64,000 nucleotides of DNA from the IMG/VR virus record IMGVR_UViG_3300033977_000108, positions 1 to 64,000 of that record; one strand, 5' to 3'. Of this stretch, positions 1 through 64,000 are shown piece after piece (within the stretch, counting starts at the first letter, position 1; the number at the start of each line of letters is the position of its first letter). The notes under the pieces are model-generated. The model was given only the letters and a program-made list of their open reading frames with translations. It searched no databases and was not told the origin of the DNA. The position numbers were made by a program, and so were the translations under genes.

Positions 1-387
1 GCTATTGATAGCGCCGCTCCGGTTCTCTTTGTGCACAGCAGCTGTGTAGAGAGCTTGTTTGCCCTCTCGTCGAGCTTCCTCTCTTCTTCCTCCATCTTTA
101 TTGCTTCTTTATTCCTCTTACTGCAAGGCGAGTCCGACCGCCAGTCAATAGAGAAAATCAGCCAGTAGAAGGAGATACACAGCCATTTTCGCCAGAAGCC
201 TTGTATGATGGAGATAGATACGGTTGGGAGCAGGAATAGCTCATTTGTATCTACAAAGGCGCAGAAGTGCTTGCCGTAGTATGGCTTATACATCTTATTA
301 TCTTGGCGTATTCCGTAGGTGTCTTACTGTCCGCACCAGGAAATACACGCCGGCAAAGTAGATTGCAGTAATCAGAAAACCTAGCAT
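1..387 (-). CDS. Hypothetical membrane protein, partial (runs off left edge)
   Basis: Own translation from ATG at 387: MLGFLITAIYFAGVYFLVRTVRHL..., open to position 1; hydrophobic N-terminus. Confidence 0.55.
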
Positions 388-445
388 TATCCCTAATAGG
401 GCTACTACCACCACCGTTTTTGGACCTCCAACGTGTCGTTAGCTC

Positions 446-646
446 TCATAATGTTCTGTCTCCAGGGCAATAGTTTGCGGGCAAGCCATCTGACAGTTCC
501 GTCTCTCGCAGCCTCTCTTTGACGCACCTAGAGGCGGCATCAATTGCCAGCTCTATTTGCTCGATTGTGGCCTTATCCAGTAGCTGGATCCCAGCTAGGA
601 TTGCGGGCTGTTCATCGAATTGCACGCTAGCACGAATATCTATCAC
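446..646 (-). CDS. Hypothetical protein (66 aa)
   Basis: ORF track; GTGA overlap with the upstream peptide. Confidence 0.55.
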   Translation of the reverse strand: MIDIRASVQFDEQPAILAGIQLLDKATIEQIELAIDAASRCVKERLRETELSDGLPANYCPGDRTL

Positions 647-783
647 TTTGGACCTCCAATGTGGCGTTGGCTCTCTGGAGCCTTACTGCCGAGGTTTCTG
701 CTTCTGCTCGGTTTCGTCGCCCCAGGCCGAACCTTTACCTTCGGTTTCTTGGGCAGTCTAGTCTTTGTGTCAAACGCTGTCAT
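643..783 (-). CDS. Lys/Arg/Pro-rich 46-aa peptide
   Basis: Own translation MTAFDTKTRLPKKPKVKVRPGATKPSRSRNLGSKAPESQRHIGGPK; TAATG and GTGA couplings on both sides. Confidence 0.6.
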   Translation of the reverse strand: MTAFDTKTRLPKKPKVKVRPGATKPSRSRNLGSKAPESQRHIGGPK

Positions 784-965
784 TATCTATGCTCCGGCTG
801 ACATTGGCATTTTAGGACCTTCCAGCCTTCGCCAAGGTTTACGAGCAGGTTCTCCCTGCATTCCTTGTGCCTGCCCAGGTGGCAGAATATGCAGATTTTG
901 CCATAGTCCTTGGAGCGAGCAAATGCCTTGCGCTTTTTTAGGCTGGGCGTCGCATTTATTTTCAC
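783..965 (-). CDS. Small Cys/His zinc-binding protein
   Basis: CIFCHLGRHKEC...CQC pattern; coupled to its neighbours. Confidence 0.6.
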   Translation of the reverse strand: MKINATPSLKKRKAFARSKDYGKICIFCHLGRHKECRENLLVNLGEGWKVLKCQCQPEHR

Positions 966-1102
966 TTATTCTTTACCCTTCCGGCTTTCCTTGTCTTCGG
1001 CTTCTTTGGTTTTGGCATTGCGGGCTTGTCTGTCGGCTTCGGGTGGTATTTACCACCACGGCCTCCAGGGTCAGGCTGGTTGAGCGAGCGTATCTTGCTC
1101 AT
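962..1102 (-). CDS. Lys/Pro-rich 46-aa peptide
   Basis: Own translation MSKIRSLNQPDPGGRGGKYHPKPTDKPAMPKPKKPKTRKAGRVKNK; stop overlaps the next GTG. Confidence 0.55.
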   Translation of the reverse strand: MSKIRSLNQPDPGGRGGKYHPKPTDKPAMPKPKKPKTRKAGRVKNK

Positions 1103-1144
1103 TATGCGAGATTTGCTGTCAAGAAAGATAAGCATCTTTTCCTC

Positions 1145-1318
1145 CTAGTGGCCATGCAATAGCTTTACTATGACCCAGATTGAGAATACGATTACGGCGG
1201 CTGGGATGGCAAATTGGAGTGTGTACAGAACAATCGAAAGCACAAGAATGATGGTGAAATCTATGAAGGATGCTATGCTACTTGCCATTTTATCGAGGAT
1301 TTCCCATACTTTATTCAT
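1145..1318 (-). CDS. Small membrane protein
   Basis: ATGA overlap at 1315-1318; long hydrophobic stretch FTIILVLSIVLYTLQFAIPAAVIVFSIWVIV. Confidence 0.65.
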   Translation of the reverse strand: MNKVWEILDKMASSIASFIDFTIILVLSIVLYTLQFAIPAAVIVFSIWVIVKLLHGH

Positions 1319-1704
1319 TTTGTTTTTCCCCCTGCCAGTGCCCATTTCTTCAGCTTTTCGGCATCTTTTCCGTCGAATAGGCAGCAACCAATCCGTACCG
1401 AGGATGCTCCCATTCTAACTGATGCCCTGCCTGCTATGTTATCCCCTGTCTTGTAGGGTATTGTATAGAGCTCTCTCCGGTTATACCGGTCATACCAGCC
1501 CCGGCGGCTTATCAAGAAAGCTTTGCGGATATCTCTCCTCAAAGCAGAGTATTTTAGATTGCCTTGGTAGCCAGATTCCACCATCCATGTCTTATCCAGC
1601 ACAAAGTCTCCGGCATAGCCGCTGGTAGATGAAAAGACATGAGGCCTGCGTAGTGTGCTTTGCTTTTTGCTCTTCGTGGCGCGTGGTTTCTTTGTAGAAA
1701 TCAT
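1315..1704 (-). CDS. Hypothetical protein, tandem paralog A1
   Basis: Shares blocks with 1701..2063 (KT.MVE.GY.G..KYSALR.DIR.AF; SSV.IGC.LFD..D..KLK.WALA). Confidence 0.8.
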   Translation of the reverse strand: MISTKKPRATKSKKQSTLRRPHVFSSTSGYAGDFVLDKTWMVESGYQGNLKYSALRRDIRKAFLISRRGWYDRYNRRELYTIPYKTGDNIAGRASVRMGASSVRIGCCLFDGKDAEKLKKWALAGGKTK

Positions 1705-2063
1705 CTACCTGCTCCTGCTTCTGCCAGTGCCCACTCTTTCAGCTTTTTGGTATCTTCTTCGTCGAATAGATAGCAACCAATCCACACCGAGGATGCCATC
1801 TTTCTAAACCACGCCCTATTTTCCATGCTATTCCCTACTTTATAGGGCACTGTACTGGTTTCTCCCCGGAAAGCTCTGCGGATGTCTTTCCTCAAGGCAG
1901 AGTATTTCATTGCGCCTTTGTAGCCGAATTCCACCATCCGTGTCTTACCCAGTACGAAGTTCCCGGGGCCGCCGTTGAGAGCTGAGAAAGGGTGCGTATG
2001 AAGCTTACGCGGTTTGCTTCGCTTTTTGCTCTTTATAGCGTGTGATTTCTTTGTAGAAGTCAT
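1701..2063 (-). CDS. Hypothetical protein, tandem paralog A2
   Basis: Paralog of 1315..1704; ATGA coupling. Confidence 0.8.
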   Translation of the reverse strand: MTSTKKSHAIKSKKRSKPRKLHTHPFSALNGGPGNFVLGKTRMVEFGYKGAMKYSALRKDIRRAFRGETSTVPYKVGNSMENRAWFRKMASSVWIGCYLFDEEDTKKLKEWALAEAGAGR

Positions 2064-2304
2064 CTACTTGCTCCCGTGTAAGGATTATAGCATTATTGTC
2101 GTTCGGGTCTCGGGCGAGATTCCCCTCGCCCAGTATCCGAAGCTGACCGTGCTTATCAATCCTAAATGATACCAGTCCGGCGAGGGTTCTCTCCTCGTCC
2201 AGTATAGTCCTTGAAGATCCTGAGGCTCCAATAGAAAGCCTGTAAACCCACAATGCCGCACCAACAACGATAACACCCAGCCAGATAGTCTGCTCACTCG
2301 TCAT
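2005..2304 (-). CDS. Hypothetical membrane-anchored protein
   Basis: Start MTSEQ at an ATGA overlap; N-terminal TM IWLGVIVVGAALWVY. Confidence 0.6.
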   Translation of the reverse strand: MTSEQTIWLGVIVVGAALWVYRLSIGASGSSRTILDEERTLAGLVSFRIDKHGQLRILGEGNLARDPNDNNAIILTREQVDDFYKEITRYKEQKAKQTA

Positions 2305-2774
2305 TCTTTGCCTCCTCTTATTTCTGCGAGCTCGGCCTTGGTCAAACGCACATTCTTGCCTTTTCCTTCCCTGATAAGTGATGTGGCATTCCATTCCTCC
2401 GGCGAATTTGTTATGTCAATCCACATCACTTTGTCGGGGAGTAGTTTGTAGCAGTCTTTGTAGCCAGGCCCTGATTCGGCTGGGTACAGGTTGCGCCATA
2501 GCTTCCCTGTTGCGGCGGCCTTATACAAGATAGCCAGTATGTCCTGTGGTCTATCGCACTCTGCTTCAATGTAGGAAAGATTGACGCCATCCTCATCGAG
2601 GGCGTCCACAAAGACGAAGTAGGCCCGCATTCGGTATTTCATCTTCATTTGATACTCCGTTTTTGCGTGCGGGGGCGGCTGTCCAACGAATGCCTCTAGC
2701 TCGTGGCTTCGCCTCATGTTGGACGGGCCGCCCTGGTCAAAGGTGATACGACCTACTACTTGTTCCTTAGTCAT
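2301..2774 (-). CDS. Hypothetical protein (157 aa)
   Basis: ORF track; coupled on both sides. Confidence 0.7.
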   Translation of the reverse strand: MTKEQVVGRITFDQGGPSNMRRSHELEAFVGQPPPHAKTEYQMKMKYRMRAYFVFVDALDEDGVNLSYIEAECDRPQDILAILYKAAATGKLWRNLYPAESGPGYKDCYKLLPDKVMWIDITNSPEEWNATSLIREGKGKNVRLTKAELAEIRGGKE

Positions 2775-3307
2775 TCTGTTTTACCTTCCACATTGATTAT
2801 CACGCTCTTGATTGGAATGGGCTGTGAGGATACATGGACAATCTGCCCGCCAGTCAGGAAGTGCTGATGGTAGGTTCCACGCACATCCCACCAATAAATG
2901 TAGTCCCCAGAATCTCCATAGGTGCCATCATCGCCAAGTACCTCAGTGGTGGATTGTTGATTACCGGCAAAGTCTATCATAAAGCCCATGCCTTGAACAG
3001 TTGATGGCGTAAGTCTTTTATGGCTACTGGTTACTTTGCCGTTTACAGTTGAGTACAGGATAACCTGCCCGGAATAGGGGCTGATGATATACAGGTGTTT
3101 TATGGAGCCGGGCTTATTATCCTCTAATAGTCTACGGCTAGCATTTCGCTGTTCTACTGTTAGTCCATCCGGGCCGGTTGGCACCTTCACAGTTGTTTTC
3201 GTCAGGCCCGACGAGGACCTTGGCTGGTTACAGCTATCGTCAAAGCCGCAGAATGTAAAGCAGGCGGCCAATAGTAGACTTATCGCTAGTATTTTACCTT
3301 TCTTCAT
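2771..3307 (-). CDS. Predicted lipoprotein
   Basis: MKKGKILAISLLLAAC lipobox-like signal; SD GGAG. Confidence 0.7.
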   Translation of the reverse strand: MKKGKILAISLLLAACFTFCGFDDSCNQPRSSSGLTKTTVKVPTGPDGLTVEQRNASRRLLEDNKPGSIKHLYIISPYSGQVILYSTVNGKVTSSHKRLTPSTVQGMGFMIDFAGNQQSTTEVLGDDGTYGDSGDYIYWWDVRGTYHQHFLTGGQIVHVSSQPIPIKSVIINVEGKTE

Positions 3308-3316
3308 TGCTCCTCC

Positions 3317-3772
3317 CTATTCATCAACGTATTCGCGGTATTCCCGCGGCAATAGTTGATTGGCGCCCTTCGGCAATTCTCCTACATTGCAGAAGCGCCA
3401 GTTGATTTTCGCCATTTCGGCGTTATACTCGGCCGCCAGCTCATTGTAGTTGAGTTTTAGCCCAGAGTATTCTTGCTCCCAAATCATTGCCTGCTCTCTG
3501 GCTGTGCGGTCAAGTTTTCCTTCCTCCTCCAGCTTATGATAGCGGGCGAGCCTGTTTTTGTAGATGTCCAAGCCCGCTTTCTTCGCATCCAAGGCTGCGG
3601 AGGCATCTTTGAACCATTCGTATTTCTTCAGTAGAACTTCTGGGTCTATTTCCTGCTTAGCTACTTCCACGGCCCGGCCGCCAAACCAGGTGGCCGTATT
3701 TACTATACCGAGGATTACAGCAAGCAGGACGATGCTGGCAAAAAGCCCAGTAAAGATGAAGAGCTTCTTCAT
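3317..3772 (-). CDS. N-terminal TM plus helical/coiled-coil membrane protein
   Basis: TM LFIFTGLFASIVLLAVILGIV followed by helical YNELAAEYNAEM; SD GAGGAGG. Confidence 0.75.
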   Translation of the reverse strand: MKKLFIFTGLFASIVLLAVILGIVNTATWFGGRAVEVAKQEIDPEVLLKKYEWFKDASAALDAKKAGLDIYKNRLARYHKLEEEGKLDRTAREQAMIWEQEYSGLKLNYNELAAEYNAEMAKINWRFCNVGELPKGANQLLPREYREYVDE

Positions 3773-3796
3773 TATATTCCTCCTCTGATCATTTCG

Positions 3797-3884
3797 TCTC
3801 CCATAAAATGGAGAATGCTGCCCCTATGCTTGGCGGCTGCGCGCGGCTGAGCCACACGCAGCAATAACACAGGGGCAGCACTCC
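3797..3884 (-). other. Long intergenic stem-loop (processing site or terminator-like)
   Basis: TGCTGCCCCT (3816-3825) pairs with AGGGGCAGCA (3871-3880); the inner 12-bp hairpin has G-U pairs only on the minus strand. Confidence 0.6.
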
Positions 3885-3903
3885 CGAACTGGAGATTGTG
3901 CCG

Positions 3904-5085
3904 CTACTCTCTTTCCAAATAGGCTTTGGACTTGGCTTTTAGTATAACCCGTCCAATAGGCGATTGGTATCGCTCGTGCTTGGGCCGGATTACTATGCCC
4001 TCCATTATGGCCTGGCTTGGCCATAGAAAGGAGGGCTTTTCGGCCAGCTCTAAGAGAAGCGCTTTATCATAAGGTCCATGATAGACGACAGGGGCCCACA
4101 GCGGCCCCAGCCACCGTTCTGTATCTATCGTGTCTGTAAAGCGCAGGATAAGACTAACGGCATCATCGAAGTCCAGCCACTTCCCATTATACCTTATGTC
4201 AAATGGCGCAAAGCCGATGTCTTTATTACTCATTACGCCGTATGGCTTTGGGCCAGTGCCCTTTGTGGTGCGTATTCCCGGTCCATAGAGCTCGCCATAC
4301 AGGCAATGGTCTGGATGAGAACGGCAGAAATCTTCAGCCCACTTATGCTGGCGCAAAGCATGCCACCAGGCATTGTCGCCCTTCGCTTTCCACTGCCGGT
4401 GGCTACCGCACCACATTCGCCCATTGTGGAATAAGTAGCGAGCATTGGCGCCATCCACCTTCTCCGTGGCTATCACGATTTCCCCGGGCTTGAAGACATC
4501 GGCATAGCGATGGAAGTTTTCTATGTCATAGATGGGGAGGTCCATTTCTGGGCCGTCCTCTTGCAGCCCGCCAAGCAGCTTGGGATGCGTGATGCCTAAT
4601 GCTCGCAATACCTTGAAAGTAAGGAACTTAGCCCAGCTCTTCAAGGTCTTTGGCCTTCCACCTTTAGCTCTGGGCGGTCTTTCGGAGTTCCCGCCTTCCA
4701 GTTCGGGCGGGTTCCAGTGAGTGATACCAAGAAGCTCCCCTACATCATCCCCCTCCTTGGCGCCAGGCGGAGCTGGAATAACGAGGCCTTGGGAGAGGAC
4801 ACCTTTGAAGCGTTTGACTTTGATACGCCGATACTTCTCTGGTATTTGGCAGGCGAACGCTCTCTCCGCCAAGGCTTTCTTGTTATTCGCCCAGAGGAAG
4901 TTGAAGGTGCTATTCTCTGGGACGACCGAGTCTGGCTCAATGTAGGCTACCAGGTCCCCTTCCTTATAATCGGCCAGGCCGACTACGAAGATAAAATCGT
5001 GTAGCTTGGTCAGGCCTATCTTGTCGGCGCCTGGGATGCGCTCAATCTTACCTATCTTGAATACTTCTACTGGACTGTAGCTCAT
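3904..5085 (-). CDS. rnl: ATP-dependent RNA ligase, Rnl2/DRB0094-type with N-terminal OB-like domain
   Basis: N-term IERIPGADKI..YKEGDLVAYIEPDSVVP; motif I TEKVDG, III YGELYGPGI, IIIa FAPFDI, IV EGIVIRP, V ILKAKS. Confidence 0.9.
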   Translation of the reverse strand: MSYSPVEVFKIGKIERIPGADKIGLTKLHDFIFVVGLADYKEGDLVAYIEPDSVVPENSTFNFLWANNKKALAERAFACQIPEKYRRIKVKRFKGVLSQGLVIPAPPGAKEGDDVGELLGITHWNPPELEGGNSERPPRAKGGRPKTLKSWAKFLTFKVLRALGITHPKLLGGLQEDGPEMDLPIYDIENFHRYADVFKPGEIVIATEKVDGANARYLFHNGRMWCGSHRQWKAKGDNAWWHALRQHKWAEDFCRSHPDHCLYGELYGPGIRTTKGTGPKPYGVMSNKDIGFAPFDIRYNGKWLDFDDAVSLILRFTDTIDTERWLGPLWAPVVYHGPYDKALLLELAEKPSFLWPSQAIMEGIVIRPKHERYQSPIGRVILKAKSKAYLERE

Positions 5086-5282
5086 AGCAGATACAAGTCA
5101 AAGTCTTCATAGAGATCGTACAGATTGTCAGCATCCTCGTCTTCCAGTTTGCTCAGTAGTGTCAGTGCACTCTCTTCTCCTGTAGCAGCCGGGTATTTAT
5201 CGGCTAATTCTTTCAAGTACTCGGAAAGCTCTTTCGCCATTTTTCCTGCTTTATTCGATTCCTTCTTGGTTGGCTTTTTCAT
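5082..5282 (-). CDS. Hypothetical acidic/basic small protein
   Basis: ORF track; ATGA overlap. Confidence 0.6.
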   Translation of the reverse strand: MKKPTKKESNKAGKMAKELSEYLKELADKYPAATGEESALTLLSKLEDEDADNLYDLYEDFDLYLL

Positions 5283-5291
5283 GTGATTCCC

Positions 5292-5825
5292 TTACGGGGT
5301 ACCTCCTAAGGATGGGGGCGGGAGTTGAAAAGCGTTCTCCTTCTCAAATACTTCTGCCAGTACTTTGTCGGCGTATTGCTCCGCATCTATTTCGCACGGC
5401 CTTTGGTTATAGGGCCGGAAGTCGATAGGTGAGCAATCATGCTCTCCAAACTGTATCTGTTCCGCATGTCTCACTTCGTGGGCTATCGTATCCAGTTCCA
5501 TCCAGGGTGTGTCTCCGCAGATTACGATTTTGTGGGCAAGCCCATACAGGCGGCCGGAAATGCCATCATCGCAAATGCCGTCTGTTAGGTAGTAAACATC
5601 GTATTGTGGGGTTGTAGGGTCGGCATTCAGCCTATTCAGCGTTTTATTGAAGGTAGGCGAGTTCTCCAGCACGCAGAAACTGGCCAGGGTGCGGATGTTG
5701 TGTATTACAAATACAAACTCATTGCCGCGCTTCGGCCGGTAGTATCTAACAAGTATCAGGCCGGCCAGAATCAGCAGAAGTAGTAGTCGGGGCCACTGCA
5801 GCGGGCTCCTCGGAAACCATCTCAT
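5292..5825 (-). CDS. Membrane-anchored zincin-like metallopeptidase
   Basis: SD AAGGAGG before MRWF; TM LLLLLILAGLILV; AHEVRHAEQ ... YNQRPCEIDA. Confidence 0.7.
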   Translation of the reverse strand: MRWFPRSPLQWPRLLLLLILAGLILVRYYRPKRGNEFVFVIHNIRTLASFCVLENSPTFNKTLNRLNADPTTPQYDVYYLTDGICDDGISGRLYGLAHKIVICGDTPWMELDTIAHEVRHAEQIQFGEHDCSPIDFRPYNQRPCEIDAEQYADKVLAEVFEKENAFQLPPPSLGGTP

Positions 5826-6780
5826 TTCCTTCCTCCTTTGGTGCCTTGTCTTCGGTGGCAGCTTTCGCTTTCTCCCTTTCAATGAGTTTGTACTCACTAT
5901 CCGGCCAATCCCGCCATACCATCGGGAAAACCTTGATACCATTGGCTCTCCATACCAGCTCTATCACGCTGGGCCGGTCGTCAATGGCAAACAAAATCCT
6001 GTCCTTTGGAATGTATTTGAGCATCCAGTTCTTTAGTTGATAGTCAGGCCTGCGGTCTCCGCGCGGCCGCATAAACAGGCGATTATAAGGTACCTGGTAC
6101 TTGCCCAGCCACTCTTCCGTCTGCTTGCTGTAGGTGCTGGGTCGGCCGGATACCAGGAAGATGGCAGTGTCCGGGCTTGTGATTATGTCATTCAGCCACG
6201 CGATTACGGGCTTCAACGGCTGGTCATAGGCCATGGCGCCGAAGAAACCCTCATAGTCCTTTGGCGTCTGCTGGATAAACCAGAGACGGCCAGAGGGGTT
6301 GGCTATGGTCCCGTCTATGTCGCAGATTACGATGTCATGGTAGGGTGTATCCAATTCGGGCACCAAGCCGTAGCGAAGGGCCATTGTTTCTATGGCAGCC
6401 CTGCCCAGTTGGCTGGAGCCAGTACGATTGCGGTCATTGAACAGGCAGCTACTAAGTCCAACGGATATGTAGTCAATGAGTTCCAAGTTATAGTTCCCCA
6501 GCCGACAGAACTCCTTCCAGGCATTCTGGGTCTGTACGGACAGATTGGTATCGTCAACCACAACATTATATCCGCTTTTCAGGAAGGCTTCAGCCATAGC
6601 TATCTCGCCTTTGGCCACCGCCTTCTCTTTTCCCGGCGTGAACTTATCCGGCGCGCACATCAGGCGCATAGCGTCCCTATTCACGCGCATGTAGGTACGG
6701 TCTCGTTCAATGATGTATCTGGCTCGGCAGGTCTTGCCGGAGCCGGGAAGACCAACCAGTAGCTTAACCGTTAGGGGCAT
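5746..6780 (-). CDS. pseT: Polynucleotide 5'-kinase/3'-phosphatase (T4 PseT-like)
   Basis: P-loop GLPGSGKT, VNRD, VVVDDTN; HAD ICDIDGT, VSGR, LFMR..D.RPD..K, IDDRPSV. Confidence 0.92.
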   Translation of the reverse strand: MPLTVKLLVGLPGSGKTCRARYIIERDRTYMRVNRDAMRLMCAPDKFTPGKEKAVAKGEIAMAEAFLKSGYNVVVDDTNLSVQTQNAWKEFCRLGNYNLELIDYISVGLSSCLFNDRNRTGSSQLGRAAIETMALRYGLVPELDTPYHDIVICDIDGTIANPSGRLWFIQQTPKDYEGFFGAMAYDQPLKPVIAWLNDIITSPDTAIFLVSGRPSTYSKQTEEWLGKYQVPYNRLFMRPRGDRRPDYQLKNWMLKYIPKDRILFAIDDRPSVIELVWRANGIKVFPMVWRDWPDSEYKLIEREKAKAATEDKAPKEEGNEMVSEEPAAVAPTTTSADSGRPDTC

Positions 6781-6967
6781 TTATCTTCTCCAGTTTGTGC
6801 AGTCTTAGCAGGGCCGTGCAGATGTCTATACCAAGAATGGCAACCTTCACGGTCGAACCATTCAATCTGGCCTCGTCGAACTCCCTTTCGGTCTTTTCGA
6901 TGAACAGCCTGAGTTCGGTAATCGGCATCTCGTCTATGATTTTGGCTATTTCGGTTGCATAGTCCAT
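6764..6967 (-). CDS. Hypothetical protein
   Basis: ORF track, helical. Confidence 0.6.
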   Translation of the reverse strand: MDYATEIAKIIDEMPITELRLFIEKTEREFDEARLNGSTVKVAILGIDICTALLRLHKLEKINAPNG

Positions 6968-6971
6968 GTTA

Positions 6972-7361
6972 TTAGTCCGCGATGATTATCGGATTTTCTC
7001 CGCAAGCCGTGACTTTGGCCATAATGGAGCTGACCAAGGCGAACTCTTCCTGTTCCCCGGTTCCGACATTGGCAGCGCACTCCTGATAGTACTTGACCCA
7101 CAGTCCCTGAAACACATTGAATAGAGGGCGAGTGAGGATGATGGTAGTACTATCGTGTCGGGCGGTGTCGGAAAGCACACGCTCTATGGCATTTATGTCG
7201 TCGTTCATGTCAACGCCATAGAACTTGATGTTGCTCCATTGATCTCCCGATTGTCTCGCCCAGGAGGCCTGGCGTATGGATTGCCAGACGCTCTGGAGGA
7301 GGTTGAACTCTTCTTCTGTAAGGGCAAGTGAAAACATTTCTCTCATGGTATCACCATCCAC
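6972..7361 (-). CDS. Hypothetical protein
   Basis: ORF track; tiles the operon. Confidence 0.65.
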   Translation of the reverse strand: MDGDTMREMFSLALTEEEFNLLQSVWQSIRQASWARQSGDQWSNIKFYGVDMNDDINAIERVLSDTARHDSTTIILTRPLFNVFQGLWVKYYQECAANVGTGEQEEFALVSSIMAKVTACGENPIIIAD

Positions 7362-7367
7362 TGGTTG

Positions 7368-7631
7368 TCATTCTGTCCTCTTTCCATCAGTCTTTACAAG
7401 CGGGTGCCACTCCCTTGTCTCTCTCCGCATCGTCCCGTCTCCCCTGTAGTCGAGCTTTGCGGCTTCTTCCAGTAGTATCTGTACGCAGTCCGTGGAAACA
7501 CTGTCCCTGAGTACATCGTCCAGGAATACATAGATAAGGTAGTCTCCTCGCTTATCAATGTTATGAGCTTCCTTAATCCTGGCCTGTACTCTCAAACTCA
7601 AGGCATCCAGCAACCCGTGAATTGGTATCAT
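7368..7631 (-). CDS. Hypothetical protein
   Basis: ORF track; tiles the operon. Confidence 0.55.
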   Translation of the reverse strand: MIPIHGLLDALSLRVQARIKEAHNIDKRGDYLIYVFLDDVLRDSVSTDCVQILLEEAAKLDYRGDGTMRRETREWHPLVKTDGKRTE

Positions 7632-7858
7632 CTACTCTTCCTTGGGAGGATTGGGTAGACAGCCTGGTTGCCGTATGGATACTTTTTCAGTCCTTTGCCT
7701 TGCTTTGGGACGGATTTCTTCTTCTCTTTGCCCCCGCCAACTGGGCGAAGACCAATCTGTGTCCCGCGCCTTTTGGCATAGCCTTTGGGTTTCTTGCCTT
7801 TGGGGTTACTATGTGCCTTGTTCAGCCCTTGGTCGGTAAATTCGTCCGTGGGCATCAA
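7628..7858 (-). CDS. Lys/Gly-rich basic protein
   Basis: KGKKPKGYAKRR..GKEKKKSVPKQGKGLKK; start site uncertain. Confidence 0.5.
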   Translation of the reverse strand: MMPTDEFTDQGLNKAHSNPKGKKPKGYAKRRGTQIGLRPVGGGKEKKKSVPKQGKGLKKYPYGNQAVYPILPRKSR

Positions 7859-8204
7859 TAAGGCCGGTCCTTCTACCAATATATCTCCCATTTCCGGGTG
7901 CCTCCTCTACACCCGCTGCTCTCAGGCAGCGGATGAGCATCCTGTAGAAGTTGTCATTAATACTGTTGTGGGTCCTTGGGAGTTCATCGCCCATGTACCG
8001 AAGCAACTCCTGCAGGTCCTTACCTTCCTTCGGGCGGAGCACAAAGCGGGGGATTACCCAGAACCCGTACTCTCTGATGTGGACCCGACCGGAAGACCTG
8101 TCTACTGCGTCGATTGTGCCATTGTGCAGGTATGGAAATCGGTCATAATCCCAGAACGCCCGATTCCCAAGCCTGAATGGCTGTTTAGTTGGCCCTTTTA
8201 GCAA
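7809..8204 (-). CDS. Hypothetical protein
   Basis: AAGGAG SD 6 nt before TTG at 8204. Confidence 0.55.
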   Translation of the reverse strand: MLKGPTKQPFRLGNRAFWDYDRFPYLHNGTIDAVDRSSGRVHIREYGFWVIPRFVLRPKEGKDLQELLRYMGDELPRTHNSINDNFYRMLIRCLRAAGVEEAPGNGRYIGRRTGLIDAHGRIYRPRAEQGT

Positions 8205-8577
8205 AGTCAACTCCTTGTAGCAGCCGAGCCTTTTCAATATCCTCGGGCGTAGAATTCTTGAATGCGCAGGTAGCACGCGCGCAGAGGCCTCTGGCATCAT
8301 GTCGCTTGCGCAGTATGCTTACAAGGACATCATAGGGCATCTGTTCAAGGCGCCCTATCGGCTTGTCCTCTCCTATGAGCATCCCAGCGAACGGACCAGA
8401 AGCGTATCTCTCCACGGCAGCCGGCTCTGGATTGGCATCCCCAATAGGCAAGTGGACGATGTTATCAGGGTTCTCGTGGGCCAGCTTGGGACGAAACCGA
8501 GACATCTTGGCCCTCTCTTCGGCGATGTGATTAGCTTTGTCTTGTAGTTCTTCAAGGGTTGGGTGCTTCCTTGACAC
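8185..8577 (-). CDS. Hypothetical protein
   Basis: ORF track; GAGGG upstream of the GTG start. Confidence 0.6.
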   Translation of the reverse strand: MSRKHPTLEELQDKANHIAEERAKMSRFRPKLAHENPDNIVHLPIGDANPEPAAVERYASGPFAGMLIGEDKPIGRLEQMPYDVLVSILRKRHDARGLCARATCAFKNSTPEDIEKARLLQGVDFAKRAN

Positions 8578-8579
8578 GT

Positions 8580-8681
8580 TTAGTCCCTCTCACATTTGGG
8601 GCATAAGAGATGCCCACATTTGCACATTACATTCTTGAGCCACTGGGTAAGAACCTTCCTGAAACACTTGCAGCAAATCAT
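8580..8681 (-). CDS. 33-aa Cys-rich micro-protein (half-RING-like)
   Basis: Own translation MICCKCFRKVLTQWLKNVMCKCGHLLCPKCERD; exactly fills the gap between neighbours. Confidence 0.6.
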   Translation of the reverse strand: MICCKCFRKVLTQWLKNVMCKCGHLLCPKCERD

Positions 8682-8694
8682 GACCATTTTTTCC

Positions 8695-8862
8695 CTACTT
8701 TCTTGTCATTATGTACCAGATAACATAGAGCCAGCCTAGGATACCATGAATGATGGCATACAAGATGCTGGCATTTCTGTGCCAGCTCAGGATTACTGCC
8801 AGCACAGTGCCAATACCTATGCCACATGGCTTGGCATTGATGGGGGCAGGGTCTTCATCCAT
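8695..8862 (-). CDS. Small two-TM membrane protein
   Basis: GIGIGTVLAVILSW..N.SILYAIIHGILGWLYVIWY, a recognisable conserved small membrane family; SD GAGGAGG. Confidence 0.75.
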   Translation of the reverse strand: MDEDPAPINAKPCGIGIGTVLAVILSWHRNASILYAIIHGILGWLYVIWYIMTRK

Positions 8863-9100
8863 TATTTGCCTCCTCGTCCATGGTACCAGGCAAACAACCG
8901 CCGGCCAAGCCCCTGGTTTCTTCAGCACTCACCTCAAAAGTGTAGGCATAGAAATAGACGCGCATAACTTTCCTGCCGCAGATCGCACAGGTCCCGCGCG
9001 CCCCAAAAGAATGTCCGAACTCTATGTGGTTGAACATCACCTGATTGTCTACAGACAGGCCTTCCAGCTTGCTGTCATGGGTACAGTCTTCGTTTGTCAT
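8855..9100 (-). CDS. Hypothetical protein with CxxC
   Basis: MTNEDCTH..GTCAICGRK. Confidence 0.55.
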   Translation of the reverse strand: MTNEDCTHDSKLEGLSVDNQVMFNHIEFGHSFGARGTCAICGRKVMRVYFYAYTFEVSAEETRGLAGGCLPGTMDEEANNG

Positions 9101-9494
9101 TCCAGTATCGCATCCTCTCTGCTTGGGGCAGCTCTTTGAGTGCCTTAACAGCGCTGGTAGAGTAAAAAGAATAGCTGGATTCCAAGAAGTCCCGCTTCCA
9201 GGCCCAATCATCCATAAAGTACCGCTGGACATCTACCTCTGACAATTCCACTTCCTGGCAGTTGTCCAGCTCCAAGATCTTGATTATGCGATCATAATCC
9301 TCTGTGTGGTCCTTTGGGGGAATGGGCCCTGCAGTAAGTTTACCAGCAGCCCTTGCGTCGGCCAAACAACGCTCCCACAAGTCATTATATCGCTGTTTGA
9401 AGCCTTTCAGGGCTTCTTCAAAGATTGTCCTGTGGGCAGCTCTATTCTTCCTCAAGGTTTCCAGGAGCTTACTTTTGCTCATTCTTATGTTCAT
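9075..9494 (-). CDS. Conserved phage hypothetical protein, tandem paralog B1
   Basis: IRMSKSKLLE.L..NRAAHR.IFEEALKG; P.DHT.DYDR.I..LELDN..EVELSE.DVQRY.MDDW.WKRDFL shared with 9558..9935. Confidence 0.85.
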   Translation of the reverse strand: MNIRMSKSKLLETLRKNRAAHRTIFEEALKGFKQRYNDLWERCLADARAAGKLTAGPIPPKDHTEDYDRIIKILELDNCQEVELSEVDVQRYFMDDWAWKRDFLESSYSFYSTSAVKALKELPQAERMRYWNDKRRLYP

Positions 9495-9557
9495 TGCCCT
9501 CCTCCATCTACACCTATTTCCTTGCGGCGGTGGCAATCTTTGTCCAAGGATTCCTCC

Positions 9558-9935
9558 TTAGGACAGCTCTTCGAATGCCTTCGAGGCGCTGATGGAATAG
9601 GCACGGTTGGATGCCAGGAAGTCTCTCTTCCAAGTCCAGTCGTCCATAACATACCGCTGGACATCGGCTTCGGATAATTCCACTTCCTTGCGATTGTCCA
9701 GCTCCAAAGCCCTGATTACGCGGTCATAATCCTTTGTGTGGTCCTCTGGGATCGGCAGGCTAATATAGATAGTGGCCACTTTGCCAGCCCTCAAGTTGGC
9801 CAAGTGTAGCTCCAGTAAGTCAATGTTCTGCTGTTTGTAGCCCTTCAGGGCTTCCTCAAAGATTGCCCTATGAGCGGCTCTGTTCTCTTTCAGGATTTCC
9901 AAGAGCTTGCTTTTGCTCATTCTTATGTCCTTCAT
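9558..9935 (-). CDS. Conserved phage hypothetical protein, tandem paralog B2
   Basis: Paralog of 9075..9494; SD GGAGG. Confidence 0.85.
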   Translation of the reverse strand: MKDIRMSKSKLLEILKENRAAHRAIFEEALKGYKQQNIDLLELHLANLRAGKVATIYISLPIPEDHTKDYDRVIRALELDNRKEVELSEADVQRYVMDDWTWKRDFLASNRAYSISASKAFEELS

Positions 9936-10569
9936 TATTCTCCTCCAAGTGGAATAGTCCAAGTTCGGGAAGACCTATGAACCTGGTTCCTTCAAGCTTT
10001 ACATCTACTTCCTTATGATGATGACCAAAAATCCAAGTCGTAGGGTGCCAGGACCGCCACAAGTGGTCAAGGAACGTACTGGTAGCCGAACGTATTTTGC
10101 CGGGGCCGGTAACCCAGGGAGCGGCTTGTAAGAGGGAGTCTGGCGCCTCGTGTGATACCATTACAGCAGGTTCTATCTGCTGGTATAGAAAGAACGCCTC
10201 ATCCATTTGTGCCGAGGTCAGTTGCTCGTCTCTCCACCAGTCCACGCCTTCTACGCGATACGCCCTATCAACAGAGTAGCCGCCGCCAGCGTAAAACAAG
10301 TCCTTTCCCATTATGTAGCCAAACTCGCCCAGATAGTTGGGATGGCGTCGGCAATCCTCTGGCTTGTCATGGTTGCCGCGAATGAACTTATGCTGGCTCG
10401 GCAGCTCAGGCAGCTCTGCTCCTTGAAAGCCTTCGCCCACGATGTAGAGATTGATACCAAATCCTATGCCCATGTCCCCCACTTGCACCGATGGCTCACC
10501 CGCCGGTAAGCTGTTGATAATGCGCAAGTATCTGGCAAATTGTCCGTGGCAATCGCCAATAAATGTCAT
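9868..10569 (-). CDS. Calcineurin-like metallophosphoesterase
   Basis: GDCHG, VGDMG, RGNHD, VSHEAP, FGHHH motifs. Confidence 0.9.
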   Translation of the reverse strand: MTFIGDCHGQFARYLRIINSLPAGEPSVQVGDMGIGFGINLYIVGEGFQGAELPELPSQHKFIRGNHDKPEDCRRHPNYLGEFGYIMGKDLFYAGGGYSVDRAYRVEGVDWWRDEQLTSAQMDEAFFLYQQIEPAVMVSHEAPDSLLQAAPWVTGPGKIRSATSTFLDHLWRSWHPTTWIFGHHHKEVDVKLEGTRFIGLPELGLFHLEENNEGHKNEQKQALGNPEREQSRS

Positions 10570-10582
10570 AGTGTTGCTCCTG

Positions 10583-10849
10583 TTAGCTCTGTCCTTTTGC
10601 CAATGGCCCACCATCCAGGAGTATTCTGCCGTGCTTGTCTTGAAAGGCATTCATCTCCCGTAGCCATTCCCACACGCTCATGTCAGCGGTCTTTACCGCC
10701 ACATTAGGGCCCGCGCGCACGGCAAGCTCGGCACAGCTAATACAGAGGGCCATGGGAAAGCCACTGGCATTATAGCTTATCTCAACCATGTGGTTCTGGT
10801 CGGTGGTGTAAATACCGACTGATGTCGTGCTTTTCTTTACGGCGGCCAT
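10583..10849 (-). CDS. Hypothetical protein
   Basis: ORF track; CISC. Confidence 0.55.
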   Translation of the reverse strand: MAAVKKSTTSVGIYTTDQNHMVEISYNASGFPMALCISCAELAVRAGPNVAVKTADMSVWEWLREMNAFQDKHGRILLDGGPLAKGQS

Positions 10850-10865
10850 ACTTCTACATTATACA

Positions 10866-11258
10866 CTATTGGGACAGTCCCAAGGCTTGTTCCTGTGTGA
10901 TGCCGTCGTCTTTTACGGCCCGGTAGATAATGCCTATCCTGTGGCCCATTGGCATAGGGCCGCTATCAATCAAACCTTTATCATTCTTCGGCCAAGCGTT
11001 GATATCAAATACCAGGGCGGAGTTACCTTGTCGGTGCCTATAGACGATAGACTTATTGGTGCTGATATCCATTTTTAGCAAGCGGCGGGCAAGATCAGCG
11101 GCGAGTTCGCTTGTCAGCATAGACCTCACCACGCCACCGCCGCGCAGGGTATCCTCCACCAGGCGTTTGGCACCTGCCAAGGTAATCCAATCGTAAATGT
11201 ACCAGCCGGCGATAGTAAGTGTTGGTGATTCAATAAGAAGCAGTTCTTTCCCTATCAT
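10866..11258 (-). CDS. Hypothetical protein
   Basis: SD GGGAG before MIGKELL. Confidence 0.65.
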   Translation of the reverse strand: MIGKELLLIESPTLTIAGWYIYDWITLAGAKRLVEDTLRGGGVVRSMLTSELAADLARRLLKMDISTNKSIVYRHRQGNSALVFDINAWPKNDKGLIDSGPMPMGHRIGIIYRAVKDDGITQEQALGLSQ

Positions 11259-11264
11259 TATCGT

Positions 11265-11480
11265 CTCCCTTCCAAAAGTGGAAATGCCCCTAGGCGGTTT
11301 TCTCGTAGCTTTTCCCCGCGCCGGATTCAAGGCGCTATTTCGGCGCCAACGCGCTCCCAGCGGGGTCCATTTCCAAGGATTGCTCGCCCTTGGGATGGGA
11401 ACCCTTCGCTGCCCACAAGGGCTGGCGGCGGCAGGCAAATAGATTGGGGTACAGGGACGGATTGGCACCGTGCGGCTGGT
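11265..11480 (-). ncRNA. Putative structured intergenic/leader RNA
   Basis: Minus-strand stems CCAAGGG/TCCTTGG, GGCGC/GCGCC, TGGAAATG/CATTTCCA, CTGCC/GGCAG; the in-frame ORF extension lacks an SD. Confidence 0.4.
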
Positions 11481-11507
11481 CTTCAACGCGTTTACGGCCA
11501 GTTGCCC

Positions 11508-11990
11508 CTAGCGAATCCTGTACCCCAATGTCCCATAGGGCCTGTCAAGGCCTTTATAGAAATCGTCCAGACTAAGTCTGCCACGCTTTTCGGTAGCCAG
11601 GTTGTAGCCATAAATAGCTTGGGCAGCCCGGATTGCACGCAGCCAGTGGACTGCAAAATGGGAAGCGACATTAGTGCTATACAATAGCTTCTCCCACAGC
11701 TTCTGCTCTCTCTTGTTCAGCGGTTTCCACCGTACCAGCCAGCCTTCTACATAGTAGCAGCCCGGGAATTCAGCCGAGGCATCAGTCAAGTCGTCCAAGT
11801 CGCCTTCCTTGGCACCAAGGAGAAGGGCCCTAAGTCTGGCAACAGTCATTGCCTTCACCTGATTATCGTTGTTATCTGGCCCGCGCAGGCAGGTGATTAT
11901 CGTGTGGACTGCGCAGGATGCGTATTCTTTATTGTCCTGCTCCTCGGCCCAGTTGATTAAGAACTGGAGACTGTCCAGTAAATCCCTCAT
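11508..11990 (-). CDS. Hypothetical protein
   Basis: ORF track; ATGA overlap; SD AAGGAG. Confidence 0.7.
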   Translation of the reverse strand: MRDLLDSLQFLINWAEEQDNKEYASCAVHTIITCLRGPDNNDNQVKAMTVARLRALLLGAKEGDLDDLTDASAEFPGCYYVEGWLVRWKPLNKREQKLWEKLLYSTNVASHFAVHWLRAIRAAQAIYGYNLATEKRGRLSLDDFYKGLDRPYGTLGYRIR

Positions 11991-12202
11991 CGCTTTGCTC
12001 CTTTAGTAGCAATGGCCCCGGGCCGCTTCACCGGAAACTCAGCACATGCCTGTGCAGGATGGATACTAACCAGGTGATTAGCACCATCAAAATCGTGGGC
12101 GTAAACATCAGGATCACATAGACCACTGACTCGCCTGCGTCGCGCTCGTAAGATTTCCCGTTTTGTCCACCCTTTTTGTTTTCCTTCATGGGTAACCCCC
12201 AT
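11987..12202 (-). CDS. Hypothetical basic protein
   Basis: ORF track. Confidence 0.5.
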   Translation of the reverse strand: MGVTHEGKQKGWTKREILRARRRRVSGLCDPDVYAHDFDGANHLVSIHPAQACAEFPVKRPGAIATKGAKR

Positions 12203-12833
12203 TAGTTGCCTGCCGCACTGATACCGGGCCGCTGATTAAGGCTGGGATCCTACCAGTGGCTTTCAGCTTTCGCATTTCACTGGAGCATCTGGCAAGCACA
12301 GCCTTCTTATCCTTCAATCTCGCGCTGTCGAAAAACAAACCCCCGTCGAGGTGCGCAACCTCATGCTGGATAGCGTGGGCTAACACCCATGAATTCAGGT
12401 AGCCTGGGCTATGCCCCGCTACAACATGCATCAGGTTCCAGTCCTGGTCCCTGTATTGCAGTTCGACTACCAGGCTGCGCGCCACGTGGGCGCTGACCCC
12501 CGGGAAGCTAAGGCAGCCCTCTTCAACCACAATCCTGCCCTCCACAGAGAGTATCTCAGGATTATACATAAGAGGCAACCCTATCAGGTTTCCATCCCTG
12601 TCATAATGGTCGCTCTCTGTAAAGATGTTGAATGGCACGCAGAATCTTCTTGCGTCGCCCAATTGGATTCCCGCTAAATAATATCCATCGTTAGCTTTGC
12701 ACAGCTCGCTAATGTAGTCAATATACCACATTGGGAGCGGTCCATCCAGAGGCTTGGACTTCGTCCGCAGCAGCTCTATGTCAAAGCGGACGATTTTGAC
12801 CTCCCCTACATCGTAGGGCTGACTAATCGTCAT
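12186..12833 (-). CDS. def: Peptide deformylase (divergent motif 1)
   Basis: EGCLSFPG (motif 2), QHEVAHLDG (motif 3), YLAGIQLG (motif 1 variant). Confidence 0.88.
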   Translation of the reverse strand: MTISQPYDVGEVKIVRFDIELLRTKSKPLDGPLPMWYIDYISELCKANDGYYLAGIQLGDARRFCVPFNIFTESDHYDRDGNLIGLPLMYNPEILSVEGRIVVEEGCLSFPGVSAHVARSLVVELQYRDQDWNLMHVVAGHSPGYLNSWVLAHAIQHEVAHLDGGLFFDSARLKDKKAVLARCSSEMRKLKATGRIPALISGPVSVRQATNGGYP

Positions 12834-13233
12834 TGCTCCCTATTGTGGGTATTATTATGAGCGGTGTAAGCCAGTCTGCCAGTATTGTACCGGGAAGCAG
12901 GGAGGAAAGGGGTACTTTCTCAATGTCGTCGGAGTACCATACTTCCCGATATGCCGATCTTTTGGCTTTACAGAGGAGCAGGCGCCTACTTCTGATACTA
13001 GTAAAGTTCAGCGCATCCTGAAGTTTGCCAAAAGCACATAGTGGGCCGGCATCCTCGCACGGTCTTGTTATCCTGCCCAGCGCGTAGCTCACGCTATCAA
13101 AGGTTACAATAGCGGACCGGTAACTGCCAGAATCGTCCCACACCACCTTGAACAGCAAAGATTCGTCTTTGGACTGCTGATCCATGATCTCCCTTGCTTT
13201 GGCGGACAGTCTAAAGTAGTTAACCGCTATCAC
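12823..13233 (-). CDS. Hypothetical protein, tandem paralog C1
   Basis: Highly similar to 13287..13697 (SLLFKVVWDD.GSYRSAIV..LGRITRP.E.AGPLCAFGKL.DAL.F). Confidence 0.85.
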   Translation of the reverse strand: MIAVNYFRLSAKAREIMDQQSKDESLLFKVVWDDSGSYRSAIVTFDSVSYALGRITRPCEDAGPLCAFGKLQDALNFTSIRSRRLLLCKAKRSAYREVWYSDDIEKVPLSSLLPGTILADWLTPLIIIPTIGSNDD

Positions 13234-13286
13234 TGTAGCTCTTTCCCTCCTTGTCGGTTCCTCCAGACCTCTTTGAGAATGCCTGG

Positions 13287-13697
13287 TTAATCATCATTGC
13301 TCCGCCTTATGTATACCCTTTCAAGCGGTATAAGCCAATCTGCCAGTGTTGTACCGGGGGCCAGAGAGGAAAGGCCTACTTTCTTGGGATCATCGGAATA
13401 CCATACTTCCTGGTGTGCTGACCTTTTGGCCTTACAAAGGAGCAGAAACTCGCTTCTGATATTGACAAAATCCAGCGCATCTTTGAGCTTGCCGAAAGCA
13501 CACAGTGGGCCGGCACCCTCCCAAGGCCTTGTTATCCTGCCCAGCTCATAGTTTACGCGGTCGGAGCTTACAATAGCAGATCGGTAGCTGCCAAAGTCAT
13601 CCCATACCACCTTGAACAGCAAGGATTTGTCCTTGGGCTGCTGGTCCATGAGCTCCTTTGCTCTGTTGGATAGCCTGCAATAGTCAACCGTTATCAC
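13287..13697 (-). CDS. Hypothetical protein, tandem paralog C2
   Basis: Paralog of 12823..13233; upstream SD region also duplicated. Confidence 0.85.
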   Translation of the reverse strand: MITVDYCRLSNRAKELMDQQPKDKSLLFKVVWDDFGSYRSAIVSSDRVNYELGRITRPWEGAGPLCAFGKLKDALDFVNIRSEFLLLCKAKRSAHQEVWYSDDPKKVGLSSLAPGTTLADWLIPLERVYIRRSNDD

Positions 13698-13885
13698 TGT
13701 GGCTCTTCTCCCTCCTTATCAGCCCCGCCGGGCCTCTTTGAGAACACTTCATGATACTTCTTGTCTACTGTCTCGTATTCCTGTATTACAATGACGAAGA
13801 ACCTGGATACAAGCTTTGGGGTATGCCCGGCCAGCAAGGAAATGACAACAGCGTATCCTACGCAGGCCATAAAGTCAATTACCAT
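13694..13885 (-). CDS. Small membrane protein
   Basis: Hydrophobic N-terminus; SD AGGAG. Confidence 0.55.
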   Translation of the reverse strand: MVIDFMACVGYAVVISLLAGHTPKLVSRFFVIVIQEYETVDKKYHEVFSKRPGGADKEGEEPQ

Positions 13886-13913
13886 TGCCTTGTCTCCTAA
13901 TCAGTCGCCTCCT

Positions 13914-14072
13914 CTAGTCAGGGCTGGCAGCGTAGGCAACAAGTGCCCAAACAGCGCACATAGCAGCCCAGGCCGCAGCCAGCCAGTTGTGACGGGGAAT
14001 GGCCTGTACGCATACAAAGATGCCAGAAATCGCCACAATCGAGGCAGGGATTCTAATATCCTGCTTCTTCAT
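13914..14072 (-). CDS. Small two-TM membrane protein (52 aa)
   Basis: Own translation MKKQDIRIPASIVAISGIFVCVQAIPRHNWLAAAWAAMCAVWALVAYAASPD. Confidence 0.55.
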   Translation of the reverse strand: MKKQDIRIPASIVAISGIFVCVQAIPRHNWLAAAWAAMCAVWALVAYAASPD

Positions 14073-14517
14073 GCTCAGTCCCTTCTTTCTGCTTGATTGG
14101 TTTTGCCGCCGGCGGCTTGTGGTTTTCCTGTTGCCTGGCTGGCAAGACTTCTACCAGCACTTCCGCCAGGCCCTCGGCCTTGAAGCGCAGGACGACAGCA
14201 ACGCCCAGCGAAGCATCAAGTATTCTACCAGTTTTTGGGGATGGGCCTCTGTCATTCACGCGGGCAATGACAGAGCGTCCGTTTTCCAGATTGGTAATCC
14301 TAACCCACACGCCCATAGGCAGGTGCGGGCTGGCTACCGTCATGGCATACATGTTGAATGTTTCGCCGCTGTATGTCTCTTTGCCGTCCCATCCAGGGCC
14401 GTACCAGGAGGCTATACCCTGCTCTGCGCTGGCGGTGTTGGTCATAGCCACCGATTTGCTGCTGGCCGTGCTGGCCAGCAGATAGGATAGAAGGCACAGT
14501 ATAGCCAATCTTTTCAT
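14053..14517 (-). CDS. rlpA: RlpA-family (DPBB) lytic transglycosylase with signal peptide
   Basis: GIASWYG...SGE.FNMYAMT.AS..LP.G..VR.TNLENGRSV..RVNDRGP...RILD.S. Confidence 0.92.
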   Translation of the reverse strand: MKRLAILCLLSYLLASTASSKSVAMTNTASAEQGIASWYGPGWDGKETYSGETFNMYAMTVASPHLPMGVWVRITNLENGRSVIARVNDRGPSPKTGRILDASLGVAVVLRFKAEGLAEVLVEVLPARQQENHKPPAAKPIKQKEGTEHEEAGY

Positions 14518-14533
14518 ACTGTTCCCCCATGAT

Positions 14534-15016
14534 TTAGCGTTTTGGGATGCCTACCAGCACAATGTTCCTACCAGCCATTGGCAGGCGTAGTTCTTCCACG
14601 GTGTGCGTCCTTGTGGCCAGGTTCTTCAGGTATTGTAGCCAGGCCAGATACGAGTACTTCCCAGTGTAGGCTTTCGCGCTTGGCTTTACGCAGCAGGGGC
14701 ATACAGCAAAAGGTATCCCATGCAGCACTGCATATAGGACGATGTGGTCTGTCGCCTCGTCAGGATGCATACCAGCAACCAGGGCGAACTTGTCCCTGCT
14801 ATCAGAAGTAAAGTAGGCGTATTTCTGCCCAGGTCGCCCTTTCGCCAAGTGGTGTCGCTTATCTATCGTAGTCACTTTCCTAAAGCCACGCTCAAACAAT
14901 GACGCTTTCAAGTAGCCTTTGCCCCCTGCTACATCGGCTATTGGGAAGTCCTTGTAAAGGGGGAACTTAGTGGCTATTAGCCGCGCCATCAAGTCAAATC
15001 GTCGTGAGTCGCCCAT
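14534..15016 (-). CDS. Class I SAM-dependent methyltransferase-like protein
   Basis: IADVAGGKG SAM motif, TTID, AGMHPDEAT, FAVCPCC. Confidence 0.8.
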   Translation of the reverse strand: MGDSRRFDLMARLIATKFPLYKDFPIADVAGGKGYLKASLFERGFRKVTTIDKRHHLAKGRPGQKYAYFTSDSRDKFALVAGMHPDEATDHIVLYAVLHGIPFAVCPCCVKPSAKAYTGKYSYLAWLQYLKNLATRTHTVEELRLPMAGRNIVLVGIPKR

Positions 15017-15109
15017 CAGTCATCTCGGCTTGTAGCATTCGCAAGTATTCCGAATAAGCCAAGGATGAGCAATAGGGCGATGAGCTTCCAACCTTCTACC
15101 AAAGCTATC

Positions 15110-15427
15110 TCACCCTTCAACCTTTGCAGCTGACAGGCGCTGCATCTTATTATACAACGCCTTTCCTATCTTTGCAAGCGGCGCCCTCAATGGGGACCCG
15201 CCCTTTGGCGTCTTCCACTTGCGCCGCTTCTTGGGCTTCATCCTCCAGCCGCACCTTGGCTTCTTCCGTCCCAAGCCGTGAGATGGGAAGAAGCCACCCA
15301 CTGCCAGATAGCGGCAGCCACAAGAGGCATCATCTTCTTCGTACCGCCTATGCTTGCAAAAGGGGCAGGTGGTTATAGGCTTCCTGGGGCCCCTCTCCAA
15401 GTTTGCTCCGCAGACTTTATTCGACAT
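15110..15427 (-). CDS. Basic Cys-rich protein
   Basis: CPFCKH..CGC..C; basic C-terminus. Confidence 0.55.
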   Translation of the reverse strand: MSNKVCGANLERGPRKPITTCPFCKHRRYEEDDASCGCRYLAVGGFFPSHGLGRKKPRCGWRMKPKKRRKWKTPKGGSPLRAPLAKIGKALYNKMQRLSAAKVEG

Positions 15428-15581
15428 CTGCCTGTCTCTCCTTGCGCCGGCTTTCCAGCCAACTTAGGAAGAGCTTCTTTATCAGCGCGTATCCCAAGTC
15501 CGTGCGGAACACCCGGCGCGCGATAAAGTATCCAATGATTAAGCTTGCCGTAGCCACAAAAGCCACATCAACGACCCTCAT
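15417..15581 (-). CDS. Small membrane protein (54 aa)
   Basis: Own translation MRVVDVAFVATASLIIGYFIARRVF...; SD GAGGAGG. Confidence 0.6.
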   Translation of the reverse strand: MRVVDVAFVATASLIIGYFIARRVFRTDLGYALIKKLFLSWLESRRKERQADVE

Positions 15582-15609
15582 TGGCTACCTCCTCGTTGAA
15601 GATAGGATA

Positions 15610-15636
15610 AGGGGCTAGCCGTAGAGACTAGCCCCT
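15610..15636 (-). terminator. Stem-loop, possible terminator or processing site
   Basis: AGGGGCTAG/CTAGCCCCT 9-bp stem after 15673 ORF; U-tail weak. Confidence 0.4.
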
Positions 15637-15672
15637 CTAGACTTGATTACTGCGGCAGGCTCTTACCAGTGC

Positions 15673-16296
15673 CTACGCGGCAATCTCTTCGCCGGACTCC
15701 GGCCTGTCGAACAAAACGCTGCTGTTGATTGGGATGGCGTCGCTAATCGGGCCATCCGAGGCAGACACTCCTGGGTCTTCCGCCGACTCGTTGTCAAACA
15801 CGGCGGCAGGGGCGATGTCCCGATGGCCGACCAGCGCCAAGGACGGAGCCCCGTTCAGGCCGAACAGGTCAGCCCGGACCCAGGCGGAAGTCACGCCGCC
15901 ATACGGGAATTCATAGCCGCCAGGAACCTTCTTCGGATTGACAATCTTGAGGTTCAACAAGTCCCCACGCTGCAATCCAAGGCTCTTGACAGCTTCGATC
16001 ACTTCGGGCGCTTTGGTGAATACTTGCAGTGCCCGGCGCCGGCGTTGGAACGGCTTGGCTGGGTCGCCAGTCGGGTGGTAATAACGGGACCAGCCCACTT
16101 TCAGCTTCAGGAACGGCTCTCCGTCGTAGATGCCGCCGTTGTAAACGCCTTCCTCGACCGCAAACAGCGTGACATTGTACAAGTGGCCGATGTTGAACGG
16201 CTGCTTCCAGCTGTACTGGACGTCGTTCAACGTATCGTAGCGCAGGATGAGCGTCTCGTAAACACGCGGAATCCTCAATTGACTTGTGTTATCCAC
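15673..16296 (-). CDS. Hypothetical beta-rich protein with acidic tail (possible OB-fold nucleic-acid binder), paralog D1
   Basis: Shares G.PF..L..G..R, RR.LQ.F, GL.RGDLLNL, VPGG.E, VGHR.I.P with 20469..20960; acidic C-terminal tail. Confidence 0.75.
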   Translation of the reverse strand: MDNTSQLRIPRVYETLILRYDTLNDVQYSWKQPFNIGHLYNVTLFAVEEGVYNGGIYDGEPFLKLKVGWSRYYHPTGDPAKPFQRRRRALQVFTKAPEVIEAVKSLGLQRGDLLNLKIVNPKKVPGGYEFPYGGVTSAWVRADLFGLNGAPSLALVGHRDIAPAAVFDNESAEDPGVSASDGPISDAIPINSSVLFDRPESGEEIAA

Positions 16297-16329
16297 GGTA
16301 TCCTCCTTAGAGTTGATTTCAGGCTACTT

Positions 16330-17274
16330 TTACGCAGCCTGTCCTTGCTCTTGTGCTTCGGTGTCTTCACCTGCCACAACAGCAGGTGCAGGCATCTCTA
16401 CAACATTATCAGGCGCGGCCGGTGTAGCTTCCGCTCCGCCCTGCTCGGCAGGCACTGTCTGCTGTGCCGATGTAATGGCAGCGTACAGGGCACCCTCTTG
16501 GTACCCTTGTGCAGCACTACGCCAGAGGCGCAGCCAGTTCTTGAACTGCTCAAACAGCTCGACATAGATGGAGTTGTCCGAGCCTTTCTCGATGGCCTCC
16601 CTGGTCGCCGCCAAGGTCATGTGGATTGGAAACCACAAGTCTTTGCGGCTAACGCCAAGGATGGAGAACCACTTGGATAGTTTGCTGCCCAGGCCAACCC
16701 CAGGATAGCGACGCATCTCCTCCCGATTGGTCAGGTAGTCAAACATCTTCAGCTTCTCCTCTGGGCTGATCTGTTCTTCCATGATTTGAAGCACCTCTTC
16801 CTGTTGCTCTGGCGTGAAGACGCCATTGCGGCCCATCAGAGGCGCTGTGTGTTCAGGGCGCAAAGCCTTCTGCTCCCTGTATTTGCCGTGGCTCATGGCA
16901 ATACCTCCTCCAGGTGGAATCACCTGGACATTTGCTTCCATGCTACCCCTATAAAGCCCACAACGCTGGCATTTATTGGTGTAGCATTCCGTGGACTTTG
17001 ACCTGACATCAAAGCCCTCCTTACCGCGAACATAACCGGACCGGCATTCCACGGTCCAGTCATTACCTTTGCCCGTATAGAGCGTTCTGAATGCCGGGCA
17101 AAGCTCTCTGGCAGCGCCTCTCAGTTGCGAAACCATTGTGTGTAAAGCGCCTGAGAAGCGCTCAACGAACGGGCCGTTGTAGATGCCGCGCCCCAGCTCG
17201 TCGAGCAGCTGTCCACAATAAGTGGAAGTTGCTTCGACTTGCTCAAGTGCGACCATAGTAACGTCAGTATCCAC
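16330..17274 (-). CDS. Hypothetical protein (314 aa)
   Basis: Long ORF; SD AGGAGG; CQRC. Confidence 0.8.
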   Translation of the reverse strand: MDTDVTMVALEQVEATSTYCGQLLDELGRGIYNGPFVERFSGALHTMVSQLRGAARELCPAFRTLYTGKGNDWTVECRSGYVRGKEGFDVRSKSTECYTNKCQRCGLYRGSMEANVQVIPPGGGIAMSHGKYREQKALRPEHTAPLMGRNGVFTPEQQEEVLQIMEEQISPEEKLKMFDYLTNREEMRRYPGVGLGSKLSKWFSILGVSRKDLWFPIHMTLAATREAIEKGSDNSIYVELFEQFKNWLRLWRSAAQGYQEGALYAAITSAQQTVPAEQGGAEATPAAPDNVVEMPAPAVVAGEDTEAQEQGQAA

Positions 17275-17344
17275 TTCTTACCTCCTTTGGAATGCCACTG
17301 GTGCAACCAGTGGTTATTCGCATCCGTCCTGGCTTTCGTAGGTA

Positions 17345-17542
17345 TTACATCCTACCGCCGGCCAGGATGTAGAGAACGACAGGCCAGAGAAGTACGCCCT
17401 TGATATATTCAGACCTGCTGATATACATAGTCTTCACAGAATCCCAATGTATATCAGCCAGGCCCTCGACCACGAGCAGGCCTATACAAGTGTAAACAGC
17501 CAGCACAACAAAGAAGAAGAACAACCACAGACCATAGTTCAT
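17345..17542 (-). CDS. Small membrane protein
   Basis: LWLFFFFVVLAVYTCIGLLVV; SD AAAGGAGG. Confidence 0.7.
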   Translation of the reverse strand: MNYGLWLFFFFVVLAVYTCIGLLVVEGLADIHWDSVKTMYISRSEYIKGVLLWPVVLYILAGGRM

Positions 17543-17561
17543 GGCTTGGTCCTCCTTTATA

Positions 17562-17846
17562 GCAGAGCCAGTAATGTGGTTCGTCTATACCGTAGCCTAC
17601 TGTTGCTACCTAACGGTATGGCCTCTAGCCTACCCTAAAAGAACAGCAGCAGAGGAACTTATGTCCTAGACACATGGGTGTTTACTAAACAGGCACGACC
17701 AATCAGAGGCTCCTGTGGAGCTTGCTTGGAACGGTGTCCGTAAAGTGTATGCCCTTTGTTATCTGCGCTGTAGCTATTGGTGGCAAAGGTGAGGCCACCA
17801 GGCCTAAGTAACGACAGTAATATAGACGACGTATTACTGGCTCTGC
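17562..17846 (-). ncRNA. Large structured non-coding RNA candidate (about 285 nt, closed terminal stem)
   Basis: Terminal 14-bp plus 9-bp stem GCAGAGCCAGTAAT..TCGTCTATA / TATAGACGA..ATTACTGGCTCTGC; nested stems TACTGT/ACAGTA, TGGTGGC/GCCACCA, ACAGC-GCAGA/TCTGC-GCTGT, GGCAT/GTGCC, GCTCC/GGAGC. Confidence 0.75.
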
Positions 17847-17879
17847 AAGATTGTGGGCAGCGCGGAAACAACCGCCAAA

Positions 17880-18101
17880 TGATGGGGCCCTGTAAGATCA
17901 AAGGGGCGGCAGGAAGCCAGGTGGGTCGGCGGTGAGGTCCCCGGCTTCAACACATCCGCCCCTTGTAGGGGCAGGGGGACCAGCGAGGCGCTTGGCGCCT
18001 CAATCTGGCCCATCACCCGCCCCTAACTTGATGGGCTAGAACCAGTCTGCCGGGACTCGTAGGCCCTCCAACATAAGCAGACCCTCCTACGTTCTAGCCC
18101 A
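17880..18101 (-). ncRNA. Two stem-enclosed pseudoknot domains (putative ncRNA)
   Basis: TGGGCTAGAAC/GTTCTAGCCCA encloses crossing GTAGG/CCTAC and GTCTGC/GCAGAC; TGATGGG/CCCATCA encloses crossing GTCCCC/GGGGAC and AGGGGCGG/CCGCCCCT. Confidence 0.7.
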
Positions 18102-18107
18102 AGCTTA

Positions 18108-18719
18108 TCACTGCTTTGGCTCGCCGAACAGGTGCAGTTGAGCCTTTTGGTCAGGCGTGCAGGCACAAATGCAGGGGCCGCCTGTCAGATGTATGCGGCT
18201 GTTCTTGTCAGATCGGCGGACGGAGCGTCGGATACTCCCCCTCCTCTTGGCCACCGCCGTGCTGTGAATGTCCTCGTGGTAGTCGCAGTAGTGCTCGTAG
18301 TGTGTGAGTGGCCTCTCACAATGGACCATTCTACAGAGGCCTGCTGCCTTCCGCGCCGCCCTCCTGATTTGGCAGGTGGTCGGAATAGAAGCAGTGTAGA
18401 GATAGGACCTATCCCTCCGCCAGTTCCTGCCCTGTAGGTAATCAAGCCGGCTTTCATCCCATACGCGGACTGACAAACCGTACTTCTTTGATGGGATGGC
18501 GGCATCCCATAAGCGGAGAACGTGGTCGGCCAGGAAGCCCTCGTCCTCTACAATGTGGCCTCCTAAAATGTGGATAACCGAATGTATCTCCGCGTCCTTT
18601 CCTACAGGCCCGGACTGCGGCAGGCCGCGGCCAGAAGCCTGCCAGACCCAGATGGTGCGCTCGGTCAAGGTAAGCAACACGGCAGTCTTGCTGTTGGAGA
18701 TGCCGATTAGTCTAGGCAT
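18108..18719 (-). CDS. Hypothetical protein with Cys/His-rich C-terminus
   Basis: SD AAGGAGG before MPRL; CRMVHC..YCDYH. Confidence 0.65.
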   Translation of the reverse strand: MPRLIGISNSKTAVLLTLTERTIWVWQASGRGLPQSGPVGKDAEIHSVIHILGGHIVEDEGFLADHVLRLWDAAIPSKKYGLSVRVWDESRLDYLQGRNWRRDRSYLYTASIPTTCQIRRAARKAAGLCRMVHCERPLTHYEHYCDYHEDIHSTAVAKRRGSIRRSVRRSDKNSRIHLTGGPCICACTPDQKAQLHLFGEPKQ

Positions 18720-18990
18720 TGAGCACCTCCTTATAGGCAAGCAGAGTGACCACTGGCGGAACGACTTTGATCTTACCGCGGTCGCTCCTGTCCAGTGCCA
18801 TAGAATCCTTAGGCATAAGCTGGCGTGGATTTCCTTTCTCGTCGCGCACGATCCCCAACTCCTTGTCATCCAGCATCAGCTTGTAGCCGCGGGACAAAGC
18901 ACGCCGTAAGTAGCTGAAACCACGGCGTTTCTTGAGGTTGGCTGCCCTACGTCGCTCTTCTCTCAGCTGGGCAGCTTGGTTGTCAGTCAT
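18712..18990 (-). CDS. Hypothetical basic protein
   Basis: SD AGGAGG before MTDNQ. Confidence 0.65.
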   Translation of the reverse strand: MTDNQAAQLREERRRAANLKKRRGFSYLRRALSRGYKLMLDDKELGIVRDEKGNPRQLMPKDSMALDRSDRGKIKVVPPVVTLLAYKEVLNA

Positions 18991-19174
18991 GTTTCCTCCT
19001 TGGGGCGGCTCGCAGCCATTCTTCGTATCCCGCCTGTAGGATGGCACATGTTTCAGAGCAGTAGAGGCTGTTAGGCTTGGCGACATTCAAGCCGCAGTAA
19101 AGACAGAACTCTACCGATTTCTTCTTGCTTTCCTTCTCTTTCTCTTTCCTCTTGCGTTCCCTTGCATCAAGCAT
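18983..19174 (-). CDS. Zinc-finger protein (CxxCG...YCSxxC)
   Basis: FCLYCG..LYCSETC; SD GGAGG. Confidence 0.65.
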   Translation of the reverse strand: MLDARERKRKEKEKESKKKSVEFCLYCGLNVAKPNSLYCSETCAILQAGYEEWLRAAPRRKHD

Positions 19175-19254
19175 AGGGACACCTCCATTCGGAAGTAGCT
19201 GGCCCATCGGTGCAACCAGCGGCCACAACCCATTGGCTGGATTGCGGTCGCCGA

Positions 19255-19614
19255 CTACTCCTCTGGTATGTCTTCAATGCGTTCAATACACTGCTCTTCG
19301 GTTAGGCTCTCATTGGCCACCCAGGCCAGAACCTCGGCATGGCAGAGCTCTGGGGCGCACCAGCAGCCGAGAGTCTGTCCTCGCAGCTCACGCCTTGCCT
19401 TCTCCACAAGCCCAGGCGTTTCAAAGAGATAGCGGGTGAATAGCATAAGAACAGTCTTGCGGTTCTTTACATTGTCGTGCCCCAGATGGTAGGGGTTGTG
19501 GAAGTCAGATTGAGTGAAATTCCCGTGCCTGGAACAGTGCCGCCTGCCAACATAGACACAAGGCTGCTTAGAGCGGATATTGATGACGAGTGGGTGTTGT
19601 TCGCGCATCGTCAA
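19255..19614 (-). CDS. DUF4326-domain protein
   Basis: VYVGR..F.NPY..G..R..V...F..YL..ARRELRG.TLGCWCAP..CHAEVL. Confidence 0.85.
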   Translation of the reverse strand: MTMREQHPLVINIRSKQPCVYVGRRHCSRHGNFTQSDFHNPYHLGHDNVKNRKTVLMLFTRYLFETPGLVEKARRELRGQTLGCWCAPELCHAEVLAWVANESLTEEQCIERIEDIPEE

Positions 19615-19772
19615 CCTCCTATCTCTACCATTTCATAACCGTGCTCGGTTAGAAACAGTTCAAACGTGTTGTAGACGTCCTCCGCATACATAAGAGGCGT
19701 CGGGTCAGAGTACTGAGACAGAAAGCTCTCAATGGTAAGACGCAAGAGCAGTCTAATCATTTCTTTATTCAT
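19611..19772 (-). CDS. Hypothetical protein
   Basis: SD GGAGGAG before MNKEM. Confidence 0.6.
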   Translation of the reverse strand: MNKEMIRLLLRLTIESFLSQYSDPTPLMYAEDVYNTFELFLTEHGYEMVEIGG

Positions 19773-19840
19773 TGACTCCTCCTTTCTTCGGTTGGGCTGG
19801 TGGGGACGGAGGGGCTTGAATTCCATCCCCATCAAGCTTA

Positions 19841-20185
19841 TCAGAGATTGCCTTTCAGGCTCTTATCAAGCCAGTAGCGTAGAACGCCGATGGCTTTGGC
19901 GGCCTTTCTGGCATAGTCTGTGTCGCCCTTCTGCGCCTGGTGGTTGGCTACCCAGACAAACTCGTAGAACTTACGGGCAGTGTCGCGGCTCAGCTCAAAG
20001 AAAACCATCACTGGGACATTATGCCGCCAGGCGAGCTGCTCATCAATACCAGACTGCAAGCGGTCAGTGGTGATGTGGCAGGCTCTGACGATTTCAGCAT
20101 TCGTCTCCGACGATTTTGCGGCTTCCTTGAGATACTGGGTCAAAAAGGCCGCGTATTGTCGTGATGCTTCTATCTTGATTTTCAC
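19841..20185 (-). CDS. Hypothetical helical protein
   Basis: SD AAAGGAGG, GTG start. Confidence 0.7.
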   Translation of the reverse strand: MKIKIEASRQYAAFLTQYLKEAAKSSETNAEIVRACHITTDRLQSGIDEQLAWRHNVPVMVFFELSRDTARKFYEFVWVANHQAQKGDTDYARKAAKAIGVLRYWLDKSLKGNL

Positions 20186-20203
20186 GGATACCTCCTTTCG
20201 CTC

Positions 20204-20455
20204 AACCCACGGGCACCCAGCTAAAGCTTAGCCGCCCTATGCTGGGCGTTCAGCCCGTGGGCTGATTGTGACCCATACCCAGTAGAGGCAGGGAGCCGAA
20301 TCTACACTCCGCCCAAGACGACGGGGAGTAGGTGGTCCTCGGGTGGGACACCGTATTGCCTCTATTTCGGACCCTCCCCAAAGTATAGGCCACAATCAAC
20401 TCACGATGAGTTGGCGCCAGGGCACGGCAACCCCGACGAAGCATGCCCTGGGGTC
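20204..20455 (-). ncRNA. Large structured non-coding RNA candidate with pseudoknot (about 250 nt)
   Basis: 14-bp stem ATTGTGGCCTATAC/GTATGGGTCACAAT (G-U on minus strand); crossing GGGAG..CCGAA/TTCGGCTCCC and TAGAGGCA/TGCCTCTA; AGCCCACGGGC/GCCCGTGGGTT; CAGGGCATG/CGTGCCCTG. Confidence 0.75.
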
Positions 20456-20468
20456 AGCCAATCGCCGA

Positions 20469-20960
20469 CTACTGCAACTCGGGCTCTGTTTCAGCCCAAG
20501 ATAGCCGGTCGGGAAGAGGCTTGATTTCCCGATGGCCGACATACTGGATGGCAGGTACGCCATCCTTGACAAGCAGCCGAGAGGCACAAAAAGCCTTCGT
20601 CTTGCCCTCAAAGCCGCCGGGAACCTCATGTGTGCGCTCCACAATAAGGTTTAGCAAATCCCCGCGGTTGAGGCCCATGTCAAGGATGTACTGCATGGCT
20701 TCCGGTATGGATACGAAAATCTGAAGCGGCCTGCGCTTCCACTTTCCGTCCCAGAACCGGCCGAAGCCTAACCTCAAGTTGATGAACGGCTTACCGGCAT
20801 CCGGCCCACGCTGGAACATCCCTACTGACATGCCGAAATACATGGCGGCTTTCAGTATGGAAGCAAGCCGGGTTGTCTGTACCACGGCATTGATGCCGTT
20901 GACAGAGATGTTCTCTGTGATCACGAACTGGCTTAAAAATGGTGCCCATCTTTTAGCCAT
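20469..20960 (-). CDS. Hypothetical beta-rich protein, paralog D2
   Basis: Paralog of 15673..16296; SD AAGGAG. Confidence 0.75.
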   Translation of the reverse strand: MAKRWAPFLSQFVITENISVNGINAVVQTTRLASILKAAMYFGMSVGMFQRGPDAGKPFINLRLGFGRFWDGKWKRRPLQIFVSIPEAMQYILDMGLNRGDLLNLIVERTHEVPGGFEGKTKAFCASRLLVKDGVPAIQYVGHREIKPLPDRLSWAETEPELQ

Positions 20961-21058
20961 GGGTTTATCTCCTTTCTCCAGTCCCCAGCGGACTGGCGCC
21001 ATACCGCAGATGGGCTACGGCATGGTGTCAAGCCGCCAAAGGCTACCAAGCCCGGGCA

Positions 21059-21268
21059 TCAAGGCCAGTAAATAGACCCCTTGATCTCAACAGTTTCCAG
21101 CTGGTCGCACAGCTTGTGTCCACGCGTGGACAAGTCGTCGTTGAGAATAGCTGCCGCTTCCTCGGCGAATTCCGCCATGACAACCGCTGTCATGGGCAAT
21201 CTCTTGTGTAATCCGCCGTAAGTCCTGTCTTGAAGTTCAACATCAAAGTGGAAAGCAAACAGTTTCAT
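21059..21268 (-). CDS. Hypothetical protein
   Basis: SD AAGGAGG. Confidence 0.65.
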   Translation of the reverse strand: MKLFAFHFDVELQDRTYGGLHKRLPMTAVVMAEFAEEAAAILNDDLSTRGHKLCDQLETVEIKGSIYWP

Positions 21269-21300
21269 AAGCCACCTCCTTTCAGTGATTTATCTAACAT

Positions 21301-21410
21301 TCTCTCTCTTAGGTCCGCGCCATAAGAGAGAAAAAAGAACACAATAACACAGCACAGACACATACATACAGAGAGAGAATAGAATAGGGAATAAAGATGC
21401 AAGGGAGGGA
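21301..21410. repeat. Low-complexity strand-biased tract with flanking hairpin
   Basis: Plus strand nearly T-free AC/AG runs (acacaataacacagcacagacacatacatacagagagag); CTCTCTTA/TAAGAGAG stem. Confidence 0.5.
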
Positions 21411-21581
21411 AACCCTATACTAGTGGCTGCCTACCATGGCAGACTGCCACAGCAGGTGGCTGAAAGTGGGCAGGGAAGGCTTATGCCTGCTGACTGGCCT
21501 AGGTACCCCTCCATCCCGCATGCCGATATATCGGCACTCCCCGAATCGTATCTCCTCCACCTTCAAGGAGATACGAGTCCG

Positions 21582-21914
21582 TTAGTGTTGATACTTCTGC
21601 TGCCTCTTCTGACTGGCTTTCAGCTTCACCGGCCTCTCGAAGGTAAGATTCTTGGAGACTTCCATCTCCATGATACTCATCTTGACTGGCCGGCCCTGAT
21701 ACACACGGATGGGCCCCAGCTTGTCCCACATTACATGCCTGTTCTTGTCGGCTGACCCATTCATGTGCCTTCTCAGCCGCCGCGGGCTGGTAAAGGTAAT
21801 GCCGCAGCTATGGCAGGTAGACCTTATCTTATACAGCTCTCTTGACTTACTTGTCTTACCTGACGACCTTGGCCTGCCGCTCTCCTTCTTGGAGAGCTTC
21901 TTCTTGTCTTCCAT
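21582..21914 (-). CDS. Basic protein with C2H2-type zinc finger
   Basis: C-x2-C-x3-F-x5-L-x2-H: CHSCGITFTSPRRLRRH; SD GAGGAGG. Confidence 0.7.
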   Translation of the reverse strand: MEDKKKLSKKESGRPRSSGKTSKSRELYKIRSTCHSCGITFTSPRRLRRHMNGSADKNRHVMWDKLGPIRVYQGRPVKMSIMEMEVSKNLTFERPVKLKASQKRQQKYQH

Positions 21915-22173
21915 GGCTCACCTCCTCTCTCATTACTTGTATTACCCTGGAAACAGAGCACATAGCTGCCTTCTCAATGAAGTGAGCGTGTCCTTCAGCC
22001 TCTATGCGCCCCAGCCTTCTGATGTCCTTCTGTATTTGCCACCCAAGACCACTCTGTCTATTCCCGCCGTGGGTCAGAAGGACATGTCTTCCGTACTCAA
22101 TACCGCCTACCGGCTTGCCGCACCGGAAAAAGATGTAAAACTGCCTTCCACAGTCGGAACAGGTCTTAATCAT
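21856..22173 (-). CDS. Hypothetical protein with CxxC...HxxxH
   Basis: MIKTCSDCGRQF...RHVLLTH; SD GGAGGAGG. Confidence 0.55.
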   Translation of the reverse strand: MIKTCSDCGRQFYIFFRCGKPVGGIEYGRHVLLTHGGNRQSGLGWQIQKDIRRLGRIEAEGHAHFIEKAAMCSVSRVIQVMREEVSHGRQEEALQEGERQAKVVR

Positions 22174-22599
22174 TCCTCCTCCTTTCTCCTTCCTCCCAAC
22201 CTTCAACCAATCTGCCTTCCTCGGCTGGAACAAAGCTCAAACTTCAACCCTTATAAGGCAGATTCCCCTGCCTTATAAGTAATCCCATCGGAATCCGCCT
22301 GCTTCTTGCGAATTCCCAGGCTTTTATGTAATCCCTTGCCTGCCAAGCAGCCAGGCTTAGGAACTACAAAGAAATAAGAACGTAAAGAGATTGCCCCGTA
22401 CTTCAGCCTTCGGGCTAACATACCAGCCTGGAGGTTGTTGGCATAAGGTACTACCTCCTTTCCAGTACAAGATTTACTCCTGGGGGTACTACCTTTCATC
22501 CCAAGACCCGCTTGCCTTCAACCTTCAACCAGCAAGCTCAATACATTCCATACTTTAGCAGGGTCCCAGCGTGTTAGGCCCACCAGGACCCTGCCCCGC

Positions 22600-22782
22600 T
22601 CAACAAGCGAGCGATGTTGCGTGCATACGGTATCTGCCAGGCAATACAAGCCTGTACTCATCGTCCGGCAAAGTGCCGTACAGATCCTCCAAATCGAGGA
22701 TCCGTCTCCTCTTCTTCGACTTCGGATTAGGAGGACCTTTACCCTTACGCTTCATATGCCCGTTTGCTCGACCTCCGGGCAT
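22600..22782 (-). CDS. Small basic protein
   Basis: SD AAGGAGG; KRKGKGPPNPKSKKRRR. Confidence 0.55.
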   Translation of the reverse strand: MPGGRANGHMKRKGKGPPNPKSKKRRRILDLEDLYGTLPDDEYRLVLPGRYRMHATSLAC

Positions 22783-22799
22783 AAAACACCTCCTTTCTT

Positions 22800-24449
22800 C
22801 TACTTACGCTTCCAGCCCGCCGAGGTCTTCAAGGCATACAACATACCTCTAGCCTCTTTCTGGCTGGTTGTCCCTGCCAGCCTCTCAGAGTACATCAAGA
22901 GGCCGGCTTCAGACTGCGACGGATGAAAACGGATAAAGTTGCCCTTCAGGATAGCTCCTGTCGGTCCCCTGCCTTGGGTAGTCACTTCAGCCACATCACC
23001 CTTCAGCAGGTCCCTATTCCGCCACATCCAATCCCTATACTCGTCGGGGATGGCAAAACTGCCTATCTCCCCAACGCCACTGCCTGTCCTTACATCCAGC
23101 GGCTGGACAAGAATACCACCCAATGTGCCCTTATACTTGCCAGCCCCCTCAATGAAATCAAGGACTTCCACATCAATCGTATCCCTGGCCTTGCCTTTAT
23201 AAACCAGGTCTATGGCTCTGCCATCCACCGGCTTCACCATAATCCCTTCAGACCAAGGCAGCCCTCTTGGATCATTCACCACAAGCTCATAATAAGCCTC
23301 CAGTGGCATCCAGCCGGGCTTACGCTCAACGATGTGGACATGCTTGTTGAATGGCCTTATCCCAGCGACCGCTTCTTCCATCATCGCCCGCCGCTCAGAA
23401 TACGGTAAGTTACTGACATTCTTACCTTTATACTTCAGAATGTCAGTCACATAAGCCTCAATCGGCCCATGCTCCCGCTGATAACCAATAGCCTTATCAG
23501 CTCCGCTGTTCAGCAGACCGCCCAGCCTACTGGCGCCGTCCTTGTGGAACAGCTCCACTCTGAACAGAGTGCCATGCATCTCCGGCTTGAACAATAGCCG
23601 ATCCAGCAACACATGGCTCCTATTCTGCAGCCATTCAAGAGCAGGCAGCTTGAATGTATAGCATGGAACATCCCGCCAGCTTTGAAAGATAGCTCTTTCC
23701 AACCCTTCTCTGCTGGTGCTTTCAATAGCCATGGATGCCATACTACCATCCATCTTACGCTCAACGATAACTCCTTTAGGGTCAAGGCTTGCCAGCCATT
23801 CCAGTGCTTTCAGAGCAGCCTTTGGCTTGGGAACCATCACCCCTCTGTCCTTCATCCTAACCAGAAGGCCTCGTCCTTTCTCCATGCCTTCTGGCCGGCG
23901 GACAGAATACGAACCCTTGAACTCACCACGGGGTATGTTAAAATCGAACTCCCGGGTACCGGGCTTTATGCCAACAGCCACAAAGTCCCAATGCCTCCCT
24001 GCCACCTCGGCATCGTGCTGATGTATGTTCGCCTTGGCGACACTCAGCCTATCGCCAACCTTCAAGACAATGTCTTCCTTATACAAGAGCTTCTTCATGC
24101 CCTTGCCTCGGCCCTCGCCTATCAAGCCGCTGAAATCATTGACTTTATGCGGCTCGTCTTCCCCTACCAGCACAGGACTACCCGTCTTCGTAGGAAACGG
24201 CTTGGCTCCTCGACGGGGCAGCAGATGAAGCTTCTCGTAATGATTGGCACCAGGCCCACTAACCAGCCTGCCGTCTATATCGCTCTTCGACAGCAGCCTG
24301 GCAGACAATAGTCTGGTAGCAGGCTTTACTTTGACCGCGGCAACGGATGAAAGCATACCCATGCCAGCATCCCAGAAAGTGTTCCAGCATACCTTGGACA
24401 AAGCAGCCGCACCATCAAGAATAGCGGTAATTCGTTTCCTAATACCCAC
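22800..24449 (-). CDS. lig: ATP-dependent DNA ligase with LigD phosphoesterase-like N-terminal region
   Basis: ERKMDG (I), FRVELF (III), YVTDILKYKG..LPYSERR (IIIa), SEGIMVK (IV), YKGK (V), OB domain GAGKYKGTLGGILV; N-terminal HQHDA..GRHWDF. Confidence 0.88.
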   Translation of the reverse strand: MGIRKRITAILDGAAALSKVCWNTFWDAGMGMLSSVAAVKVKPATRLLSARLLSKSDIDGRLVSGPGANHYEKLHLLPRRGAKPFPTKTGSPVLVGEDEPHKVNDFSGLIGEGRGKGMKKLLYKEDIVLKVGDRLSVAKANIHQHDAEVAGRHWDFVAVGIKPGTREFDFNIPRGEFKGSYSVRRPEGMEKGRGLLVRMKDRGVMVPKPKAALKALEWLASLDPKGVIVERKMDGSMASMAIESTSREGLERAIFQSWRDVPCYTFKLPALEWLQNRSHVLLDRLLFKPEMHGTLFRVELFHKDGASRLGGLLNSGADKAIGYQREHGPIEAYVTDILKYKGKNVSNLPYSERRAMMEEAVAGIRPFNKHVHIVERKPGWMPLEAYYELVVNDPRGLPWSEGIMVKPVDGRAIDLVYKGKARDTIDVEVLDFIEGAGKYKGTLGGILVQPLDVRTGSGVGEIGSFAIPDEYRDWMWRNRDLLKGDVAEVTTQGRGPTGAILKGNFIRFHPSQSEAGLLMYSERLAGTTSQKEARGMLYALKTSAGWKRK

Positions 24450-24822
24450 GCCGTCTCCTCCTTTCTCTGTAATTCATGATGACATCCTTGCTAACTATGC
24501 CAATAACCGCAGCTGCCATCAAGCTCAGCAGCTCTATAGCCCAGTTAGCTAAATGCCCTAGACTGATGGCGATAGCGCAGGTAAGCACCCCCAGCATGTA
24601 CTTGCTGTGCAATTTGAGATGCCCGCTAATCCAGATGACAATCATACTTACCAGCAGAGCCGGAGCATAGGCAGCCATCAACACTATTACCGCCGCCTCT
24701 ATCAGGCTCTTGACCACGTTCCACTTCCAGCTCTGATACTTACCATCCCAGAAGAAGTTCTTCAGAGCCAGAAGTCCAAACAAGCCTGCTATCAGGCTTA
24801 TGTACAAGGCTCGTCTGGTCAT
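24439..24822 (-). CDS. Multi-TM membrane protein
   Basis: Three to four hydrophobic helices; SD AAGGAGG. Confidence 0.75.
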   Translation of the reverse strand: MTRRALYISLIAGLFGLLALKNFFWDGKYQSWKWNVVKSLIEAAVIVLMAAYAPALLVSMIVIWISGHLKLHSKYMLGVLTCAIAISLGHLANWAIELLSLMAAAVIGIVSKDVIMNYRERRRRRGY

Positions 24823-24873
24823 ACACTTACCTCCTTTCAGAGCGGCTTTGTAGTCGCTCGGAAGTGGGCTCCG

Positions 24874-25143
24874 TCAATACAAAGCCCACTCCCCAGACCC
24901 TACAACACAATCCTGTCTGGTCAGAGCCTTGGAGAACCTGCCATAATCCAGGTCCTCCAGGTCATAATCAACAACTACCATGACCCTATCCCAATCCACA
25001 AAAGCTATGAGATAGTAATGATGGCCGTTCTTGAAACAATACCACCTGCCATCATCCTGCAACTCATAGCCTTGAAGAGAGATAGTCCTAAGAAACCAAG
25101 GCGGAAGGCGGTCTAACACCGCCTTCCGTTCAATGGTAGTCAT
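24874..25143 (-). CDS. Hypothetical protein
   Basis: ATGA coupling. Confidence 0.65.
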   Translation of the reverse strand: MTTIERKAVLDRLPPWFLRTISLQGYELQDDGRWYCFKNGHHYYLIAFVDWDRVMVVVDYDLEDLDYGRFSKALTRQDCVVGSGEWALY

Positions 25144-25316
25144 TGTGGATCAACCACTGACCCCTGGAACCAGCTGCCAACCTTGCTGAATACAGGAGAC
25201 AGCTTGGTAACAACAGCAGCCCGGTCCTGCGCATAACTGCGGCCAGACAGGGCATACCAAACAATAACCCCTGCCGCAGCTGCTACACCGAGCAGAACTG
25301 CTACTCCAGTCTTCAT
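25140..25316 (-). CDS. Small membrane protein (58 aa)
   Basis: Own translation MKTGVAVLLGVAAAAGVIVWYAL...; SD AAGGAGG. Confidence 0.65.
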   Translation of the reverse strand: MKTGVAVLLGVAAAAGVIVWYALSGRSYAQDRAAVVTKLSPVFSKVGSWFQGSVVDPQ

Positions 25317-25615
25317 CGGTCACCTCCTTTCTTCGGTCTGTAGGGCACGTACTTGCCGTCTACAGCTCTTCCAATATACCGATTAGTACGCTGGTCCATC
25401 AACTGATAGACCTGGTGGCCCTCCCTGGCCAAACGAGCCCAAACAGAGGTCTTATTAGGATTCTGCTGGACTAGCTTGGCAGGGCCACGCCTAAACGGCA
25501 TATTCTCCAACTGCCTGAGATGTTGCTTGGATGTATAGGTAATGGGCTGAGCCCATTCACCTACCCGTACGACGACCTGGTTCATCTGCTGCAAGCACGA
25601 AGTCAAGAAGCCCAT
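25313..25615 (-). CDS. Hypothetical protein
   Basis: SD GGAGG before MGFLT. Confidence 0.65.
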   Translation of the reverse strand: MGFLTSCLQQMNQVVVRVGEWAQPITYTSKQHLRQLENMPFRRGPAKLVQQNPNKTSVWARLAREGHQVYQLMDQRTNRYIGRAVDGKYVPYRPKKGGDR

Positions 25616-25833
25616 GTTATCTGCCTCCTTATCAAAGCACCAACTGCAAAGAAAGGCCATAACAAAGTCTTGAGCAGATACTCCAGGAAAATGAGCCTAC
25701 GCCGGCTGAACCGCCAGCATCCCAGTGCTGAAAGGAGCGGGATGCCAACGACGGTATAAGCCCAGCCTGCCAGGAAGAACAGGAAGTAAATCAATCTGAG
25801 ACTAACCACAGGAACCACCTCCTTCCTAAGCAT
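25603..25833 (-). CDS. Two-TM membrane protein
   Basis: Hydrophobic helices LIYFLFFLAGWAYTVVGI, LLWPFFAVGALI. Confidence 0.65.
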   Translation of the reverse strand: MLRKEVVPVVSLRLIYFLFFLAGWAYTVVGIPLLSALGCWRFSRRRLIFLEYLLKTLLWPFFAVGALIRRQITWAS

Positions 25834-25924
25834 TTGATAAAATCAACGGCTATATCGCCGATAATGATACCCATTACTATACCGGCAACATCAGCCGCGA
25901 AAGGCCAGCAAATGAATGCTTTCT

Positions 25925-26248
25925 TCATTTCGCCTCCCTTCCAAAGAAAGCACACCACAGAGGAACGATAAAGAACACAACGAAGAAGTTCATTATCGTC
26001 CCACCCAGAGCAAAATCAACGCTCAACGGATTAGTAATCCCATGGGTGCCGTAATTGACGCCCTCTGTCACAGCCAACGTCACTATCTTGTGCCTATTGA
26101 CCCATGACAGAATGGCTCTCGTCGGCCGTCTGTCCTTCATGCCGAAGAAAGCTACCATCTCGTTCATCTTCAATACTCCAAGCCAGCCAAACATCCAAAA
26201 GACCAGCCCAGAGATGAAGCTTGAACGCGAACTAGGAGTGAATGTCAC
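25925..26248 (-). CDS. Membrane protein
   Basis: Multiple TM segments; SD GGAGG. Confidence 0.7.
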   Translation of the reverse strand: MTFTPSSRSSFISGLVFWMFGWLGVLKMNEMVAFFGMKDRRPTRAILSWVNRHKIVTLAVTEGVNYGTHGITNPLSVDFALGGTIMNFFVVFFIVPLWCAFFGREAK

Positions 26249-26251
26249 AAA

Positions 26252-26833
26252 TCACCTCCCTTCCTTAAGGTCTATCCAAGCCCGTCTCGCACCCCACAAG
26301 CCCTTCCAGGTATACTTGACGGTGTTCTTGATGACGAACCAAGAGCCTTTGCGAATGCCTTTGCTTATGGCTCTGGCAGCACGCGCGCTGGGTTTATTAC
26401 GCCTTATCTCCCTCTCACGCGCCTGCCGCTCAAAGTACTCTCTCATCATGGCTGTGTTCTCCTTTTCAGTATTCACTGCCCAAAAGACGGCACAAATGAA
26501 AAGGATAATCCATCCTATTCCTGGAACCATAAGCATGAATAGGATGAAGAACAGCCTCTTCCAGTAAAGCTTGAGAAGCCTCCACCAAAGCCCCTTCCAC
26601 TTGATGTGCTCAATATCACAGGCCTCGTGAAGCAGAGCTTCATACTCCTCAAGCTTTATCACCGGCTTGTCTGGCTTTGGATGTGCCAAATTGTGCGCCA
26701 ATTGCCACAAGCCTCGGATGAACAGCACCACCATGATAAGAATGGCTATCAAACCGATAAGTATCTCGGCGAAGAGCCACCACATCGTGGGGTAATACGC
26801 TTGCATCATTTGACGTAGTTGAGGATCGCCCAA
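26252..26833 (-). CDS. Membrane protein with basic C-terminus
   Basis: Two TM regions; SD GGGAGG. Confidence 0.75.
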   Translation of the reverse strand: MGDPQLRQMMQAYYPTMWWLFAEILIGLIAILIMVVLFIRGLWQLAHNLAHPKPDKPVIKLEEYEALLHEACDIEHIKWKGLWWRLLKLYWKRLFFILFMLMVPGIGWIILFICAVFWAVNTEKENTAMMREYFERQAREREIRRNKPSARAARAISKGIRKGSWFVIKNTVKYTWKGLWGARRAWIDLKEGR

Positions 26834-27150
26834 ACACCACCTCCCTTCTGCTTCGGCTTACGCCTCTGCCGAAGCCAATTCACCGCCAGGCCTTCCACGA
26901 ACCACTTGAAGGCCTGATACGGAGCAACCTTACGAATCATAAATACGAGGGCATCCGCCACTTTTATCGCTCGCTCCTCGTATTTATTCTTCGGCACAGG
27001 CTTGTGCTTGCGGATTGTTTCATCCACAGGACTCGCCTGTTCACCAGGCAGCCGCCAGAACAAGGCCTGCATTTTATGCCGCCTGAACCGCATCCTGACC
27101 CAGCTGGCGCCGGCAGCGGCGCTCTCAAGAGCCAATAACAGACCAAGCAT
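26806..27150 (-). CDS. Hypothetical protein
   Basis: SD GAGG; hydrophobic N-terminus. Confidence 0.6.
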   Translation of the reverse strand: MLGLLLALESAAAGASWVRMRFRRHKMQALFWRLPGEQASPVDETIRKHKPVPKNKYEERAIKVADALVFMIRKVAPYQAFKWFVEGLAVNWLRQRRKPKQKGGGVWAILNYVK

Positions 27151-27153
27151 GGG

Positions 27154-27570
27154 TCACCTCACAAACCAGTGGAAAGCCCAATGAGCCAGGCCGAGCCATC
27201 CACCAACGATAATCGCCGACGCCAAAGCAAGGAGCAAGCCCCAAACAGCCTTGGCTTTATCGGGTGCTTTCGGAGTGTCCGGCTTCGCCAAGCCGCAGAG
27301 AAAGCGGATGTTAGGAATAAGAGCGGTGACTTCACTACGCTCAACGCCATATTCATAACAATACTGAAACACGGCTTCGGCAACCGTCTTGGCAAGATGG
27401 ACAAACTCCGGAGAGCCATGAGGCACTCCTTTCTCCTCATGACCCTGGGCGCGAAGAGAATAATCAGCAATCTTACTCTCCAAGCGCTTGAAGTCCCACC
27501 ACTTATGGGCACGACGGCAGGAAGCCTTGATGCCAACATAAGCGTCTTTCACTTCATTGTAGGCTTTCAT
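27154..27570 (-). CDS. Hypothetical protein with C-terminal TM
   Basis: SD AGGAGG before MKAYN; C-terminal VWGLLLALASAIIVGGWLGL. Confidence 0.7.
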   Translation of the reverse strand: MKAYNEVKDAYVGIKASCRRAHKWWDFKRLESKIADYSLRAQGHEEKGVPHGSPEFVHLAKTVAEAVFQYCYEYGVERSEVTALIPNIRFLCGLAKPDTPKAPDKAKAVWGLLLALASAIIVGGWLGLAHWAFHWFVR

Positions 27571-27659
27571 AGCCCACCTCCTTTCACGTTGCTTACGGAC
27601 AATTAAGTCCTTGATGCTCATAGACTTACGCTATGAGCATCGGGGAACTAATCCTCCTT

Positions 27660-27773
27660 TCAGTCTTTCTTCTTGGTAGCGACATAGCCGGCGAGAAAGC
27701 TGAAAACAGCCGCCAACACAAACAAGCAAATAGACACAAGAAGCGGCCCATTTATAAACATGTGGTAATGCAC
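27660..27773 (-). CDS. 37-aa single-TM micro-protein
   Basis: SD GAGGAGG plus GTG; MHYHMFINGPLLVSICLFVLAAVFSFLAGYVATKKKD. Confidence 0.55.
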   Translation of the reverse strand: MHYHMFINGPLLVSICLFVLAAVFSFLAGYVATKKKD

Positions 27774-27776
27774 AGC

Positions 27777-27881
27777 TTAACCTCCTCTCTTCCTGATTTC
27801 CCGCCGCACCATGATGCCAAAGGCTGTAAAGAAAAAGACCAGCCCTAGCATGATGGAAACGACAAAGATGGCGTCGTACAT
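27777..27881 (-). CDS. 34-aa single-TM micro-protein
   Basis: SD GGAGG; MYDAIFVVSIMLGLVFFFTAFGIMVRREIRKRGG. Confidence 0.5.
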   Translation of the reverse strand: MYDAIFVVSIMLGLVFFFTAFGIMVRREIRKRGG

Positions 27882-28165
27882 TCCATTCCTCCTTCCCGTC
27901 TGTCCAAGCCGGCCAGCTCCATAGCAGCAATAACACTAAGCATGTCAGAAAAACTGACAAGCTCAGCGAGTGCTCCAATGATAGCTATAAAGGCCTCAGT
28001 CGCCTGTTCAGGCGACTTATCAGCCAAAGCCCGCATGAACAAGATACATGCTATCTCCGTCTTACTAATAACCACAATCTTCTCCTTTCGTCTGCGTTCA
28101 GTCCTGAACGCAGACCAAAAGACACCAAGTGCCGGGTAGAAAGGTGAGGAATCCCTATTCACCAA
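27845..28165 (-). CDS. Hypothetical protein
   Basis: ORF track. Confidence 0.5.
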   Translation of the reverse strand: MVNRDSSPFYPALGVFWSAFRTERRRKEKIVVISKTEIACILFMRALADKSPEQATEAFIAIIGALAELVSFSDMLSVIAAMELAGLDRREGGMECTTPSLSFPSC

Positions 28166-28216
28166 GAGGACAAATGAATAGAGAACAATCTATCCGGCAC
28201 CCAGTGCTAACCACAG

Positions 28217-28489
28217 CTAGGCTTTATCCGGCCCAAACAGACCACAGACAATCTGTGTCCATTCCAAAGGGCCGAAATAAGCATAGAGAATGTAAGCCAT
28301 CAGTGCGCTGGGGCAACTGACCCCAACCGCATCACAAGCACACCGAATGTGGGCATCAACAATCTCTTCTGTCAAATTCAACTCCTTGGCAATCGACAGA
28401 GGAGTCTGGCCTTTCATCATCATAGCCACTACCCTACATTCTGTAGCAGTCAGCGTTTTACCGCCTAACAGCAATTTAGCCTTAGCCAT
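28217..28489 (-). CDS. LuxR/sigma-region-4-type HTH DNA-binding protein
   Basis: LTATECRVVAMMMKGQT..SIAKELNLTEEIVDAHI matches the LuxR C-terminal pattern LTxRExEVL..L..G....EIA..L.LS..TV..H. Confidence 0.8.
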   Translation of the reverse strand: MAKAKLLLGGKTLTATECRVVAMMMKGQTPLSIAKELNLTEEIVDAHIRCACDAVGVSCPSALMAYILYAYFGPLEWTQIVCGLFGPDKA

Positions 28490-31400
28490 TGTTCACCTCC
28501 TTTCCGGCGTCCGGGACGCCTTGATTTAGGACTTTCAAAGGCACATACAGCCGAAGGTCAAGGGCATAAGGACTTGTCCCAGAAGACCCTATATGCCAAG
28601 CCAATGCCCCTCTCACCTCGCCGACCGCCGGGTCGGTAATCCAAGGGAATAGATGAATAAGCGTATCCTTGGTAATCCAGCCTACATGCTGGTCTGTCTC
28701 ACTGAACACCTCAACCGCGGGTTCTCCCTCATACAGAGTCGGCTTCAGTTTGACCACAGAACCCGCCATAGCAATAAACTGCCTACGAGCTTGTTCCAGT
28801 TCAGCACGCTTATCACCAGTCGCTGCCTTGAGCTTTGTCTCCCAGCCATCCACTACACGGACAGTAAGACCGGAAGACGCCCCACAAGGAGGCGTCTCCG
28901 GCTTATCACTGACCAGCAGAAAGCCATGGTCAAGAGTATACTCGCCCTCGGACAGCGGCTCAATCAGCTCACCAATAGCATTGTGAAGATGAGCTGTAGT
29001 TCCCTTGATTCTGAATGTCATACCAGTTGGGTCATAGTCCGTCTTCTCCACTACCACTTGCTCGCGGACTTGCCCATAATCATTCTCAAAGCTGTCCTTG
29101 GTAACAGCTCTGTCATACCACCTAAATGGCGTGCGCTTGGTTGTGAGCCCGCACGCGCGCAGCGCCATGATAAAGCCATCCACAGTATGCTTGCCATACA
29201 GGATGCCGTCCCGGACCTCTCTGAGGTCCATCTCAGCCCCCTCATTGCGTGGTATCTCTTTATCAGAGGTGGGATGAGGAAGATTGTTATAGATATTCCG
29301 AGCCAGAGCCACATAGACTTCGGTCGCCAGCCCGGACGCCATAATGAAGGAATGAACACGCTCCTCTGCAAAGAAATAGGCAGAGATAGCAGCCTCATCC
29401 TCGGTCATTATTACCCTGTCGCGGTGGTCTTTGTGAGCGGCAAGGAACTCATTCTTCTTCGTCTGCAGCAGGCCATTATAATAAACCTGCGCTTGATTCG
29501 CCAGGCGAGCTGCAGAATCACTGACCTGGAAGGACTCCATCTCAGGAGGCACACGCCAGATATGGCTCCAATCCTCTGCTTTGGCTTCTTCCACAGCCTG
29601 CGCATAACGATGGCGCCACGCTTCCAGCTCCGCGCTGATAGGAGTAGGAATAGGAATAGGCTCATCAGGAGTTCCCAGCCTACTGACTGGTATCCTGCCT
29701 CGCCCTTCCCAACCACCCTCCCACATCCAGGCGCCAGCCACAGGACACTCCCTCCTGAAGCTGGAACAAGCTGCCTGCTCCCTATCTATAGGCAGCCCGG
29801 TCTGTTTAGAGCTATCAATAATGCGTTGAGTCTCACCACAGACCATCGGCATCTCGGACTCCCAGAAGTCCTTCTCCATCCAGGCGATAGCCGCCTTGAT
29901 CTTCTCGTTCTGCGGCATAGCCCGGAGAGTATCCATTACCAAGCTATAGTTATTGAAGATGTCGATATACCACAGCTCAGTATTCACCGCACAACCGATG
30001 CCAAGCCTGCTCTCCTTGAGCTTGCCCAGCATATCGCAGATTACATCCTCGTCATAGCTGGGCTTCTCAATAGCCTTAGTAAAACGCCTTGGCACAGGCT
30101 CCACAACCGCTTCCTCCGGCCTGAATTTGACATTGAACGCAGGCAGAGCGCGCAGGAACGCATTGATAGCCGGGTCGAAGATGAAGATATCAGAATCATC
30201 ACAATCGCCCACATCCTGTCCCTTTACCGGCTTGGGATAATCAGGATGGATAAAGATACAAGTAGCCTCTTTGTCCAGAGCCCGCAGAGCAGGATGGCTA
30301 ATAGCATCCAGGAACCTGGCATCGTTCCTGGAACCATTTGGATTCCTGATGAGGGTGCCTTGACCAACAAAGCCACCGAAATAACACTGGCCTGGTTTCA
30401 GCACACCACCTTCCGGCTTGGGCCGGCCCCAGCCATCAAATGCCGTCGGGTCGGCAGTCAGATGACCCCTAAGAGCACAGGCTCTGAAATCGCCATGCGG
30501 GTCATCCAGCCTCGCCGGCACACGGAATCCAATCCTTGCCCGCCCGGGGTCATGGTCAAATCCCTTCATACGCAGAGCGGACAGCCGCCTGGCCCTACGA
30601 AAGCCAGGCATCCTATTCAGCCCCTTGACCCCGGACTCAAGGAGCTTCCAAACCTTCCAGTCCTCAATAGTGGCACGTATTGGCCGTATCTCAGTCTCGC
30701 CTCGCTCATCCACTATCTCCTCAAAGTCCATCGGCTTATAAAAGCCGATGGACTGCTTGAGGCCGGTAAGGTCTTCCTCTTCAAGCTCTTTGAAGATTCT
30801 GCCCATATACTCATCTGTAAGAATCTCAAAGAACTTACCGTCCAGCGCGTGAGCGAGCTCGAAATTGATGGCAGTTTGAATGTCAGTCCGTGCCGGACTG
30901 CCATGCTTCTCAGAGAGCACACCCAGGAAGACATTGCCATCCCAAGCTCTGACAGAAGACTTGGGCTCATAGACAATCAAGTCCACGTTCTTCATGTCAC
31001 GAACCACGAGGACATTTGCCTTCATCATTCCCGGGCTCATCAGGCCAGTGATGGCGAATAAATCCCCTGGACTGGCAGACTTACGATGCAGCATGCGCTT
31101 GGCAAAGCGCGCGCTGCAATAGGCCTGACCAGCTACCCTCCAATCCGGCCACCGGCCGGAAGGAGGAGCAAATAGAATATCCAAAGTCCCGCCCTCTTCG
31201 AGTTTGACTTTGATTACCTCATCAAACTCATTCAGGCGATACCGGCCCACTTCCTTGCCAAACAGGGCATAAGGATGAGGAGCCAGCAGCCTCTGCAGCC
31301 GCTTCGGGATATCCGGCTTGAACTCAGGAATATCCAAGCCAAACAGACGCCAGGCCTCCGCGCTAGGCAGATGCCTGTCAATCATCACACCGCTAAGTCC

Positions 31401-31754
31401 ATTAGGATCACGGACATAACTAACGACCCTGAACCAGCGGCTATTGTCCGCAGGAACAAACACACCTTGGGCTGACTTCAGAAAAGCCCTCGCCATTGCG
31501 AAGTTCTCTTCTGTAATGCGCTCAGCCTCAGAAGTATTGCCTATTCCTTTGGCAACAGAAAGGCGGGAATAAGGAATCCCCGCATGTTCCAGGAACGGGC
31601 TCCAGGCAGCTGGACCGATACACTTCTTCGGATCCAGTTTCTGGCCTGGAACCTGGGGCAGCAAATAGCTACACTTACCATCACTGCCCATAGAGACCGT
31701 CCACCTAAGATTAGGTGGCCTTATCACTTGTTGAATATTTGTAGGCGTTTTCAT
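28482..31754 (-). CDS. Putative single-subunit two-barrel RNA polymerase (YonO/QDE-1-like) with C-terminal HIRAN-like segment
   Basis: AGQAYCSARFAKRM (cf. DG.G.IS..LA), GMMKANVLVV (cf. G.KG.L.V), IRNP...D.R...A..HP.L..L....IF...GDCDDSDIFIFDP (cf. R.P...GGD.DGD...WD); C-terminal VKLKPTLYEGEPAVEVF...HVGWITK. Confidence 0.7.
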   Translation of the reverse strand: MKTPTNIQQVIRPPNLRWTVSMGSDGKCSYLLPQVPGQKLDPKKCIGPAAWSPFLEHAGIPYSRLSVAKGIGNTSEAERITEENFAMARAFLKSAQGVFVPADNSRWFRVVSYVRDPNGLSGVMIDRHLPSAEAWRLFGLDIPEFKPDIPKRLQRLLAPHPYALFGKEVGRYRLNEFDEVIKVKLEEGGTLDILFAPPSGRWPDWRVAGQAYCSARFAKRMLHRKSASPGDLFAITGLMSPGMMKANVLVVRDMKNVDLIVYEPKSSVRAWDGNVFLGVLSEKHGSPARTDIQTAINFELAHALDGKFFEILTDEYMGRIFKELEEEDLTGLKQSIGFYKPMDFEEIVDERGETEIRPIRATIEDWKVWKLLESGVKGLNRMPGFRRARRLSALRMKGFDHDPGRARIGFRVPARLDDPHGDFRACALRGHLTADPTAFDGWGRPKPEGGVLKPGQCYFGGFVGQGTLIRNPNGSRNDARFLDAISHPALRALDKEATCIFIHPDYPKPVKGQDVGDCDDSDIFIFDPAINAFLRALPAFNVKFRPEEAVVEPVPRRFTKAIEKPSYDEDVICDMLGKLKESRLGIGCAVNTELWYIDIFNNYSLVMDTLRAMPQNEKIKAAIAWMEKDFWESEMPMVCGETQRIIDSSKQTGLPIDREQAACSSFRRECPVAGAWMWEGGWEGRGRIPVSRLGTPDEPIPIPTPISAELEAWRHRYAQAVEEAKAEDWSHIWRVPPEMESFQVSDSAARLANQAQVYYNGLLQTKKNEFLAAHKDHRDRVIMTEDEAAISAYFFAEERVHSFIMASGLATEVYVALARNIYNNLPHPTSDKEIPRNEGAEMDLREVRDGILYGKHTVDGFIMALRACGLTTKRTPFRWYDRAVTKDSFENDYGQVREQVVVEKTDYDPTGMTFRIKGTTAHLHNAIGELIEPLSEGEYTLDHGFLLVSDKPETPPCGASSGLTVRVVDGWETKLKAATGDKRAELEQARRQFIAMAGSVVKLKPTLYEGEPAVEVFSETDQHVGWITKDTLIHLFPWITDPAVGEVRGALAWHIGSSGTSPYALDLRLYVPLKVLNQGVPDAGKEVNNG

Positions 31755-31873
31755 ACGCCTACCTCCTCTCTACTTACACAGCAGGCAATGCCTTAGCCTC
31801 TCACAGCTTGGCATTGCATGTGGACAGTTAAGTCCTGACTGCCCAAGGACTTATGCCCTTGGGCAGCAGGGAA

Positions 31874-32113
31874 TCAACCCTCCAATGCTGCTGAGTCCCC
31901 AGGTATAAGTCGATGGTAGAACCCACGACCATAACATGAACCAAAGCTGGTCAGAAGCTCCAACTTAACTACTACATACCCTGGGTTCTCAGCAGCATAA
32001 TTATGCAGCACCTGCCGAGCACAGGCCTCATCAAGTTCAAGAACAACATACGTTTCCTCAGCAGTCTCACCTTCCCAGCTGAAAACCACACGAAATACGA
32101 AATAGGTAAGCAC
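31874..32113 (-). CDS. Early hypothetical protein
   Basis: SD GAGGAGG. Confidence 0.65.
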   Translation of the reverse strand: MLTYFVFRVVFSWEGETAEETYVVLELDEACARQVLHNYAAENPGYVVVKLELLTSFGSCYGRGFYHRLIPGDSAALEG

Positions 32114-32201
32114 AGCTCACCTCCTCATAACATGTTGAATTTAACAACAGTGCCTAATTTGGCACATCCCAAGCCTTCTGTCACTAGGCTTGGGTCTACC
32201 A

Positions 32202-32405
32202 TCAGGCTCTATCAATAGGACTCTCACAGCTTGTCAATAAACTTATTGACAAGCCAGCCAAGAACACCCGCCAAACCAATGACTGCCAATTTGCCATACC
32301 AAGGCAGCCATAGGCAGGCACACCAAAAGACGAACAAAACAACGACACAAATAACAACAGAGAGAAAAGATACAATACGGTCCATGTTAAGTTCTCCTTT
32401 TTCAT
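32202..32405 (-). CDS. Early membrane protein
   Basis: TM WTVLYLFSLLLFVSLFCSSFGV. Confidence 0.5.
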   Translation of the reverse strand: MKKENLTWTVLYLFSLLLFVSLFCSSFGVPAYGCLGMANWQSLVWRVFLAGLSISLLTSCESPIDRA

Positions 32406-32463
32406 TGATTTACAGCCCGGCCTGCCGGCTGGCAGTCCGACAGGCAAGGCCGGCTATCAATCA

Positions 32464-32646
32464 TCAAGGCTGAATAGCCATGACTTCCTCTATGGAGAGC
32501 CCCTCCATACGGAGAGCGACTATACAGTCTACCTCTCCGATGTAAGCCACTTCATAGTCCTTGCAATTGGGATCCGCTAAATCCCGACGGTATGCCAACA
32601 GCATCTCCTTCAGTTCGTTCACACGCATCTCTTTCGGCTTGTCCAT
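32464..32646 (-). CDS. Early hypothetical protein
   Basis: SD GGAGG. Confidence 0.65.
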   Translation of the reverse strand: MDKPKEMRVNELKEMLLAYRRDLADPNCKDYEVAYIGEVDCIVALRMEGLSIEEVMAIQP

Positions 32647-32655
32647 ACATCCTCC

Positions 32656-32877
32656 CTAAGCCTCTGAAACAAAGGCTCTTGGCTGGCTGAATGGCCCCCA
32701 CTCAGGGAACCTACGCAGCTCAAATGGTTTGATCCGCAAGGCATTGCAGAAAGCCGCTTTCTCTGCTTGCGCAGCCCGCTCAATGCCCAGATTCTCACAG
32801 AAGCAATAAAGCTCAAACTCCTTCTTAACCGCTGAACCAACAACGGACTCATAAAACAACATCTTCAGTTGAGCCAT
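32656..32877 (-). CDS. Early hypothetical protein
   Basis: SD GGAGG. Confidence 0.65.
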   Translation of the reverse strand: MAQLKMLFYESVVGSAVKKEFELYCFCENLGIERAAQAEKAAFCNALRIKPFELRRFPEWGPFSQPRAFVSEA

Positions 32878-32961
32878 ACATCACCTCCACTAAGTTGTTC
32901 TAATCAAAGTAGATAGGCCAATGCCTACCACACTGCCCTGCTGTCACCAGGGCAGTCGCTG

Positions 32962-33216
32962 CTAGACATCAGGCAAGCCGGCCTCACAGCGCTTCTGCAA
33001 CCAGGCATCAATCACCTGCTGCTCAGTAGCAGGCCCGCCTCCAGGCCGGAGAGAGGGAAGAACCGCTTGCGACTTGCTCGCAAACAGACGAGCTAAACCG
33101 CGCTCTGAAAGCAGCTCAGAAATTCTCTTGAGATTGATATAGCGTTTCACTATAACAATCCCAAGAATAGTGACAACAACTACAGCCACTCCACCAATGA
33201 CCATGATTTTAGTCAT
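32962..33216 (-). CDS. First leftward gene, N-terminal TM protein
   Basis: SD AGGAG; IMVIGGVAVVVVTILGIVIV. Confidence 0.65.
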   Translation of the reverse strand: MTKIMVIGGVAVVVVTILGIVIVKRYINLKRISELLSERGLARLFASKSQAVLPSLRPGGGPATEQQVIDAWLQKRCEAGLPDV

Positions 33217-33424
33217 CTTGATTCTCCTATTCCCACGAAGTATTCTCACTTACGACCGTGCACGGAATACCCCGTGGGCTCGAAACGATAGATGGGAAGG
33301 GTCCCATACCCTCATGTCCCCTAGTCACCAGCTGGCTTCTCCTTCCCCGCCTCGCGTCCGAAGCCGGGTATCCATTTTCTAAGCTTGCCAGCCCTCGCGC
33401 GGAGCCTGCCTGCTGAAGCACATA

Positions 33425-33433
33425 TGCTATAAT
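33425..33433 (+). promoter_or_regulatory. Extended -10 promoter, leaderless start at 33440
   Basis: TGCTATAAT with ATG 6 nt downstream and no SD. Confidence 0.65.
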
Positions 33434-33439
33434 ATAGCC

Positions 33440-33640
33440 ATGGATAAACTTCTTCTTCGTTCCACTATTGAGGCACGGCGCAGAGAGATAATGGCCCTGA
33501 TCAATGCCCAAATCCGCAATCCTACTTGGCCTTATTTGGCTGGGACGGAAAACTGGCTGCCCAAACCCGATATCTCTTTGGAAGATGTTGAGGCTATTAG
33601 GGTTGAAATGCTCACACCGGGCTGCGATAGAGACTTGTAG
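33440..33640 (+). CDS. Hypothetical protein
   Basis: First rightward ORF, behind the extended -10. Confidence 0.6.
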   Translation: MDKLLLRSTIEARRREIMALINAQIRNPTWPYLAGTENWLPKPDISLEDVEAIRVEMLTPGCDRDL

Positions 33641-33654
33641 CTATACTAACCAGG
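33641..33654 (+). promoter_or_regulatory. CTATACTAACCAGG motif copy 1 (putative late promoter)
   Basis: Exact copies at 40279 and 49456. Confidence 0.6.
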
Positions 33655-33657
33655 AGT

Positions 33658-33957
33658 GTGAAATGCCAAGCCTATCGCATAGCCAGCGCTAAAGAGCTGT
33701 ATTGTGATCCCTCCTCCCTGAATTGCTTCGACGATATCCGTATGTGTTATTGGAAGGAAGATGACGGGTGGTGGCTTTATATCCCTTATTGTGGCGCCGG
33801 GCGTCTGCATCTACACCAAGTAACCGAGCATGAAGACGGCACTATCACCGTCACCCCTTCTATCCGCATGACAGGCCATCACAACGGTCGGCCTGCCGCC
33901 CATCATGGCTATCTAATCAAAGGAATATGGGAGGGTTGTAATGATGATGGGGTGTAA
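33658..33957 (+). CDS. DUF6527-like metal-binding protein
   Basis: C...H...EDGTITVTPSI...HHGYLIKGIW. Confidence 0.6.
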   Translation: MKCQAYRIASAKELYCDPSSLNCFDDIRMCYWKEDDGWWLYIPYCGAGRLHLHQVTEHEDGTITVTPSIRMTGHHNGRPAAHHGYLIKGIWEGCNDDGV

Positions 33958-34170
33958 AATGGTGGCTCTCTTTGTAGCAGGCACTTTCATCTTCTTTATT
34001 CTCCTGGATGTTATCATCCAGAAGCTCAAGCATAAACTCTAAGTCGTTCTAATATCAGGACATTTTTTGTTTCGGGGGCCAAATTAGGCCATACTAACCA
34101 CGAGTAGAGATATCTAAAAGCAGAGTTGGATGCCCTAAAGAATAAATCTAACCCCGGCGCCGGATAAAAG

Positions 34171-34179
34171 TGATATAAT
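34171..34179 (+). promoter_or_regulatory. Extended -10 promoter
   Basis: TGATATAAT upstream of the phosphatase gene. Confidence 0.55.
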
Positions 34180-34211
34180 ATCCCTTGGTGCGATTATGGC
34201 TGTGACAAGGT

Positions 34212-34685
34212 GTGACTATGGCTGTGACAACGCTTTGGTACCCAGACGGCAACCAGCACTACATAGGGCGGATTATGGACCGCCTATTTGTATCTAACAT
34301 CCATACTGCTAGGGCTTTAGCCCAGATAAACCCTTTTGGTATCCGCTTCGTGGTCAATGCTACTATGTGGCCGGTAGACTTGCCGCCTGATATCCAGGTC
34401 ATAAAACTGGACCTAAAGGACGATGCGGCCATCCCAAAGGAAGTATTATATGCTACACTAGGCTGGATGCACGAAATGATAAAGTATGACCCTGTTCTTG
34501 TTAATTGCTGGGCCGGCCGGTCGCGCTCGGCAGCCATCGTTGCGGCTTATCTTTGCCGCTGCGGTATGGACTGGGAGGAAGCCGAGAGGTTCATAAAGGA
34601 CAAATGGGTAAAGACCAATATACATCCATTGGTGGCCGCCAGCGTAAGAGAAGCTGTGAATGAAATGGCAACAGCCGCGATATAA
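34212..34685 (+). CDS. Dual-specificity (CX5R) phosphatase
   Basis: GIRFVVN, LKDD, VLVNCWAGRSRSAAIVAAYL. Confidence 0.88.
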   Translation: MTMAVTTLWYPDGNQHYIGRIMDRLFVSNIHTARALAQINPFGIRFVVNATMWPVDLPPDIQVIKLDLKDDAAIPKEVLYATLGWMHEMIKYDPVLVNCWAGRSRSAAIVAAYLCRCGMDWEEAERFIKDKWVKTNIHPLVAASVREAVNEMATAAI

Positions 34686-34693
34686 GAGGAGTT

Positions 34694-35227
34694 ATGGAAA
34701 CAAAACTCAAGCAGAAACTGCCGCAACTTCCGAAGCGCGAGCCCACAGCGATTATAAAGCAATGGGTCTGGGAACTGGCTATTCGCGCGCAGAGCACCCT
34801 AATGACAGCCACCCGGGATTATGATGGCGCCACAAGGGATTGGCCTGGACGGCCTATTATAAGGGCTATCAGGGCAATAACCTTGATTAGCGCCGATCCA
34901 CGAGAGAATGACCCGAAACACCCGGCCTATGATCCGAATGCATTTTGTTCAGCACGGCTGGATGAATTAGACCACGCTTTCAAGGAGTTCCTACGGGGCG
35001 TGGAGCCGTTGACACTACATTTTTATGACCATCTAAAAGATGCTTGTGAGATAATTGGCTATAAGTACAAGAAAGACCCGAAAGTGGCGGATGCTTTTCG
35101 CCGGGGCTATGAGGCTATGTGCCATAAAATAGCCATGAATCCGGAAACCGAGGAGCAAATGGACGAGCGCCAAAACGAAGACAGAACGAAACGGCCCAAA
35201 CAGACTAATGTTGATCCGAAGATATAG
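34694..35227 (+). CDS. Conserved phage hypothetical protein
   Basis: W...L..R.QS.L..A.R..D...LHFYDHL..A.EIIGY pattern; SD GAGGAG. Confidence 0.75.
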   Translation: METKLKQKLPQLPKREPTAIIKQWVWELAIRAQSTLMTATRDYDGATRDWPGRPIIRAIRAITLISADPRENDPKHPAYDPNAFCSARLDELDHAFKEFLRGVEPLTLHFYDHLKDACEIIGYKYKKDPKVADAFRRGYEAMCHKIAMNPETEEQMDERQNEDRTKRPKQTNVDPKI

Positions 35228-35423
35228 CCAGCTGTATAGGCTATCTCTATGTTAAATGATGCTATAGATCCGAGCCAGTCTTGCGTAGGGAGCCACCTCC
35301 AGTCTGTGGGAGCAGCCAAAGCCCACAGCGTAGTACAGAGTCTCCAGCACCTCGACACGGCCGTTAAATTAGAATGGTTTATAAACTTGAATAGTTTAGT
35401 AAATTTGATCTGCGAGACAGGCT

Positions 35424-36083
35424 ATGATTCTAGTAAATTCAGAGTTCAATTCAAAAGGCTTCGGTATTAGCCTCCCTTTCAGGCCCCCGCGCCAACGCTC
35501 TTCCTTTGATCCCAACTATCCGTATGGACAGCCGCAGGAGATTGATTATAGTCTCTTGGACCAGGCTGGCGTGGAGTTGGTACAAGAGATGAATCGTCAT
35601 CCTTGGCTTGCTACGGTGGATTATTGTTCCGGGCACCCAAGCGACCGCCCGCCATCAGAAAATACACCAATCTCTATAGCCAGAGACGAGCTCGCTGCTC
35701 GCTTTATGCCTAATGCATTTAGATGGAATTATTGGGAAGAGATAAAGGGATGTATGGATGCCTATGTGGCTGGCAATAAGAGTAAAACAGATTATCTTAT
35801 AGCCAGAAATGGTCTAACCGAGCTTTCAAAGACTACACTGCGTATTGCTATGTTTGTAGGCTCTTTGAAGCCTTTTATATACTGGATGCGGCTGGTTTTT
35901 ATGGGCATTTCCGCGGCTTTTCTTGGCCTACCAGAATACGAGATGCCAAAACTCACGCTAAATCCAATGAAGTGTGCGAAGCATGAATTGAATTTCATCT
36001 TTGAGTTTGAATACTTTGGGGTGGCGCACCGCCAGGTTGTTCATGATATTATGCTGGACGCCTTGCGTGAAATCCCCCTATAA
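35424..36083 (+). CDS. Hypothetical protein with TYW3-like N-terminal signature
   Basis: LDQAGVELVQEMNRHPWLATVDYCSGH resembles D..I..LV..LN......T..SCSG(R/H). Confidence 0.5.
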   Translation: MILVNSEFNSKGFGISLPFRPPRQRSSFDPNYPYGQPQEIDYSLLDQAGVELVQEMNRHPWLATVDYCSGHPSDRPPSENTPISIARDELAARFMPNAFRWNYWEEIKGCMDAYVAGNKSKTDYLIARNGLTELSKTTLRIAMFVGSLKPFIYWMRLVFMGISAAFLGLPEYEMPKLTLNPMKCAKHELNFIFEFEYFGVAHRQVVHDIMLDALREIPL

Positions 36084-36091
36084 GGTATAAT
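36063..36091 (+). promoter_or_regulatory. Sigma70-type promoter, leaderless start at 36098
   Basis: TTGCGT-17 nt-TATAAT with ATG 6 nt downstream. Confidence 0.7.
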
Positions 36092-36097
36092 AAATAC

Positions 36098-36565
36098 ATG
36101 GACCAGCAACAAATAAGCAACATCGTTAGTTCCGCTATTTCAGCAAACTTGCCAGCAGCCAATCTTTCGGCTGCTTTCGTCGGTCAGGTTGGGGAGGATT
36201 ATCAATTTACTGTATCCCCGATGCCTTTCACAACGGGGAATTCTACTACAGGCCCAATCCCACCACCTGCGACCACCTGGTATGTTATAACCACGCCCAT
36301 TCTTACAACTATGGGTGGTGCAGCTCAGAATGGTATGTGGTTACCTCCTAGCCCAGCGCCTCTACCCATAGACTCGCCTGTGCCTATGACACCGGAGCAA
36401 CTACAACAGCTTTATGAGATGCTCAAGCAACCGGTAATTATAGGAGATAAGGAACTGGAAAGGGCTGCTAAACAGGAACTACAGCGCGAGCCGACCCAAG
36501 AAGAGATGGATGAAATAAAAAGGATGATACTCGACCGACGAGATAATGGTGAACGGATTCTATAA
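36098..36565 (+). CDS. Pro/Thr-rich protein with C-terminal PxQEE motif
   Basis: C-terminus EPTQEEMDEIKRMILDRRDNGERIL. Confidence 0.7.
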   Translation: MDQQQISNIVSSAISANLPAANLSAAFVGQVGEDYQFTVSPMPFTTGNSTTGPIPPPATTWYVITTPILTTMGGAAQNGMWLPPSPAPLPIDSPVPMTPEQLQQLYEMLKQPVIIGDKELERAAKQELQREPTQEEMDEIKRMILDRRDNGERIL

Positions 36566-37095
36566 TGTCAGATATGGACTACAAGACGCCTCCTGGATGC
36601 GTACCAAAGGATGCCTATTTTCCCAATGTAATGAGCATAGTGACGGAATCGGGGAAAATGGAATACATTAAAGGCCCTGGGGTGGGGAATCCTCCGATGA
36701 ATACTTCCCATTGGGGACCAAAGGGAATTACACACCTAGCTGATTACGCAAATCCAGTGAATACTTCCCATATCTATGAGTATTGCAGCATCTGGAGACC
36801 AGCGGGACTTACAAGCTCAGCTGATTATTTAGGTCCAGCCGGAGTGACAGGCTACACAGGACCAGTTGGTGTTACTGGTTCCTTAGGTCAAACCGGAATG
36901 ATGGGATCAATAGGACCAGTTGGTGTTACTGGTACAGAGGCCTGGTTTTCTGAGATCGTATTTGAGGAAGTTTCTATAGATAAGGCGCCAGCAGGAGATA
37001 GCGGAGTGCTTGAATACATCCCATCTCAGGAAGAACTGGAAACTATACGGAGGGACATACTTATCAGGCAGTTAGACGATGAGAGATTGATTTGA
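36565..37095 (+). CDS. Protein with short collagen-like repeat and C-terminal PxQEE motif
   Basis: GPAGVTGYTGPVGVTG...; C-terminus IPSQEELETIRRDILIRQLDDERLI. Confidence 0.7.
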   Translation: MSDMDYKTPPGCVPKDAYFPNVMSIVTESGKMEYIKGPGVGNPPMNTSHWGPKGITHLADYANPVNTSHIYEYCSIWRPAGLTSSADYLGPAGVTGYTGPVGVTGSLGQTGMMGSIGPVGVTGTEAWFSEIVFEEVSIDKAPAGDSGVLEYIPSQEELETIRRDILIRQLDDERLI

Positions 37096-37901
37096 TGTTA
37101 GAGGATAAGCCAATACGAAGCTCTCCCGCCGAGACAGGTATTCAGCCGGCGCCAGAAGCCCCACCTTTAGACGCTTTGTTCAAAGCGCCGGCACCTGCCC
37201 CAGACCCAGAGCCAAAACCACCCTCTGATGACCTGACAGCTATTGTACCTATTGGTGTGCCCAAGGACTTATTGAAGCTATTGCCTATGGCAGAATTGAA
37301 TCTGTCTCCTGAACAGGCGGCTATTGTCGCGCGTTACCATGAAGCCAATGTGGTTCTTGGGGCCGCAGGCCAGATACTTATTTGTTCCGAAGCCTGCCCG
37401 TTCAAAAAGCGCTGTCCGCTCTATAAAATAGGCAAGGCTCCCTTCTGTTATCCATGTCCCTTTGAAGCGAACTATGCCGTAGAACGCTTCGCCGCTTGGT
37501 TGAAAGTCATTGTTCCGCCAGGTCAGCACATGACCGAGACCGAGCGTTCAACAATCGCAACATTGACTTATTTAGACATAGACGAATTGCGTTGTCGCAA
37601 CATCTTAGCCGACGCCGAGAATGCCAAGCTAACATCCTTAGTTGTCAGGGACTTAGACATAGAAACCAAGACGCCCCTGGCCTATGAAGAAGTAATAGCC
37701 GCCAACTCAGAAAGACTAAGCAAAATCCTCTATGAGAGGATGACCATCCTCAACGCTTTCGAGCTAACCCCAAGAGAAAAGACCCGCAAGAACAAATTCG
37801 CAAAGAAGACCGGCAGCGACCTGGCATCTAGACAATCCGCGGCAGCCGATAGAATAAGACAGACATCTATCGACGCCGAGATTGTCGAAGAGTCAGAATA
37901 A
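37092..37901 (+). CDS. Cys-cluster helical protein (candidate terminase small subunit)
   Basis: CSEACPFKKRCP..CYPCPFE; basic C-terminal helix; TerS assignment rests on position only. Confidence 0.45.
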   Translation: MMLEDKPIRSSPAETGIQPAPEAPPLDALFKAPAPAPDPEPKPPSDDLTAIVPIGVPKDLLKLLPMAELNLSPEQAAIVARYHEANVVLGAAGQILICSEACPFKKRCPLYKIGKAPFCYPCPFEANYAVERFAAWLKVIVPPGQHMTETERSTIATLTYLDIDELRCRNILADAENAKLTSLVVRDLDIETKTPLAYEEVIAANSERLSKILYERMTILNAFELTPREKTRKNKFAKKTGSDLASRQSAAADRIRQTSIDAEIVEESE

Positions 37902-40261
37902 TGCCACTTTTAGCTTTCACTTCACGTTTTCTCAAAGCCAATCCGACCTTTATAAAGGACATTACAGGTGTGCCTATTCAATTCCCGGGCTTGCCGGAAA
38001 GTGGAGAGGCTCAGCGCCGTCGCAGGCAATATACGGATTTTGGTTCTGGATGGCAGGGTTTCCTAAAACAAGAGGGAGTTAACGAGAAGAAAACAAAGAG
38101 GAAAAAAGCAGGGAAATCGCTCATAAGGATTGCTGCTGAGCTTAATGCGCTGCAGGTAGCTCTTTTTCCTCTGGAATCCGCAATGTCTGCGGCTATGTTT
38201 CTACAAAATCGGCCTTTTTTCAAGTTGCTATTTGATTGGAGAAAGGTCGGAAGCGAAGAAGGTAAGATAGCTTGGACGCAACTTGCTTCGCAGCATTATG
38301 GTTTGGATAGGAAGGCAAACTTATATCCTAGTGCTTTTGGTGGCCTTGAAACTTCCAATTTAATTGAAACTGGTAAATATAAACCTTATGTCAGTTTTCT
38401 AAGAAAGTTCTCACAATGGAACTATCGTTTACTTGGCGGTAATTATGCATACCGCGGTGTGCTAGGAAAACAAGCCGAGGACATATTACAGTCTGTTGAG
38501 AAAATAGGCAAGGCCACTGTTGATTTGAATGCTTTATCGGCTTGGTCAACTAATCCGGTGGTGGCAGGTCGGTTTGCTGCGAGTTCCAATCCAGATCCAG
38601 CGCTCAGTTGGTTGGCTACGGATGCTGGTGTTGTAATAAAGCGCCGTGTATCTGCGAAAGATGTGTGGTTTTTCTCTCCAACAATTGGTGGTTCTCCATC
38701 CGAAGTAGTAGTTGGGACTGCAACTGGTAAGATAGAAGTTACGGCTAAAGATATATTCAAACTGCCACGCGGAAGTGCAGAAGCGCCGTTCGGTGTATTC
38801 GGCCCTACATTTTATAAAGATGCTATGCGATGGAAGCTGCATCTTTGGGGAGATTGGAATCCAAGAAGTCTAGGATTTGCTCACATTTTACCGACGGCTA
38901 TTGTTGCCGGAGCCGCGTATTTCTTGTATAAGCACGGCAGGAACAAATCTCTCAACGAAATAGAAGCATTATCACACGGTGGTGAGTCTGCAAGTTCAAG
39001 ACGTAAGCATTCTGACTTTGGATCGGGATGGCGTGGATTATTAGAGGCATTAGCCACACGTGGTAGAATTGCATTGAATTTAGGTCTAACGGGACCTACA
39101 GGTTTAACTTACACAGTAAAAGAATTGGATGCCTTGAGACTGGCTCAGAGCCTGGCAATTAGACGCAGTGGTCTTTCAGCAGCTAGAATCCAGCGTGTTT
39201 CAAAAGATATTCTGAGATTAGCCCCAAGTCAGTTCTCTAATATAAGCGAAATAGAAGCTATACGACCTAATAGGTTGGGCTATGAAAGGATTAGGGCTCT
39301 AAACAGATGGTCACGCGCAACAGGAATGCCTGGTATTTTATTGAATGAAATACAAATGAAGGCCATGACCCCAGGTACGGTAGCAGAAATACTGAGACAC
39401 GAAGAAATACATGCTGCCCAATTTGCCGCCTATGGACATCCATTCTTTGCAAAACTAAGGAAGGAAACCGGTGGTATTCTTAATGAATTGATCTATGCTG
39501 TCCAACAGCCAAAGGCACAGGCTTATGCTCGCAAACAGGCAGGATTCATGTCACGGGGAAGAGCGGAGATGCCATGGATACCTAAGCTAGACCCAGAACG
39601 CATGGCTGAGGACATCTTAGTTCGATATGTGGATCTCACAAGCTCTTTTTACACACGACAAGGCATTAATCTTATAGAATCTAAGCAGTTCGGGACGTTG
39701 AATAGGATGCTTGAATCCGAGCCTATTGCTTATCATTTCCAGTCGAATCCACAAATAATGAAAGAGATGGAAAAAGCTGGTATAGAAACTACCAGAACTG
39801 CAACGCAGAAACTGAGACATAGCCTGCAGGAAAAGGGGATTGCCCCTCAACTTAGACGTAGATTGACAGATTTCGGCTCCGGCTGGCAAGGCATTTTACG
39901 CGCGGTTAAAGGCTTTCGGCAAGAAGGCGTGGTCTTCAAAGTACATCCTGAGAACTTCCTGCGCAAAGTCGGCGGCAATGTAGGAGTAAAAAGAAGCGTA
40001 ATAGAGGAACTTAAAGACAAGCTGCTCAGAGGAATACAGCTGGACCCAGGAGAGATACATTTTGATGAGTTTGGCAATGTGATAGGAGCCGAGGGACGGC
40101 ACCGGGCAACGGCTTATATGGAACTGGGCAGACAGATGCCTGTCCGTCGCATGGTAAGAGCTTCTGACATCATGCGCACTGGAGAGGGCTATGATGCAAC
40201 TACTATGCTTTCACGGCGGGTCCATGTGAGAGGTTCAAGGGAAATGTCCCACGCCCTGTAA
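37901..40261 (+). CDS. Modular polyvalent-like protein: ART-like, HExxH zincin and ParB-like domains separated by DFGSGW repeats
   Basis: YRG..SAWSTNPVVAGRFA..SEVVV; ILRHEEIHAAQ; AEGRHRATAY; DFGSGW at aa 46, 372 and 657. Confidence 0.75.
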   Translation: MPLLAFTSRFLKANPTFIKDITGVPIQFPGLPESGEAQRRRRQYTDFGSGWQGFLKQEGVNEKKTKRKKAGKSLIRIAAELNALQVALFPLESAMSAAMFLQNRPFFKLLFDWRKVGSEEGKIAWTQLASQHYGLDRKANLYPSAFGGLETSNLIETGKYKPYVSFLRKFSQWNYRLLGGNYAYRGVLGKQAEDILQSVEKIGKATVDLNALSAWSTNPVVAGRFAASSNPDPALSWLATDAGVVIKRRVSAKDVWFFSPTIGGSPSEVVVGTATGKIEVTAKDIFKLPRGSAEAPFGVFGPTFYKDAMRWKLHLWGDWNPRSLGFAHILPTAIVAGAAYFLYKHGRNKSLNEIEALSHGGESASSRRKHSDFGSGWRGLLEALATRGRIALNLGLTGPTGLTYTVKELDALRLAQSLAIRRSGLSAARIQRVSKDILRLAPSQFSNISEIEAIRPNRLGYERIRALNRWSRATGMPGILLNEIQMKAMTPGTVAEILRHEEIHAAQFAAYGHPFFAKLRKETGGILNELIYAVQQPKAQAYARKQAGFMSRGRAEMPWIPKLDPERMAEDILVRYVDLTSSFYTRQGINLIESKQFGTLNRMLESEPIAYHFQSNPQIMKEMEKAGIETTRTATQKLRHSLQEKGIAPQLRRRLTDFGSGWQGILRAVKGFRQEGVVFKVHPENFLRKVGGNVGVKRSVIEELKDKLLRGIQLDPGEIHFDEFGNVIGAEGRHRATAYMELGRQMPVRRMVRASDIMRTGEGYDATTMLSRRVHVRGSREMSHAL

Positions 40262-40278
40262 ATCAAAGAAATCGCAGA

Positions 40279-40292
40279 CTATACTAACCAGG
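40279..40292 (+). promoter_or_regulatory. CTATACTAACCAGG motif copy 2 (putative late promoter)
   Basis: Intergenic, 15 nt upstream of the 40308 ATG. Confidence 0.65.
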
Positions 40293-40307
40293 CAGAGAAG
40301 GTGACAT

Positions 40308-40964
40308 ATGCCAGCATTTGCTTCTTTAACTAGAGCTTTTGGACAGTTTCGTGGGTTATTCAATGACATTGGTGCAGCTGCATCTGCCGCGGGTCGAGAT
40401 CTGCTCACTTCAACCAGAGTCGCAAAGTCTTCCACTATTGCAGATATGGAGCCGTTCTTGGCAAGGGCGGTGGGCACACCAACCCGTGCCAATATATTGG
40501 GCGCAGCGAGAGGCATGGGACGCACAATCTGGGGGAACCCAGCAACACGTACTATGGCCGTCGGCGCTGGTGCGGGCGCGGGAATCGGTGGTCTATACGG
40601 CCTGAGTTCTGATAGACATCCCTATTTAAAGGGCTATGTGGGCTCGAACCTGGGTGCGCTTGGAGGACTCACAGCGGGTGCTGCGTTTGCTGGACGTGGG
40701 GGCATGGCAGCTGCCGCAAGACTCGGTTTTGGAGCACGGCACGTTGGAGCGGCTGCCGAGACTATAGGGCAAATGGGTTTTGATTTTGCTGCCGCTGCCA
40801 GGGCGGGGCGTGTAGGTATACCACCTATCCAACCGTTTCAGATGGGCTTCACCTTCGGTCAATATGGCATGCATGTACCAGGAGCCCCTCGAACGGCTCC
40901 GGGCTTATGGGGTAGCACCGTAAATAGGCTTGGGAATATAGTTGGACGCATGCGAGGCTTATAA
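40308..40964 (+). CDS. Gly/Ala-rich glycine-zipper protein (candidate ejection/pilot protein)
   Basis: GAGAGAGIGGLYG, GSNLGALGGLTAGAAFAG. Confidence 0.65.
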   Translation: MPAFASLTRAFGQFRGLFNDIGAAASAAGRDLLTSTRVAKSSTIADMEPFLARAVGTPTRANILGAARGMGRTIWGNPATRTMAVGAGAGAGIGGLYGLSSDRHPYLKGYVGSNLGALGGLTAGAAFAGRGGMAAAARLGFGARHVGAAAETIGQMGFDFAAAARAGRVGIPPIQPFQMGFTFGQYGMHVPGAPRTAPGLWGSTVNRLGNIVGRMRGL

Positions 40965-41065
40965 TGCCTGCGGACCAAGAAACTGGTATGGTATGGCCAA
41001 TCGTTTCAATAGGATAGGGCACGCCACCAGAGCCGGTGCAAGGTCCCTGTTCTAATCTGTGATTT

Positions 41066-41851
41066 ATGCCACCTATTCAGAACTATGCAAAAGCATTCTG
41101 GGGCTTTTTTAGGTCATCCATCAAGTCAGAGGAGCCTATCTTCCGCCTTGCTGCGGGGGCAGGCTATGGTTTGAGCGCAGCCCATGTAGGAGACCGCCTT
41201 TTCATTGGTGCGGCGGGCGGCGCCGCATTAGGCGGTATCTTTGGAGACCGCGAGGCTCCTTTATCTACAAGATTGCTCCACGGAGCCGCTCTGGGTGCTG
41301 GCATTGGTCTTTTTATAGCGCCGATAGGTTATGGTATTGGAAAAGCCGGTCAATGGACCTATAGGACGGGGCGCTGGTCTACTGGCTTTGCTGGCCGTCG
41401 TATGGCCGCAGCAGGACGAAGATGGATGGCTGGCACAGGTCCTTGGTATAGCCCAGGCAGGGCATATAAAGCATTTGGTACTTTTGGCTTGATGATGGGC
41501 GCTGGTGCCATTGCTGGCGGAGCGATTGGCGCCTATGAAGGGCATCCAGTCCGGGGCGCCCTTATTGGCGCTGGTGCTGGATTGGGCCTCCGAGTTGGCA
41601 CTGGCATAGCTCGCCAATGGTCGCAGTCTGGTTTTCTGGGTAAAACGGCCCTTACGGCTGGTGGCGTAGGCCTTGCCTATGGTATCACATCTGCTCTACA
41701 GGGACCGGATTTATCCCAATCGGTGGCCCTGGCCCCTGATGTGGCCGGCTTGCCCGAATATGGGCCGCCAGGCTCTGGAGTGCGTGCCAGAATGGATGCT
41801 ATGCAGGCTTCCGGTGACATCGTATTAGGACTTCACAATCGGCGTAGATAA
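41066..41851 (+). CDS. Gly-zipper membrane-associated virion protein
   Basis: GAAGGAALGGIFG, GAALGAGIG, GAGAIAGGAIG; C-terminal A.GD.VL.LHNRR. Confidence 0.7.
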   Translation: MPPIQNYAKAFWGFFRSSIKSEEPIFRLAAGAGYGLSAAHVGDRLFIGAAGGAALGGIFGDREAPLSTRLLHGAALGAGIGLFIAPIGYGIGKAGQWTYRTGRWSTGFAGRRMAAAGRRWMAGTGPWYSPGRAYKAFGTFGLMMGAGAIAGGAIGAYEGHPVRGALIGAGAGLGLRVGTGIARQWSQSGFLGKTALTAGGVGLAYGITSALQGPDLSQSVALAPDVAGLPEYGPPGSGVRARMDAMQASGDIVLGLHNRRR

Positions 41852-42417
41852 TGCCTAACATCGTTCCTCTTTTAGCACTCTCAGATGACGTTGTGCGTCT
41901 AGCCTATCAGACGCACGAATGGACTGGCTGGGATTATAATCGTCAGCGTTTTCGCCGGCCGGAGTCAGATGAATATGATTGGGATGAATTACGCTGGGCC
42001 CAGGGCGCTTTGACAAATCTAACACCAGCCAGCTTCAGCGTAAAGCACCGCCCCAGAGGCGAATTTATAAGCAGAACAATCGGTACTACGACTTCTCTTT
42101 GTATTATGTTGCAGGCGCCTTTTGCTATGGCACCACTACTGCGTATGGGCATTCCAATGCTGGGCATAACCGGCTCAAAAGCAGTTTCAATGTTTGCGAC
42201 TCTATATCCAGCTATTGGTCTGGGGAACTTTGCAACCCGCGCCGTTCGCTACATGGCCAACTACGGCTATCATATGAGGCGGATTGAAATGGGCGGGGAT
42301 TATGAGGATAGCGCCACTGCCGCGGCTTTACGCTTTGCCGCCCTTCGGGACATGAGCGCGGCCCACGGCATAGCAAGAAGCTATTTGGGGCGTGAAGCTC
42401 TATATTTGAACAGATAA
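41851..42417 (+). CDS. Hypothetical virion protein
   Basis: TAATG coupling; amphipathic C-terminal half. Confidence 0.65.
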   Translation: MPNIVPLLALSDDVVRLAYQTHEWTGWDYNRQRFRRPESDEYDWDELRWAQGALTNLTPASFSVKHRPRGEFISRTIGTTTSLCIMLQAPFAMAPLLRMGIPMLGITGSKAVSMFATLYPAIGLGNFATRAVRYMANYGYHMRRIEMGGDYEDSATAAALRFAALRDMSAAHGIARSYLGREALYLNR

Positions 42418-42418
42418 C

Positions 42419-42661
42419 ATGAATCAACCAGTAAATCGCATCCTTTCTACATTGAAAACCCACTGGCCTTATGCTGTTGCGGGTGCTGCTGGTTTAGGTC
42501 TGGCGGGTTACATGACCCGCAAAATAAGAGCGCGCCAAAGAGGAAACGCTGCCATTGCTGATTTGATGGCTTATAGTCGGGGATTCGATGCCAATAAAGA
42601 ACGAATCTTTGCCGAGGTTCAGAGGAATCCAGATCGGTTTTTCAACCGGCGGATGCGCTAA
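42419..42661 (+). CDS. Small TM protein
   Basis: YAVAGAAGLGLAGY. Confidence 0.6.
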   Translation: MNQPVNRILSTLKTHWPYAVAGAAGLGLAGYMTRKIRARQRGNAAIADLMAYSRGFDANKERIFAEVQRNPDRFFNRRMR

Positions 42662-42837
42662 TGCAGCAATGGGTAGACATCAACAGATACATGGATGTAT
42701 CTGAAGACGAAATATATGTTATATATTTGCAGCGCTATGCTCATTGTCGGCTAGGATACGAGGTAAGCGTTTTACGAGAGGGGCCTCCCCGAATATGGCG
42801 GTGGTCCTTGAAATGGATTGAAGTAATCGAGGAGTAA
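42661..42837 (+). CDS. Hypothetical protein (58 aa)
   Basis: Own translation MQQWVDINRY...; TAATG coupling. Confidence 0.5.
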   Translation: MQQWVDINRYMDVSEDEIYVIYLQRYAHCRLGYEVSVLREGPPRIWRWSLKWIEVIEE

Positions 42838-42839
42838 AT

Positions 42840-43451
42840 ATGCCATTCGATCAGAATTTCAGCAGTCAACCACCTTATGCCGGGAGCGGTTCGCTCGGGC
42901 CCACGCCGCCAAATGTAACATTACCGGCTACACAAGATTATCCTGTGCCGCCTAATGTATCAAATTTGCCTTATAATCCGCCAGATTTACCAGAAGGTTT
43001 TGCCAATGAAGGCGAGACCTATTTCCCAACCACAAGTGCGGTATATGGAATTCCTCTGCAATGGAAATCGTCCGACCTTCCTTCGGAGGGTGGTGGATAT
43101 GCAGAAGCAATCAAGTTAGTTGACAAGGCCTCTTCTAATACCACCAGTAACCCGGCAGCCATTGGTGCACGCGGCGTACAGGTTATCGTTCAATTCTTTC
43201 CTACTATGTCTGGCGCTTATAGTTTGACGGCAGCAGCCATGTCTTGTAATGTTGCTTTGTATACTTACAATCCAGAGACCAGCGTGACCACAGAAGTTAC
43301 TTCATGGCTCGGCGTAACGCCAGGCGATGACTTGAATGATATGTTTGTCGGCAATCTGGAAGAGGTAGACCTAAATGGACTGCCTTTATCAATAAGTGTG
43401 TCTAGTATTGTGGGAGGCAGCGTTTCGGTATATGTCGTTCCGCTTTCCTAA
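42840..43451 (+). CDS. Hypothetical virion structural protein
   Basis: SD GAGGAG; Pro-rich N-terminus, beta-rich C-terminus. Confidence 0.65.
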   Translation: MPFDQNFSSQPPYAGSGSLGPTPPNVTLPATQDYPVPPNVSNLPYNPPDLPEGFANEGETYFPTTSAVYGIPLQWKSSDLPSEGGGYAEAIKLVDKASSNTTSNPAAIGARGVQVIVQFFPTMSGAYSLTAAAMSCNVALYTYNPETSVTTEVTSWLGVTPGDDLNDMFVGNLEEVDLNGLPLSISVSSIVGGSVSVYVVPLS

Positions 43452-45403
43452 TGGAAACAGCGAGAGCCAGTTTTGAGCACCAGATGATAGAACAAGAATT
43501 CCTTGCCCCAGTCATAAAACGAAGCGAAAAAGACCCAGGCCTTATTCGCCGGATGCAAAATCCTATCTGCAAAGCCTGTCATGCAGAATACCAGAAGAAA
43601 TATCCAGGTTCTCCGTTTAAAATAATCTGCAATGGTATCCCCGATGAGCAGGATTTCAAAGAGGCCTCTGAAAAGACGGGTATGCCTTATGAACAGGTTC
43701 GGGAGGTGATGGATTTACAATACTGGACTGAAAGGCACATGAAGGTAACCGATGAAAGAGGCGATGTAATATCTTTCCGTGCCCGCGATTATCAAGTGCC
43801 TATTCTCCGCTGTACGGCGAATAGGAAGGTCAATCGCTGCGGTCGCGGATTAGGAAAAACACTCCTTAGCACTTTTGAAGAATTGCATTGGGCATTGAAC
43901 AATAAGAACTTTCCTATCCTTGTTGTCTCCCCCGCCAAAGCCCAGGCCAAGAAATGGTATGATGACATTCTGTGGGCAGCGGACCAGGATCCCGAGATTT
44001 CAGAATCCATTATACAAAGGCTACAGCAGCCTTTTTATCTCATCCGTTTCTCTAATGGCTCAAGTATCTCTATTTTTACGGCCGGTTCAGAATCAGGTCG
44101 CGGTGCCGGTTCAATCCGTTCTCAAAGCCCTAGGCGCGTCCGATTAGAGGAACAGGACGGCTTGAATGAAGCCGATTACAAGCCCATACAGCCCTTATTC
44201 CGCCGCTATAAAAACAGCACCGTCCATGGACAAAGTACCCCATGTGGAGACCGGAGCTTCTTTTGGAAGATGTGCTGCCGGTTCAAGGACTATAAGGAAT
44301 TCCATGTTCCCATTACGCGGCACCCGGACTGGGGTAAGGAAATGGAGGAAGCCTGCCGGAGAGAAGCTGGGACTTACATCAACTTCCAGCATGAATTCCT
44401 GGCAGAATTCGGAGACCCAGAGGAGGGCGTATTCAAAGCTCGGTTCATTGATGCCTCGCGTCGGCCCTATTACTACAAAGATTGTAAGCATGTCCCCGGA
44501 CGCGCTTACTTCCTCGGTGTAGATTGGAATGGCGAAGGCACTGGTATGCGGGCGCGCGTTCTTGAGTTTAACCCGGAGGATGAAATCCGCCGTGTAGTGG
44601 ATACCGCCCTGGTATCAGGCGAAAAATCCACCACTATGGATGTTTTATACACCATACGCAATCTAAACCGAAAGTGGCACTGTGAAGAGATTTATCTTGA
44701 TTATGGCTATGGAGCATTCCAAGCCGGCATGTTGAGGGAAATGGGCAATCCGGCGATAATAACTTCGCCTGATGACTTGCGTCTCCGATTTATCAAGACT
44801 GTGGATTTCGGCGCCAATCTGAAAACCAATAAGCTAATCCCAAAGCGAGGTCGTCCAAAGTTCCTGAAGATAGACGAGGAAAAGAAGGCTACCAAGCCAT
44901 TCATGGTTGAAAGTGCGGTGATGGTATTAGAGAATGATAAGTTCAAGTTTGCCGAATCTGATGCCACCCTCGATTCCGAGTTCCGAGCCTATAAGGTCAA
45001 GACATGGAGCCTTCATGGCCACGCCAATACTTATACAGGCGGCAAAATAGGAGACCACGACCTTACGGCTACAATGCTGGCCATGATGGCTATTGATTTG
45101 AAGTATGGTGCCCTTTCAGCCACGGCGCCTGTTCATCAACCTGTGATGCGTAATGTTTCCACAATGACGCAGGATGGTATGCCAGTGCGCGCGCGTGCTG
45201 ATTCTGTTACGCCCCGGGCCGAAGGTAATCCAGATTCTCCATTTACACCATCCAAGCAGCCAAGAATAGTAGCGGCAACCAGGCAAGCCGTTGTAGTCGT
45301 ACCGCCCAGGGCCTCGCCGACTTCGCGTGCAGGGCGTTCAGTATTTCCTTCACGCACGCGATTACGCTCACCTTTTGTCCGCGCGCCTTATAGGGGATTC
45401 TAA
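43451..45403 (+). CDS. terL: Terminase large subunit
   Basis: Adenine-binding RDYQ, Walker A GRGLGKT, coupling motif QSTP, FxxEFLAEF, RNase H-like LGVDWN, YLDYG, GDHD. Confidence 0.92.
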   Translation: METARASFEHQMIEQEFLAPVIKRSEKDPGLIRRMQNPICKACHAEYQKKYPGSPFKIICNGIPDEQDFKEASEKTGMPYEQVREVMDLQYWTERHMKVTDERGDVISFRARDYQVPILRCTANRKVNRCGRGLGKTLLSTFEELHWALNNKNFPILVVSPAKAQAKKWYDDILWAADQDPEISESIIQRLQQPFYLIRFSNGSSISIFTAGSESGRGAGSIRSQSPRRVRLEEQDGLNEADYKPIQPLFRRYKNSTVHGQSTPCGDRSFFWKMCCRFKDYKEFHVPITRHPDWGKEMEEACRREAGTYINFQHEFLAEFGDPEEGVFKARFIDASRRPYYYKDCKHVPGRAYFLGVDWNGEGTGMRARVLEFNPEDEIRRVVDTALVSGEKSTTMDVLYTIRNLNRKWHCEEIYLDYGYGAFQAGMLREMGNPAIITSPDDLRLRFIKTVDFGANLKTNKLIPKRGRPKFLKIDEEKKATKPFMVESAVMVLENDKFKFAESDATLDSEFRAYKVKTWSLHGHANTYTGGKIGDHDLTATMLAMMAIDLKYGALSATAPVHQPVMRNVSTMTQDGMPVRARADSVTPRAEGNPDSPFTPSKQPRIVAATRQAVVVVPPRASPTSRAGRSVFPSRTRLRSPFVRAPYRGF

Positions 45404-45825
45404 TGATAGTACAAGAAGCGCAAGCTATAGCTACCCTGAACTCTTATCACCTGCCGCTAAATGTTCAGATAATACAAAAAGCAACTGATTGGCAAGGCAG
45501 GCAATATCTTGCCTATTGGGCCATGAAAGAATGTATTCGGGAAGACTTTCTTGGCATCGCAGATTGGTTTGATCAGATTACAAGATATTCAGCGGCCAAT
45601 CCAGAAGCGTTATCGGGACCATATAAAGTCATCTCACCACCTAACCCGAGATGGGAACTTGCTAATGCTATGACTATTTTGACCGAAGCCCCCATGCCAA
45701 ATACCAATCCTCCTTTTCTTGTAGATATCAATTTGGCAGTAATGACTGGCTTTGGCGATGTGTTTGTTATAACCCCTGATCAGATGATGGGAAATCAATC
45801 TGAACTCGGCGGTCTGATAGGATAA
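45403..45825 (+). CDS. Hypothetical protein
   Basis: TAATG coupling to terL. Confidence 0.65.
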   Translation: MIVQEAQAIATLNSYHLPLNVQIIQKATDWQGRQYLAYWAMKECIREDFLGIADWFDQITRYSAANPEALSGPYKVISPPNPRWELANAMTILTEAPMPNTNPPFLVDINLAVMTGFGDVFVITPDQMMGNQSELGGLIG

Positions 45826-45859
45826 TGAGTTTCTATACTTATCTTTGGAGCAGAAATAG

Positions 45860-47530
45860 ATGTCTTGGGAGCCTATCACATTTACATATATCCCGCCACT
45901 CACTGTGCCCAGCCCGCCAGTGCAGCCTCAAAGTGTAGCTTCTTCTCCTTCCACAGCCCCAGCTACTTTAGGAGGTTCTGTATTTCAAAATAGCGGGGCC
46001 GGACAGCTAATCCAACGCTTCCAAGCCTTGTCGGCCACTTCTGATTATTTGACATCCATAGTGAATACTCTTTGTGACACTTTGAACATAGCAATAAATC
46101 CGGGTACAGATTTCAATGTTGCCACAGCCCTGGGTCGCCTATATAAGTCCACTACGCCAGTCCCAGGAATAGACATGGTTATGTATAATAACCTATTGCA
46201 GGCAGAATTGGGGATTACCAGGATTGATATAGTGCAAAGCCCAAATTCTACACAGATGGTATTGCCAATACAAAGGGATGATCTCGGCGTAGTAAATAGG
46301 GCCTTTGAGAATGCTTTGGTCAACGACGGCACTTATACGCATCAGCTTCCTTTGCTATTACGCCCGCTGGCCGGGGATAAACTGCTTTTTGATTATACAA
46401 CCACGGAGCTTCAGAATTATCCTATCCTGACAACCAATAATCCCTCGGCTACCGATGTATCCCCTGGAATCAGCGATAAATTGAATAATCTTTGTGACCG
46501 CTATCAGACTTTATATGCTTCAAATTATACCATGATGATAGCCCCCGATCCAATTTCTGCCGGGGCGCCTACTATCATAGCTGCGTTGACGCCCAGTATC
46601 AATGCTCCGGTTAATGCTTTGACTTCAGCCGGCAATGCCATTTCCAGCACTTTGACTAAAACTACCTCTGCTATAGCAGGAGTGGAGAGCACAGTTATCT
46701 CTGAGGTTTCCAAAGTCTTGACACCCGCCAGTGAGATAGTATTTGCTTTGGGGTCCATTGTAGCTACACTCACGGCACTGAAAGCCATCTTCTTTGCTAC
46801 TTCAATGACGAACATTATATCCAGTCTATCCTTTATATTACCTCGTCTGGCGGTTGAGCTGGTTATGAATATGCTGCATGTTGATCGTTTTATGCAGCTG
46901 GCTACGACGGAAGTGGCAGTTATAAATTCAAAGCTACAGAATGCTATTGATGCTACTTCTCAATTATACAGCACGCTTCTGGGTATAGGCTTGACGCCGA
47001 TTCTTCTGAAACATCAATTGGATACTATTGCTTCTTTGACCAAGCAACAGTCTATATCCAAGCAGCCAATGCCGAATTTGAATGAGACCGGTATCCCCAG
47101 TGAATTGTTGCAAGTAGGGTCAATTATAAATTGGGCTGGGAATGAGACGCAGCGCTATGCCCAGGATATAGAACTAAACTGTCAGAAAATCCTTGATAGT
47201 CGGCTCAATTCCAGCGGCGATATGACGGAAATAATGTCCAGCCTGAAATCCGTAGAGGCGCTCATTGCTATGGCGCAATGCATTTTGAATGTGCAAGGTT
47301 CTATGGCAAGCGTGCCTACTACAGCCGTTGGGATAACCAGTTCTTTACAGGCCTTTGGTCAAGTAATGAATGAGATGAACACTCCCGCTGGCGCCTCTTA
47401 TACAGTAGTCGGCAATCAGCTAGTAATCACGCCGCCTAATATACCCGCCCCTTCTTCAAATGTGGCCAATGTTTTGACCAGTGGAGGAGCCACGGTAGGA
47501 AATACGAAATACACGGCGAGTTCAGCATAA
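45860..47530 (+). CDS. Ser/Thr/Ala-rich virion structural protein
   Basis: 556 aa, located between terL and portal. Confidence 0.6.
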   Translation: MSWEPITFTYIPPLTVPSPPVQPQSVASSPSTAPATLGGSVFQNSGAGQLIQRFQALSATSDYLTSIVNTLCDTLNIAINPGTDFNVATALGRLYKSTTPVPGIDMVMYNNLLQAELGITRIDIVQSPNSTQMVLPIQRDDLGVVNRAFENALVNDGTYTHQLPLLLRPLAGDKLLFDYTTTELQNYPILTTNNPSATDVSPGISDKLNNLCDRYQTLYASNYTMMIAPDPISAGAPTIIAALTPSINAPVNALTSAGNAISSTLTKTTSAIAGVESTVISEVSKVLTPASEIVFALGSIVATLTALKAIFFATSMTNIISSLSFILPRLAVELVMNMLHVDRFMQLATTEVAVINSKLQNAIDATSQLYSTLLGIGLTPILLKHQLDTIASLTKQQSISKQPMPNLNETGIPSELLQVGSIINWAGNETQRYAQDIELNCQKILDSRLNSSGDMTEIMSSLKSVEALIAMAQCILNVQGSMASVPTTAVGITSSLQAFGQVMNEMNTPAGASYTVVGNQLVITPPNIPAPSSNVANVLTSGGATVGNTKYTASSA

Positions 47531-47539
47531 GGAGTTTCT

Positions 47540-49753
47540 ATGCCACGCACCAAGAAAATGACTGAAAAAGAGGAACAGAAAGCGCAGCGTTTAGACCGCC
47601 TAGCTCGCTTCAAGCGCGGTAAATTTGTCTCTCCTATGGCTGTAGCAGCCGTGCCGAAATCAAAAGGCCTGTTGCCAGAGCCGAGAATGGATAACTGGGG
47701 AGTGCGGGCTATTCAGAAGCCCCTTACTTGGTCGCCCCTTACCGAACGGATAAGACTAGCCACGCGTATAAAAGATAAAGCGGCTACCCAAGAACAGAGA
47801 GACAAGACTGGTGGTTTTTACTTGAAAGATGTAGGCTCTTCTGACCTGCCAAAAGTATTTGCCAAGGTCGCCGCCAAAATACAGAACGAACAGGATTACA
47901 TGAACTCGTACTGGGGCTGGATTGGCATTATACAGCCGGAGTATGAGCTCCTAGAACCATGGACCATCTTTGATACCGAAGCTTATCTGCGTGTTGCCAC
48001 GGAGCGGAAACAAAGCCTGATGTTTAGGAACGGCTTCAAAGTCATGGGCGATAATGAGACCTTCCGCCAATACATAGAGAAGCGATTTGCCCAGATTGCC
48101 TATTTCATGGATCTCACGACCGAGAACTTCTTCAAGAGGATACTGATCCAACTTTTGGTCTCTTCAAACTGTATAGTATTGAAAATACGTGATGAGAATG
48201 CTTCCGGCGGCACGGCTAACGACAAGAATAAGAATAAGAAACCTGTGGCTGCCTATACCATTGTCCCATCCCATACTATTTATCCCTACTTGGATGGCAA
48301 GGGCCGAATAGAGAAGTGGCGCAGGTTTTTCGCCGACGGCCGCACATTTGAAGATTATCCGGTAGAAGATATCATTCATTTTTACTGGGACAAAAAGGAA
48401 GGCCACATCTTTGGCACTCCTCGGACAGTTGCTATCCGCGATGACATTTTGGCTTTGCGCCGGCTGGAAGAGAATGTGGAACTGTTGATGATACATCACC
48501 TGTTCCCATTATTTCATGTGGCAGTGGGCACCCCAGACCAGCCCGCGGATTACGAAGTGGAAGGCGTCAGCGAGGTAGATTTCGTCCGTAATGCCATTGA
48601 ACAGATGCCCAAAGAAGGTATGCTGGTCACCGATGAGCGCGTGCGGGTGGAAGCCGTAGGTGCCAAAACCACTGCCCTGGAATATGACAAGATTGTCCAG
48701 CACTATAAGACCCGTGTTTTCACAGGGTTAGGGGTAAGCGGCGTGGATATGGGAGAGGGGGATACCTCTAATAGAAGTACCGCTGAAACAGTATCCCAGA
48801 ACTTGAAGGATAGCGTAAAAGCTGACCTGGACTGGTTCTGTGGGCAGATTCAGATGTTGATGATAAAGGAATTCTTCCAAGAGGCGCCATTTGACCTTAG
48901 CGTTCAGAATGCCGTTGCTGATGTCCATCTGGCGTTCTCTGAGATAGATGTGGATGGGATGATAAAGACCGAGAACCATCATCTCAATCTGTATAACAGC
49001 CATTTGATTGATGAGACCGAAGCCCGTCAAAGGCTCGGCCGCCAGCCATTGACTGAAGAGCAGCGCAAGAATACGCATTATCATCGCCATATCCTGGATT
49101 TGGCTCTCAGGACGGCCAAGGCGCGCGCCCAATATGCCTATGAATACGCTATTCCAAGAGGCGAAGGCACGCCTGGCGGCAAGAGTACAGGAGGTGGCGG
49201 CAAAGGCTCGCCAGCAAAGAAAGCCACGCCCCGGTACAAAAGTCCAAAAGTGGCCGAGCAGCCTGAAAATCAGCATGGAAGGAACCTAGACCCTCATCGT
49301 GCTAGGTCCAGTACAAGTCTAGAATCCCTCCGCGATCTTCTTTTGGCCCTGCGCGCTGCTTTGGATAAGGAAGGCCGGCTGACCTTGGATGAATGGAGAA
49401 ACAATGCCGAGAAGGCTATCTATCTCTATTTCAGTGATTTGATGGGTGAGAACGCCTATACTAACCAGGAGCGAATGGAACAAGTCCGAGATAGGGCTCT
49501 GGCACTTATCCGTGAAACACATAATCCAGACCTGATTTCGGTGATTTTAGATGATGCGGAAGTAGATCTTCTGCAAGAGGAAACTGAGACACATGGCGAA
49601 CAAGAAACAGATGCCCGACCCGCTATTGAACCTGCACAAGGCGCCATTACCGCAGGTGATTCAGAACCTGGGCAAAGCCTCGGGGATGAATCCACAACAA
49701 CGGAAGGAACGAGTTCTGGAGTTGGCACTGGGGCCGAAACGAACGACTCCTAA
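47540..49753 (+). CDS. Portal protein
   Basis: Y...DIIHF....G..FG.P.., HYK..VF.GLGVS..D.G.G..SNRSTA; position between terL and protease. Confidence 0.85.
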   Translation: MPRTKKMTEKEEQKAQRLDRLARFKRGKFVSPMAVAAVPKSKGLLPEPRMDNWGVRAIQKPLTWSPLTERIRLATRIKDKAATQEQRDKTGGFYLKDVGSSDLPKVFAKVAAKIQNEQDYMNSYWGWIGIIQPEYELLEPWTIFDTEAYLRVATERKQSLMFRNGFKVMGDNETFRQYIEKRFAQIAYFMDLTTENFFKRILIQLLVSSNCIVLKIRDENASGGTANDKNKNKKPVAAYTIVPSHTIYPYLDGKGRIEKWRRFFADGRTFEDYPVEDIIHFYWDKKEGHIFGTPRTVAIRDDILALRRLEENVELLMIHHLFPLFHVAVGTPDQPADYEVEGVSEVDFVRNAIEQMPKEGMLVTDERVRVEAVGAKTTALEYDKIVQHYKTRVFTGLGVSGVDMGEGDTSNRSTAETVSQNLKDSVKADLDWFCGQIQMLMIKEFFQEAPFDLSVQNAVADVHLAFSEIDVDGMIKTENHHLNLYNSHLIDETEARQRLGRQPLTEEQRKNTHYHRHILDLALRTAKARAQYAYEYAIPRGEGTPGGKSTGGGGKGSPAKKATPRYKSPKVAEQPENQHGRNLDPHRARSSTSLESLRDLLLALRAALDKEGRLTLDEWRNNAEKAIYLYFSDLMGENAYTNQERMEQVRDRALALIRETHNPDLISVILDDAEVDLLQEETETHGEQETDARPAIEPAQGAITAGDSEPGQSLGDESTTTEGTSSGVGTGAETNDS
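49456..49469 (+). promoter_or_regulatory. CTATACTAACCAGG motif copy 3 (internal to portal, upstream of the head genes)
   Basis: Exact 14-mer, 300 nt before the protease gene. Confidence 0.5.
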
Positions 49754-49768
49754 TCAATAAGGATACCA

Positions 49769-52063
49769 ATGAAGCATCGTCTCGGAATGAGGGATTTCTT
49801 GACGTTCCGACCGAAGGAAGTCCTGGAAAACAAGAAATTGCTATTTGAATGTTCCGATGAGATGAGCCCAACCGGTTCTAGTCTTCTGGTAAGGGTTGAG
49901 GCTACCCATGCTGGTATCATTAATGGCAATCATCGGTTTTATCGGCCGGACCGAATGCAAGATTCCGTTTCGACCTGGACCGATGGCTTTGCAAAGCCTG
50001 TCTTGGCTCATCACCAAGAAGACAGCGATGCTTTAGGTCGGGTGCTCCGCGCGAAGTATCAGGACCTATCCTATAAATACGCGCAAGATTATCCAATAGT
50101 CCGAAGCACTCTTTTTTATAATACGGATGCCAAGGAACGGTTTAATCTGTTTGAGTCAGTTGATTGGATCGCCGAACACCTGATGAGTTTCGACGATTAT
50201 CGTGGTCTGGGCTTTATTGAATTGGGTCTCAACATCACTAACCCAGACGCCATTCGCAAAGTTTTGAACGACGAGTACCTGACTGTTTCAGTCGGGTTTG
50301 ACACCGATCAGGCCTTCTGTTCTGTATGTCATCAGGATTGGGCCGAAGATGATCGTTGTGAGCACAAACTGGGCACCCGGGTTGATGGAAAGAAAGCATT
50401 TCTGATTTCCGGGTATTTTGATTATCACGAAATGAGCTATATCAATTTCCCAGCCGATCCATTCGCTGGGACTATTGACAAGGGCAGATTGGAAGATAAT
50501 CTGAATAGAGTATTCTTCCTTGGGCTGCCCGTCCGGGAACAGGCTACCGTCCTGGGCCGGATTAGCGACCAGAAATGTATTGATGCTATCAGTTACGAGT
50601 CAGATATTCAGGTGGTGCCAGCAAAGGATAGCCTAATGAGCGACAAACTGAAACAGTTCCTTGAAGAGCTTGGCAAGCCAGAGCTGACGAAAGAAAAGGC
50701 TCTGGAGATAAGGGACGCAGCAACTGCCATTACGCCAGAAGGCACGGAAGAGATAAAGCTACATAAACGGGTCGTTTCTACCGCCCGGGCCATTATACGA
50801 AAGAATGGCTGGGGTGAGACGAAAGATACCCTAACAAAAGAACAAGTTGAAGCCAAGGTTGCCAGCATAGTGGATATGCTGCGCAACATGTCCAAGGAAG
50901 CACGGCCGAATTATATAGCCCAAGTGGCCGCGCAGGCTAAGGAAGTTGGTGTTGAATTCACCCCTCCCAATCTGGACGAAATTGAGGAAGCAGACGAGTG
51001 GAAGCTGGAAGACCTGCCCGAAGATGAGCGTGAGTACTTCAAGGATCCAGATAAGTTATACGAGCTATTAGCTGCCGAGATTGACGCGGCTGTGGCCGAT
51101 GGCGAGCTTGAAGCCGAGGCAGTGAAAGATGCGAAACTGAGTACATCGGCTCGTAAGAAGCTCAAGAGCGGAACTTTCTGTGGTCCCAATAGATCGTTTC
51201 CGGTCCCAGATTGCGCTCACGTTGTGGCTGCTCGCCGGCTAATCGGCCGTTATAAGGGCGGCGGTTCCAAGGAGAGAATCCTGGCTTGTGTATCACGTAA
51301 AGCTTCAGCCCTTGGCTGTGGCGGCGGCAGCAAGAAAGCGGGCGATGAGAAAAGCCTTGAAGACACTGTGAAGTCACTCCATGGCTGGAAGGACAGTGAT
51401 GTCACCAATGCCGCCCTGCCCCACTTGAAAGAATTGGATGGACTTCATAAGAAGGCTGAAGATAGTGACAAGTATCTGCTCCATTCAGCCACTCAAGCTA
51501 TGCTTGAGCATTGGAGCAGCCTGAGACAGTTTGAGTATTACCGAACGAAGTTGGCCGAAGATAAAGACTATATTGTCATCCCCAAGAGCGAGCACGAAGC
51601 GTTGCAGGATGGCGTGGTCAAGGCCGAGAATGCCTTGCAAGAACAAAAGACTGCCGCTGACACCTGGCAGAATACTTCCGAGAGCCTTGTAGCAAAACTG
51701 AAGAAAACAAAGGCCGCTCAAATCGTAATGTTCCGTATCCTGACCGGCGAGAAAGGGTATCAAAACCTGGATACGGAAACCGTAAAGGGCAAGATTGAAG
51801 AGTTGACAAAGCGCACCGTTGGAAGCTTGGACGATGCTTTGGCTGACATCTTTGACAAGCTGGCCGGATTTGAAGTGACCAGCCCAACCGCCCAGCCCGC
51901 AGCGAAGGAAGTAAATGATAACGCGCAGCCTCCCCAGGAAAGTGATGGGAAGCCCGCAGAGAAGAAACCAGATCCCCAAATGGATCCAGTGCTAGAGAAT
52001 ACACGAGACCCACAATTGCGCGCGCTCCGCGTAGCGTATAACGCTCTCGGGAGCACAAAGTAA
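49769..52063 (+). CDS. Prohead protease fused to scaffold-like region
   Basis: ATHAG..N.N...Y, PVL.HH, GRV, YLTVSVG, CSVC..C.H, E.S.IN.PAD; acidic coiled-coil C-terminal half with FCGPNRSFPVPDCAH domain. Confidence 0.85.
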   Translation: MKHRLGMRDFLTFRPKEVLENKKLLFECSDEMSPTGSSLLVRVEATHAGIINGNHRFYRPDRMQDSVSTWTDGFAKPVLAHHQEDSDALGRVLRAKYQDLSYKYAQDYPIVRSTLFYNTDAKERFNLFESVDWIAEHLMSFDDYRGLGFIELGLNITNPDAIRKVLNDEYLTVSVGFDTDQAFCSVCHQDWAEDDRCEHKLGTRVDGKKAFLISGYFDYHEMSYINFPADPFAGTIDKGRLEDNLNRVFFLGLPVREQATVLGRISDQKCIDAISYESDIQVVPAKDSLMSDKLKQFLEELGKPELTKEKALEIRDAATAITPEGTEEIKLHKRVVSTARAIIRKNGWGETKDTLTKEQVEAKVASIVDMLRNMSKEARPNYIAQVAAQAKEVGVEFTPPNLDEIEEADEWKLEDLPEDEREYFKDPDKLYELLAAEIDAAVADGELEAEAVKDAKLSTSARKKLKSGTFCGPNRSFPVPDCAHVVAARRLIGRYKGGGSKERILACVSRKASALGCGGGSKKAGDEKSLEDTVKSLHGWKDSDVTNAALPHLKELDGLHKKAEDSDKYLLHSATQAMLEHWSSLRQFEYYRTKLAEDKDYIVIPKSEHEALQDGVVKAENALQEQKTAADTWQNTSESLVAKLKKTKAAQIVMFRILTGEKGYQNLDTETVKGKIEELTKRTVGSLDDALADIFDKLAGFEVTSPTAQPAAKEVNDNAQPPQESDGKPAEKKPDPQMDPVLENTRDPQLRALRVAYNALGSTK

Positions 52064-52074
52064 CAGGAGCTAAC

Positions 52075-53280
52075 ATGGCTTTTGACATTAACAGCAACTA
52101 TCGTGGCGACTTTTATGGTCGAGATCGTTTGGGCTTCACGACCCCTGATGTGGATGCTTCCCAATGGGAACGTCCATATCTGACTATTCCATATCCTGCC
52201 CCTTGGCTGCCTGGTAAACGGCGTGATGATGCACATCCTGCCGGTGCCCAGGTAGTTATCAGCACCGGTCAACTGGTCGGTCTGGATAAATCAGGGGCTC
52301 TGATACCCGCTGGCTATTTCTGTGGCAAATCTGCCTTGAGTGCCGCAGAAGGCGGTGCCTATTGCCTGGTTGTCTATGGTGCTGATGACGTTGGTTTTGC
52401 CATCAATCCGCAGACCGGTAATAAGGTAGCATCTGCAGGCGAGTATGTTTGCTTGGGCTGCCCCTCGGACGCCGCTGGTGCAACATCCTTGCTATCAGGC
52501 GACGTTGTAAAACTGCCTAATGGCACTGTCATTGACATTCAAGCCTCCGATGTGGCTTTCGCAACTTCCTGCAACCTAATTCCTGGCGGCTATGGTCGTC
52601 CGGTTGGTTATGCAGTGCGAAATGTCTTCCAGTATTTGGGCGGCGTGAATAGCGTCACCACAATTGGTGGTATCCATTACCTTTTGGATGGCGTGAACCC
52701 AGTTGGTTTCCGTGCCCATAACTACATGCATGAAATGGGTACGGCTATCGCAACCAAGTTCGTCATTCACGTGCCTTGGATTGGTGCTACTTTGACAACT
52801 TTGCAAAGTATGGCCCAAAGTTTGGGATTGACCAACTACGTGCAGACGGATTTCAGCCGTAGCTTCGCCCACTTTACAGGCGCCCTTGGCAATAATCCCG
52901 GCGACCTGTTCCCAGGTTGTTCCGTGGTTGCTTCTCGGCAGCCCGGCGATGCTGGAAACTACGCTCCGTATAATCCAAGTGACCCAACTTGTACTGTGGA
53001 CTTGATTTGCGGACGTGTTCTGGCCGTCGAACCAATCTATCCGATTTTGGATTATGCCAACCGCGTTCGTACACAATTCGAGCGCGCTAATGAGCAGATT
53101 GGTCCGTTCCGTGAGCCCAACGCTGTGATCGGACTCATGGGAGGCTCGGCTACTCGTGGTATCGACTATGCAGTAAACCTGAGCACCAATGGCTTGTTCC
53201 GGTTGGCTAATGATGCCAATCTGGCGAATGCGTTGACTGGCGAGGCTTACAGTTACGTCTATATCCACGTGAGTTGCTAA
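52075..53280 (+). CDS. Capsid decoration/minor head protein
   Basis: Between protease and MCP; GQLVGLDKSG.LIPAG. Confidence 0.65.
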   Translation: MAFDINSNYRGDFYGRDRLGFTTPDVDASQWERPYLTIPYPAPWLPGKRRDDAHPAGAQVVISTGQLVGLDKSGALIPAGYFCGKSALSAAEGGAYCLVVYGADDVGFAINPQTGNKVASAGEYVCLGCPSDAAGATSLLSGDVVKLPNGTVIDIQASDVAFATSCNLIPGGYGRPVGYAVRNVFQYLGGVNSVTTIGGIHYLLDGVNPVGFRAHNYMHEMGTAIATKFVIHVPWIGATLTTLQSMAQSLGLTNYVQTDFSRSFAHFTGALGNNPGDLFPGCSVVASRQPGDAGNYAPYNPSDPTCTVDLICGRVLAVEPIYPILDYANRVRTQFERANEQIGPFREPNAVIGLMGGSATRGIDYAVNLSTNGLFRLANDANLANALTGEAYSYVYIHVSC

Positions 53281-53302
53281 TTCTAGTCGCTGGATTCTCA
53301 AT

Positions 53303-53519
53303 GATTCGCCTAACGACGAGCATTACGAAGGGTAAGGCACTTTTTGTCGGCGCGGATTTACGCTGTAATGCCCCGCGCCCCAACGGGCAGCGAAAAACCT
53401 GTAATAAGCTGCTCTGTAAGAAGAACGAACTGGGACAGCTCGCTGGCAATTATCGTTGTGAACGTTGCGGGCAGAGCGTCGAGGTTAGTTTGATCCCAGC
53501 CGAAGAATTTCGGCAGTAA
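53303..53519 (+). CDS. Com-like zinc-ribbon protein
   Basis: LRC..CNKLL..YRCERCG, the Mu Com family pattern. Confidence 0.6.
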
Positions 53520-53564
53520 GTTCCTATTGAGGTTCCAGAGGCCCGTAAATACGAGAGGACCATT

Positions 53565-54911
53565 ATGCAAAAAGACATATTGGAACAGACTAAATTGACC
53601 GAGGAACAGCTGAAGAAAGCTGAATTCCGGTTTGACTCTATCTTCCGGTATGGTGGGAAGGACGTTGAAACCGGCAAGTCCCTTGGTATGAAAGACGCCA
53701 TGGACCTGCCCAATGCTGCATTCCTTATTCCGCGCGTCCTGACAACCTTCATGCAGGAAGGTATTGAGCCGTTGCTCATTGGAACATCACTGTTGCAGCG
53801 TATTCAATACGTGCCTGGTATGCAGACAATCTTTCCAGCCATCGACGTATTGACCGCGCGCGAGGTGGGAGATGGGGCTTCACTGCCTATCTTCAACGTC
53901 AATGTGGGTGGCGGACAGACCATGGGCGTGAAAGTCAGCCGTCACGGGCTGAGCCTGCGTATAAGCGAGCGCTTCATTGAAGCGAGCACTTATCCCTGGA
54001 TTCAGTACTGGATGAGGCTGGCTGGCAATGCTCTGGCTCGCCACAAAGAGGAATATATTTTCACCTTTATTACCTCTTTGGGCACCGTGATCTTTGACAA
54101 CTCTGTTGCGGGTCGTACTTCCGGCGCCGTCCCAGAGCCGGTAAAAGGTATCACAACTGGCCGTACTCTGCGCGGCACATTCAACGGCTCCATGACTATG
54201 GACGACATTTTTGACATGTATGCCCATATCATGTCCCAGGGCTTCATTCCTGAGACCTTGCTGGTCCACCCCATGACATGGTTGATGTGGGTCAAGGACC
54301 CTGTGCTCCGTGAGTTCGCCATTCAAGCTGGAGGCGGAAGCTTCTTCGCACAATGGACGGGTAATGCAGCTGCACAGGCCAACCGGTTCTTCAACTTCGC
54401 AGGCCTTGGTCGCGGAGTTGGTCAGACCGGTCAATACACCGCTGGAGAGCTGACTGGCGGACAAGTTAGTACACCTGCTGGTTTGCCACAAACCCAGACT
54501 TCTGCGCCAATGCTGCCCAATTACCTTGGGTTGCCATTCCGCATCCTGGTGTCTCCATTCGTCCGTTTCGATCCAGTGAACCGGGTCACCGACATTATGA
54601 TGTTCAATAGTGTTAACCTGGGCGCCTTGATTGTTGACGAAGACCCGCACGTGGTCAGCTGGAATGAACCGCAGTACAGCATCCGCAATGTGGGTATTGA
54701 GGAAACCTACGGTTTGGCCATCTTGAACGAAGGTCAAGCCATTGGCACTGCAAAGAACGTAGCTATCAAACCGAATGAGTTGGTACTGCCTGCTCGTAGC
54801 GTTCTGGATATCAGCACTGAGTCGGCATTCCAGACCATCGACCAGATCTCCAACTTCGGTTCGAGCCCGACCCCTGTTCTTACGTATTCCGACACGATGA
54901 ACAGCGCGTAA
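53565..54911 (+). CDS. Major capsid protein (HK97 fold)
   Basis: 448 aa; AREVGDG..LP, R.GL.L.ISE..IE, RLAG.ALARHKEE, L.HP..W; strong codon bias; followed by a terminator. Confidence 0.88.
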   Translation: MQKDILEQTKLTEEQLKKAEFRFDSIFRYGGKDVETGKSLGMKDAMDLPNAAFLIPRVLTTFMQEGIEPLLIGTSLLQRIQYVPGMQTIFPAIDVLTAREVGDGASLPIFNVNVGGGQTMGVKVSRHGLSLRISERFIEASTYPWIQYWMRLAGNALARHKEEYIFTFITSLGTVIFDNSVAGRTSGAVPEPVKGITTGRTLRGTFNGSMTMDDIFDMYAHIMSQGFIPETLLVHPMTWLMWVKDPVLREFAIQAGGGSFFAQWTGNAAAQANRFFNFAGLGRGVGQTGQYTAGELTGGQVSTPAGLPQTQTSAPMLPNYLGLPFRILVSPFVRFDPVNRVTDIMMFNSVNLGALIVDEDPHVVSWNEPQYSIRNVGIEETYGLAILNEGQAIGTAKNVAIKPNELVLPARSVLDISTESAFQTIDQISNFGSSPTPVLTYSDTMNSA

Positions 54912-54938
54912 TCGGAGACTGATAGTATCCAACGGCGG

Positions 54939-54980
54939 GGCCGCTAATCTGAAAAGACTGGCGGCCTAGTCTGTCTTTTT
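54939..54980 (+). terminator. Rho-independent terminator after MCP
   Basis: AGACT/AGTCT (alternative GGCCGC/GCGGCC) stem followed by GTCTTTTT. Confidence 0.6.
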
Positions 54981-55007
54981 GCATAGACCCACTATTGTCT
55001 AGAGGCA

Positions 55008-55490
55008 GTGATGGGCAACCTCCTTACAACACCTCCTTCCACTGATTTCTCCGGCCGAACCTTGGCCTTGAATCCGGAAAAAGCTGTCAAATTCCAATGC
55101 CGTGAATTCACCCTTGGCCCTTTGCGACCTTGGGGAGTTGTGCCTCCGGCAGCCGGTCAATCGCCGGCTTTGCTGACTGCCTTGATGGACGGCAGGCTGT
55201 TGGACATCACCGACAGCCACGCCACCGGTATAAAAACCAGGGACATAGCCATAAGCCCAGTGACCGAGACGCCGTTAGAAGATAAAAAGATCTATTTCGT
55301 GAAGGAAAAAGACAAAGACGGCAATATTATCACTATCATGGCCGTTCCCAAGGATGAATTGCAAGCCAAAGACTGGGATAAACAGATTGAGGAGACCGGC
55401 ACCATAAAATTAGACTTGCCTAAAGAAGAGATAGAAGCACCGACTGGGCTTACGCCGGTGTATACCGTAGAACTAACGGATAAGGAATAA
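55008..55490 (+). CDS. Hypothetical virion-associated protein
   Basis: ORF track. Confidence 0.65.
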   Translation: MMGNLLTTPPSTDFSGRTLALNPEKAVKFQCREFTLGPLRPWGVVPPAAGQSPALLTALMDGRLLDITDSHATGIKTRDIAISPVTETPLEDKKIYFVKEKDKDGNIITIMAVPKDELQAKDWDKQIEETGTIKLDLPKEEIEAPTGLTPVYTVELTDKE

Positions 55491-55491
55491 C

Positions 55492-56214
55492 ATGTCAGCA
55501 CCTGTTCTACTTTCTTCGGTACCCGAGCCAAATGATACCAACATTGTATTGGGTACTAACATCGTTCTCACCTTTGACCAAGCTATTGATACTACTACAC
55601 TTACAGATGCTACTTTCTCTCTGACGGCGCCGCTGCAAGGAGGCGTTTTGACAACCCCAGAGGAAATGCAGCGCAATCCTTTGCTCGGCCCACAGCAGGA
55701 ATACATTCCAGGCATTTTTAGCTTCTCTCCCGATAATACAACTGCTACTTTTACTATTAGTCGGCCTTTGCGCCCTGGTGTCGTTTATACTATTCTCATA
55801 GTAGGCGCCGACGCCACTCTTACCGCCAATTCGGTAGCCAATCCGGCCGGTGAGAAAATGGCGCAGTCCTATCAGTTTTCCTTTACCACTGGCATACTGG
55901 ATTTGGCGATCCCTCCACCTCAATCTCCCCTGCCTTATCAGTTTGCCAGGATTGATATCAATGAGATTATCGTGCGCCCTACCGCCGCAGAAGGGAACGA
56001 TGTAACGAAGAGTATTGAGCTGATTTTCCCAGGTCCCATTGACATTACCAGCTTCGACCCGACCGATGTGGAAGTAGGCGTGGAAGCTATTTTGAATGAT
56101 TTACATGTAAGAGTTCCACAAGGCTTGACATCGGCTATTTCTGTTGATGGCAATACGATGACCGTTATTATAAGCGGCTGGCCAACAGAGCCGGAATATA
56201 AATGGGATTGGTAA
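55492..56214 (+). CDS. Ig-like (Big_5/SbsA-type) domain protein
   Basis: SVP.PNDTNI.LGTNIVLTFDQAID..TL; PLRPG..YTI.I.. Confidence 0.8.
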   Translation: MSAPVLLSSVPEPNDTNIVLGTNIVLTFDQAIDTTTLTDATFSLTAPLQGGVLTTPEEMQRNPLLGPQQEYIPGIFSFSPDNTTATFTISRPLRPGVVYTILIVGADATLTANSVANPAGEKMAQSYQFSFTTGILDLAIPPPQSPLPYQFARIDINEIIVRPTAAEGNDVTKSIELIFPGPIDITSFDPTDVEVGVEAILNDLHVRVPQGLTSAISVDGNTMTVIISGWPTEPEYKWDW

Positions 56215-56221
56215 TAAATAC

Positions 56222-56515
56222 GTGGGGGTTTCTATGAATGGCAATCTTTGGAAGCACTTGGGGCTGGTTATTGCCCTCCTGGTCGCCGGCGTTGGCGCCG
56301 GTGTCACAGGATTGCTCCTGTTTCCTTTCTTGTCCCTGGCGGCTTATACCTTTGCCAAGTTCTGCCTGGCTTTACTCCTCTACGCCGCGGCTGACGGAAT
56401 TTACTTCCGTGAGTGGACTACTGCCGAGGAGCTAAAGAAGTATAACGTGGCTATCGGAATCTTTAATTCTGCTTTGCTTCTTGTCTGTTTCGCCGTGGTT
56501 TTCCTGGGTATGTAA
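56222..56515 (+). CDS. Three-TM holin-like protein (DUF350-like)
   Basis: Three hydrophobic helices; EELKKYNVAIGIF; adjacent to the endolysin. Confidence 0.65.
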   Translation: MGVSMNGNLWKHLGLVIALLVAGVGAGVTGLLLFPFLSLAAYTFAKFCLALLLYAAADGIYFREWTTAEELKKYNVAIGIFNSALLLVCFAVVFLGM

Positions 56516-57075
56516 TGCGTAAGATAATCTTATTCCTTATTCTTCTATGGCTGCTGGCTTCTCATCCTGCTGCCTTGCCGGCGCATCACGAATACGATGC
56601 CGATTTCCAAGCCGCTGCCTTGAAATACTTCCCCAACCAGCCATCATTGGAAGTCCCCATCTGGCAGGCGGCCCGGGCTTACGCTGAGAGTGATTTCCAC
56701 CCAAACTCTATCAGCCCTGTTGGTGCCCTAGGTCTTATGCAAATAATGCCTTCTACCGGCAAGGAGTTGGGCTTGACGCCGCAGCAATTGATGGACCCTG
56801 TGAAGGCTATCTATGCCAGCACGGCTTATGTGAAGTGGCTTACGCACTACTTCCCCTCTATAAAGGACGCCACTGATTTACAGGAGATGACGGATTTCTC
56901 CTATAATGCGGGACCGGGCTGGGCACTAAAATCCCAACTGATAGCCAAGGCGGCCGGCAAAGATAACACGAAATGGGCAGTAGACATGGAATTCATAATG
57001 ACTTCGCCCGCAAGCCAAAGACAGACAAGGGATTATGTCGCAAGGATACAGATGAACATAAGCCTGTTGAAATAG
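56515..57075 (+). CDS. SLT lytic transglycosylase endolysin with N-terminal signal/SAR
   Basis: AESDF.P...S.VGALGLMQIMP.T; YNAGPG. Confidence 0.9.
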   Translation: MRKIILFLILLWLLASHPAALPAHHEYDADFQAAALKYFPNQPSLEVPIWQAARAYAESDFHPNSISPVGALGLMQIMPSTGKELGLTPQQLMDPVKAIYASTAYVKWLTHYFPSIKDATDLQEMTDFSYNAGPGWALKSQLIAKAAGKDNTKWAVDMEFIMTSPASQRQTRDYVARIQMNISLLK

Positions 57076-57078
57076 GAG

Positions 57079-57834
57079 ATGAAAATGCCTGACATTCAAA
57101 CTACTCCACAGCTACATCCGGTAGTGGCAAATTATATAGCCTTCTTGAAGAGCCATGAAAAGATTGTGGCTGTCGTTTTGGGCGCCTTGCTTATCTGGCA
57201 TTGCTGGGGCGGTTGGATACAGCACCAGATAGATAAAGATAAACTCGCTGCTTCACAAGCTGCTCAAGTGGCTGCGGTTCAAGCCCAATCCAATCAGGAT
57301 AAGCAAACCGCTCTGACTAAGCAGATAGCCGACCTGAAAACGGCTATGGGGCAAGTACAAGCAAATGATGCTGTGCTAACACAAGCCGTTGCTGCGAGAG
57401 ATGCGGCACTGGCGAAGACAAAAGCTCAAATAGCTTCCGCCACTTTACCAGAAGTTATTACTACTTGGCAGAGCCTTGTGCCCAATGTGATTGCTGCTGA
57501 TTTTACGCCCCTGGACCAGGGGATGACGGCAGTCAGCGATAATGCTGCCCGCAACACGGTCAGTGCCTTGGAAGAATTATCTGTAGACCGCGCTAACATC
57601 AAAGATTTGAACAATGTAGTGGCCGGAAAAGACGACATTATAGGCAAGCAAAGCGATGCTATTACCTCCAGCAGCACTCTGATAGATGGGCTGCACAAAC
57701 AAATAGACGCCGACCAGAAAGCCTGCCAGGCGCAGATTACTTCACTGCAAGCCCAGCAGAAGAAGAAGTCTCGCTCTTGGTTCCTGCGCGGGCTCGGTAT
57801 CGGTGCCGGAATCGTTGCTTTCATTCTAAAATAA
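57079..57834 (+). CDS. Spanin-like coiled-coil membrane protein
   Basis: N-terminal TM, long Q/A coiled coil, C-terminal hydrophobic LGIGAGIVAFIL. Confidence 0.6.
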   Translation: MKMPDIQTTPQLHPVVANYIAFLKSHEKIVAVVLGALLIWHCWGGWIQHQIDKDKLAASQAAQVAAVQAQSNQDKQTALTKQIADLKTAMGQVQANDAVLTQAVAARDAALAKTKAQIASATLPEVITTWQSLVPNVIAADFTPLDQGMTAVSDNAARNTVSALEELSVDRANIKDLNNVVAGKDDIIGKQSDAITSSSTLIDGLHKQIDADQKACQAQITSLQAQQKKKSRSWFLRGLGIGAGIVAFILK

Positions 57835-57844
57835 GGAATAGTTT

Positions 57845-58462
57845 ATGCGCTATCCAGGTGATGTAATAAGTTTGATATATGCCCCCGTGGGTGTTGTTAC
57901 AACTACTCCCTCGGTGGCTATCGTGCAGCTCTCCAGCTCACAAGTTATTATCAGCAACGGAACTATGTCTTTGATACCCAGCACGGCTATTTGGGTGTAT
58001 CAATGGAATACGACCGGATTATCCAATGGGGACTATGTGGTTGTAGTCAGCGCCGTTGTGGGCGGGGTTACTATCAATGCCCAGTTCTTACAACTCGTCA
58101 CCCTGGGCGATAGCCGTATAACCGGCAATGTAGCCTTGGACGCCACAGTAGCGAAGGATGCCACGGTAGCCAAAGCCGCTCTTACTCTTCAAGCTTCGCA
58201 ATACGTCTCCCCGGATAGCTCTACTACTGTGAGAAACATTCTCAATCAAGTCAATCTTTTGCCCAATGACCCGGCCTCGTTCAGCGCTTTGGTGTCTTAT
58301 TTTGGCCAGAATGTTCAAGACACACGCGACGCTGTAGTGGGTAAATGGGTCGTAGATAATGTAGCCAATACGCTTACTTTCTTCCGAGATAATGGGAGCA
58401 TCCTCCGTCAGTTCAGCCTGACGAATAATAGTACCCAAGCCGCGCGCACCCCAACAGCATAA
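57845..58462 (+). CDS. Virion structural protein
   Basis: Beta-rich; C-terminal VDNVANTLTFFRDNG. Confidence 0.65.
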   Translation: MRYPGDVISLIYAPVGVVTTTPSVAIVQLSSSQVIISNGTMSLIPSTAIWVYQWNTTGLSNGDYVVVVSAVVGGVTINAQFLQLVTLGDSRITGNVALDATVAKDATVAKAALTLQASQYVSPDSSTTVRNILNQVNLLPNDPASFSALVSYFGQNVQDTRDAVVGKWVVDNVANTLTFFRDNGSILRQFSLTNNSTQAARTPTA

Positions 58463-58463
58463 C

Positions 58464-61400
58464 ATGTCGCAATATCCTGACACAAGCGTTGTCGTAGATT
58501 TGAATCAGGACTATCCGACAGTAGGCAGTTTACTGGTAACGGTTTCAAATCCTTCCCAGTATACCCTTTTTATTTATAGGTCGGCCGACTGGACGATAGA
58601 CAATAGGGCTGATGCCTATGCACTGGGGTGTACCCGAATCAACTTAGACGGCAGCTGGGTAAATTCCATACCGGTTATACCGGATACTTACCACGTAGTC
58701 CTAAAAGACCTATCCACTTACATCGTAATGTCGCCTTATCTGGTTGTGCTGGCGCCCTCCATTCCTTCTTTTCCAAGCGGCACGGGCCCAACCGGAACAA
58801 CAGGTCCTGAAGGTGGGACTGGGGGAACAGGGCCGACAGGTGGGCTCGGCCCTACTGGTCCCACAGGTCCTACCGGACTGGGAGGTGGTGGTAGTGGCGG
58901 CAGTGGGCCAACAGGTTCCACTGGGCCGGAAGGTCCAACGGGACCCGAAGGACCAGAAGGCCCCACAGGACCAACAGGGCCTCCAGGACCAATAGGGCCG
59001 ACTGGAGGTTGGTCTGGCTCTGGTATTGTGACTATTGGCGGACAAACTTATCCGCCGCCGGAAATAGTTCAATGGGCAAGCGGGGGCGATGTTGCTGGTA
59101 ATTCAGTGGTCACTCTCACTAATCCACCGACCCCAGGAAACACACTGCTCGCCATAATCCAGTGGACAGATAGCCAGGATGTAGATGTAGAACTACCAGC
59201 TGGCTTCACAACTTTATCTGATTATCCAGGAGCGACTGGTTCTATCGTAGGCTATCATGATGTCGTTTCTGGAGATGGCACTTCTTGGGAATTCCCCAGT
59301 GGTCAGTTCGTCTGGTTTGTAGAAGGTTATCAAGTACAATTTGGCGCTGTCTATGCTTACATCATAGAGCTGGAGGGCACGCCCGATATAGAGGGAAGCA
59401 CAGGCTTGGGAGGTTCAGTAGATACCTATTATACTCATGAAAGCCCCATGCAGACCTGTGCTGCGGCTGCGACTGTGCCTACTCTGGCTATTGTGGGCTT
59501 CATCTGGTATTCTCTTGGCTCTGTAGCAGTTGATGGATGGACGCCTAGTGACTTCAATACTCCAACCTGGACTTTCAACCCAGCTAGTTTCCTAACTGTA
59601 TTAGAAGGAACAGATGTAGATTCCCTATCCGGGCCGATAACGGCCACCCATGTTGGGTACACAGGAACTGAGGGCATGGAGCCAACGGCTTATGTCTTGG
59701 CTCTTTGCTACTTCCCTGCTTCACCAATAGAGCAAACTATACCTGGCCTGCCTCTCCTTCCCAAAGGCGCCTTGATTACCAGTGATGGAACCCAAGATAC
59801 CGTCCTGGAACTCCCCGGCGGCACAGGAACTGATGGTTGGGTATTGACCATAGATCCTACCCAAATCTATGGAATACAATGGGAGCCTCCCACCGGTGGA
59901 GGCGGCGGAAGTGGAGGGACCGGGTACACAGGTTATACAGGATATACTGGATTTACCGGGCCTGGCAATTTCACCGGCTTCACTGGCGATACCGGCTACA
60001 CAGGGTCAGGAGAAACAGGCTATACAGGCTACACTTCTTATACAGGATACACAGGGTATACAGGATACACAGGGTCAGGGAACTTCACTGGGTTCACTGG
60101 CTGCACCGGTTATACCGGATATACAAGCTATACCGGCTACACTGGATACACTGGGACTACGGGTTATAGCGGATACACGGGACCTGGTAATTTCACTGGG
60201 TTTACTGGCTATACCGGATTTACCGGTTATACCGGGCCGAACATGACTGGTTACACTGGGTACACTGGATCCGCCCAGACTGGGTACACAGGATATACTG
60301 GATATACTGGATATACTGGCATGTCTGCCCCGGCCATCTGGAATGGTAGGAAGGGCGACGGAAGCACGGGAGAAGTGGCCTCCTCTTCTTCCTTCACCTA
60401 TGGCGGTGGGGCCATCAGCATCTCCTTTTGGTTCAATCCCAATACTTCACCACTTTACAGCCAATCCCACGCCCAGCAACAATGGGGCCTCTGGGACAGT
60501 GGCAACCGGCCAGCCCTATCCTTCTGGTGGGACACTACGGTCGCAGGTGGGGACGGCTCGCCGCTTGGCTTCAGCGTAACGGGCTATGGAGGCTATCCCT
60601 ACTACCGGGCGGATTACTGGAACGGCTCCTGGACAACGCCCACGGTCAATGCCTGGAATCACATTGCCATCACCTCGGCGGACGGGAGTACGTTCCAAGT
60701 CTATGTGAACGGCAGTTTGCAGGGCACGATCTCCGATTTACTTTCCAGCGGCACCTTTTCCCGTGCCGTCTATCCCTACGCCCTGACGGACTATGCATTG
60801 GTGCAGTATAGCCAGCATGCCGTGGCAGAATGCGCCGCTTGGACGACGCAACTGACAGCCGGGGATGTTTCCAATCTGTATGGCGGCATGCCTGCTCCCC
60901 TGATTGAGCCCTCCTCCCTTCAAGTCTATTGGAAGTTTATGGGTACCAGTCCTGAGCCCGACCTGTCGGGAAATTCAGAGACGGGGACGGTCACGGATAC
61001 TACGGTAGTCCCAGGGCCCCAGACTTCGGTCCCAGAAGGTCCCCAGGGAGCCACCGGCTATACTGGCTATACCGGGTATACCGGGTCTGCTGGTGGCGGC
61101 GGTGCCATGGGATCGACTGGTTACACTGGGTATACCGGATCTGGTAATTTCACTGGTTATACGGGATACACCGGTTACACAGGCTATACCGGTCCTTCCG
61201 GATACACCGGATATACCGGATACACCGGCGGGACGGGGTATACCGGCTACACAGGCTATACAGGAAGCGGTCTCTCCGGCGTCAATTACCAATCCAGCCC
61301 TTACTATGCCACAGCAGCGGACAATGGAAAGATAATAGTCCTGCCAGGCGGCACTCTTTATTTGCCCGCTGTCTCCTCCATCCCAAGCACCTGGGCCATC

Positions 61401-64000
61401 TTTGTAAGAAATAATGGCCCAACCACCCTGACGGTAGCAGCACAAGGAAGCTCCATCATCAATTACGGGCCCGGCCAAGGAAGCCTGACGGTCTACATGG
61501 GAGAAGGATCCGTCATCTTCACGGATGGCACGAACTTCTGGACAGAGGAAGGCTCCCCGCCTATCTTCTATGGGGTCAATTCGCAAAATGGCAACTACTC
61601 GGTCACTACCAGCGATGCCGGTTTACTCCTTCTCATGACCTCGGCGTCGGCGAAAACACTCAATCTACCTAGTCCTCCGCCGACCGGCATCTTCTCTTGC
61701 TACGTCCAAAATTACGGCGCAGGGCCCCTTACCATTTCCGCCGCCGTCGGGGCACAGATAGACGGGGCATCGTCCATTACTGTATCACAGAGCCAAGGTT
61801 GCTACCTTATCACAGACGGCACCAATTACTGGACGATGAGGGGCATGAATGCGACCGGCTACACCGGCTATACCGGCTATACCGGCTATAGTGGATATAC
61901 AGGGGGTTCTGGATACACAGGATACACGGGCTATACCGGTCTCCAGGGAGGAAGCGGGGTAGGCGGGGCGACCGGCTATACTGGTTATACCGGCTATACT
62001 GGTCCTTCTGGTTACACCGGCTATATGGGAAATACGGGGTATACTGGTTATACTGGTGGTACAGGGTATACAGGCACAAGCGCTACTGCCCCCCGTAGCG
62101 GCAGAAAGGGCGATGGCGCGACGGGCATTGTAGTGTCGCCCTCCATGACCGTCTCGACAGACAATGTCTCCCTGAGCTTCTGGTTCAAGCCGCAAGCGCA
62201 GCCTACTACCAGCACCGATGGCTCCATACTCGCTGCGGTTGACAACTGGCAGGCTATCGCAAGCTCTCATGCGATAAGCTTTGCCTGGAACGGCAAATCG
62301 GGTGGATACGGTGCGGCGACGCTCTACTTCTCCACCTGGAGCGGCGTCAGCGACACATGGTATTTGGGCGTTGGCGCGCAAATCCCGAGCTCCTATTGGT
62401 CTGGGATGGTCGGCATCTGGAACCACATTGCCTGCACCTTGCAATGGACGAATCCAGGATGCGTTGACACCATCTACCTGAACGGTACGCAGGTCGCCCA
62501 GGTGACGGACAGCGGCGGCAATTATGAATATGGTCCCACCGGCTCGGGCTTCTATCTGAGCGCACTAAGCGGCTGTTGGGGCACGGCCAATACGGCGACC
62601 GAGTATTCCAGCGACAGCGTGGCGGAGGTAGCGTTCTACGAATGCACGCTGACCGCTACAGATGTGACCAATCTCGCCAGTGGCGCTCCTGCCTCAACGG
62701 TCGAGGCTTCCTCTCTCCAAGCCTATTGGAAGTTCATGGGCACCAGCCCAGAATCTGATTTGACCGGAAATAATAACAATGGCACAGTAACGGATACCAC
62801 TATTGTATCTGGCCCAAGTGGCACAGCAGCGCTGGGCATGCCAGGAATGACGGGTTATACAGGATACACAGGAGCAGGTAATTTCACTGGGTATACGGGT
62901 TATACAGGGTATACCGGTTATACGGGACGCACCGGGTATACCGGCTATACTGGTCCCGCAGGTGGCTCTGTATGGGCATGGCTGGGCAGTGCTTCGGGGA
63001 CTGCTATTACCCTGACTACCGCCAGCACTTGGTATGCTTTGGGCTCTTGGGGATTCAGTGGAACTTCTTTAGTAACGGTGAATACCAGCACTGGGATTAT
63101 TACTATTACCCAAGCTGGTACTTATTGTATTGATTTCTCAGGCGAGGTAACTTCATCTGCTACAGGGACCGTTGCCTTATTCCACAATAGCACCGAGCTT
63201 TATTCAGCCCAGGCGCTCGGAGGAACCAGCAATCAAACCATCTCCTTATCGGCAATTATTACCTGCGCCGCTGCTGATACACTAACGGTACAAGCACAGA
63301 GCGGAACCAGTGGGGCGACGGTTACACCAAACAACTCAACCCTTAGCGTCTCTTTAGTGGGCGGAATGGGGAATACAGGGTATACCGGTTCTACGGGATA
63401 TACAGGTCTTACGGGATATACGGGTTATACCAGCTATACCGGCTACACAGGGTATACCAGCTACACGGGCTACACTGGTTATACCAGCTATACAGGCTAC
63501 ACAGGGTATACTGGGGTAGGGAATTTTACTGGTTTTACAGGGTATACAGGATATACTGGTTATACCGGCATACCGGGCAGCGCGACAAGTACTGGGGCAA
63601 CGGGGTATACCGGGCCAAGCGAATGGTCCAGCATATCCCCCACTACTTCATCCACCTCGGTGCTCGGCTGCACCGTCTTCTCCGCCGGGACGTTTACCAT
63701 CTCAGCGGGTCAGACAAAGCGTTGGAAGTTGTCCGCCGCATACGGGACGTCCGGTTCCTACCCCGTCGGCTTCGTAATCTCACAGGGCGGCACCAACGGC
63801 TACGCCACGCAGGTTGCGGCGGGTGGCATAGGCATCTACTATACGACGAACTCTGGCTCTAGTTGGTCGGAGCCCGCCAGCACGTCCTGCACCAATACGG
63901 CGGGAACCTACATCGTCGATTTCGGCATTGCGGTAGACTCTGGCCATACCACATTATGGATAATGGTGAATGGTGCCCCTGCCTGTCAGTACGTGGATGC
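58464..64000 (+). CDS. Giant collagen-like fibre protein (GPT then GYT repeats, two LamG-like domains, C1q/BclA-like domain), partial
   Basis: Absent from the ORF track because it is open to the window end; frame checked at 59922, 61920 and 63960; (GYT)n runs; LamG FWF.P..WNHIA.T..YVNG..E.A.W...LTA.DV.NL twice. Confidence 0.85.
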   Translation, partial: MSQYPDTSVVVDLNQDYPTVGSLLVTVSNPSQYTLFIYRSADWTIDNRADAYALGCTRINLDGSWVNSIPVIPDTYHVVLKDLSTYIVMSPYLVVLAPSIPSFPSGTGPTGTTGPEGGTGGTGPTGGLGPTGPTGPTGLGGGGSGGSGPTGSTGPEGPTGPEGPEGPTGPTGPPGPIGPTGGWSGSGIVTIGGQTYPPPEIVQWASGGDVAGNSVVTLTNPPTPGNTLLAIIQWTDSQDVDVELPAGFTTLSDYPGATGSIVGYHDVVSGDGTSWEFPSGQFVWFVEGYQVQFGAVYAYIIELEGTPDIEGSTGLGGSVDTYYTHESPMQTCAAAATVPTLAIVGFIWYSLGSVAVDGWTPSDFNTPTWTFNPASFLTVLEGTDVDSLSGPITATHVGYTGTEGMEPTAYVLALCYFPASPIEQTIPGLPLLPKGALITSDGTQDTVLELPGGTGTDGWVLTIDPTQIYGIQWEPPTGGGGGSGGTGYTGYTGYTGFTGPGNFTGFTGDTGYTGSGETGYTGYTSYTGYTGYTGYTGSGNFTGFTGCTGYTGYTSYTGYTGYTGTTGYSGYTGPGNFTGFTGYTGFTGYTGPNMTGYTGYTGSAQTGYTGYTGYTGYTGMSAPAIWNGRKGDGSTGEVASSSSFTYGGGAISISFWFNPNTSPLYSQSHAQQQWGLWDSGNRPALSFWWDTTVAGGDGSPLGFSVTGYGGYPYYRADYWNGSWTTPTVNAWNHIAITSADGSTFQVYVNGSLQGTISDLLSSGTFSRAVYPYALTDYALVQYSQHAVAECAAWTTQLTAGDVSNLYGGMPAPLIEPSSLQVYWKFMGTSPEPDLSGNSETGTVTDTTVVPGPQTSVPEGPQGATGYTGYTGYTGSAGGGGAMGSTGYTGYTGSGNFTGYTGYTGYTGYTGPSGYTGYTGYTGGTGYTGYTGYTGSGLSGVNYQSSPYYATAADNGKIIVLPGGTLYLPAVSSIPSTWAIFVRNNGPTTLTVAAQGSSIINYGPGQGSLTVYMGEGSVIFTDGTNFWTEEGSPPIFYGVNSQNGNYSVTTSDAGLLLLMTSASAKTLNLPSPPPTGIFSCYVQNYGAGPLTISAAVGAQIDGASSITVSQSQGCYLITDGTNYWTMRGMNATGYTGYTGYTGYSGYTGGSGYTGYTGYTGLQGGSGVGGATGYTGYTGYTGPSGYTGYMGNTGYTGYTGGTGYTGTSATAPRSGRKGDGATGIVVSPSMTVSTDNVSLSFWFKPQAQPTTSTDGSILAAVDNWQAIASSHAISFAWNGKSGGYGAATLYFSTWSGVSDTWYLGVGAQIPSSYWSGMVGIWNHIACTLQWTNPGCVDTIYLNGTQVAQVTDSGGNYEYGPTGSGFYLSALSGCWGTANTATEYSSDSVAEVAFYECTLTATDVTNLASGAPASTVEASSLQAYWKFMGTSPESDLTGNNNNGTVTDTTIVSGPSGTAALGMPGMTGYTGYTGAGNFTGYTGYTGYTGYTGRTGYTGYTGPAGGSVWAWLGSASGTAITLTTASTWYALGSWGFSGTSLVTVNTSTGIITITQAGTYCIDFSGEVTSSATGTVALFHNSTELYSAQALGGTSNQTISLSAIITCAAADTLTVQAQSGTSGATVTPNNSTLSVSLVGGMGNTGYTGSTGYTGLTGYTGYTSYTGYTGYTSYTGYTGYTSYTGYTGYTGVGNFTGFTGYTGYTGYTGIPGSATSTGATGYTGPSEWSSISPTTSSTSVLGCTVFSAGTFTISAGQTKRWKLSAAYGTSGSYPVGFVISQGGTNGYATQVAAGGIGIYYTTNSGSSWSEPASTSCTNTAGTYIVDFGIAVDSGHTTLWIMVNGAPACQYVD

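What the first reader, a model, noticed from the sequence alone, without database searches (positions are those of the whole stretch)
33641..49469. Exact 14-mer CTATACTAACCAGG three times on the late strand: candidate phage-specific late promoter
Seen: exact copies at 33641, 40279 (both just upstream of gene starts) and 49456 (inside the portal gene, before the head genes). Near copies lie at 34089 (CCATACTAACCACG) and 12061 (GGATACTAACCAGG, antisense to early genes). Three exact 14-mers in 64 kb are far beyond chance. The TATACTAA core recalls a -10-only late promoter like T4 TATAAATA. The recognising factor is unknown; the two-barrel RNAP and the HTH protein are candidates.
Basis: partly seen in the sequence, partly recalled or inferred. 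Interest (0 to 1): 0.6.

Follow-up and report, generated by a model that had tools for sequence, protein, structure and literature searches.

The report
Conserved phage promoter motif, jumbo phage
A 13-14 base word (C-Y-ATACTAACCAGG) sits in front of the virion-gene blocks of an uncultured 205-kb peat phage and its distant relatives, always pointing the way the genes run, and is most likely the phage's own promoter, though no transcript data exist to prove it and which polymerase or factor reads it is open.

Summary
The window is the first 64 kb of a complete 204,633-bp jumbo phage with terminal repeats, from a peat metagenome.

**Copies.** The whole genome holds nine copies of C[CT]ATACTAACCAGG, scoring 25-30 bits against 16 or less for everything else.
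- All nine point the same way as the genes downstream.
- Seven of nine lie between genes.
- They mark both outer edges of the late (virion) region.
- The near copy at 12061 does not score as a member.

**Relatives.** Syntenic phages at 25-70% protein identity carry the same word at matching places.
- One such place is inside the 3' end of the portal gene, read in the same frame.
- Each lineage has shifted the 3' half in all its copies together: AACCAG, AATCAG or AANNAG.
- One relative has a copy 8 nt before a tRNA cluster.

**What is absent.** There is no -35-like conservation upstream and no shared RNA fold.

**Reading.** This is a one-element, phage-specific promoter starting near its 3' end (about 0.75). 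Three candidate readers were confirmed or found:
- a YonO/QDE-1-like two-barrel RNA polymerase (28482-31754);
- a GerE-type HTH protein (28217-28489);
- a sigma-70-like factor outside the window (127700-128881).

I lean to the sigma-like factor with host core polymerase, because TATACT looks like a -10 element. The YonO-like polymerase is close behind. No RNA data exist for this phage.

The parts
33641..33654 (+). Motif copy 1 (CTATACTAACCAGG). It lies in the divergent gap between the leftward early block and the rightward late block, and is the first element of the late strand.
   Evidence: 30.1 bits. Relatives G002, G010 and contig L041/L042 have a copy at the same divergent junction.
34089..34102 (+). 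Motif copy 2, a variant (CCATACTAACCACG). It is intergenic, about 110 nt before ORF 34212-34685.
   Evidence: 25.4 bits, well above the noise ceiling of 18.6.
40279..40292 (+). Motif copy 3. It is intergenic, 15 nt before the ATG at 40308.
   Evidence: 24.9 bits. There are likely positional counterparts in G002 (50123) and G010 (156288).
49456..49469 (+). Motif copy 4, inside the 3' end of the portal gene and 313 nt before the head-gene block (764-aa protein, then the major capsid protein at 53565-54911).
   Evidence: 29.1 bits. It is read as Y-T-N-Q in the same frame in G000 and G002, as a conserved island in a poorly conserved stretch. G010 has TAT ACT AAT CAG there, so its lineage-specific C-to-T change is synonymous. 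G011 also has a copy 303 nt before the same gene.
12061..12074 (+). Near copy (GGATACTAACCAGG), antisense inside an early gene. It is doubtful and probably not a member.
   Evidence: 12.6 bits, within the shuffle range. Its exact 12-base core is nevertheless unlikely by chance (about 0.02 per genome). Not followed in relatives.
28482..31754 (-). P0001, 1090 aa: a single-chain two-barrel RNA polymerase of the QDE-1/RDR/YonO kind, with invariant D517, D519 and D520 (GDxDD). Candidate reader of the motif.
   Evidence: - No Pfam or PHROG hit on its own.
- 61 remote relatives found.
- The family profile hits the QDE-1 catalytic barrel (E 0.005).
- 4 of 28 family members hit Pfam RdRP.
- The AF2 model (pLDDT 76.8) matches RDR2/QDE-1 at E 4e-13 and the phage P23-45/P74-26 non-virion polymerases at E 2e-6 to 1.5e-5.
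28217..28489 (-). P0062, 90 aa: a GerE/LuxR-type helix-turn-helix protein whose start overlaps the polymerase stop by 8 nt. Candidate DNA-binding partner.
   Evidence: - Pfam GerE E 3.3e-7, 30.3 bits against a cut-off of 23.5.
- In relative contig L041 the gene in the same place is Sigma70_r4 (E 3.8e-10).
- The pairing is not universal. No such ORF follows the polymerase gene in G010. In G002 the ORF in that place was never scanned for domains.

Best explanation
The word c-YATACTAAyCAG-g is a one-element promoter specific to this phage family. It has a sharp 5' edge and no -35 partner. I predict that transcription starts at or within a few bases of its 3' end (A12 to A15), so that the ribosome-binding site which often overlaps or follows 'CAGGAG' lies at the very 5' end of the message.

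In this genome nine copies switch on the virion, packaging and late accessory blocks:
- seven on the + strand between 33.6 and 95.7 kb;
- two on the - strand at 127.6-127.75 kb, heading a convergent block that holds endonuclease VII, a tRNA and glycosyltransferases.

In relatives the same word also precedes a primase-helicase gene and a tRNA cluster.

**Who reads it (inferred).** My first choice, about 0.45-0.5 given that it is a promoter, is the phage's own sigma-70-like factor (393 aa, genome 127700-128881, outside the window) loaded on host core polymerase. On that reading it takes TATACT as a -10 element, as T4 gp55 takes TATAAATA. My second choice, about 0.3, is the phage's YonO-like two-barrel polymerase, with or without the small HTH protein.

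**Shown:** the copies, their orientation, placement, conservation and concerted change, and the identity of the three proteins.
**Inferred:** that transcription starts there, where exactly, and who reads it.
For: 1. **A discrete family.** Nine sites score 24.9-30.1 bits, the next best 16.3, and shuffles reach at most 18.6. It is the most repeated 12- and 14-mer of the genome outside one repetitive gene.
2. **Orientation and placement.**
   - 9/9 are co-oriented with downstream genes (P 0.002).
   - 7/9 are intergenic against 7.8% intergenic DNA (P 6e-7).
   - G002 gives 6/6 co-oriented and 5/6 intergenic.
   - G010 gives 11/12, and the exception faces a tRNA cluster.
3. **Genome layout.** Genes run leftward in 1-33.5 kb, rightward in 33.6-118.8 kb and leftward in 118.8-204.6 kb. 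Copies sit at the divergent junction (33641) and at the start of the convergent late block (127751, 127613). A divergent gap must hold a promoter, and this is the only recognisable conserved word in it.
4. **Downstream genes are late functions.** These include head genes, a virion protein plus the tail sheath, the baseplate wedge, endonuclease VII and glycosyltransferases.
5. **The motif search itself found relatives.** Seven of nine viral contigs holding the 16-mer are fragments of about 200-kb phages. Six of them were checked against this genome by tblastn and are syntenic at 25-70% protein identity. A capsid-protein search added 27 loci, including two 215-kb genomes.
6. **Found again de novo.** The top 12-mer of G010 is TATACTAATCAG (11 copies). 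In G011, CTATACTAAATA and TATACTAAATAG (5 copies each) tie for top 12-mer with a simple TCTTCT repeat.
7. **Matching positions across G000, G002, G010 and G011.** These are inside the portal 3' end, before the g73063 homologue, before the g95771 homologue and after the sigma-like gene.
8. **Concerted lineage-wide change.**
   - AACCAG in G000 and G002.
   - AATCAG in all 12 G010 copies, including a synonymous change inside the portal gene.
   - AANNAG in G011.
   - AGCCAG twice in L045.
   
   This is the signature of a trans-acting reader.
9. **Translation is not needed.** One G010 copy ends 8 nt before tRNA-Gly, which heads a tRNA cluster.
10. **No shared RNA fold.** Eight of nine sites have z between -1.5 and +0.9.
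11. **For the sigma reading.**
    - TATACT is 5/6 of TATAAT, with the two key bases (A at position 2, T at position 6) never varying in any listed site of G000, G002, G003, G007-G010, G011 or L045.
    - There is no upstream conservation in 32 sites.
    - The sigma-like family is real: Atlas score 0.95 to viral Sigma70_r4/r2 clusters, and 8/9 members hit Sigma70_r4 and 2/9 Sigma70_r2.
    - It is about 38% identical across lineages, while the polymerase is only 22-25%, yet the 5' half of the word is invariant.
    - In G014 only TATACTA survives, 18-29 nt before start codons.
Against: - No transcript 5' ends exist. The only public run holding this DNA is the source peat metagenome.
- Fourteen contiguous near-invariant bases, including the stretch after the -10-like hexamer, is more than sigma-type promoters usually show. 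It resembles the promoters of phage-encoded polymerases.
- The sigma-like factor has a region 4, yet there is no -35 element.
- The polymerase gene co-occurs with the word in every lineage where it could be checked (G000, G002, G010, L041, L045). In SPbeta the homologous enzyme YonO is the late-gene polymerase (PMC5467207).
- Two of nine copies lie inside genes. One of them (127751) is followed by a strong hairpin (z -3.96) whose meaning is unknown.
- No second motif was found that could serve whichever enzyme does not read this one.
Confidence: 0.75

Rival explanations
1. It is the same promoter function, but the reader is the phage's YonO/QDE-1-like single-chain two-barrel polymerase (P0001), alone or with the small HTH protein (P0062) as a specificity subunit. 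This is nested within the promoter reading and differs only in the enzyme.
For: - P0001 is a two-barrel polymerase.
- YonO of SPbeta transcribes that phage's late genes (PMC5467207).
- Other single-chain two-barrel phage polymerases use short DNA motifs next to the start site (P23-45 preprint).
- The polymerase operon lies back to back with the first motif copy in G000, G002, G010, L041/L042 and probably L046.
- An HTH gene overlaps the polymerase stop here (GerE) and in L041 (Sigma70_r4).
- A run of 13-14 near-invariant bases is typical of phage-polymerase promoters.
Against: - The polymerase is only 22-25% identical between lineages that keep 10 of 12 core bases. T7-type polymerase and promoter pairs at similar divergence differ at many positions (my own knowledge).
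- The conserved half is the part far from the start and the variable half is near it, the reverse of the T7/SP6 pattern.
- No HTH gene lies next to the polymerase gene in G010, and in G002 the ORF in that place was never scanned.
- The SPbeta yonN-yonK gap and phage 0305phi8-36, which is reported to encode a YonO-like enzyme, show no such word.
Confidence: 0.3
2. It is an RNA-level element, not a start site. A sequence-specific processing or cleavage site, or a binding site for a protein on the message, would create or protect mRNA 5' ends just ahead of ribosome-binding sites.
For: Co-orientation with genes, placement just before start codons, and concerted change with a trans factor would all also be expected of an RNA site.
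Against: - The first copy sits in a divergent gap with at most 130 nt available for an upstream promoter, and nothing else there is recognisably conserved.
- There is no shared fold.
- A copy 8 nt before a tRNA, where RNase P already makes the 5' end, needs no extra cleavage signal.
- Copies lie 246-335 nt from the next start codon inside the portal gene.
Confidence: 0.08
3. It is a DNA or nascent-strand site for a regulator rather than a promoter. It could be an operator for the GerE-type HTH protein, or an ops/nut-like loading site for an antitermination factor on polymerase that started elsewhere.
For: - A GerE-type HTH protein is encoded in the window.
- Loading sites of the ops kind are about 12 nt, strand-specific and placed early in long operons (my own knowledge).
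Against: - No promoter-like conservation appears anywhere within 45 nt upstream in 32 sites.
- The word is asymmetric, unlike typical dimeric GerE/LuxR boxes.
- Nine or more copies are spread through the operons, not only at their heads.
Confidence: 0.08
4. It is chance or a leftover of duplication, with no function.
For: None beyond the weak result of the 3-mismatch test.
Against: - Simulations never give more than two copies of any 14-mer.
- The flanks are unrelated.
- The word is conserved in relatives whose flanks do not align.
Confidence: 0.01

Closest known systems
T4 late promoters (TATAAATA), read by the sigma-like gp55 on host core polymerase with gp33 and the sliding clamp (my own knowledge)
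   Same: Both are a single AT-rich -10-type element with no -35. Both are phage-encoded-factor dependent and sit in front of virion genes. The element here contains TATACT, 5/6 of the -10 consensus.
   Different: This word is 13-14 bases long, with strongly conserved bases after the hexamer. The candidate factor (393 aa) has a region-4-like HTH that gp55 lacks. No homology to gp55 was tested or shown.
Promoters of phage sigma factors that use one extended -10-like word, such as phiEco32 gp36 (recalled from memory, not checked here)
   Same: A phage sigma with regions 2 and 4, yet promoters defined by one conserved word of about 9 bases near -10.
   Different: The sequence is different. There the extension lies upstream of the hexamer, whereas here it lies downstream. 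Neither the host nor the start site is known here.
SPbeta YonO and its single late promoter (PMC5467207)
   Same: The window encodes a polymerase of the same broad kind (single-chain two-barrel, RdRP-like). YonO transcribes late genes. The paper states that the promoter sequence recognised by YonO still has to be determined.
   Different: YonO uses one mapped start for a whole late operon, whereas here there are nine or more copies. No similar word was found in the SPbeta yonN-yonK gap. P0001 and YonO are too distant for BLAST.
T7/T3/SP6-type promoters of single-subunit polymerases
   Same: A compact, highly conserved word next to the start, a purine-rich stretch after it, and lineage-specific variants.
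   Different: No T7-like polymerase gene was detected (PF00940 gave no hit, though the controls rang nowhere). The word is shorter (13-14 against 23 bp). Here the conserved half is the 5' half.
P23-45 gp64 and gp96 two-barrel phage polymerases and their AT-rich and GC-rich promoter motifs (bioRxiv 10.1101/2022.12.01.518664)
   Same: Single-chain two-barrel phage polymerases with short motifs just upstream of mapped starts. The P0001 model matches the gp64-type structures at E 2e-6 to 1.5e-5.
   Different: The motifs and phage family are different, and those starts were mapped experimentally.

Membership tests
-10-only promoter read by a phage sigma-like factor (T4-late type) | A -10-like hexamer with A at position 2 and T at position 6 | tested here: met
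   The hexamer is T/C-ATACT. The A and T are invariant in 32 sites from 8 records and in 13 G011 sites.
-10-only promoter read by a phage sigma-like factor (T4-late type) | No conserved -35 element | tested here: met
   Information content is 0.36 bit or less at every position from -45 to -2 in 32 sites.
-10-only promoter read by a phage sigma-like factor (T4-late type) | The phage encodes a sigma-family factor | tested here: met
   - P0063 scores 0.95 in the Atlas to viral Sigma70_r4/r2 clusters.
- 8/9 family members hit Sigma70_r4 and 2/9 hit Sigma70_r2.
- P0063 alone has no Pfam hit, and a PF04542 genome scan was blank, so its region 2 is very diverged.
-10-only promoter read by a phage sigma-like factor (T4-late type) | Start site 6-8 nt after the hexamer, dependent on host core polymerase | not testable with these tools
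   No RNA run holds this phage, and the host is unknown.
Promoter of a YonO-like two-barrel phage polymerase | The phage encodes such a polymerase | tested here: met
Promoter of a YonO-like two-barrel phage polymerase | Polymerase gene and word co-occur across lineages | tested here: met
   They co-occur in G000, G002, G010, L041/L042 and L045, with weaker cases in G011 and L046. The test is not discriminating, because the sigma-like gene co-occurs too.
Promoter of a YonO-like two-barrel phage polymerase | Polymerase-dependent start at the word | not testable with these tools
   This needs in vitro transcription or a knockout. No consensus for this enzyme class is known to compare with (PMC5467207).
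T7-type single-subunit polymerase promoter | A T7-like polymerase gene is present | tested here: inconclusive
   PF00940 found nothing in the genome, but the same search rang in none of the control genomes either. No large ORF resembles one.
Intrinsic terminator or structured RNA element | A shared stem-loop at or around the word | tested here: not met
   The folds of the nine sites differ. Eight have z between -1.5 and +0.9.
Translation-initiation element (extended ribosome-binding site or enhancer) | Always coupled to a start codon at a fixed short distance | tested here: not met
   Distances range from a few nt to 335 nt. One copy heads a tRNA cluster.

The most novel reading that the evidence does not exclude
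The word is the first defined promoter consensus for the YonO/RdRP-like single-chain two-barrel polymerases of phages. It would be read with a small sigma-region-4/GerE-type HTH protein as a detachable specificity subunit, a minimal 'sigma-like' arrangement on a polymerase thought to resemble the ancestor of all multi-subunit polymerases.
Probability: 0.25. Interest if true: 0.75.

Novelty: new member of a known kind. Interest (0 to 1): 0.5.

Why it matters
Phage-specific promoters are a familiar kind of element, so the motif itself is not a new principle. Three things make it useful.

1. **It defines the transcription map of a new phage family.** These are uncultured jumbo phages of about 200-215 kb, found in peat and other metagenome samples. 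They have no close relative among 50,697 deposited phage records.
2. **It makes an open question testable.** The family encodes both a YonO-like two-barrel polymerase and a very diverged sigma-like factor. The 2017 YonO paper (PMC5467207) states that the promoter recognised by YonO still has to be determined, and my two literature searches turned up no later answer. Here a crisp 13-base candidate and three named proteins can be combined in a simple in vitro transcription experiment.
3. **It works as a probe.** A 16-base search of a viral contig collection returned mostly relatives of this phage, so the word is a cheap way to find the family.

Tried and rejected
- **RNA evidence.** The look-up of sequencing runs found only the source peat DNA run.
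- **Close relatives.**
  - megablast and tblastn of the window and P0001 against deposited phages gave nothing.
  - Only the portal gave distant hits, to 0305phi8-36, Acinetobacter ME3 and others.
  - Single-protein scans of viral contigs with the portal, P0001, P0010 and P0007 found nothing.
  - The polymerase alignments were too divergent for the search for related loci.
  - The word search for P0001 found only itself.
- **Comparison with the one mapped YonO promoter.** The SPbeta yonN-yonK gap holds no similar word beyond chance. I could not place the published start coordinate in the phage record.
- **0305phi8-36.** It has no such word (fewer hits than the reversed control) and no P0063 homologue.
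- **A second motif for the other enzyme.** Enriched words in upstream regions were only the ribosome-binding site and this motif. Inspection of 45 early-block upstream regions by eye showed nothing. A sigma-70 consensus scan of 31.5-50.5 kb was not above shuffles.
- **Complex prediction.** The polymerase (residues 49-962 of P0007) with its adjacent Sigma70_r4 protein from L041 gave no answer. This is not evidence either way.
- **Contigs set aside.** G001, G004 and G006 hold the 16-mer but share no proteins with this genome (only 15-kb parts of G001 and G006 were checked) and were set aside as chance or another lineage. G001 and G006 do have it intergenic, 7 nt before an ATG.

Full report
**1. 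The observation**

The pattern search confirms exact CTATACTAACCAGG at 33641, 40279 and 49456 on the + strand. It also confirms the near copies at 34089 and 12061.
- A fixed 14-mer is expected about 0.0005 times in 64 kb.
- In 40 Markov simulations of the window, no 14-mer occurred more than twice.
- The real window has three copies once the repetitive fibre gene at 58.4-64 kb is set aside.
- The flanks of the copies do not align, so these are not duplicated segments.

**2. The genome around it**

The window is the first 64 kb of a 204,633-bp virus record with direct terminal repeats. Its only public sequencing run is a peat metagenome. Genes run in three blocks:
- leftward from 33.5 kb to 1;
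- rightward from 33.6 to 118.8 kb;
- leftward from 204.6 to 118.8 kb.

The rightward block holds these virion genes:

| Gene | Coordinates |
|---|---|
| Terminase | 43451-45403 |
| Portal | 47540-49753 |
| Major capsid protein | 53565-54911 |
| Collagen-like fibre | 58464-64103 |
| Tail sheath | 73793-75631 |
| Baseplate wedge | 97236-98435 |

**3. The family of copies**

A weight matrix built from the sites separates nine members from everything else. The members score 24.9-30.1 bits, the next best hit scores 16.3, and the best hits of 20 shuffled genomes score 12.1-18.6.
- The + strand members are at 33641, 34089, 40279, 49456, 69572, 73026 and 95749.
- The - strand members are at 127613 and 127751.
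- 12061 scores 12.6 and is probably not a member.
- The word is the most repeated 12- and 14-mer of the genome outside the fibre gene.
- Its 5' edge is abrupt. After it there is only a purine bias (A, G, n, G, r, a).

All nine copies point the way the downstream genes run (P 0.002). Seven of nine are intergenic, against 7.8% intergenic DNA (P 6e-7). One copy sits in the divergent gap that opens the late block. The two - strand copies open a convergent block that holds small coiled-coil proteins, endonuclease VII, tRNA-Met and glycosyltransferases. The word therefore brackets the late region.

**4. Relatives**

A 16-base search of viral contigs returned nine contigs. Seven are fragments of about 200-kb phages. 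Six of these were compared with this genome by tblastn, and they share syntenic proteins with it at 25-70% identity. A capsid-protein alignment then found 27 loci, among them two complete 215-kb genomes, G010 and G011. Several results follow.

- **The word is found again without prior knowledge.** The most repeated 12-mer of G010 is TATACTAATCAG (11 copies). In G011, CTATACTAAATA and TATACTAAATAG (5 copies each) tie for the top with a simple TCTTCT repeat.
- **Orientation and placement repeat.** G002 gives 6/6 co-oriented and 5/6 intergenic. G010 gives 11/12 co-oriented. G011 gives 12/13.
- **Positions match.**
  - The divergent junction next to the polymerase operon (G000, G002, G010, L041/L042).
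  - Inside the portal 3' end (G000, G002, G010, G011).
  - Before the g73063 homologue and tail sheath (G000, G002, G010, G011).
  - Before the g95771 homologue (G000, G010, G011).
  - Just after the sigma-like gene (G000, G003, G010).
- **The portal copy is held at the DNA level.** The word is read Y-T-N-Q in the same frame in G000 and G002. It is the best-conserved island in a poorly conserved stretch, and all four synonymous positions are identical.
- **The 3' half changes in concert within each lineage.**
  - AACCAG in G000, G002, G003 and G007-G009.
  - AATCAG in all G010 and G013 copies. The portal copy changes by a synonymous AAC to AAT.
  - AANNAG in G011.
  - AGCCAG twice in L045.
  - Only TATACTA remains in G014.
  
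  A change shared by a dozen dispersed copies points to a trans-acting reader whose preference moved.
- **Relatives also use it elsewhere.** It lies in front of a DnaG-DnaB primase-helicase gene (G003, G005, G007, G009, G010). In G010 it ends 8 nt before tRNA-Gly, at the head of a tRNA cluster. So it does not depend on translation, and it is not strictly 'late'.

**5. What it is not**

- The nine sites share no RNA fold. Eight have z between -1.5 and +0.9. Only 127751 is followed by a strong hairpin.
- No position from -45 to -2 is conserved in 32 sites, so there is no -35 partner.
- It is not a fixed-distance translation signal. Distances to the next start codon run from a few nt to 335 nt.

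**6. Candidate readers**

- **The polymerase (28482-31754).** This 1090-aa protein has no Pfam or PHROG hit alone.
  - It has 61 remote relatives, with an invariant GDxDD (D517, D519, D520).
  - The family profile hits the catalytic barrel of QDE-1.
  - 4 of 28 members hit Pfam RdRP.
  - The model (pLDDT 76.8) matches RDR2/QDE-1 at E 4e-13 and the P23-45/P74-26 phage polymerases at E 2e-6 to 1.5e-5.
- **The HTH protein (28217-28489).** This 90-aa gene overlaps the polymerase stop and is a GerE-type HTH.
  - A relative has a Sigma70_r4 gene in the same place.
  - G010 has no such ORF there. In G002 the ORF in that place was not scanned for domains.
- **The sigma-like factor (127700-128881, outside the window).** This 393-aa protein looks like a very diverged sigma-70-family factor.
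  - Its Atlas score is 0.95 to viral Sigma70_r4/r2 clusters.
  - 8 of 9 family members hit Sigma70_r4 and 2 of 9 hit Sigma70_r2.
  - It is about 38% identical across G003, G010 and G011. The polymerase is 22-25% identical across the same lineages.

**7. Mechanism**

I take the word to be a one-element promoter whose start lies at about A12 to A15. This is inferred. In several copies the ribosome-binding site GGAG begins at G13, with the start codon 6-8 nt later, so the start cannot be far downstream.

- TATACT is 5/6 of the -10 consensus, and its two critical bases never vary.
- There is no -35 element.
- The invariant half is the hexamer half, while the part near the start drifts.
- The more conserved protein fits the more conserved half.

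Against this stand three points:
- The run of invariant bases is long.
- The polymerase gene sits next to the first copy.
- In SPbeta, YonO is the late-gene enzyme.

I put the promoter reading at about 0.75. Within it, I give the sigma-like factor about 0.45-0.5 and the YonO-like polymerase about 0.3.

**8. Known systems and novelty**

The closest analogues are:
- T4 late promoters with gp55;
- phage sigma factors with single extended -10 words;
- T7-type promoters;
- the unmapped promoter of YonO (PMC5467207);
- the motifs of the P23-45 two-barrel polymerases.

The word itself does not appear in the searched literature as a promoter. It is absent from SPbeta's relevant gap and from 0305phi8-36. 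I rate it a new member of a known kind.

**9. Limits**

- Gene calls outside the window are my own greedy ORF calls, so exact start codons are uncertain.
- No RNA data exist.
- The complex prediction gave no answer.

Noticed in passing
genome 127700-128881 (-), outside the window (L036:3700-4881): A 393-aa, very diverged sigma-70-family-like protein. It is conserved at about 38% in relatives, and a motif copy lies directly downstream of it in three lineages. It has no Pfam hit of its own.
   Followed up: partly
window 58464-64000 (the gene runs to 64103): A giant 1,879-aa fibre-like gene with a collagen triple-helix stretch and a BclA C-terminal-like domain. It is full of short internal DNA repeats (TATACCGGCTA-type words), which dominate the repeated k-mers of the window.
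   Followed up: no
genome 127700-127740 (-), just after motif copy 127751: A strong hairpin (GGAAGGATGCATGCCTTCC, z -3.96) lies between the two - strand motif copies, at the end of the sigma-like gene. It may be a terminator or attenuator between two tandem promoters.
   Followed up: no
window 12061-12074 (+): An exact 12-base core of the motif, antisense inside an early gene. It fails the weight matrix because of its first two bases. It is either an antisense start or chance (about 0.02 expected per genome).
   Followed up: partly
Bacillus phage 0305phi8-36, NC_009760.1, 144-212 kb (L118-L121): Eighteen copies of a small hairpin with the invariant centre CGTGCGAACG. All lie on one strand, all opposite to the local genes, and 15 of 18 are intergenic. 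On the gene strand each reads as a stem-loop followed by a T-run and TGTA. This looks like a family of terminators or hairpin signals in the early region of a cultured phage that is reported to encode a YonO-like polymerase.
   Followed up: partly
G011 (IMGVR_UViG_3300029908_000004) 3598, 41473, 44534, 104076: A second repeated word, CTATACTATATAATAG, occurs four times. It points against the surrounding genes and lies 16-28 nt before small ORFs. It shares the TATACTA start of the main motif and may be a second promoter class.
   Followed up: no
L040 (JGI 3300032173 contig, 8.7 kb): The closest homologue of the polymerase (P0002, 28-32% identity) lies on a contig next to efflux-pump genes (ACR_tran, OEP), with no motif copy. 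It may be a prophage or a bacterial copy of this enzyme family.
   Followed up: no
genome 137643-140027 (-) (L036:13643-16027): A single 794-aa protein joins an N6 DNA methylase domain to a type I specificity (S) domain. It lies next to the primase-helicase gene.
   Followed up: no
G010 65.5-70 kb (L076:5500-10000) compared with G000: The relative G010 carries a cluster of 13 tRNA genes. Scans of G000 from 64 to 204 kb found only three scattered ones (Met, Phe, Pro). The first 64 kb were not scanned.
   Followed up: partly
G001 and G006 (IMGVR_UViG_3300045988_028173 and _013312): Two contigs from phages of about 100 kb share no detected proteins with this genome in the 15-kb parts checked. They hold CCATACTAACCAGGAGG once each, intergenic and 7 nt before an ATG, with identical flanks. 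This is either chance or the same promoter word in another phage group.
   Followed up: no

Follow-up and report, generated by a model that had tools for sequence, protein, structure and literature searches.

A conserved peptide between the modules of phage polyvalent proteins that looks like a processing or sorting signal

The DNA analysed here, called the window below, is a stretch of 64,000 nucleotides (positions 1 to 64,000) of the record IMGVR_UViG_3300033977_000108, which is 204,633 bp long and comes from an uncultivated tailed phage of about 205 kb. On the plus strand, an intact multi-module gene (37901..40261, stop codon included) starts with ATG and encodes 786 aa without internal stops. 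The gene upstream (37092..37901), a conserved neighbour that codes for a 269-aa Cys-rich protein, has a stop codon overlapping this start (TAATG) and is translationally coupled to the multi-module gene. On the same strand follow the genes of three Gly-rich hydrophobic proteins (40308..42417; 40308-40964, 41066-41851 and 41851-42417) and a head/packaging gene block (43451..52063) whose order is conserved in about 20 loci. This block includes the large terminase (43451-45403, PHROG E=1e-18), the portal (47540-49753, PHROG E=3e-43) and a post-portal protein of 764 aa (49769-52063).

The 786-aa protein consists of three cassettes, each made of a spacer peptide and then a module (ART-like, HExxH and ParB/sulfiredoxin-like, in this order), with a conserved tail in last position; all its features lie on the plus strand. 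A propeptide-like N-terminal leader of 27 aa (37901..37981) precedes motif copy 1 (aa 28-53, 37982..38059, HMM score of 64 bits), which is canonical in its C-terminal half (RRxxTDFGSGWQG) and degenerate in its N-terminal half. Copy 2 (aa 345-379, 38933..39037, 66 bits), the most complete one (..NEIEALSHGGESASSRRKHSDFGSGWRG), has a hydrophobic TM-like helix directly 5' of it (aa 326-343, 38876..38929), and copy 3 covers aa 639-664 (39815..39892, 56 bits). The preliminary description of this ORF proved right on the repeat itself, since DFGSGW starts at nt 38036, 39014 and 39869 (aa 46, 372 and 657). The 26-aa pattern that it gave for the motif fits copies 1 and 2 in full, but copy 3 has R and not I/F at the first position. 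By chance, about 9e-7 position triples with an identical 6-mer are expected in a protein of such composition. A six-frame search of the 64-kb window gave no further DFGSGW, and a motif profile search of the other window ORFs, including those of the capsid, portal and post-portal proteins, returned no copy. The copies differ in their synonymous codons (GAT/GAC, TTT/TTC, GGT/GGA/GGC and TCT/TCG/TCC) and are covered by no direct DNA repeat; therefore, as had been proposed, the motif is conserved as protein and not as DNA.

The motif seen in the window is a local, partly degenerate form of an element of about 36 aa, FSGKDDxYNTIEGLxHGGxAxxxR[KR]xxTDFGSG[WY]xG. An exhaustive HMMER search found 357 copies of it in 120 of the 134 representative matches, with one to six copies in proteins of up to 2418 aa, and the element was not found in Pfam, PHROGs, NCBIfam, GenBank phages or GTDB genomes. 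Conservation is spread evenly over its N- and C-terminal halves. Columns G13, G18, R24, F30, G31 and S32 are 92-99% conserved, column 28 is T or S in 93% of the copies and column 25 is K or R in 74%, so that F-G-S-G and two glycines are the best-conserved residues rather than the basic/hydroxyl pair; a His, an Asp and a Ser are each conserved inside the motif. At identical motif residues, about half or fewer share identical codons. Similarity between copies is 0.61 within and 0.57 between proteins, about 8 SD above label shuffles. As judged from these comparisons, the copies are old and have been retained through selection on the protein.

The segments between the copies are domain-sized (median 222 aa, IQR 172-277) and make up about 146 families, shuffled from protein to protein, including kinase-like, DEDD-exonuclease-like and SNase segments, a weak ATP-grasp and four HExxH families; Pkinase/ABC1-like modules number 51. 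A check set beforehand, which asked if variable domains of homologues are delimited by the motif, thus gave a clear positive answer, as the 120 proteins and their 357 copies combine shuffled domain-sized modules with one and the same genomic slot. Of the 237 inter-motif segments, 18 fall below 50 aa, which makes some copies nearly tandem, and a pure separator would gain little from such spacing. Most family members have an N-terminal module without a motif ahead of it, and a copy lies inside the first 40 residues in 17 of the 120 proteins. A hydrophobic 19-mer was found upstream of 103 of 340 copies, against 27 of 339 control positions. In an alignment-based AlphaFold2 model, copies 2 and 3 have pLDDT values below 50 even though they were in the alignment, and the module that they flank is confident; the spacer is thus predicted to be no folded domain but a short linear motif embedded in a flexible linker. 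We conclude that an inter-module signal in phage polyvalent proteins is real and apparently undescribed, and that the preliminary interpretation holds in part. The greater length and wide distribution of the motif, the C-terminal tail, the frequent preceding hydrophobic helix and the Gly-rich fusion link described below are additions to the preliminary description.

The tail (aa 758-786, 40172..40258) has the consensus M-x-(S/T)-G-E-G ... G-(S/A)-R-x-M-S-x-A-L at the C-terminus. It is common to proteins with differing last modules, among them P0003, P0004, P0010, P0015, P0019 and P0021, and also P0025, P0048, P0056, P0057, P0128 and others. The window protein itself joins three unrelated module families (M26, M7 and M9) in one polypeptide. 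In its nearest relatives (TerL 57-61% identical), the protein consists of one unit only, in which an N-terminal motif, the HExxH module and the tail follow each other, and the HExxH module, always with the motif ahead, is the constant core of this sub-clade. Compared with these one-unit relatives, the window protein gained two cassettes, each bringing its own motif copy, which bears out the evolutionary side of the cassette idea put forward earlier. Hence, in the manner of a propeptide or tag, the motif persists even in proteins that offer nothing to split apart.

No Pfam model reached threshold on the window protein or its modules, models of polyvalent-protein domains included (E up to 1-10), and the activities of the modules are leads only. 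The residues cited earlier as module signatures are all in place: YRG at aa 184-186, SAWSTNPVVAGRFA at aa 213-226, SEVVV at aa 267-271, HEEIH at aa 500-504 and AEGRHRATAY at aa 730-739. Module 1 (aa ~58-325, 38072..38875) carries candidate R-S-E residues at R185 (38453-38455), S213 within LSAWS (38537-38539) and E268 within SEVVV (38702-38704), in this order and with spacings of 28 aa from R to S and 55 aa from S to E. Protein searches and contig scans gave a family of three members only (the window protein, P0003 and P0005), in all of which Y-R-G, L-S-x-W-(S/T) and E-x-V-x-G are invariant; there is a single Glu and not the E/Q-x-E of R-S-E ADP-ribosyltransferases. Pfam DRAT matched P0005 alone (E=0.034 / 0.0099, 13.8-15.5 bits, below the cutoff of 25) over residues 128-177, YRG..SLSSW..FA, that is, over the R and S motifs. 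A sequence search of the PDB gave no match for module 1, and its single-sequence AlphaFold2 model had a pLDDT of 34. Thus the R, S and E residues of the proposed ART module are conserved in its three members, but database matches stay sub-threshold (DRAT) or absent (PDB), and an ART-like module is a lead only.

Module 2 (aa ~385-641, 39053..39823) was aligned in 16 sequences (alignment A7). In its HExxH, which is HEEIH in the window protein (39398-39412) with a WSxxTG box upstream, E184 and H187 are invariant and H183 is at least 90% conserved; a downstream Glu, Glu607 (39719-39721), is invariant as well. The HExxH lies in a predicted helix (174-192) preceded by a strand (161-165), so that the helix and the candidate third ligand of zincins are both present. 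The AlphaFold2 model is confident (core pLDDT 75-98, pTM 0.67), and a Foldseek search with it against the PDB and BFVD gave nothing better than E=0.35. Sequence matches were weak: Pfam SprT-like at E=0.03, below the cutoff, and, as best PDB profile match, the DinB-like protein 2f22 at E=0.034. For the zincin assignment, then, the conserved HExxH and downstream Glu stand, but the confident model resembles no zincin or other fold. In module 3 (aa ~670-757, 39908..40171), all 16 aligned homologues keep G-R-H-R-A..A (GRHRA box at 40088-40117) unchanged, which agrees with the G-x-x-R/H-R-x-x-A box that follows a beta-strand segment in the ParB/sulfiredoxin superfamily. Pfam returned nothing for it, and its top PDB profile matches, sulfiredoxin 6ky4 (E=0.47) and SbnI (E=0.74-0.75), are aligned on the box but non-significant; the ParB/Srx-like character of module 3 is likewise a lead.

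The genomic slot, that is, the 269-aa gene, the motif protein, three Gly-rich proteins, terminase and portal, is conserved apart from variants in L040 and L002, and its synteny holds across phages whose terminases are about 30% identical. In L002, L003, L007, L011, L020 and L023, a homologue of the 269-aa gene is the next gene upstream of the motif protein; in L040 two genes stand between them. Behind the motif protein, L037, L007, L020, L012 and L016 have the same three Gly-rich families; L002 has only two Gly-rich ORFs in the corresponding interval, and the Gly-rich proteins of the window are 38-45% similar to those of L040 and L044. Their C-termini are conserved and family-specific. Gly-rich hydrophobic proteins are of a kind that serves as internal or ejected virion proteins; the ones found here also look like membrane proteins. 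In P0005 and P0117, a Gly-rich module of the 41851 type is fused to the polyprotein behind a motif copy, and this gene fusion predicts a functional link between the Gly-rich proteins and the polyprotein. Downstream, the terminase, portal and major capsid genes lie on the strand of the motif gene in conserved synteny; the motif gene is tightly packed with them, and start and stop codons overlap. The 764-aa post-portal protein had been taken for a protease, but no protease family was detected in the window, 49769-52063 included.

The conservation of the motif over unrelated modules and in phages with terminases only about 30% identical argues that it is read by a conserved partner, and the spacer peptide looks like a processing or sorting signal. 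The reading that we prefer, with a probability of about 0.45, is a beads-on-a-string multi-effector in which the motif is a processing signal, cut in the prohead, and the modules are delivered with the DNA. The cut, at or beside the T-D-F-G-S-G-(W/Y) block, would be made by a maturation protease of the phage or by a conserved one of the host; it would strip the short N-terminal leader and free the modules as separate proteins. Processing would take place in the prohead, and the modules would reach the host together with the DNA, as suggested by the protein's position in the head/packaging gene block and the Gly-rich fusion link. Cleavage at the motif, the identity of the protease, capsid targeting, packaging and ejection are steps that we infer. 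Some observations speak against processing: the window yielded no protease family, nearly tandem copies occur, and most N-terminal modules have no motif ahead. In addition, a separate transcription unit could end in the region upstream of the terminase, where the gene is found. That the motif is confined to one window gene counts against processing too, since the prohead proteases known so far act on capsid, scaffold or portal proteins as well (PMC10052503).

The near-tandem copies would be at home in a chain that stays intact, in which each copy is a docking element that binds a conserved partner and provides avidity or a fixed array of modules; candidate partners are the capsid interior, portal, scaffold, DNA, a membrane or a host protein. 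A 36-aa conserved stretch is far longer than typical cleavage sites, the predicted disorder is frequent in docking motifs, single-module relatives retain the motif, and a polyvalent protein, the virion RNA polymerase of N4, is packaged unprocessed (PMC5512222). However, docking would leave unexplained the regular copies at module borders with domain-sized spacing, the new modules that bring their own copy and the short leader before copy 1, and we regard it as unlikely. Cleavage could also occur in cis, by a module of the protein itself (HExxH in the window sub-clade) or autocatalytically, which would dispense with a protease acting in trans. Such self-processing, proposed for the peptidase domains of polyvalent proteins (PMC5512222), would agree with the constant HExxH core behind a motif, the x-H-E-R-x-H box common to the families M7, M14, M25 and M28, the restriction of the motif to one window gene and its conserved His, Asp and Ser. 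Yet a conserved HExxH module occurs in only 24 of the 120 motif proteins, the fold of the one in the window protein resembles no known peptidase, and the AlphaFold2 model docks neither motif copy on it. The known autoproteolytic folds are, to our knowledge, all larger than a disordered 36-aa peptide; on balance, cis processing seems to us quite unlikely. A related idea, that the spacer is an autonomous self-separating element, self-cleaving or of a prokaryotic 2A type, portable before any cargo and protease-free, would be highly improbable. Confinement to one gene, the failure to find a protease, conservation independent of the module and a length like that of the exit tunnel are compatible with it.

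As a polyprotein for early or middle intracellular host takeover, possibly membrane-anchored, the protein would lie next to the terminase incidentally; the hydrophobic helices before about 30% of the copies, the membrane-protein look of the Gly-rich neighbours, a gene position upstream of and outside the recognised head genes and the lack of a virion annotation from PHROGs would fit. We hold this to be rather improbable in view of the tight co-directional packing with overlapping start and stop codons, the synteny kept over phages with distant terminases and a mix of nuclease, kinase, ART-like and ParB-like modules that fits packaged polyvalent effectors (PMC5512222). Regulation by modification, in which columns 25-28 would be a phospho-acceptor or other site controlling activity or release, is very unlikely. 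The family's protein-kinase-like modules might write such a mark and a phage phosphatase reverse it. The frequent T/S and K/R of these columns form [KR]-x-x-[T/S], which we take to be a kinase consensus, and the 51 Pkinase/ABC1-like modules and a DSPc phosphatase gene at 34212-34685, kept in the relative L040, point the same way; however, kinase modules are missing from the window protein and from its sub-clade, and the pair is less conserved than F-G-S-G and the two glycines. Finally, the motif, about as long as the ribosome exit tunnel, could act there as a pause or skip signal while a module folds or a helix inserts first. Its W/G-rich conserved C-terminal block resembles arrest peptides such as SecM, and in about 30% of the copies the hydrophobic helix ends some 30 residues ahead of the F-G-S block. 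The helix is missing from the other 70%, conservation is even across the two halves, and we know of no 2A-like skipping in prokaryotes, which leaves this last idea only the slightest chance.

Should the motif be a processing or loading signal, it would amount to a rule for how a large number of big phages, all uncultivated, put together and deliver varying sets of enzymes aimed at the host (nucleases, kinases, ART-like, ParB-like), and new modules could be added simply with a copy of the signal. It would give a sequence handle on phage effector cargo in metagenomes, namely whatever lies between two copies, a testable substrate for a phage protease or receptor, and possibly a portable loading or release tag for phage-based tools.

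Several known systems share part of this arrangement. The cargo-loading peptides of encapsulins are short, disordered, conserved and terminal, and load diverse enzymes into an HK97-fold shell. They are formally similar to the C-terminal tails of the motif family and of the Gly-rich neighbours; however, they have no sequence relationship to the motif, are not internal repeats and are uncleaved. In the polyproteins of RNA viruses, units made as one chain are separated at conserved protease sites or by 2A peptides, and here too a conserved sequence is repeated at unit borders. Those systems, in contrast, are eukaryotic, with an identified protease or ribosome-skipping mechanism, and we know of nothing comparable established in tailed phages.

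The prohead proteases of T4, phiKZ and SPN3US strip N-terminal propeptides off ejection proteins that are packaged, T4 propeptides direct proteins to the core of the prohead, and one protein can be cut several times by a maturation protease (PMC10052503). Copy 1 and the single-module relatives have the propeptide layout of the T4 gp21, phiKZ gp175 and SPN3US gp245 substrates. In T4-type systems, however, each effector has its own gene, and here a 36-aa element is repeated within one gene and nowhere else in the window. Known sites of these proteases comprise three residues (L/I-x-E; A/S/G-x-E) and are found in capsid, scaffold and portal proteins as well (PMC10052503); the copy at aa 28-53 belongs to an element of 36 aa and not 3, and is not shared with other head proteins of the window.

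Polyvalent proteins, known from phages and also from conjugative elements, bring together peptidase, ParB and ART domains, and packaging, possible processing and injection have been predicted for them (PMC5512222). The window protein was not recognised by the Pfam peptidase, ART and ParB models that are their hallmark, but it does join disparate domains in one polypeptide in a portal-terminase context compatible with packaging. Unrelated effector domains in one chain, in a phage with a portal-terminase system, are common to both, and polyvalent-like themes recur in the motif family as HExxH metallo-domain, ParB-like, ART-like, nuclease and kinase modules (PMC5512222). In the account of Iyer, Burroughs, Anand, de Souza and Aravind (2017), no conserved inter-domain spacer is described, and the word 'linker' is absent from the text (PMC5512222). 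Unlike polyvalent proteins, the motif family has no member in GenBank phages or GTDB genomes, and it occupies a fixed genomic slot and ends in a conserved C-terminal tail. The polyvalent-protein concept predicted processing without a defined site, a gap that the motif would fill if it is indeed cut.

The ORF located at 37901-40261 on the plus strand of the 204,633-bp viral contig IMGVR_UViG_3300033977_000108, the first 64 kb of which form the window, was intact and encodes a protein of 786 aa. Its ATG overlaps the stop codon of the upstream gene (TAATG). As announced in the preliminary description, DFGSGW is encoded at nt 38036, 39014 and 39869, and it was found at no other site in the six frames of the 64-kb window; the chance expectation for triples of identical 6-mers is about 9e-7. 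The 26-aa pattern proposed there fitted all three copies, copy 3 deviating only at its first position. It was also confirmed that the repeat is maintained at the protein level and not at the DNA level, since synonymous sites vary between the copies, which are not spanned by any DNA repeat. A DNA repeat or a recent gene conversion as the origin of the copies was rejected on the basis of these synonymous differences and of codon usage, and a Tat signal was rejected because the RR is not followed by the hydrophobic stretch that such a signal requires.

When 1.84 billion representative proteins were searched exhaustively by HMMER with the window protein as query, 134 hits were obtained, 120 of which carry the motif. 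In total, 357 copies were counted, with one to six copies per protein and protein lengths of up to 2418 aa. The consensus is F-S-G-K-D-D-x-Y-N-T-I-E-G-L-x-H-G-G-x-A-x-x-x-R-[KR]-x-x-T-D-F-G-S-G-[W/Y]-x-G, in which two glycines, the Arg and F-G-S are 92-99% conserved; sub-types of the FSGKDD..NTIEGL and AHxPxIEGL kinds are distinguished. Back-translated pattern scans of IMG/VR, which recovered some 30 further viral contigs with the motif, had revealed the window copies to be partly degenerate forms of a longer element; contig L004, one of the first nine viral pattern matches, was discarded as a chance match by HMM. Within one protein, the codons differ for roughly half or more of the residues that are identical between copies, and copy similarity is in slight excess within proteins (0.61) compared with between proteins (0.57). 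Since the codons have diverged and the within-protein likeness barely exceeds that between proteins, the motif is old and kept by selection on the peptide.

The suggestion that the motif borders variable domains in homologues was borne out in the 120 proteins. Between copies lie segments of domain size (median 222 aa, IQR 172-277), which fall into about 146 families shuffled among proteins. These families were defined by coverage-filtered community clustering, as single-linkage merged 217 modules via residual motif flanks. Those to which a name could be given are a protein-kinase/ABC1-like family (51 modules), an N-terminal DEDD-exonuclease-like family, a staphylococcal-nuclease family, a weak ATP-grasp family and four families with an x-H-E-R-x-H box. 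A general occurrence of the HExxH module in motif proteins was rejected, as the module is present in only 24 of the 120 proteins and is missing from the other fetched loci.

The nearest relatives of the window phage are L040, a 210-kb contig whose large terminase and portal are 61% and 58% identical to those of the window, and the contig L044. In the equivalent slot, both encode a protein of 310-332 aa in which an N-terminal motif precedes the HExxH module and the tail. The window gene corresponds to this single-unit core with an ART-like cassette added in front and a ParB-like cassette added behind, both of which bring a motif copy of their own; this arrangement gives direct evolutionary support to the cassette idea of the preliminary description. 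The motif is kept in L040 and L044 even though it separates no modules there, in keeping with a tag or a propeptide.

For the whole window protein, no significant match was obtained in Pfam, PHROGs, PDB sequences or NCBIfam, and single-sequence AlphaFold2 modelling gave a pLDDT of 34, too low for use. Module 1 has two relatives only, in the homologues P0003 and P0005; the profile search returned P0005 alone and the scans of IMG/VR and JGI metagenome contigs added none. Y-R-G, L-S-x-W and E-x-V-x-G are invariant in all three proteins, in agreement with the proposed ADP-ribosyltransferase, but a family was indicated only by a sub-threshold DRAT (ADP-ribosyltransferase) match, which coincides exactly with the R and S motifs in P0005, so that the name is to be taken as a lead. 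The same holds for the ParB/sulfiredoxin-like label of module 3: its G-R-H-R-A box is invariant in 16/16 relatives, but the best PDB matches, sulfiredoxin and SbnI, are both non-significant. Module 2 was aligned with 15 relatives and retains W-S-x-x-T-G, R-H-E-x-I-H and an invariant Glu downstream. Its AlphaFold2 core (model of aa 318-700) is confident and mostly helical (pLDDT 75-98, pTM 0.67). As Foldseek found no match to this model in PDB or BFVD, and sequence profiles gave weak SprT-like and DinB-like matches only, the name "zincin" is not yet justified.

In the same model, both motif copies covered (2 and 3) have a pLDDT below 50, though most alignment rows include the motif, and neither is docked on module 2; the motif behaves as a linear motif within a flexible linker. 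A hydrophobic TM-like helix lies ahead of about 30% of the motif copies, versus 8% of control positions, and copy 2 of the window is among them.

The gene belongs to a plus-strand block extending from 34.2 kb to 58.5 kb, which comprises a phosphatase, a collagen-like protein, a 269-aa gene, the motif protein, three Gly-rich hydrophobic proteins (40308-40964, 41066-41851 and 41851-42417), the head and packaging genes (large terminase, portal, 764-aa post-portal protein and major capsid protein) and, besides these, genes for a spanin-like protein and a protein with a lysozyme domain. In about 20 loci, and as far as each fetched stretch reaches, the 269-aa gene is followed by the motif protein, the Gly-rich proteins, the terminase and the portal, at a terminase identity of only about 30%. 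The window terminase (650 aa) is without the intein/LAGLIDADG insertion that enlarges those of L039 (12061-15102, 1013 aa) and L044 (6382-9327, 981 aa), two related contigs. The Cys-rich product of the 269-aa gene (37092-37901, +), without a family match, has a Pro/Ala-rich N-terminus and a C-x-x-x-C-P...C-P...C-x-x-C-P box; it occurs alongside the motif protein in at least seven loci and may act as a partner, for instance as a chaperone or small terminase. Two genes upstream of the polyprotein, in a stretch with stop/start overlaps throughout, lies the 176-aa collagen-like protein (36565-37095, +), with a G-x-x repeat and PHROG matches to tail-fibre and collagen-like minor tail proteins (E~1e-6). 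The first gene of the block (34212-34685, +) encodes a dual-specificity protein phosphatase (DSPc, E=7e-9), also kept in L040 (6491-6982); kinase-like modules are frequent in the family polyproteins and the motif holds a [KR]-x-x-[T/S] site.

At about 33-34 kb the coding strand switches. On the minus strand, the interval 3904-6780 holds an RNA ligase (PF09414, E=1e-19) close to a polynucleotide kinase-phosphatase (E=1e-18); together they form the T4-like tRNA-repair pair, directed against host anticodon nucleases. The same strand also has a metallophosphoesterase (9868-10650), a peptide deformylase (12186-12833, E=5e-21), a weak ATP-dependent DNA-ligase-like match (22800-24449) and a 1090-aa ORF without a Pfam match (28482-31754), overlapped on the opposite strand by an 802-aa ORF (28653-31061) that is probably spurious.

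The three Gly-rich proteins are conserved families, each with its own C-terminus. Because one of them is fused behind a motif copy of the polyprotein in the homologues P0005 and P0117, their fates and that of the polyprotein are linked. Family-specific conserved C-terminal peptides were found on the polyprotein and on all three Gly-rich neighbours (e.g. ...G-S-R-x-M-S-x-A-L, ...G-L-H-N-R-R-R and ...G-R-E-A-x-x-L-N-R). In the window sub-clade the polyprotein tail (40172-40258 in the window) reads M-x-S-G-E-G...G-(S/A)-R-x-M-S-x-A-L, and main-group polyproteins have an N-G-G-K-G-H box close to the C-terminus. These tails make up a second conserved signal; the same tails are found on proteins with differing last modules, and are reminiscent of cargo-loading or assembly tags.

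Taken together, we favour, with a probability of roughly 0.45, the reading that the motif is a processing or sorting signal recognized by a conserved factor acting in trans, for which a maturation protease is the most likely candidate. This enzyme would cut at or near T-D-F-G-S-G-(W/Y), and the cut would free a short leader and separate modules, which would form an effector set delivered by the virion. The weak points of this reading are that no protease was detected, that the other head proteins are without the motif and that some motif copies are nearly tandem. The post-portal protein (49769-52063, +), taken for a protease in the preliminary description, has no protease family match: its N-terminal domain is conserved (35-38% identity in clade members, 68% over the covered 155 aa in L040), the protein contains a K-x-G-T-F-C-G-P-N-R-S-F-P-V-P-D box matching phrog_16160, and its long acidic helical C-terminal half looks scaffold-like.

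The copies might be left uncleaved and serve as a docking array, which we consider unlikely; processing in cis or by the protein itself is a doubtful alternative. An equally doubtful one is a polyprotein that stays outside the virion, in the cell or in the membrane, to be set beside the TM-like helices on one side and the kept order with the head genes on the other. Modification of the motif by the family's own kinases is quite improbable, and a nascent-chain pause or skip element barely deserves consideration.

Pfam, PHROGs and NCBIfam have no entry for the motif. In 50,697 GenBank phage records, tblastn and megablast gave no match to the window protein, to the 20-kb region, to a relative or to a motif peptide close to the consensus, a word-indexed search with the window protein returned itself only, the six matches of a motif DNA-pattern scan of 185,579 GTDB genomes were all chance by HMM, and motif strings retrieved unrelated papers only from the literature searched. 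In source databases, family members are named "hypothetical" or "thermonuclease" only. At least two are present in NCBI assemblies, e.g. P0020 (L039 4656-9665) on the 77-kb contig JAANSX010662040.1 of GCA_024449895.1; as this assembly has >660,000 contigs, the L039 phage probably came along as a passenger within a large (meta)genome project.

Thus, the motif is a real and widespread inter-module signal, apparently undescribed, of a clade-specific family of phage polyvalent proteins. The interpretation in the preliminary description is supported in part: the module borders and the cassettes hold, the module names are leads, and cleavage and injection are hypothetical. Its closest mechanistic precedents are prohead-protease propeptides and T4 capsid-targeting sequences. 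Those use 3-residue sites common to capsid proteins (PMC10052503), whereas the present motif is ~36 aa long and absent from other head proteins. The closest concept is that of the polyvalent proteins (Iyer et al. 2017; PMC5512222), which combine peptidase, ParB and ART domains and for which packaging and processing are predicted; no signal between domains is defined in that paper, whereas one is defined here.
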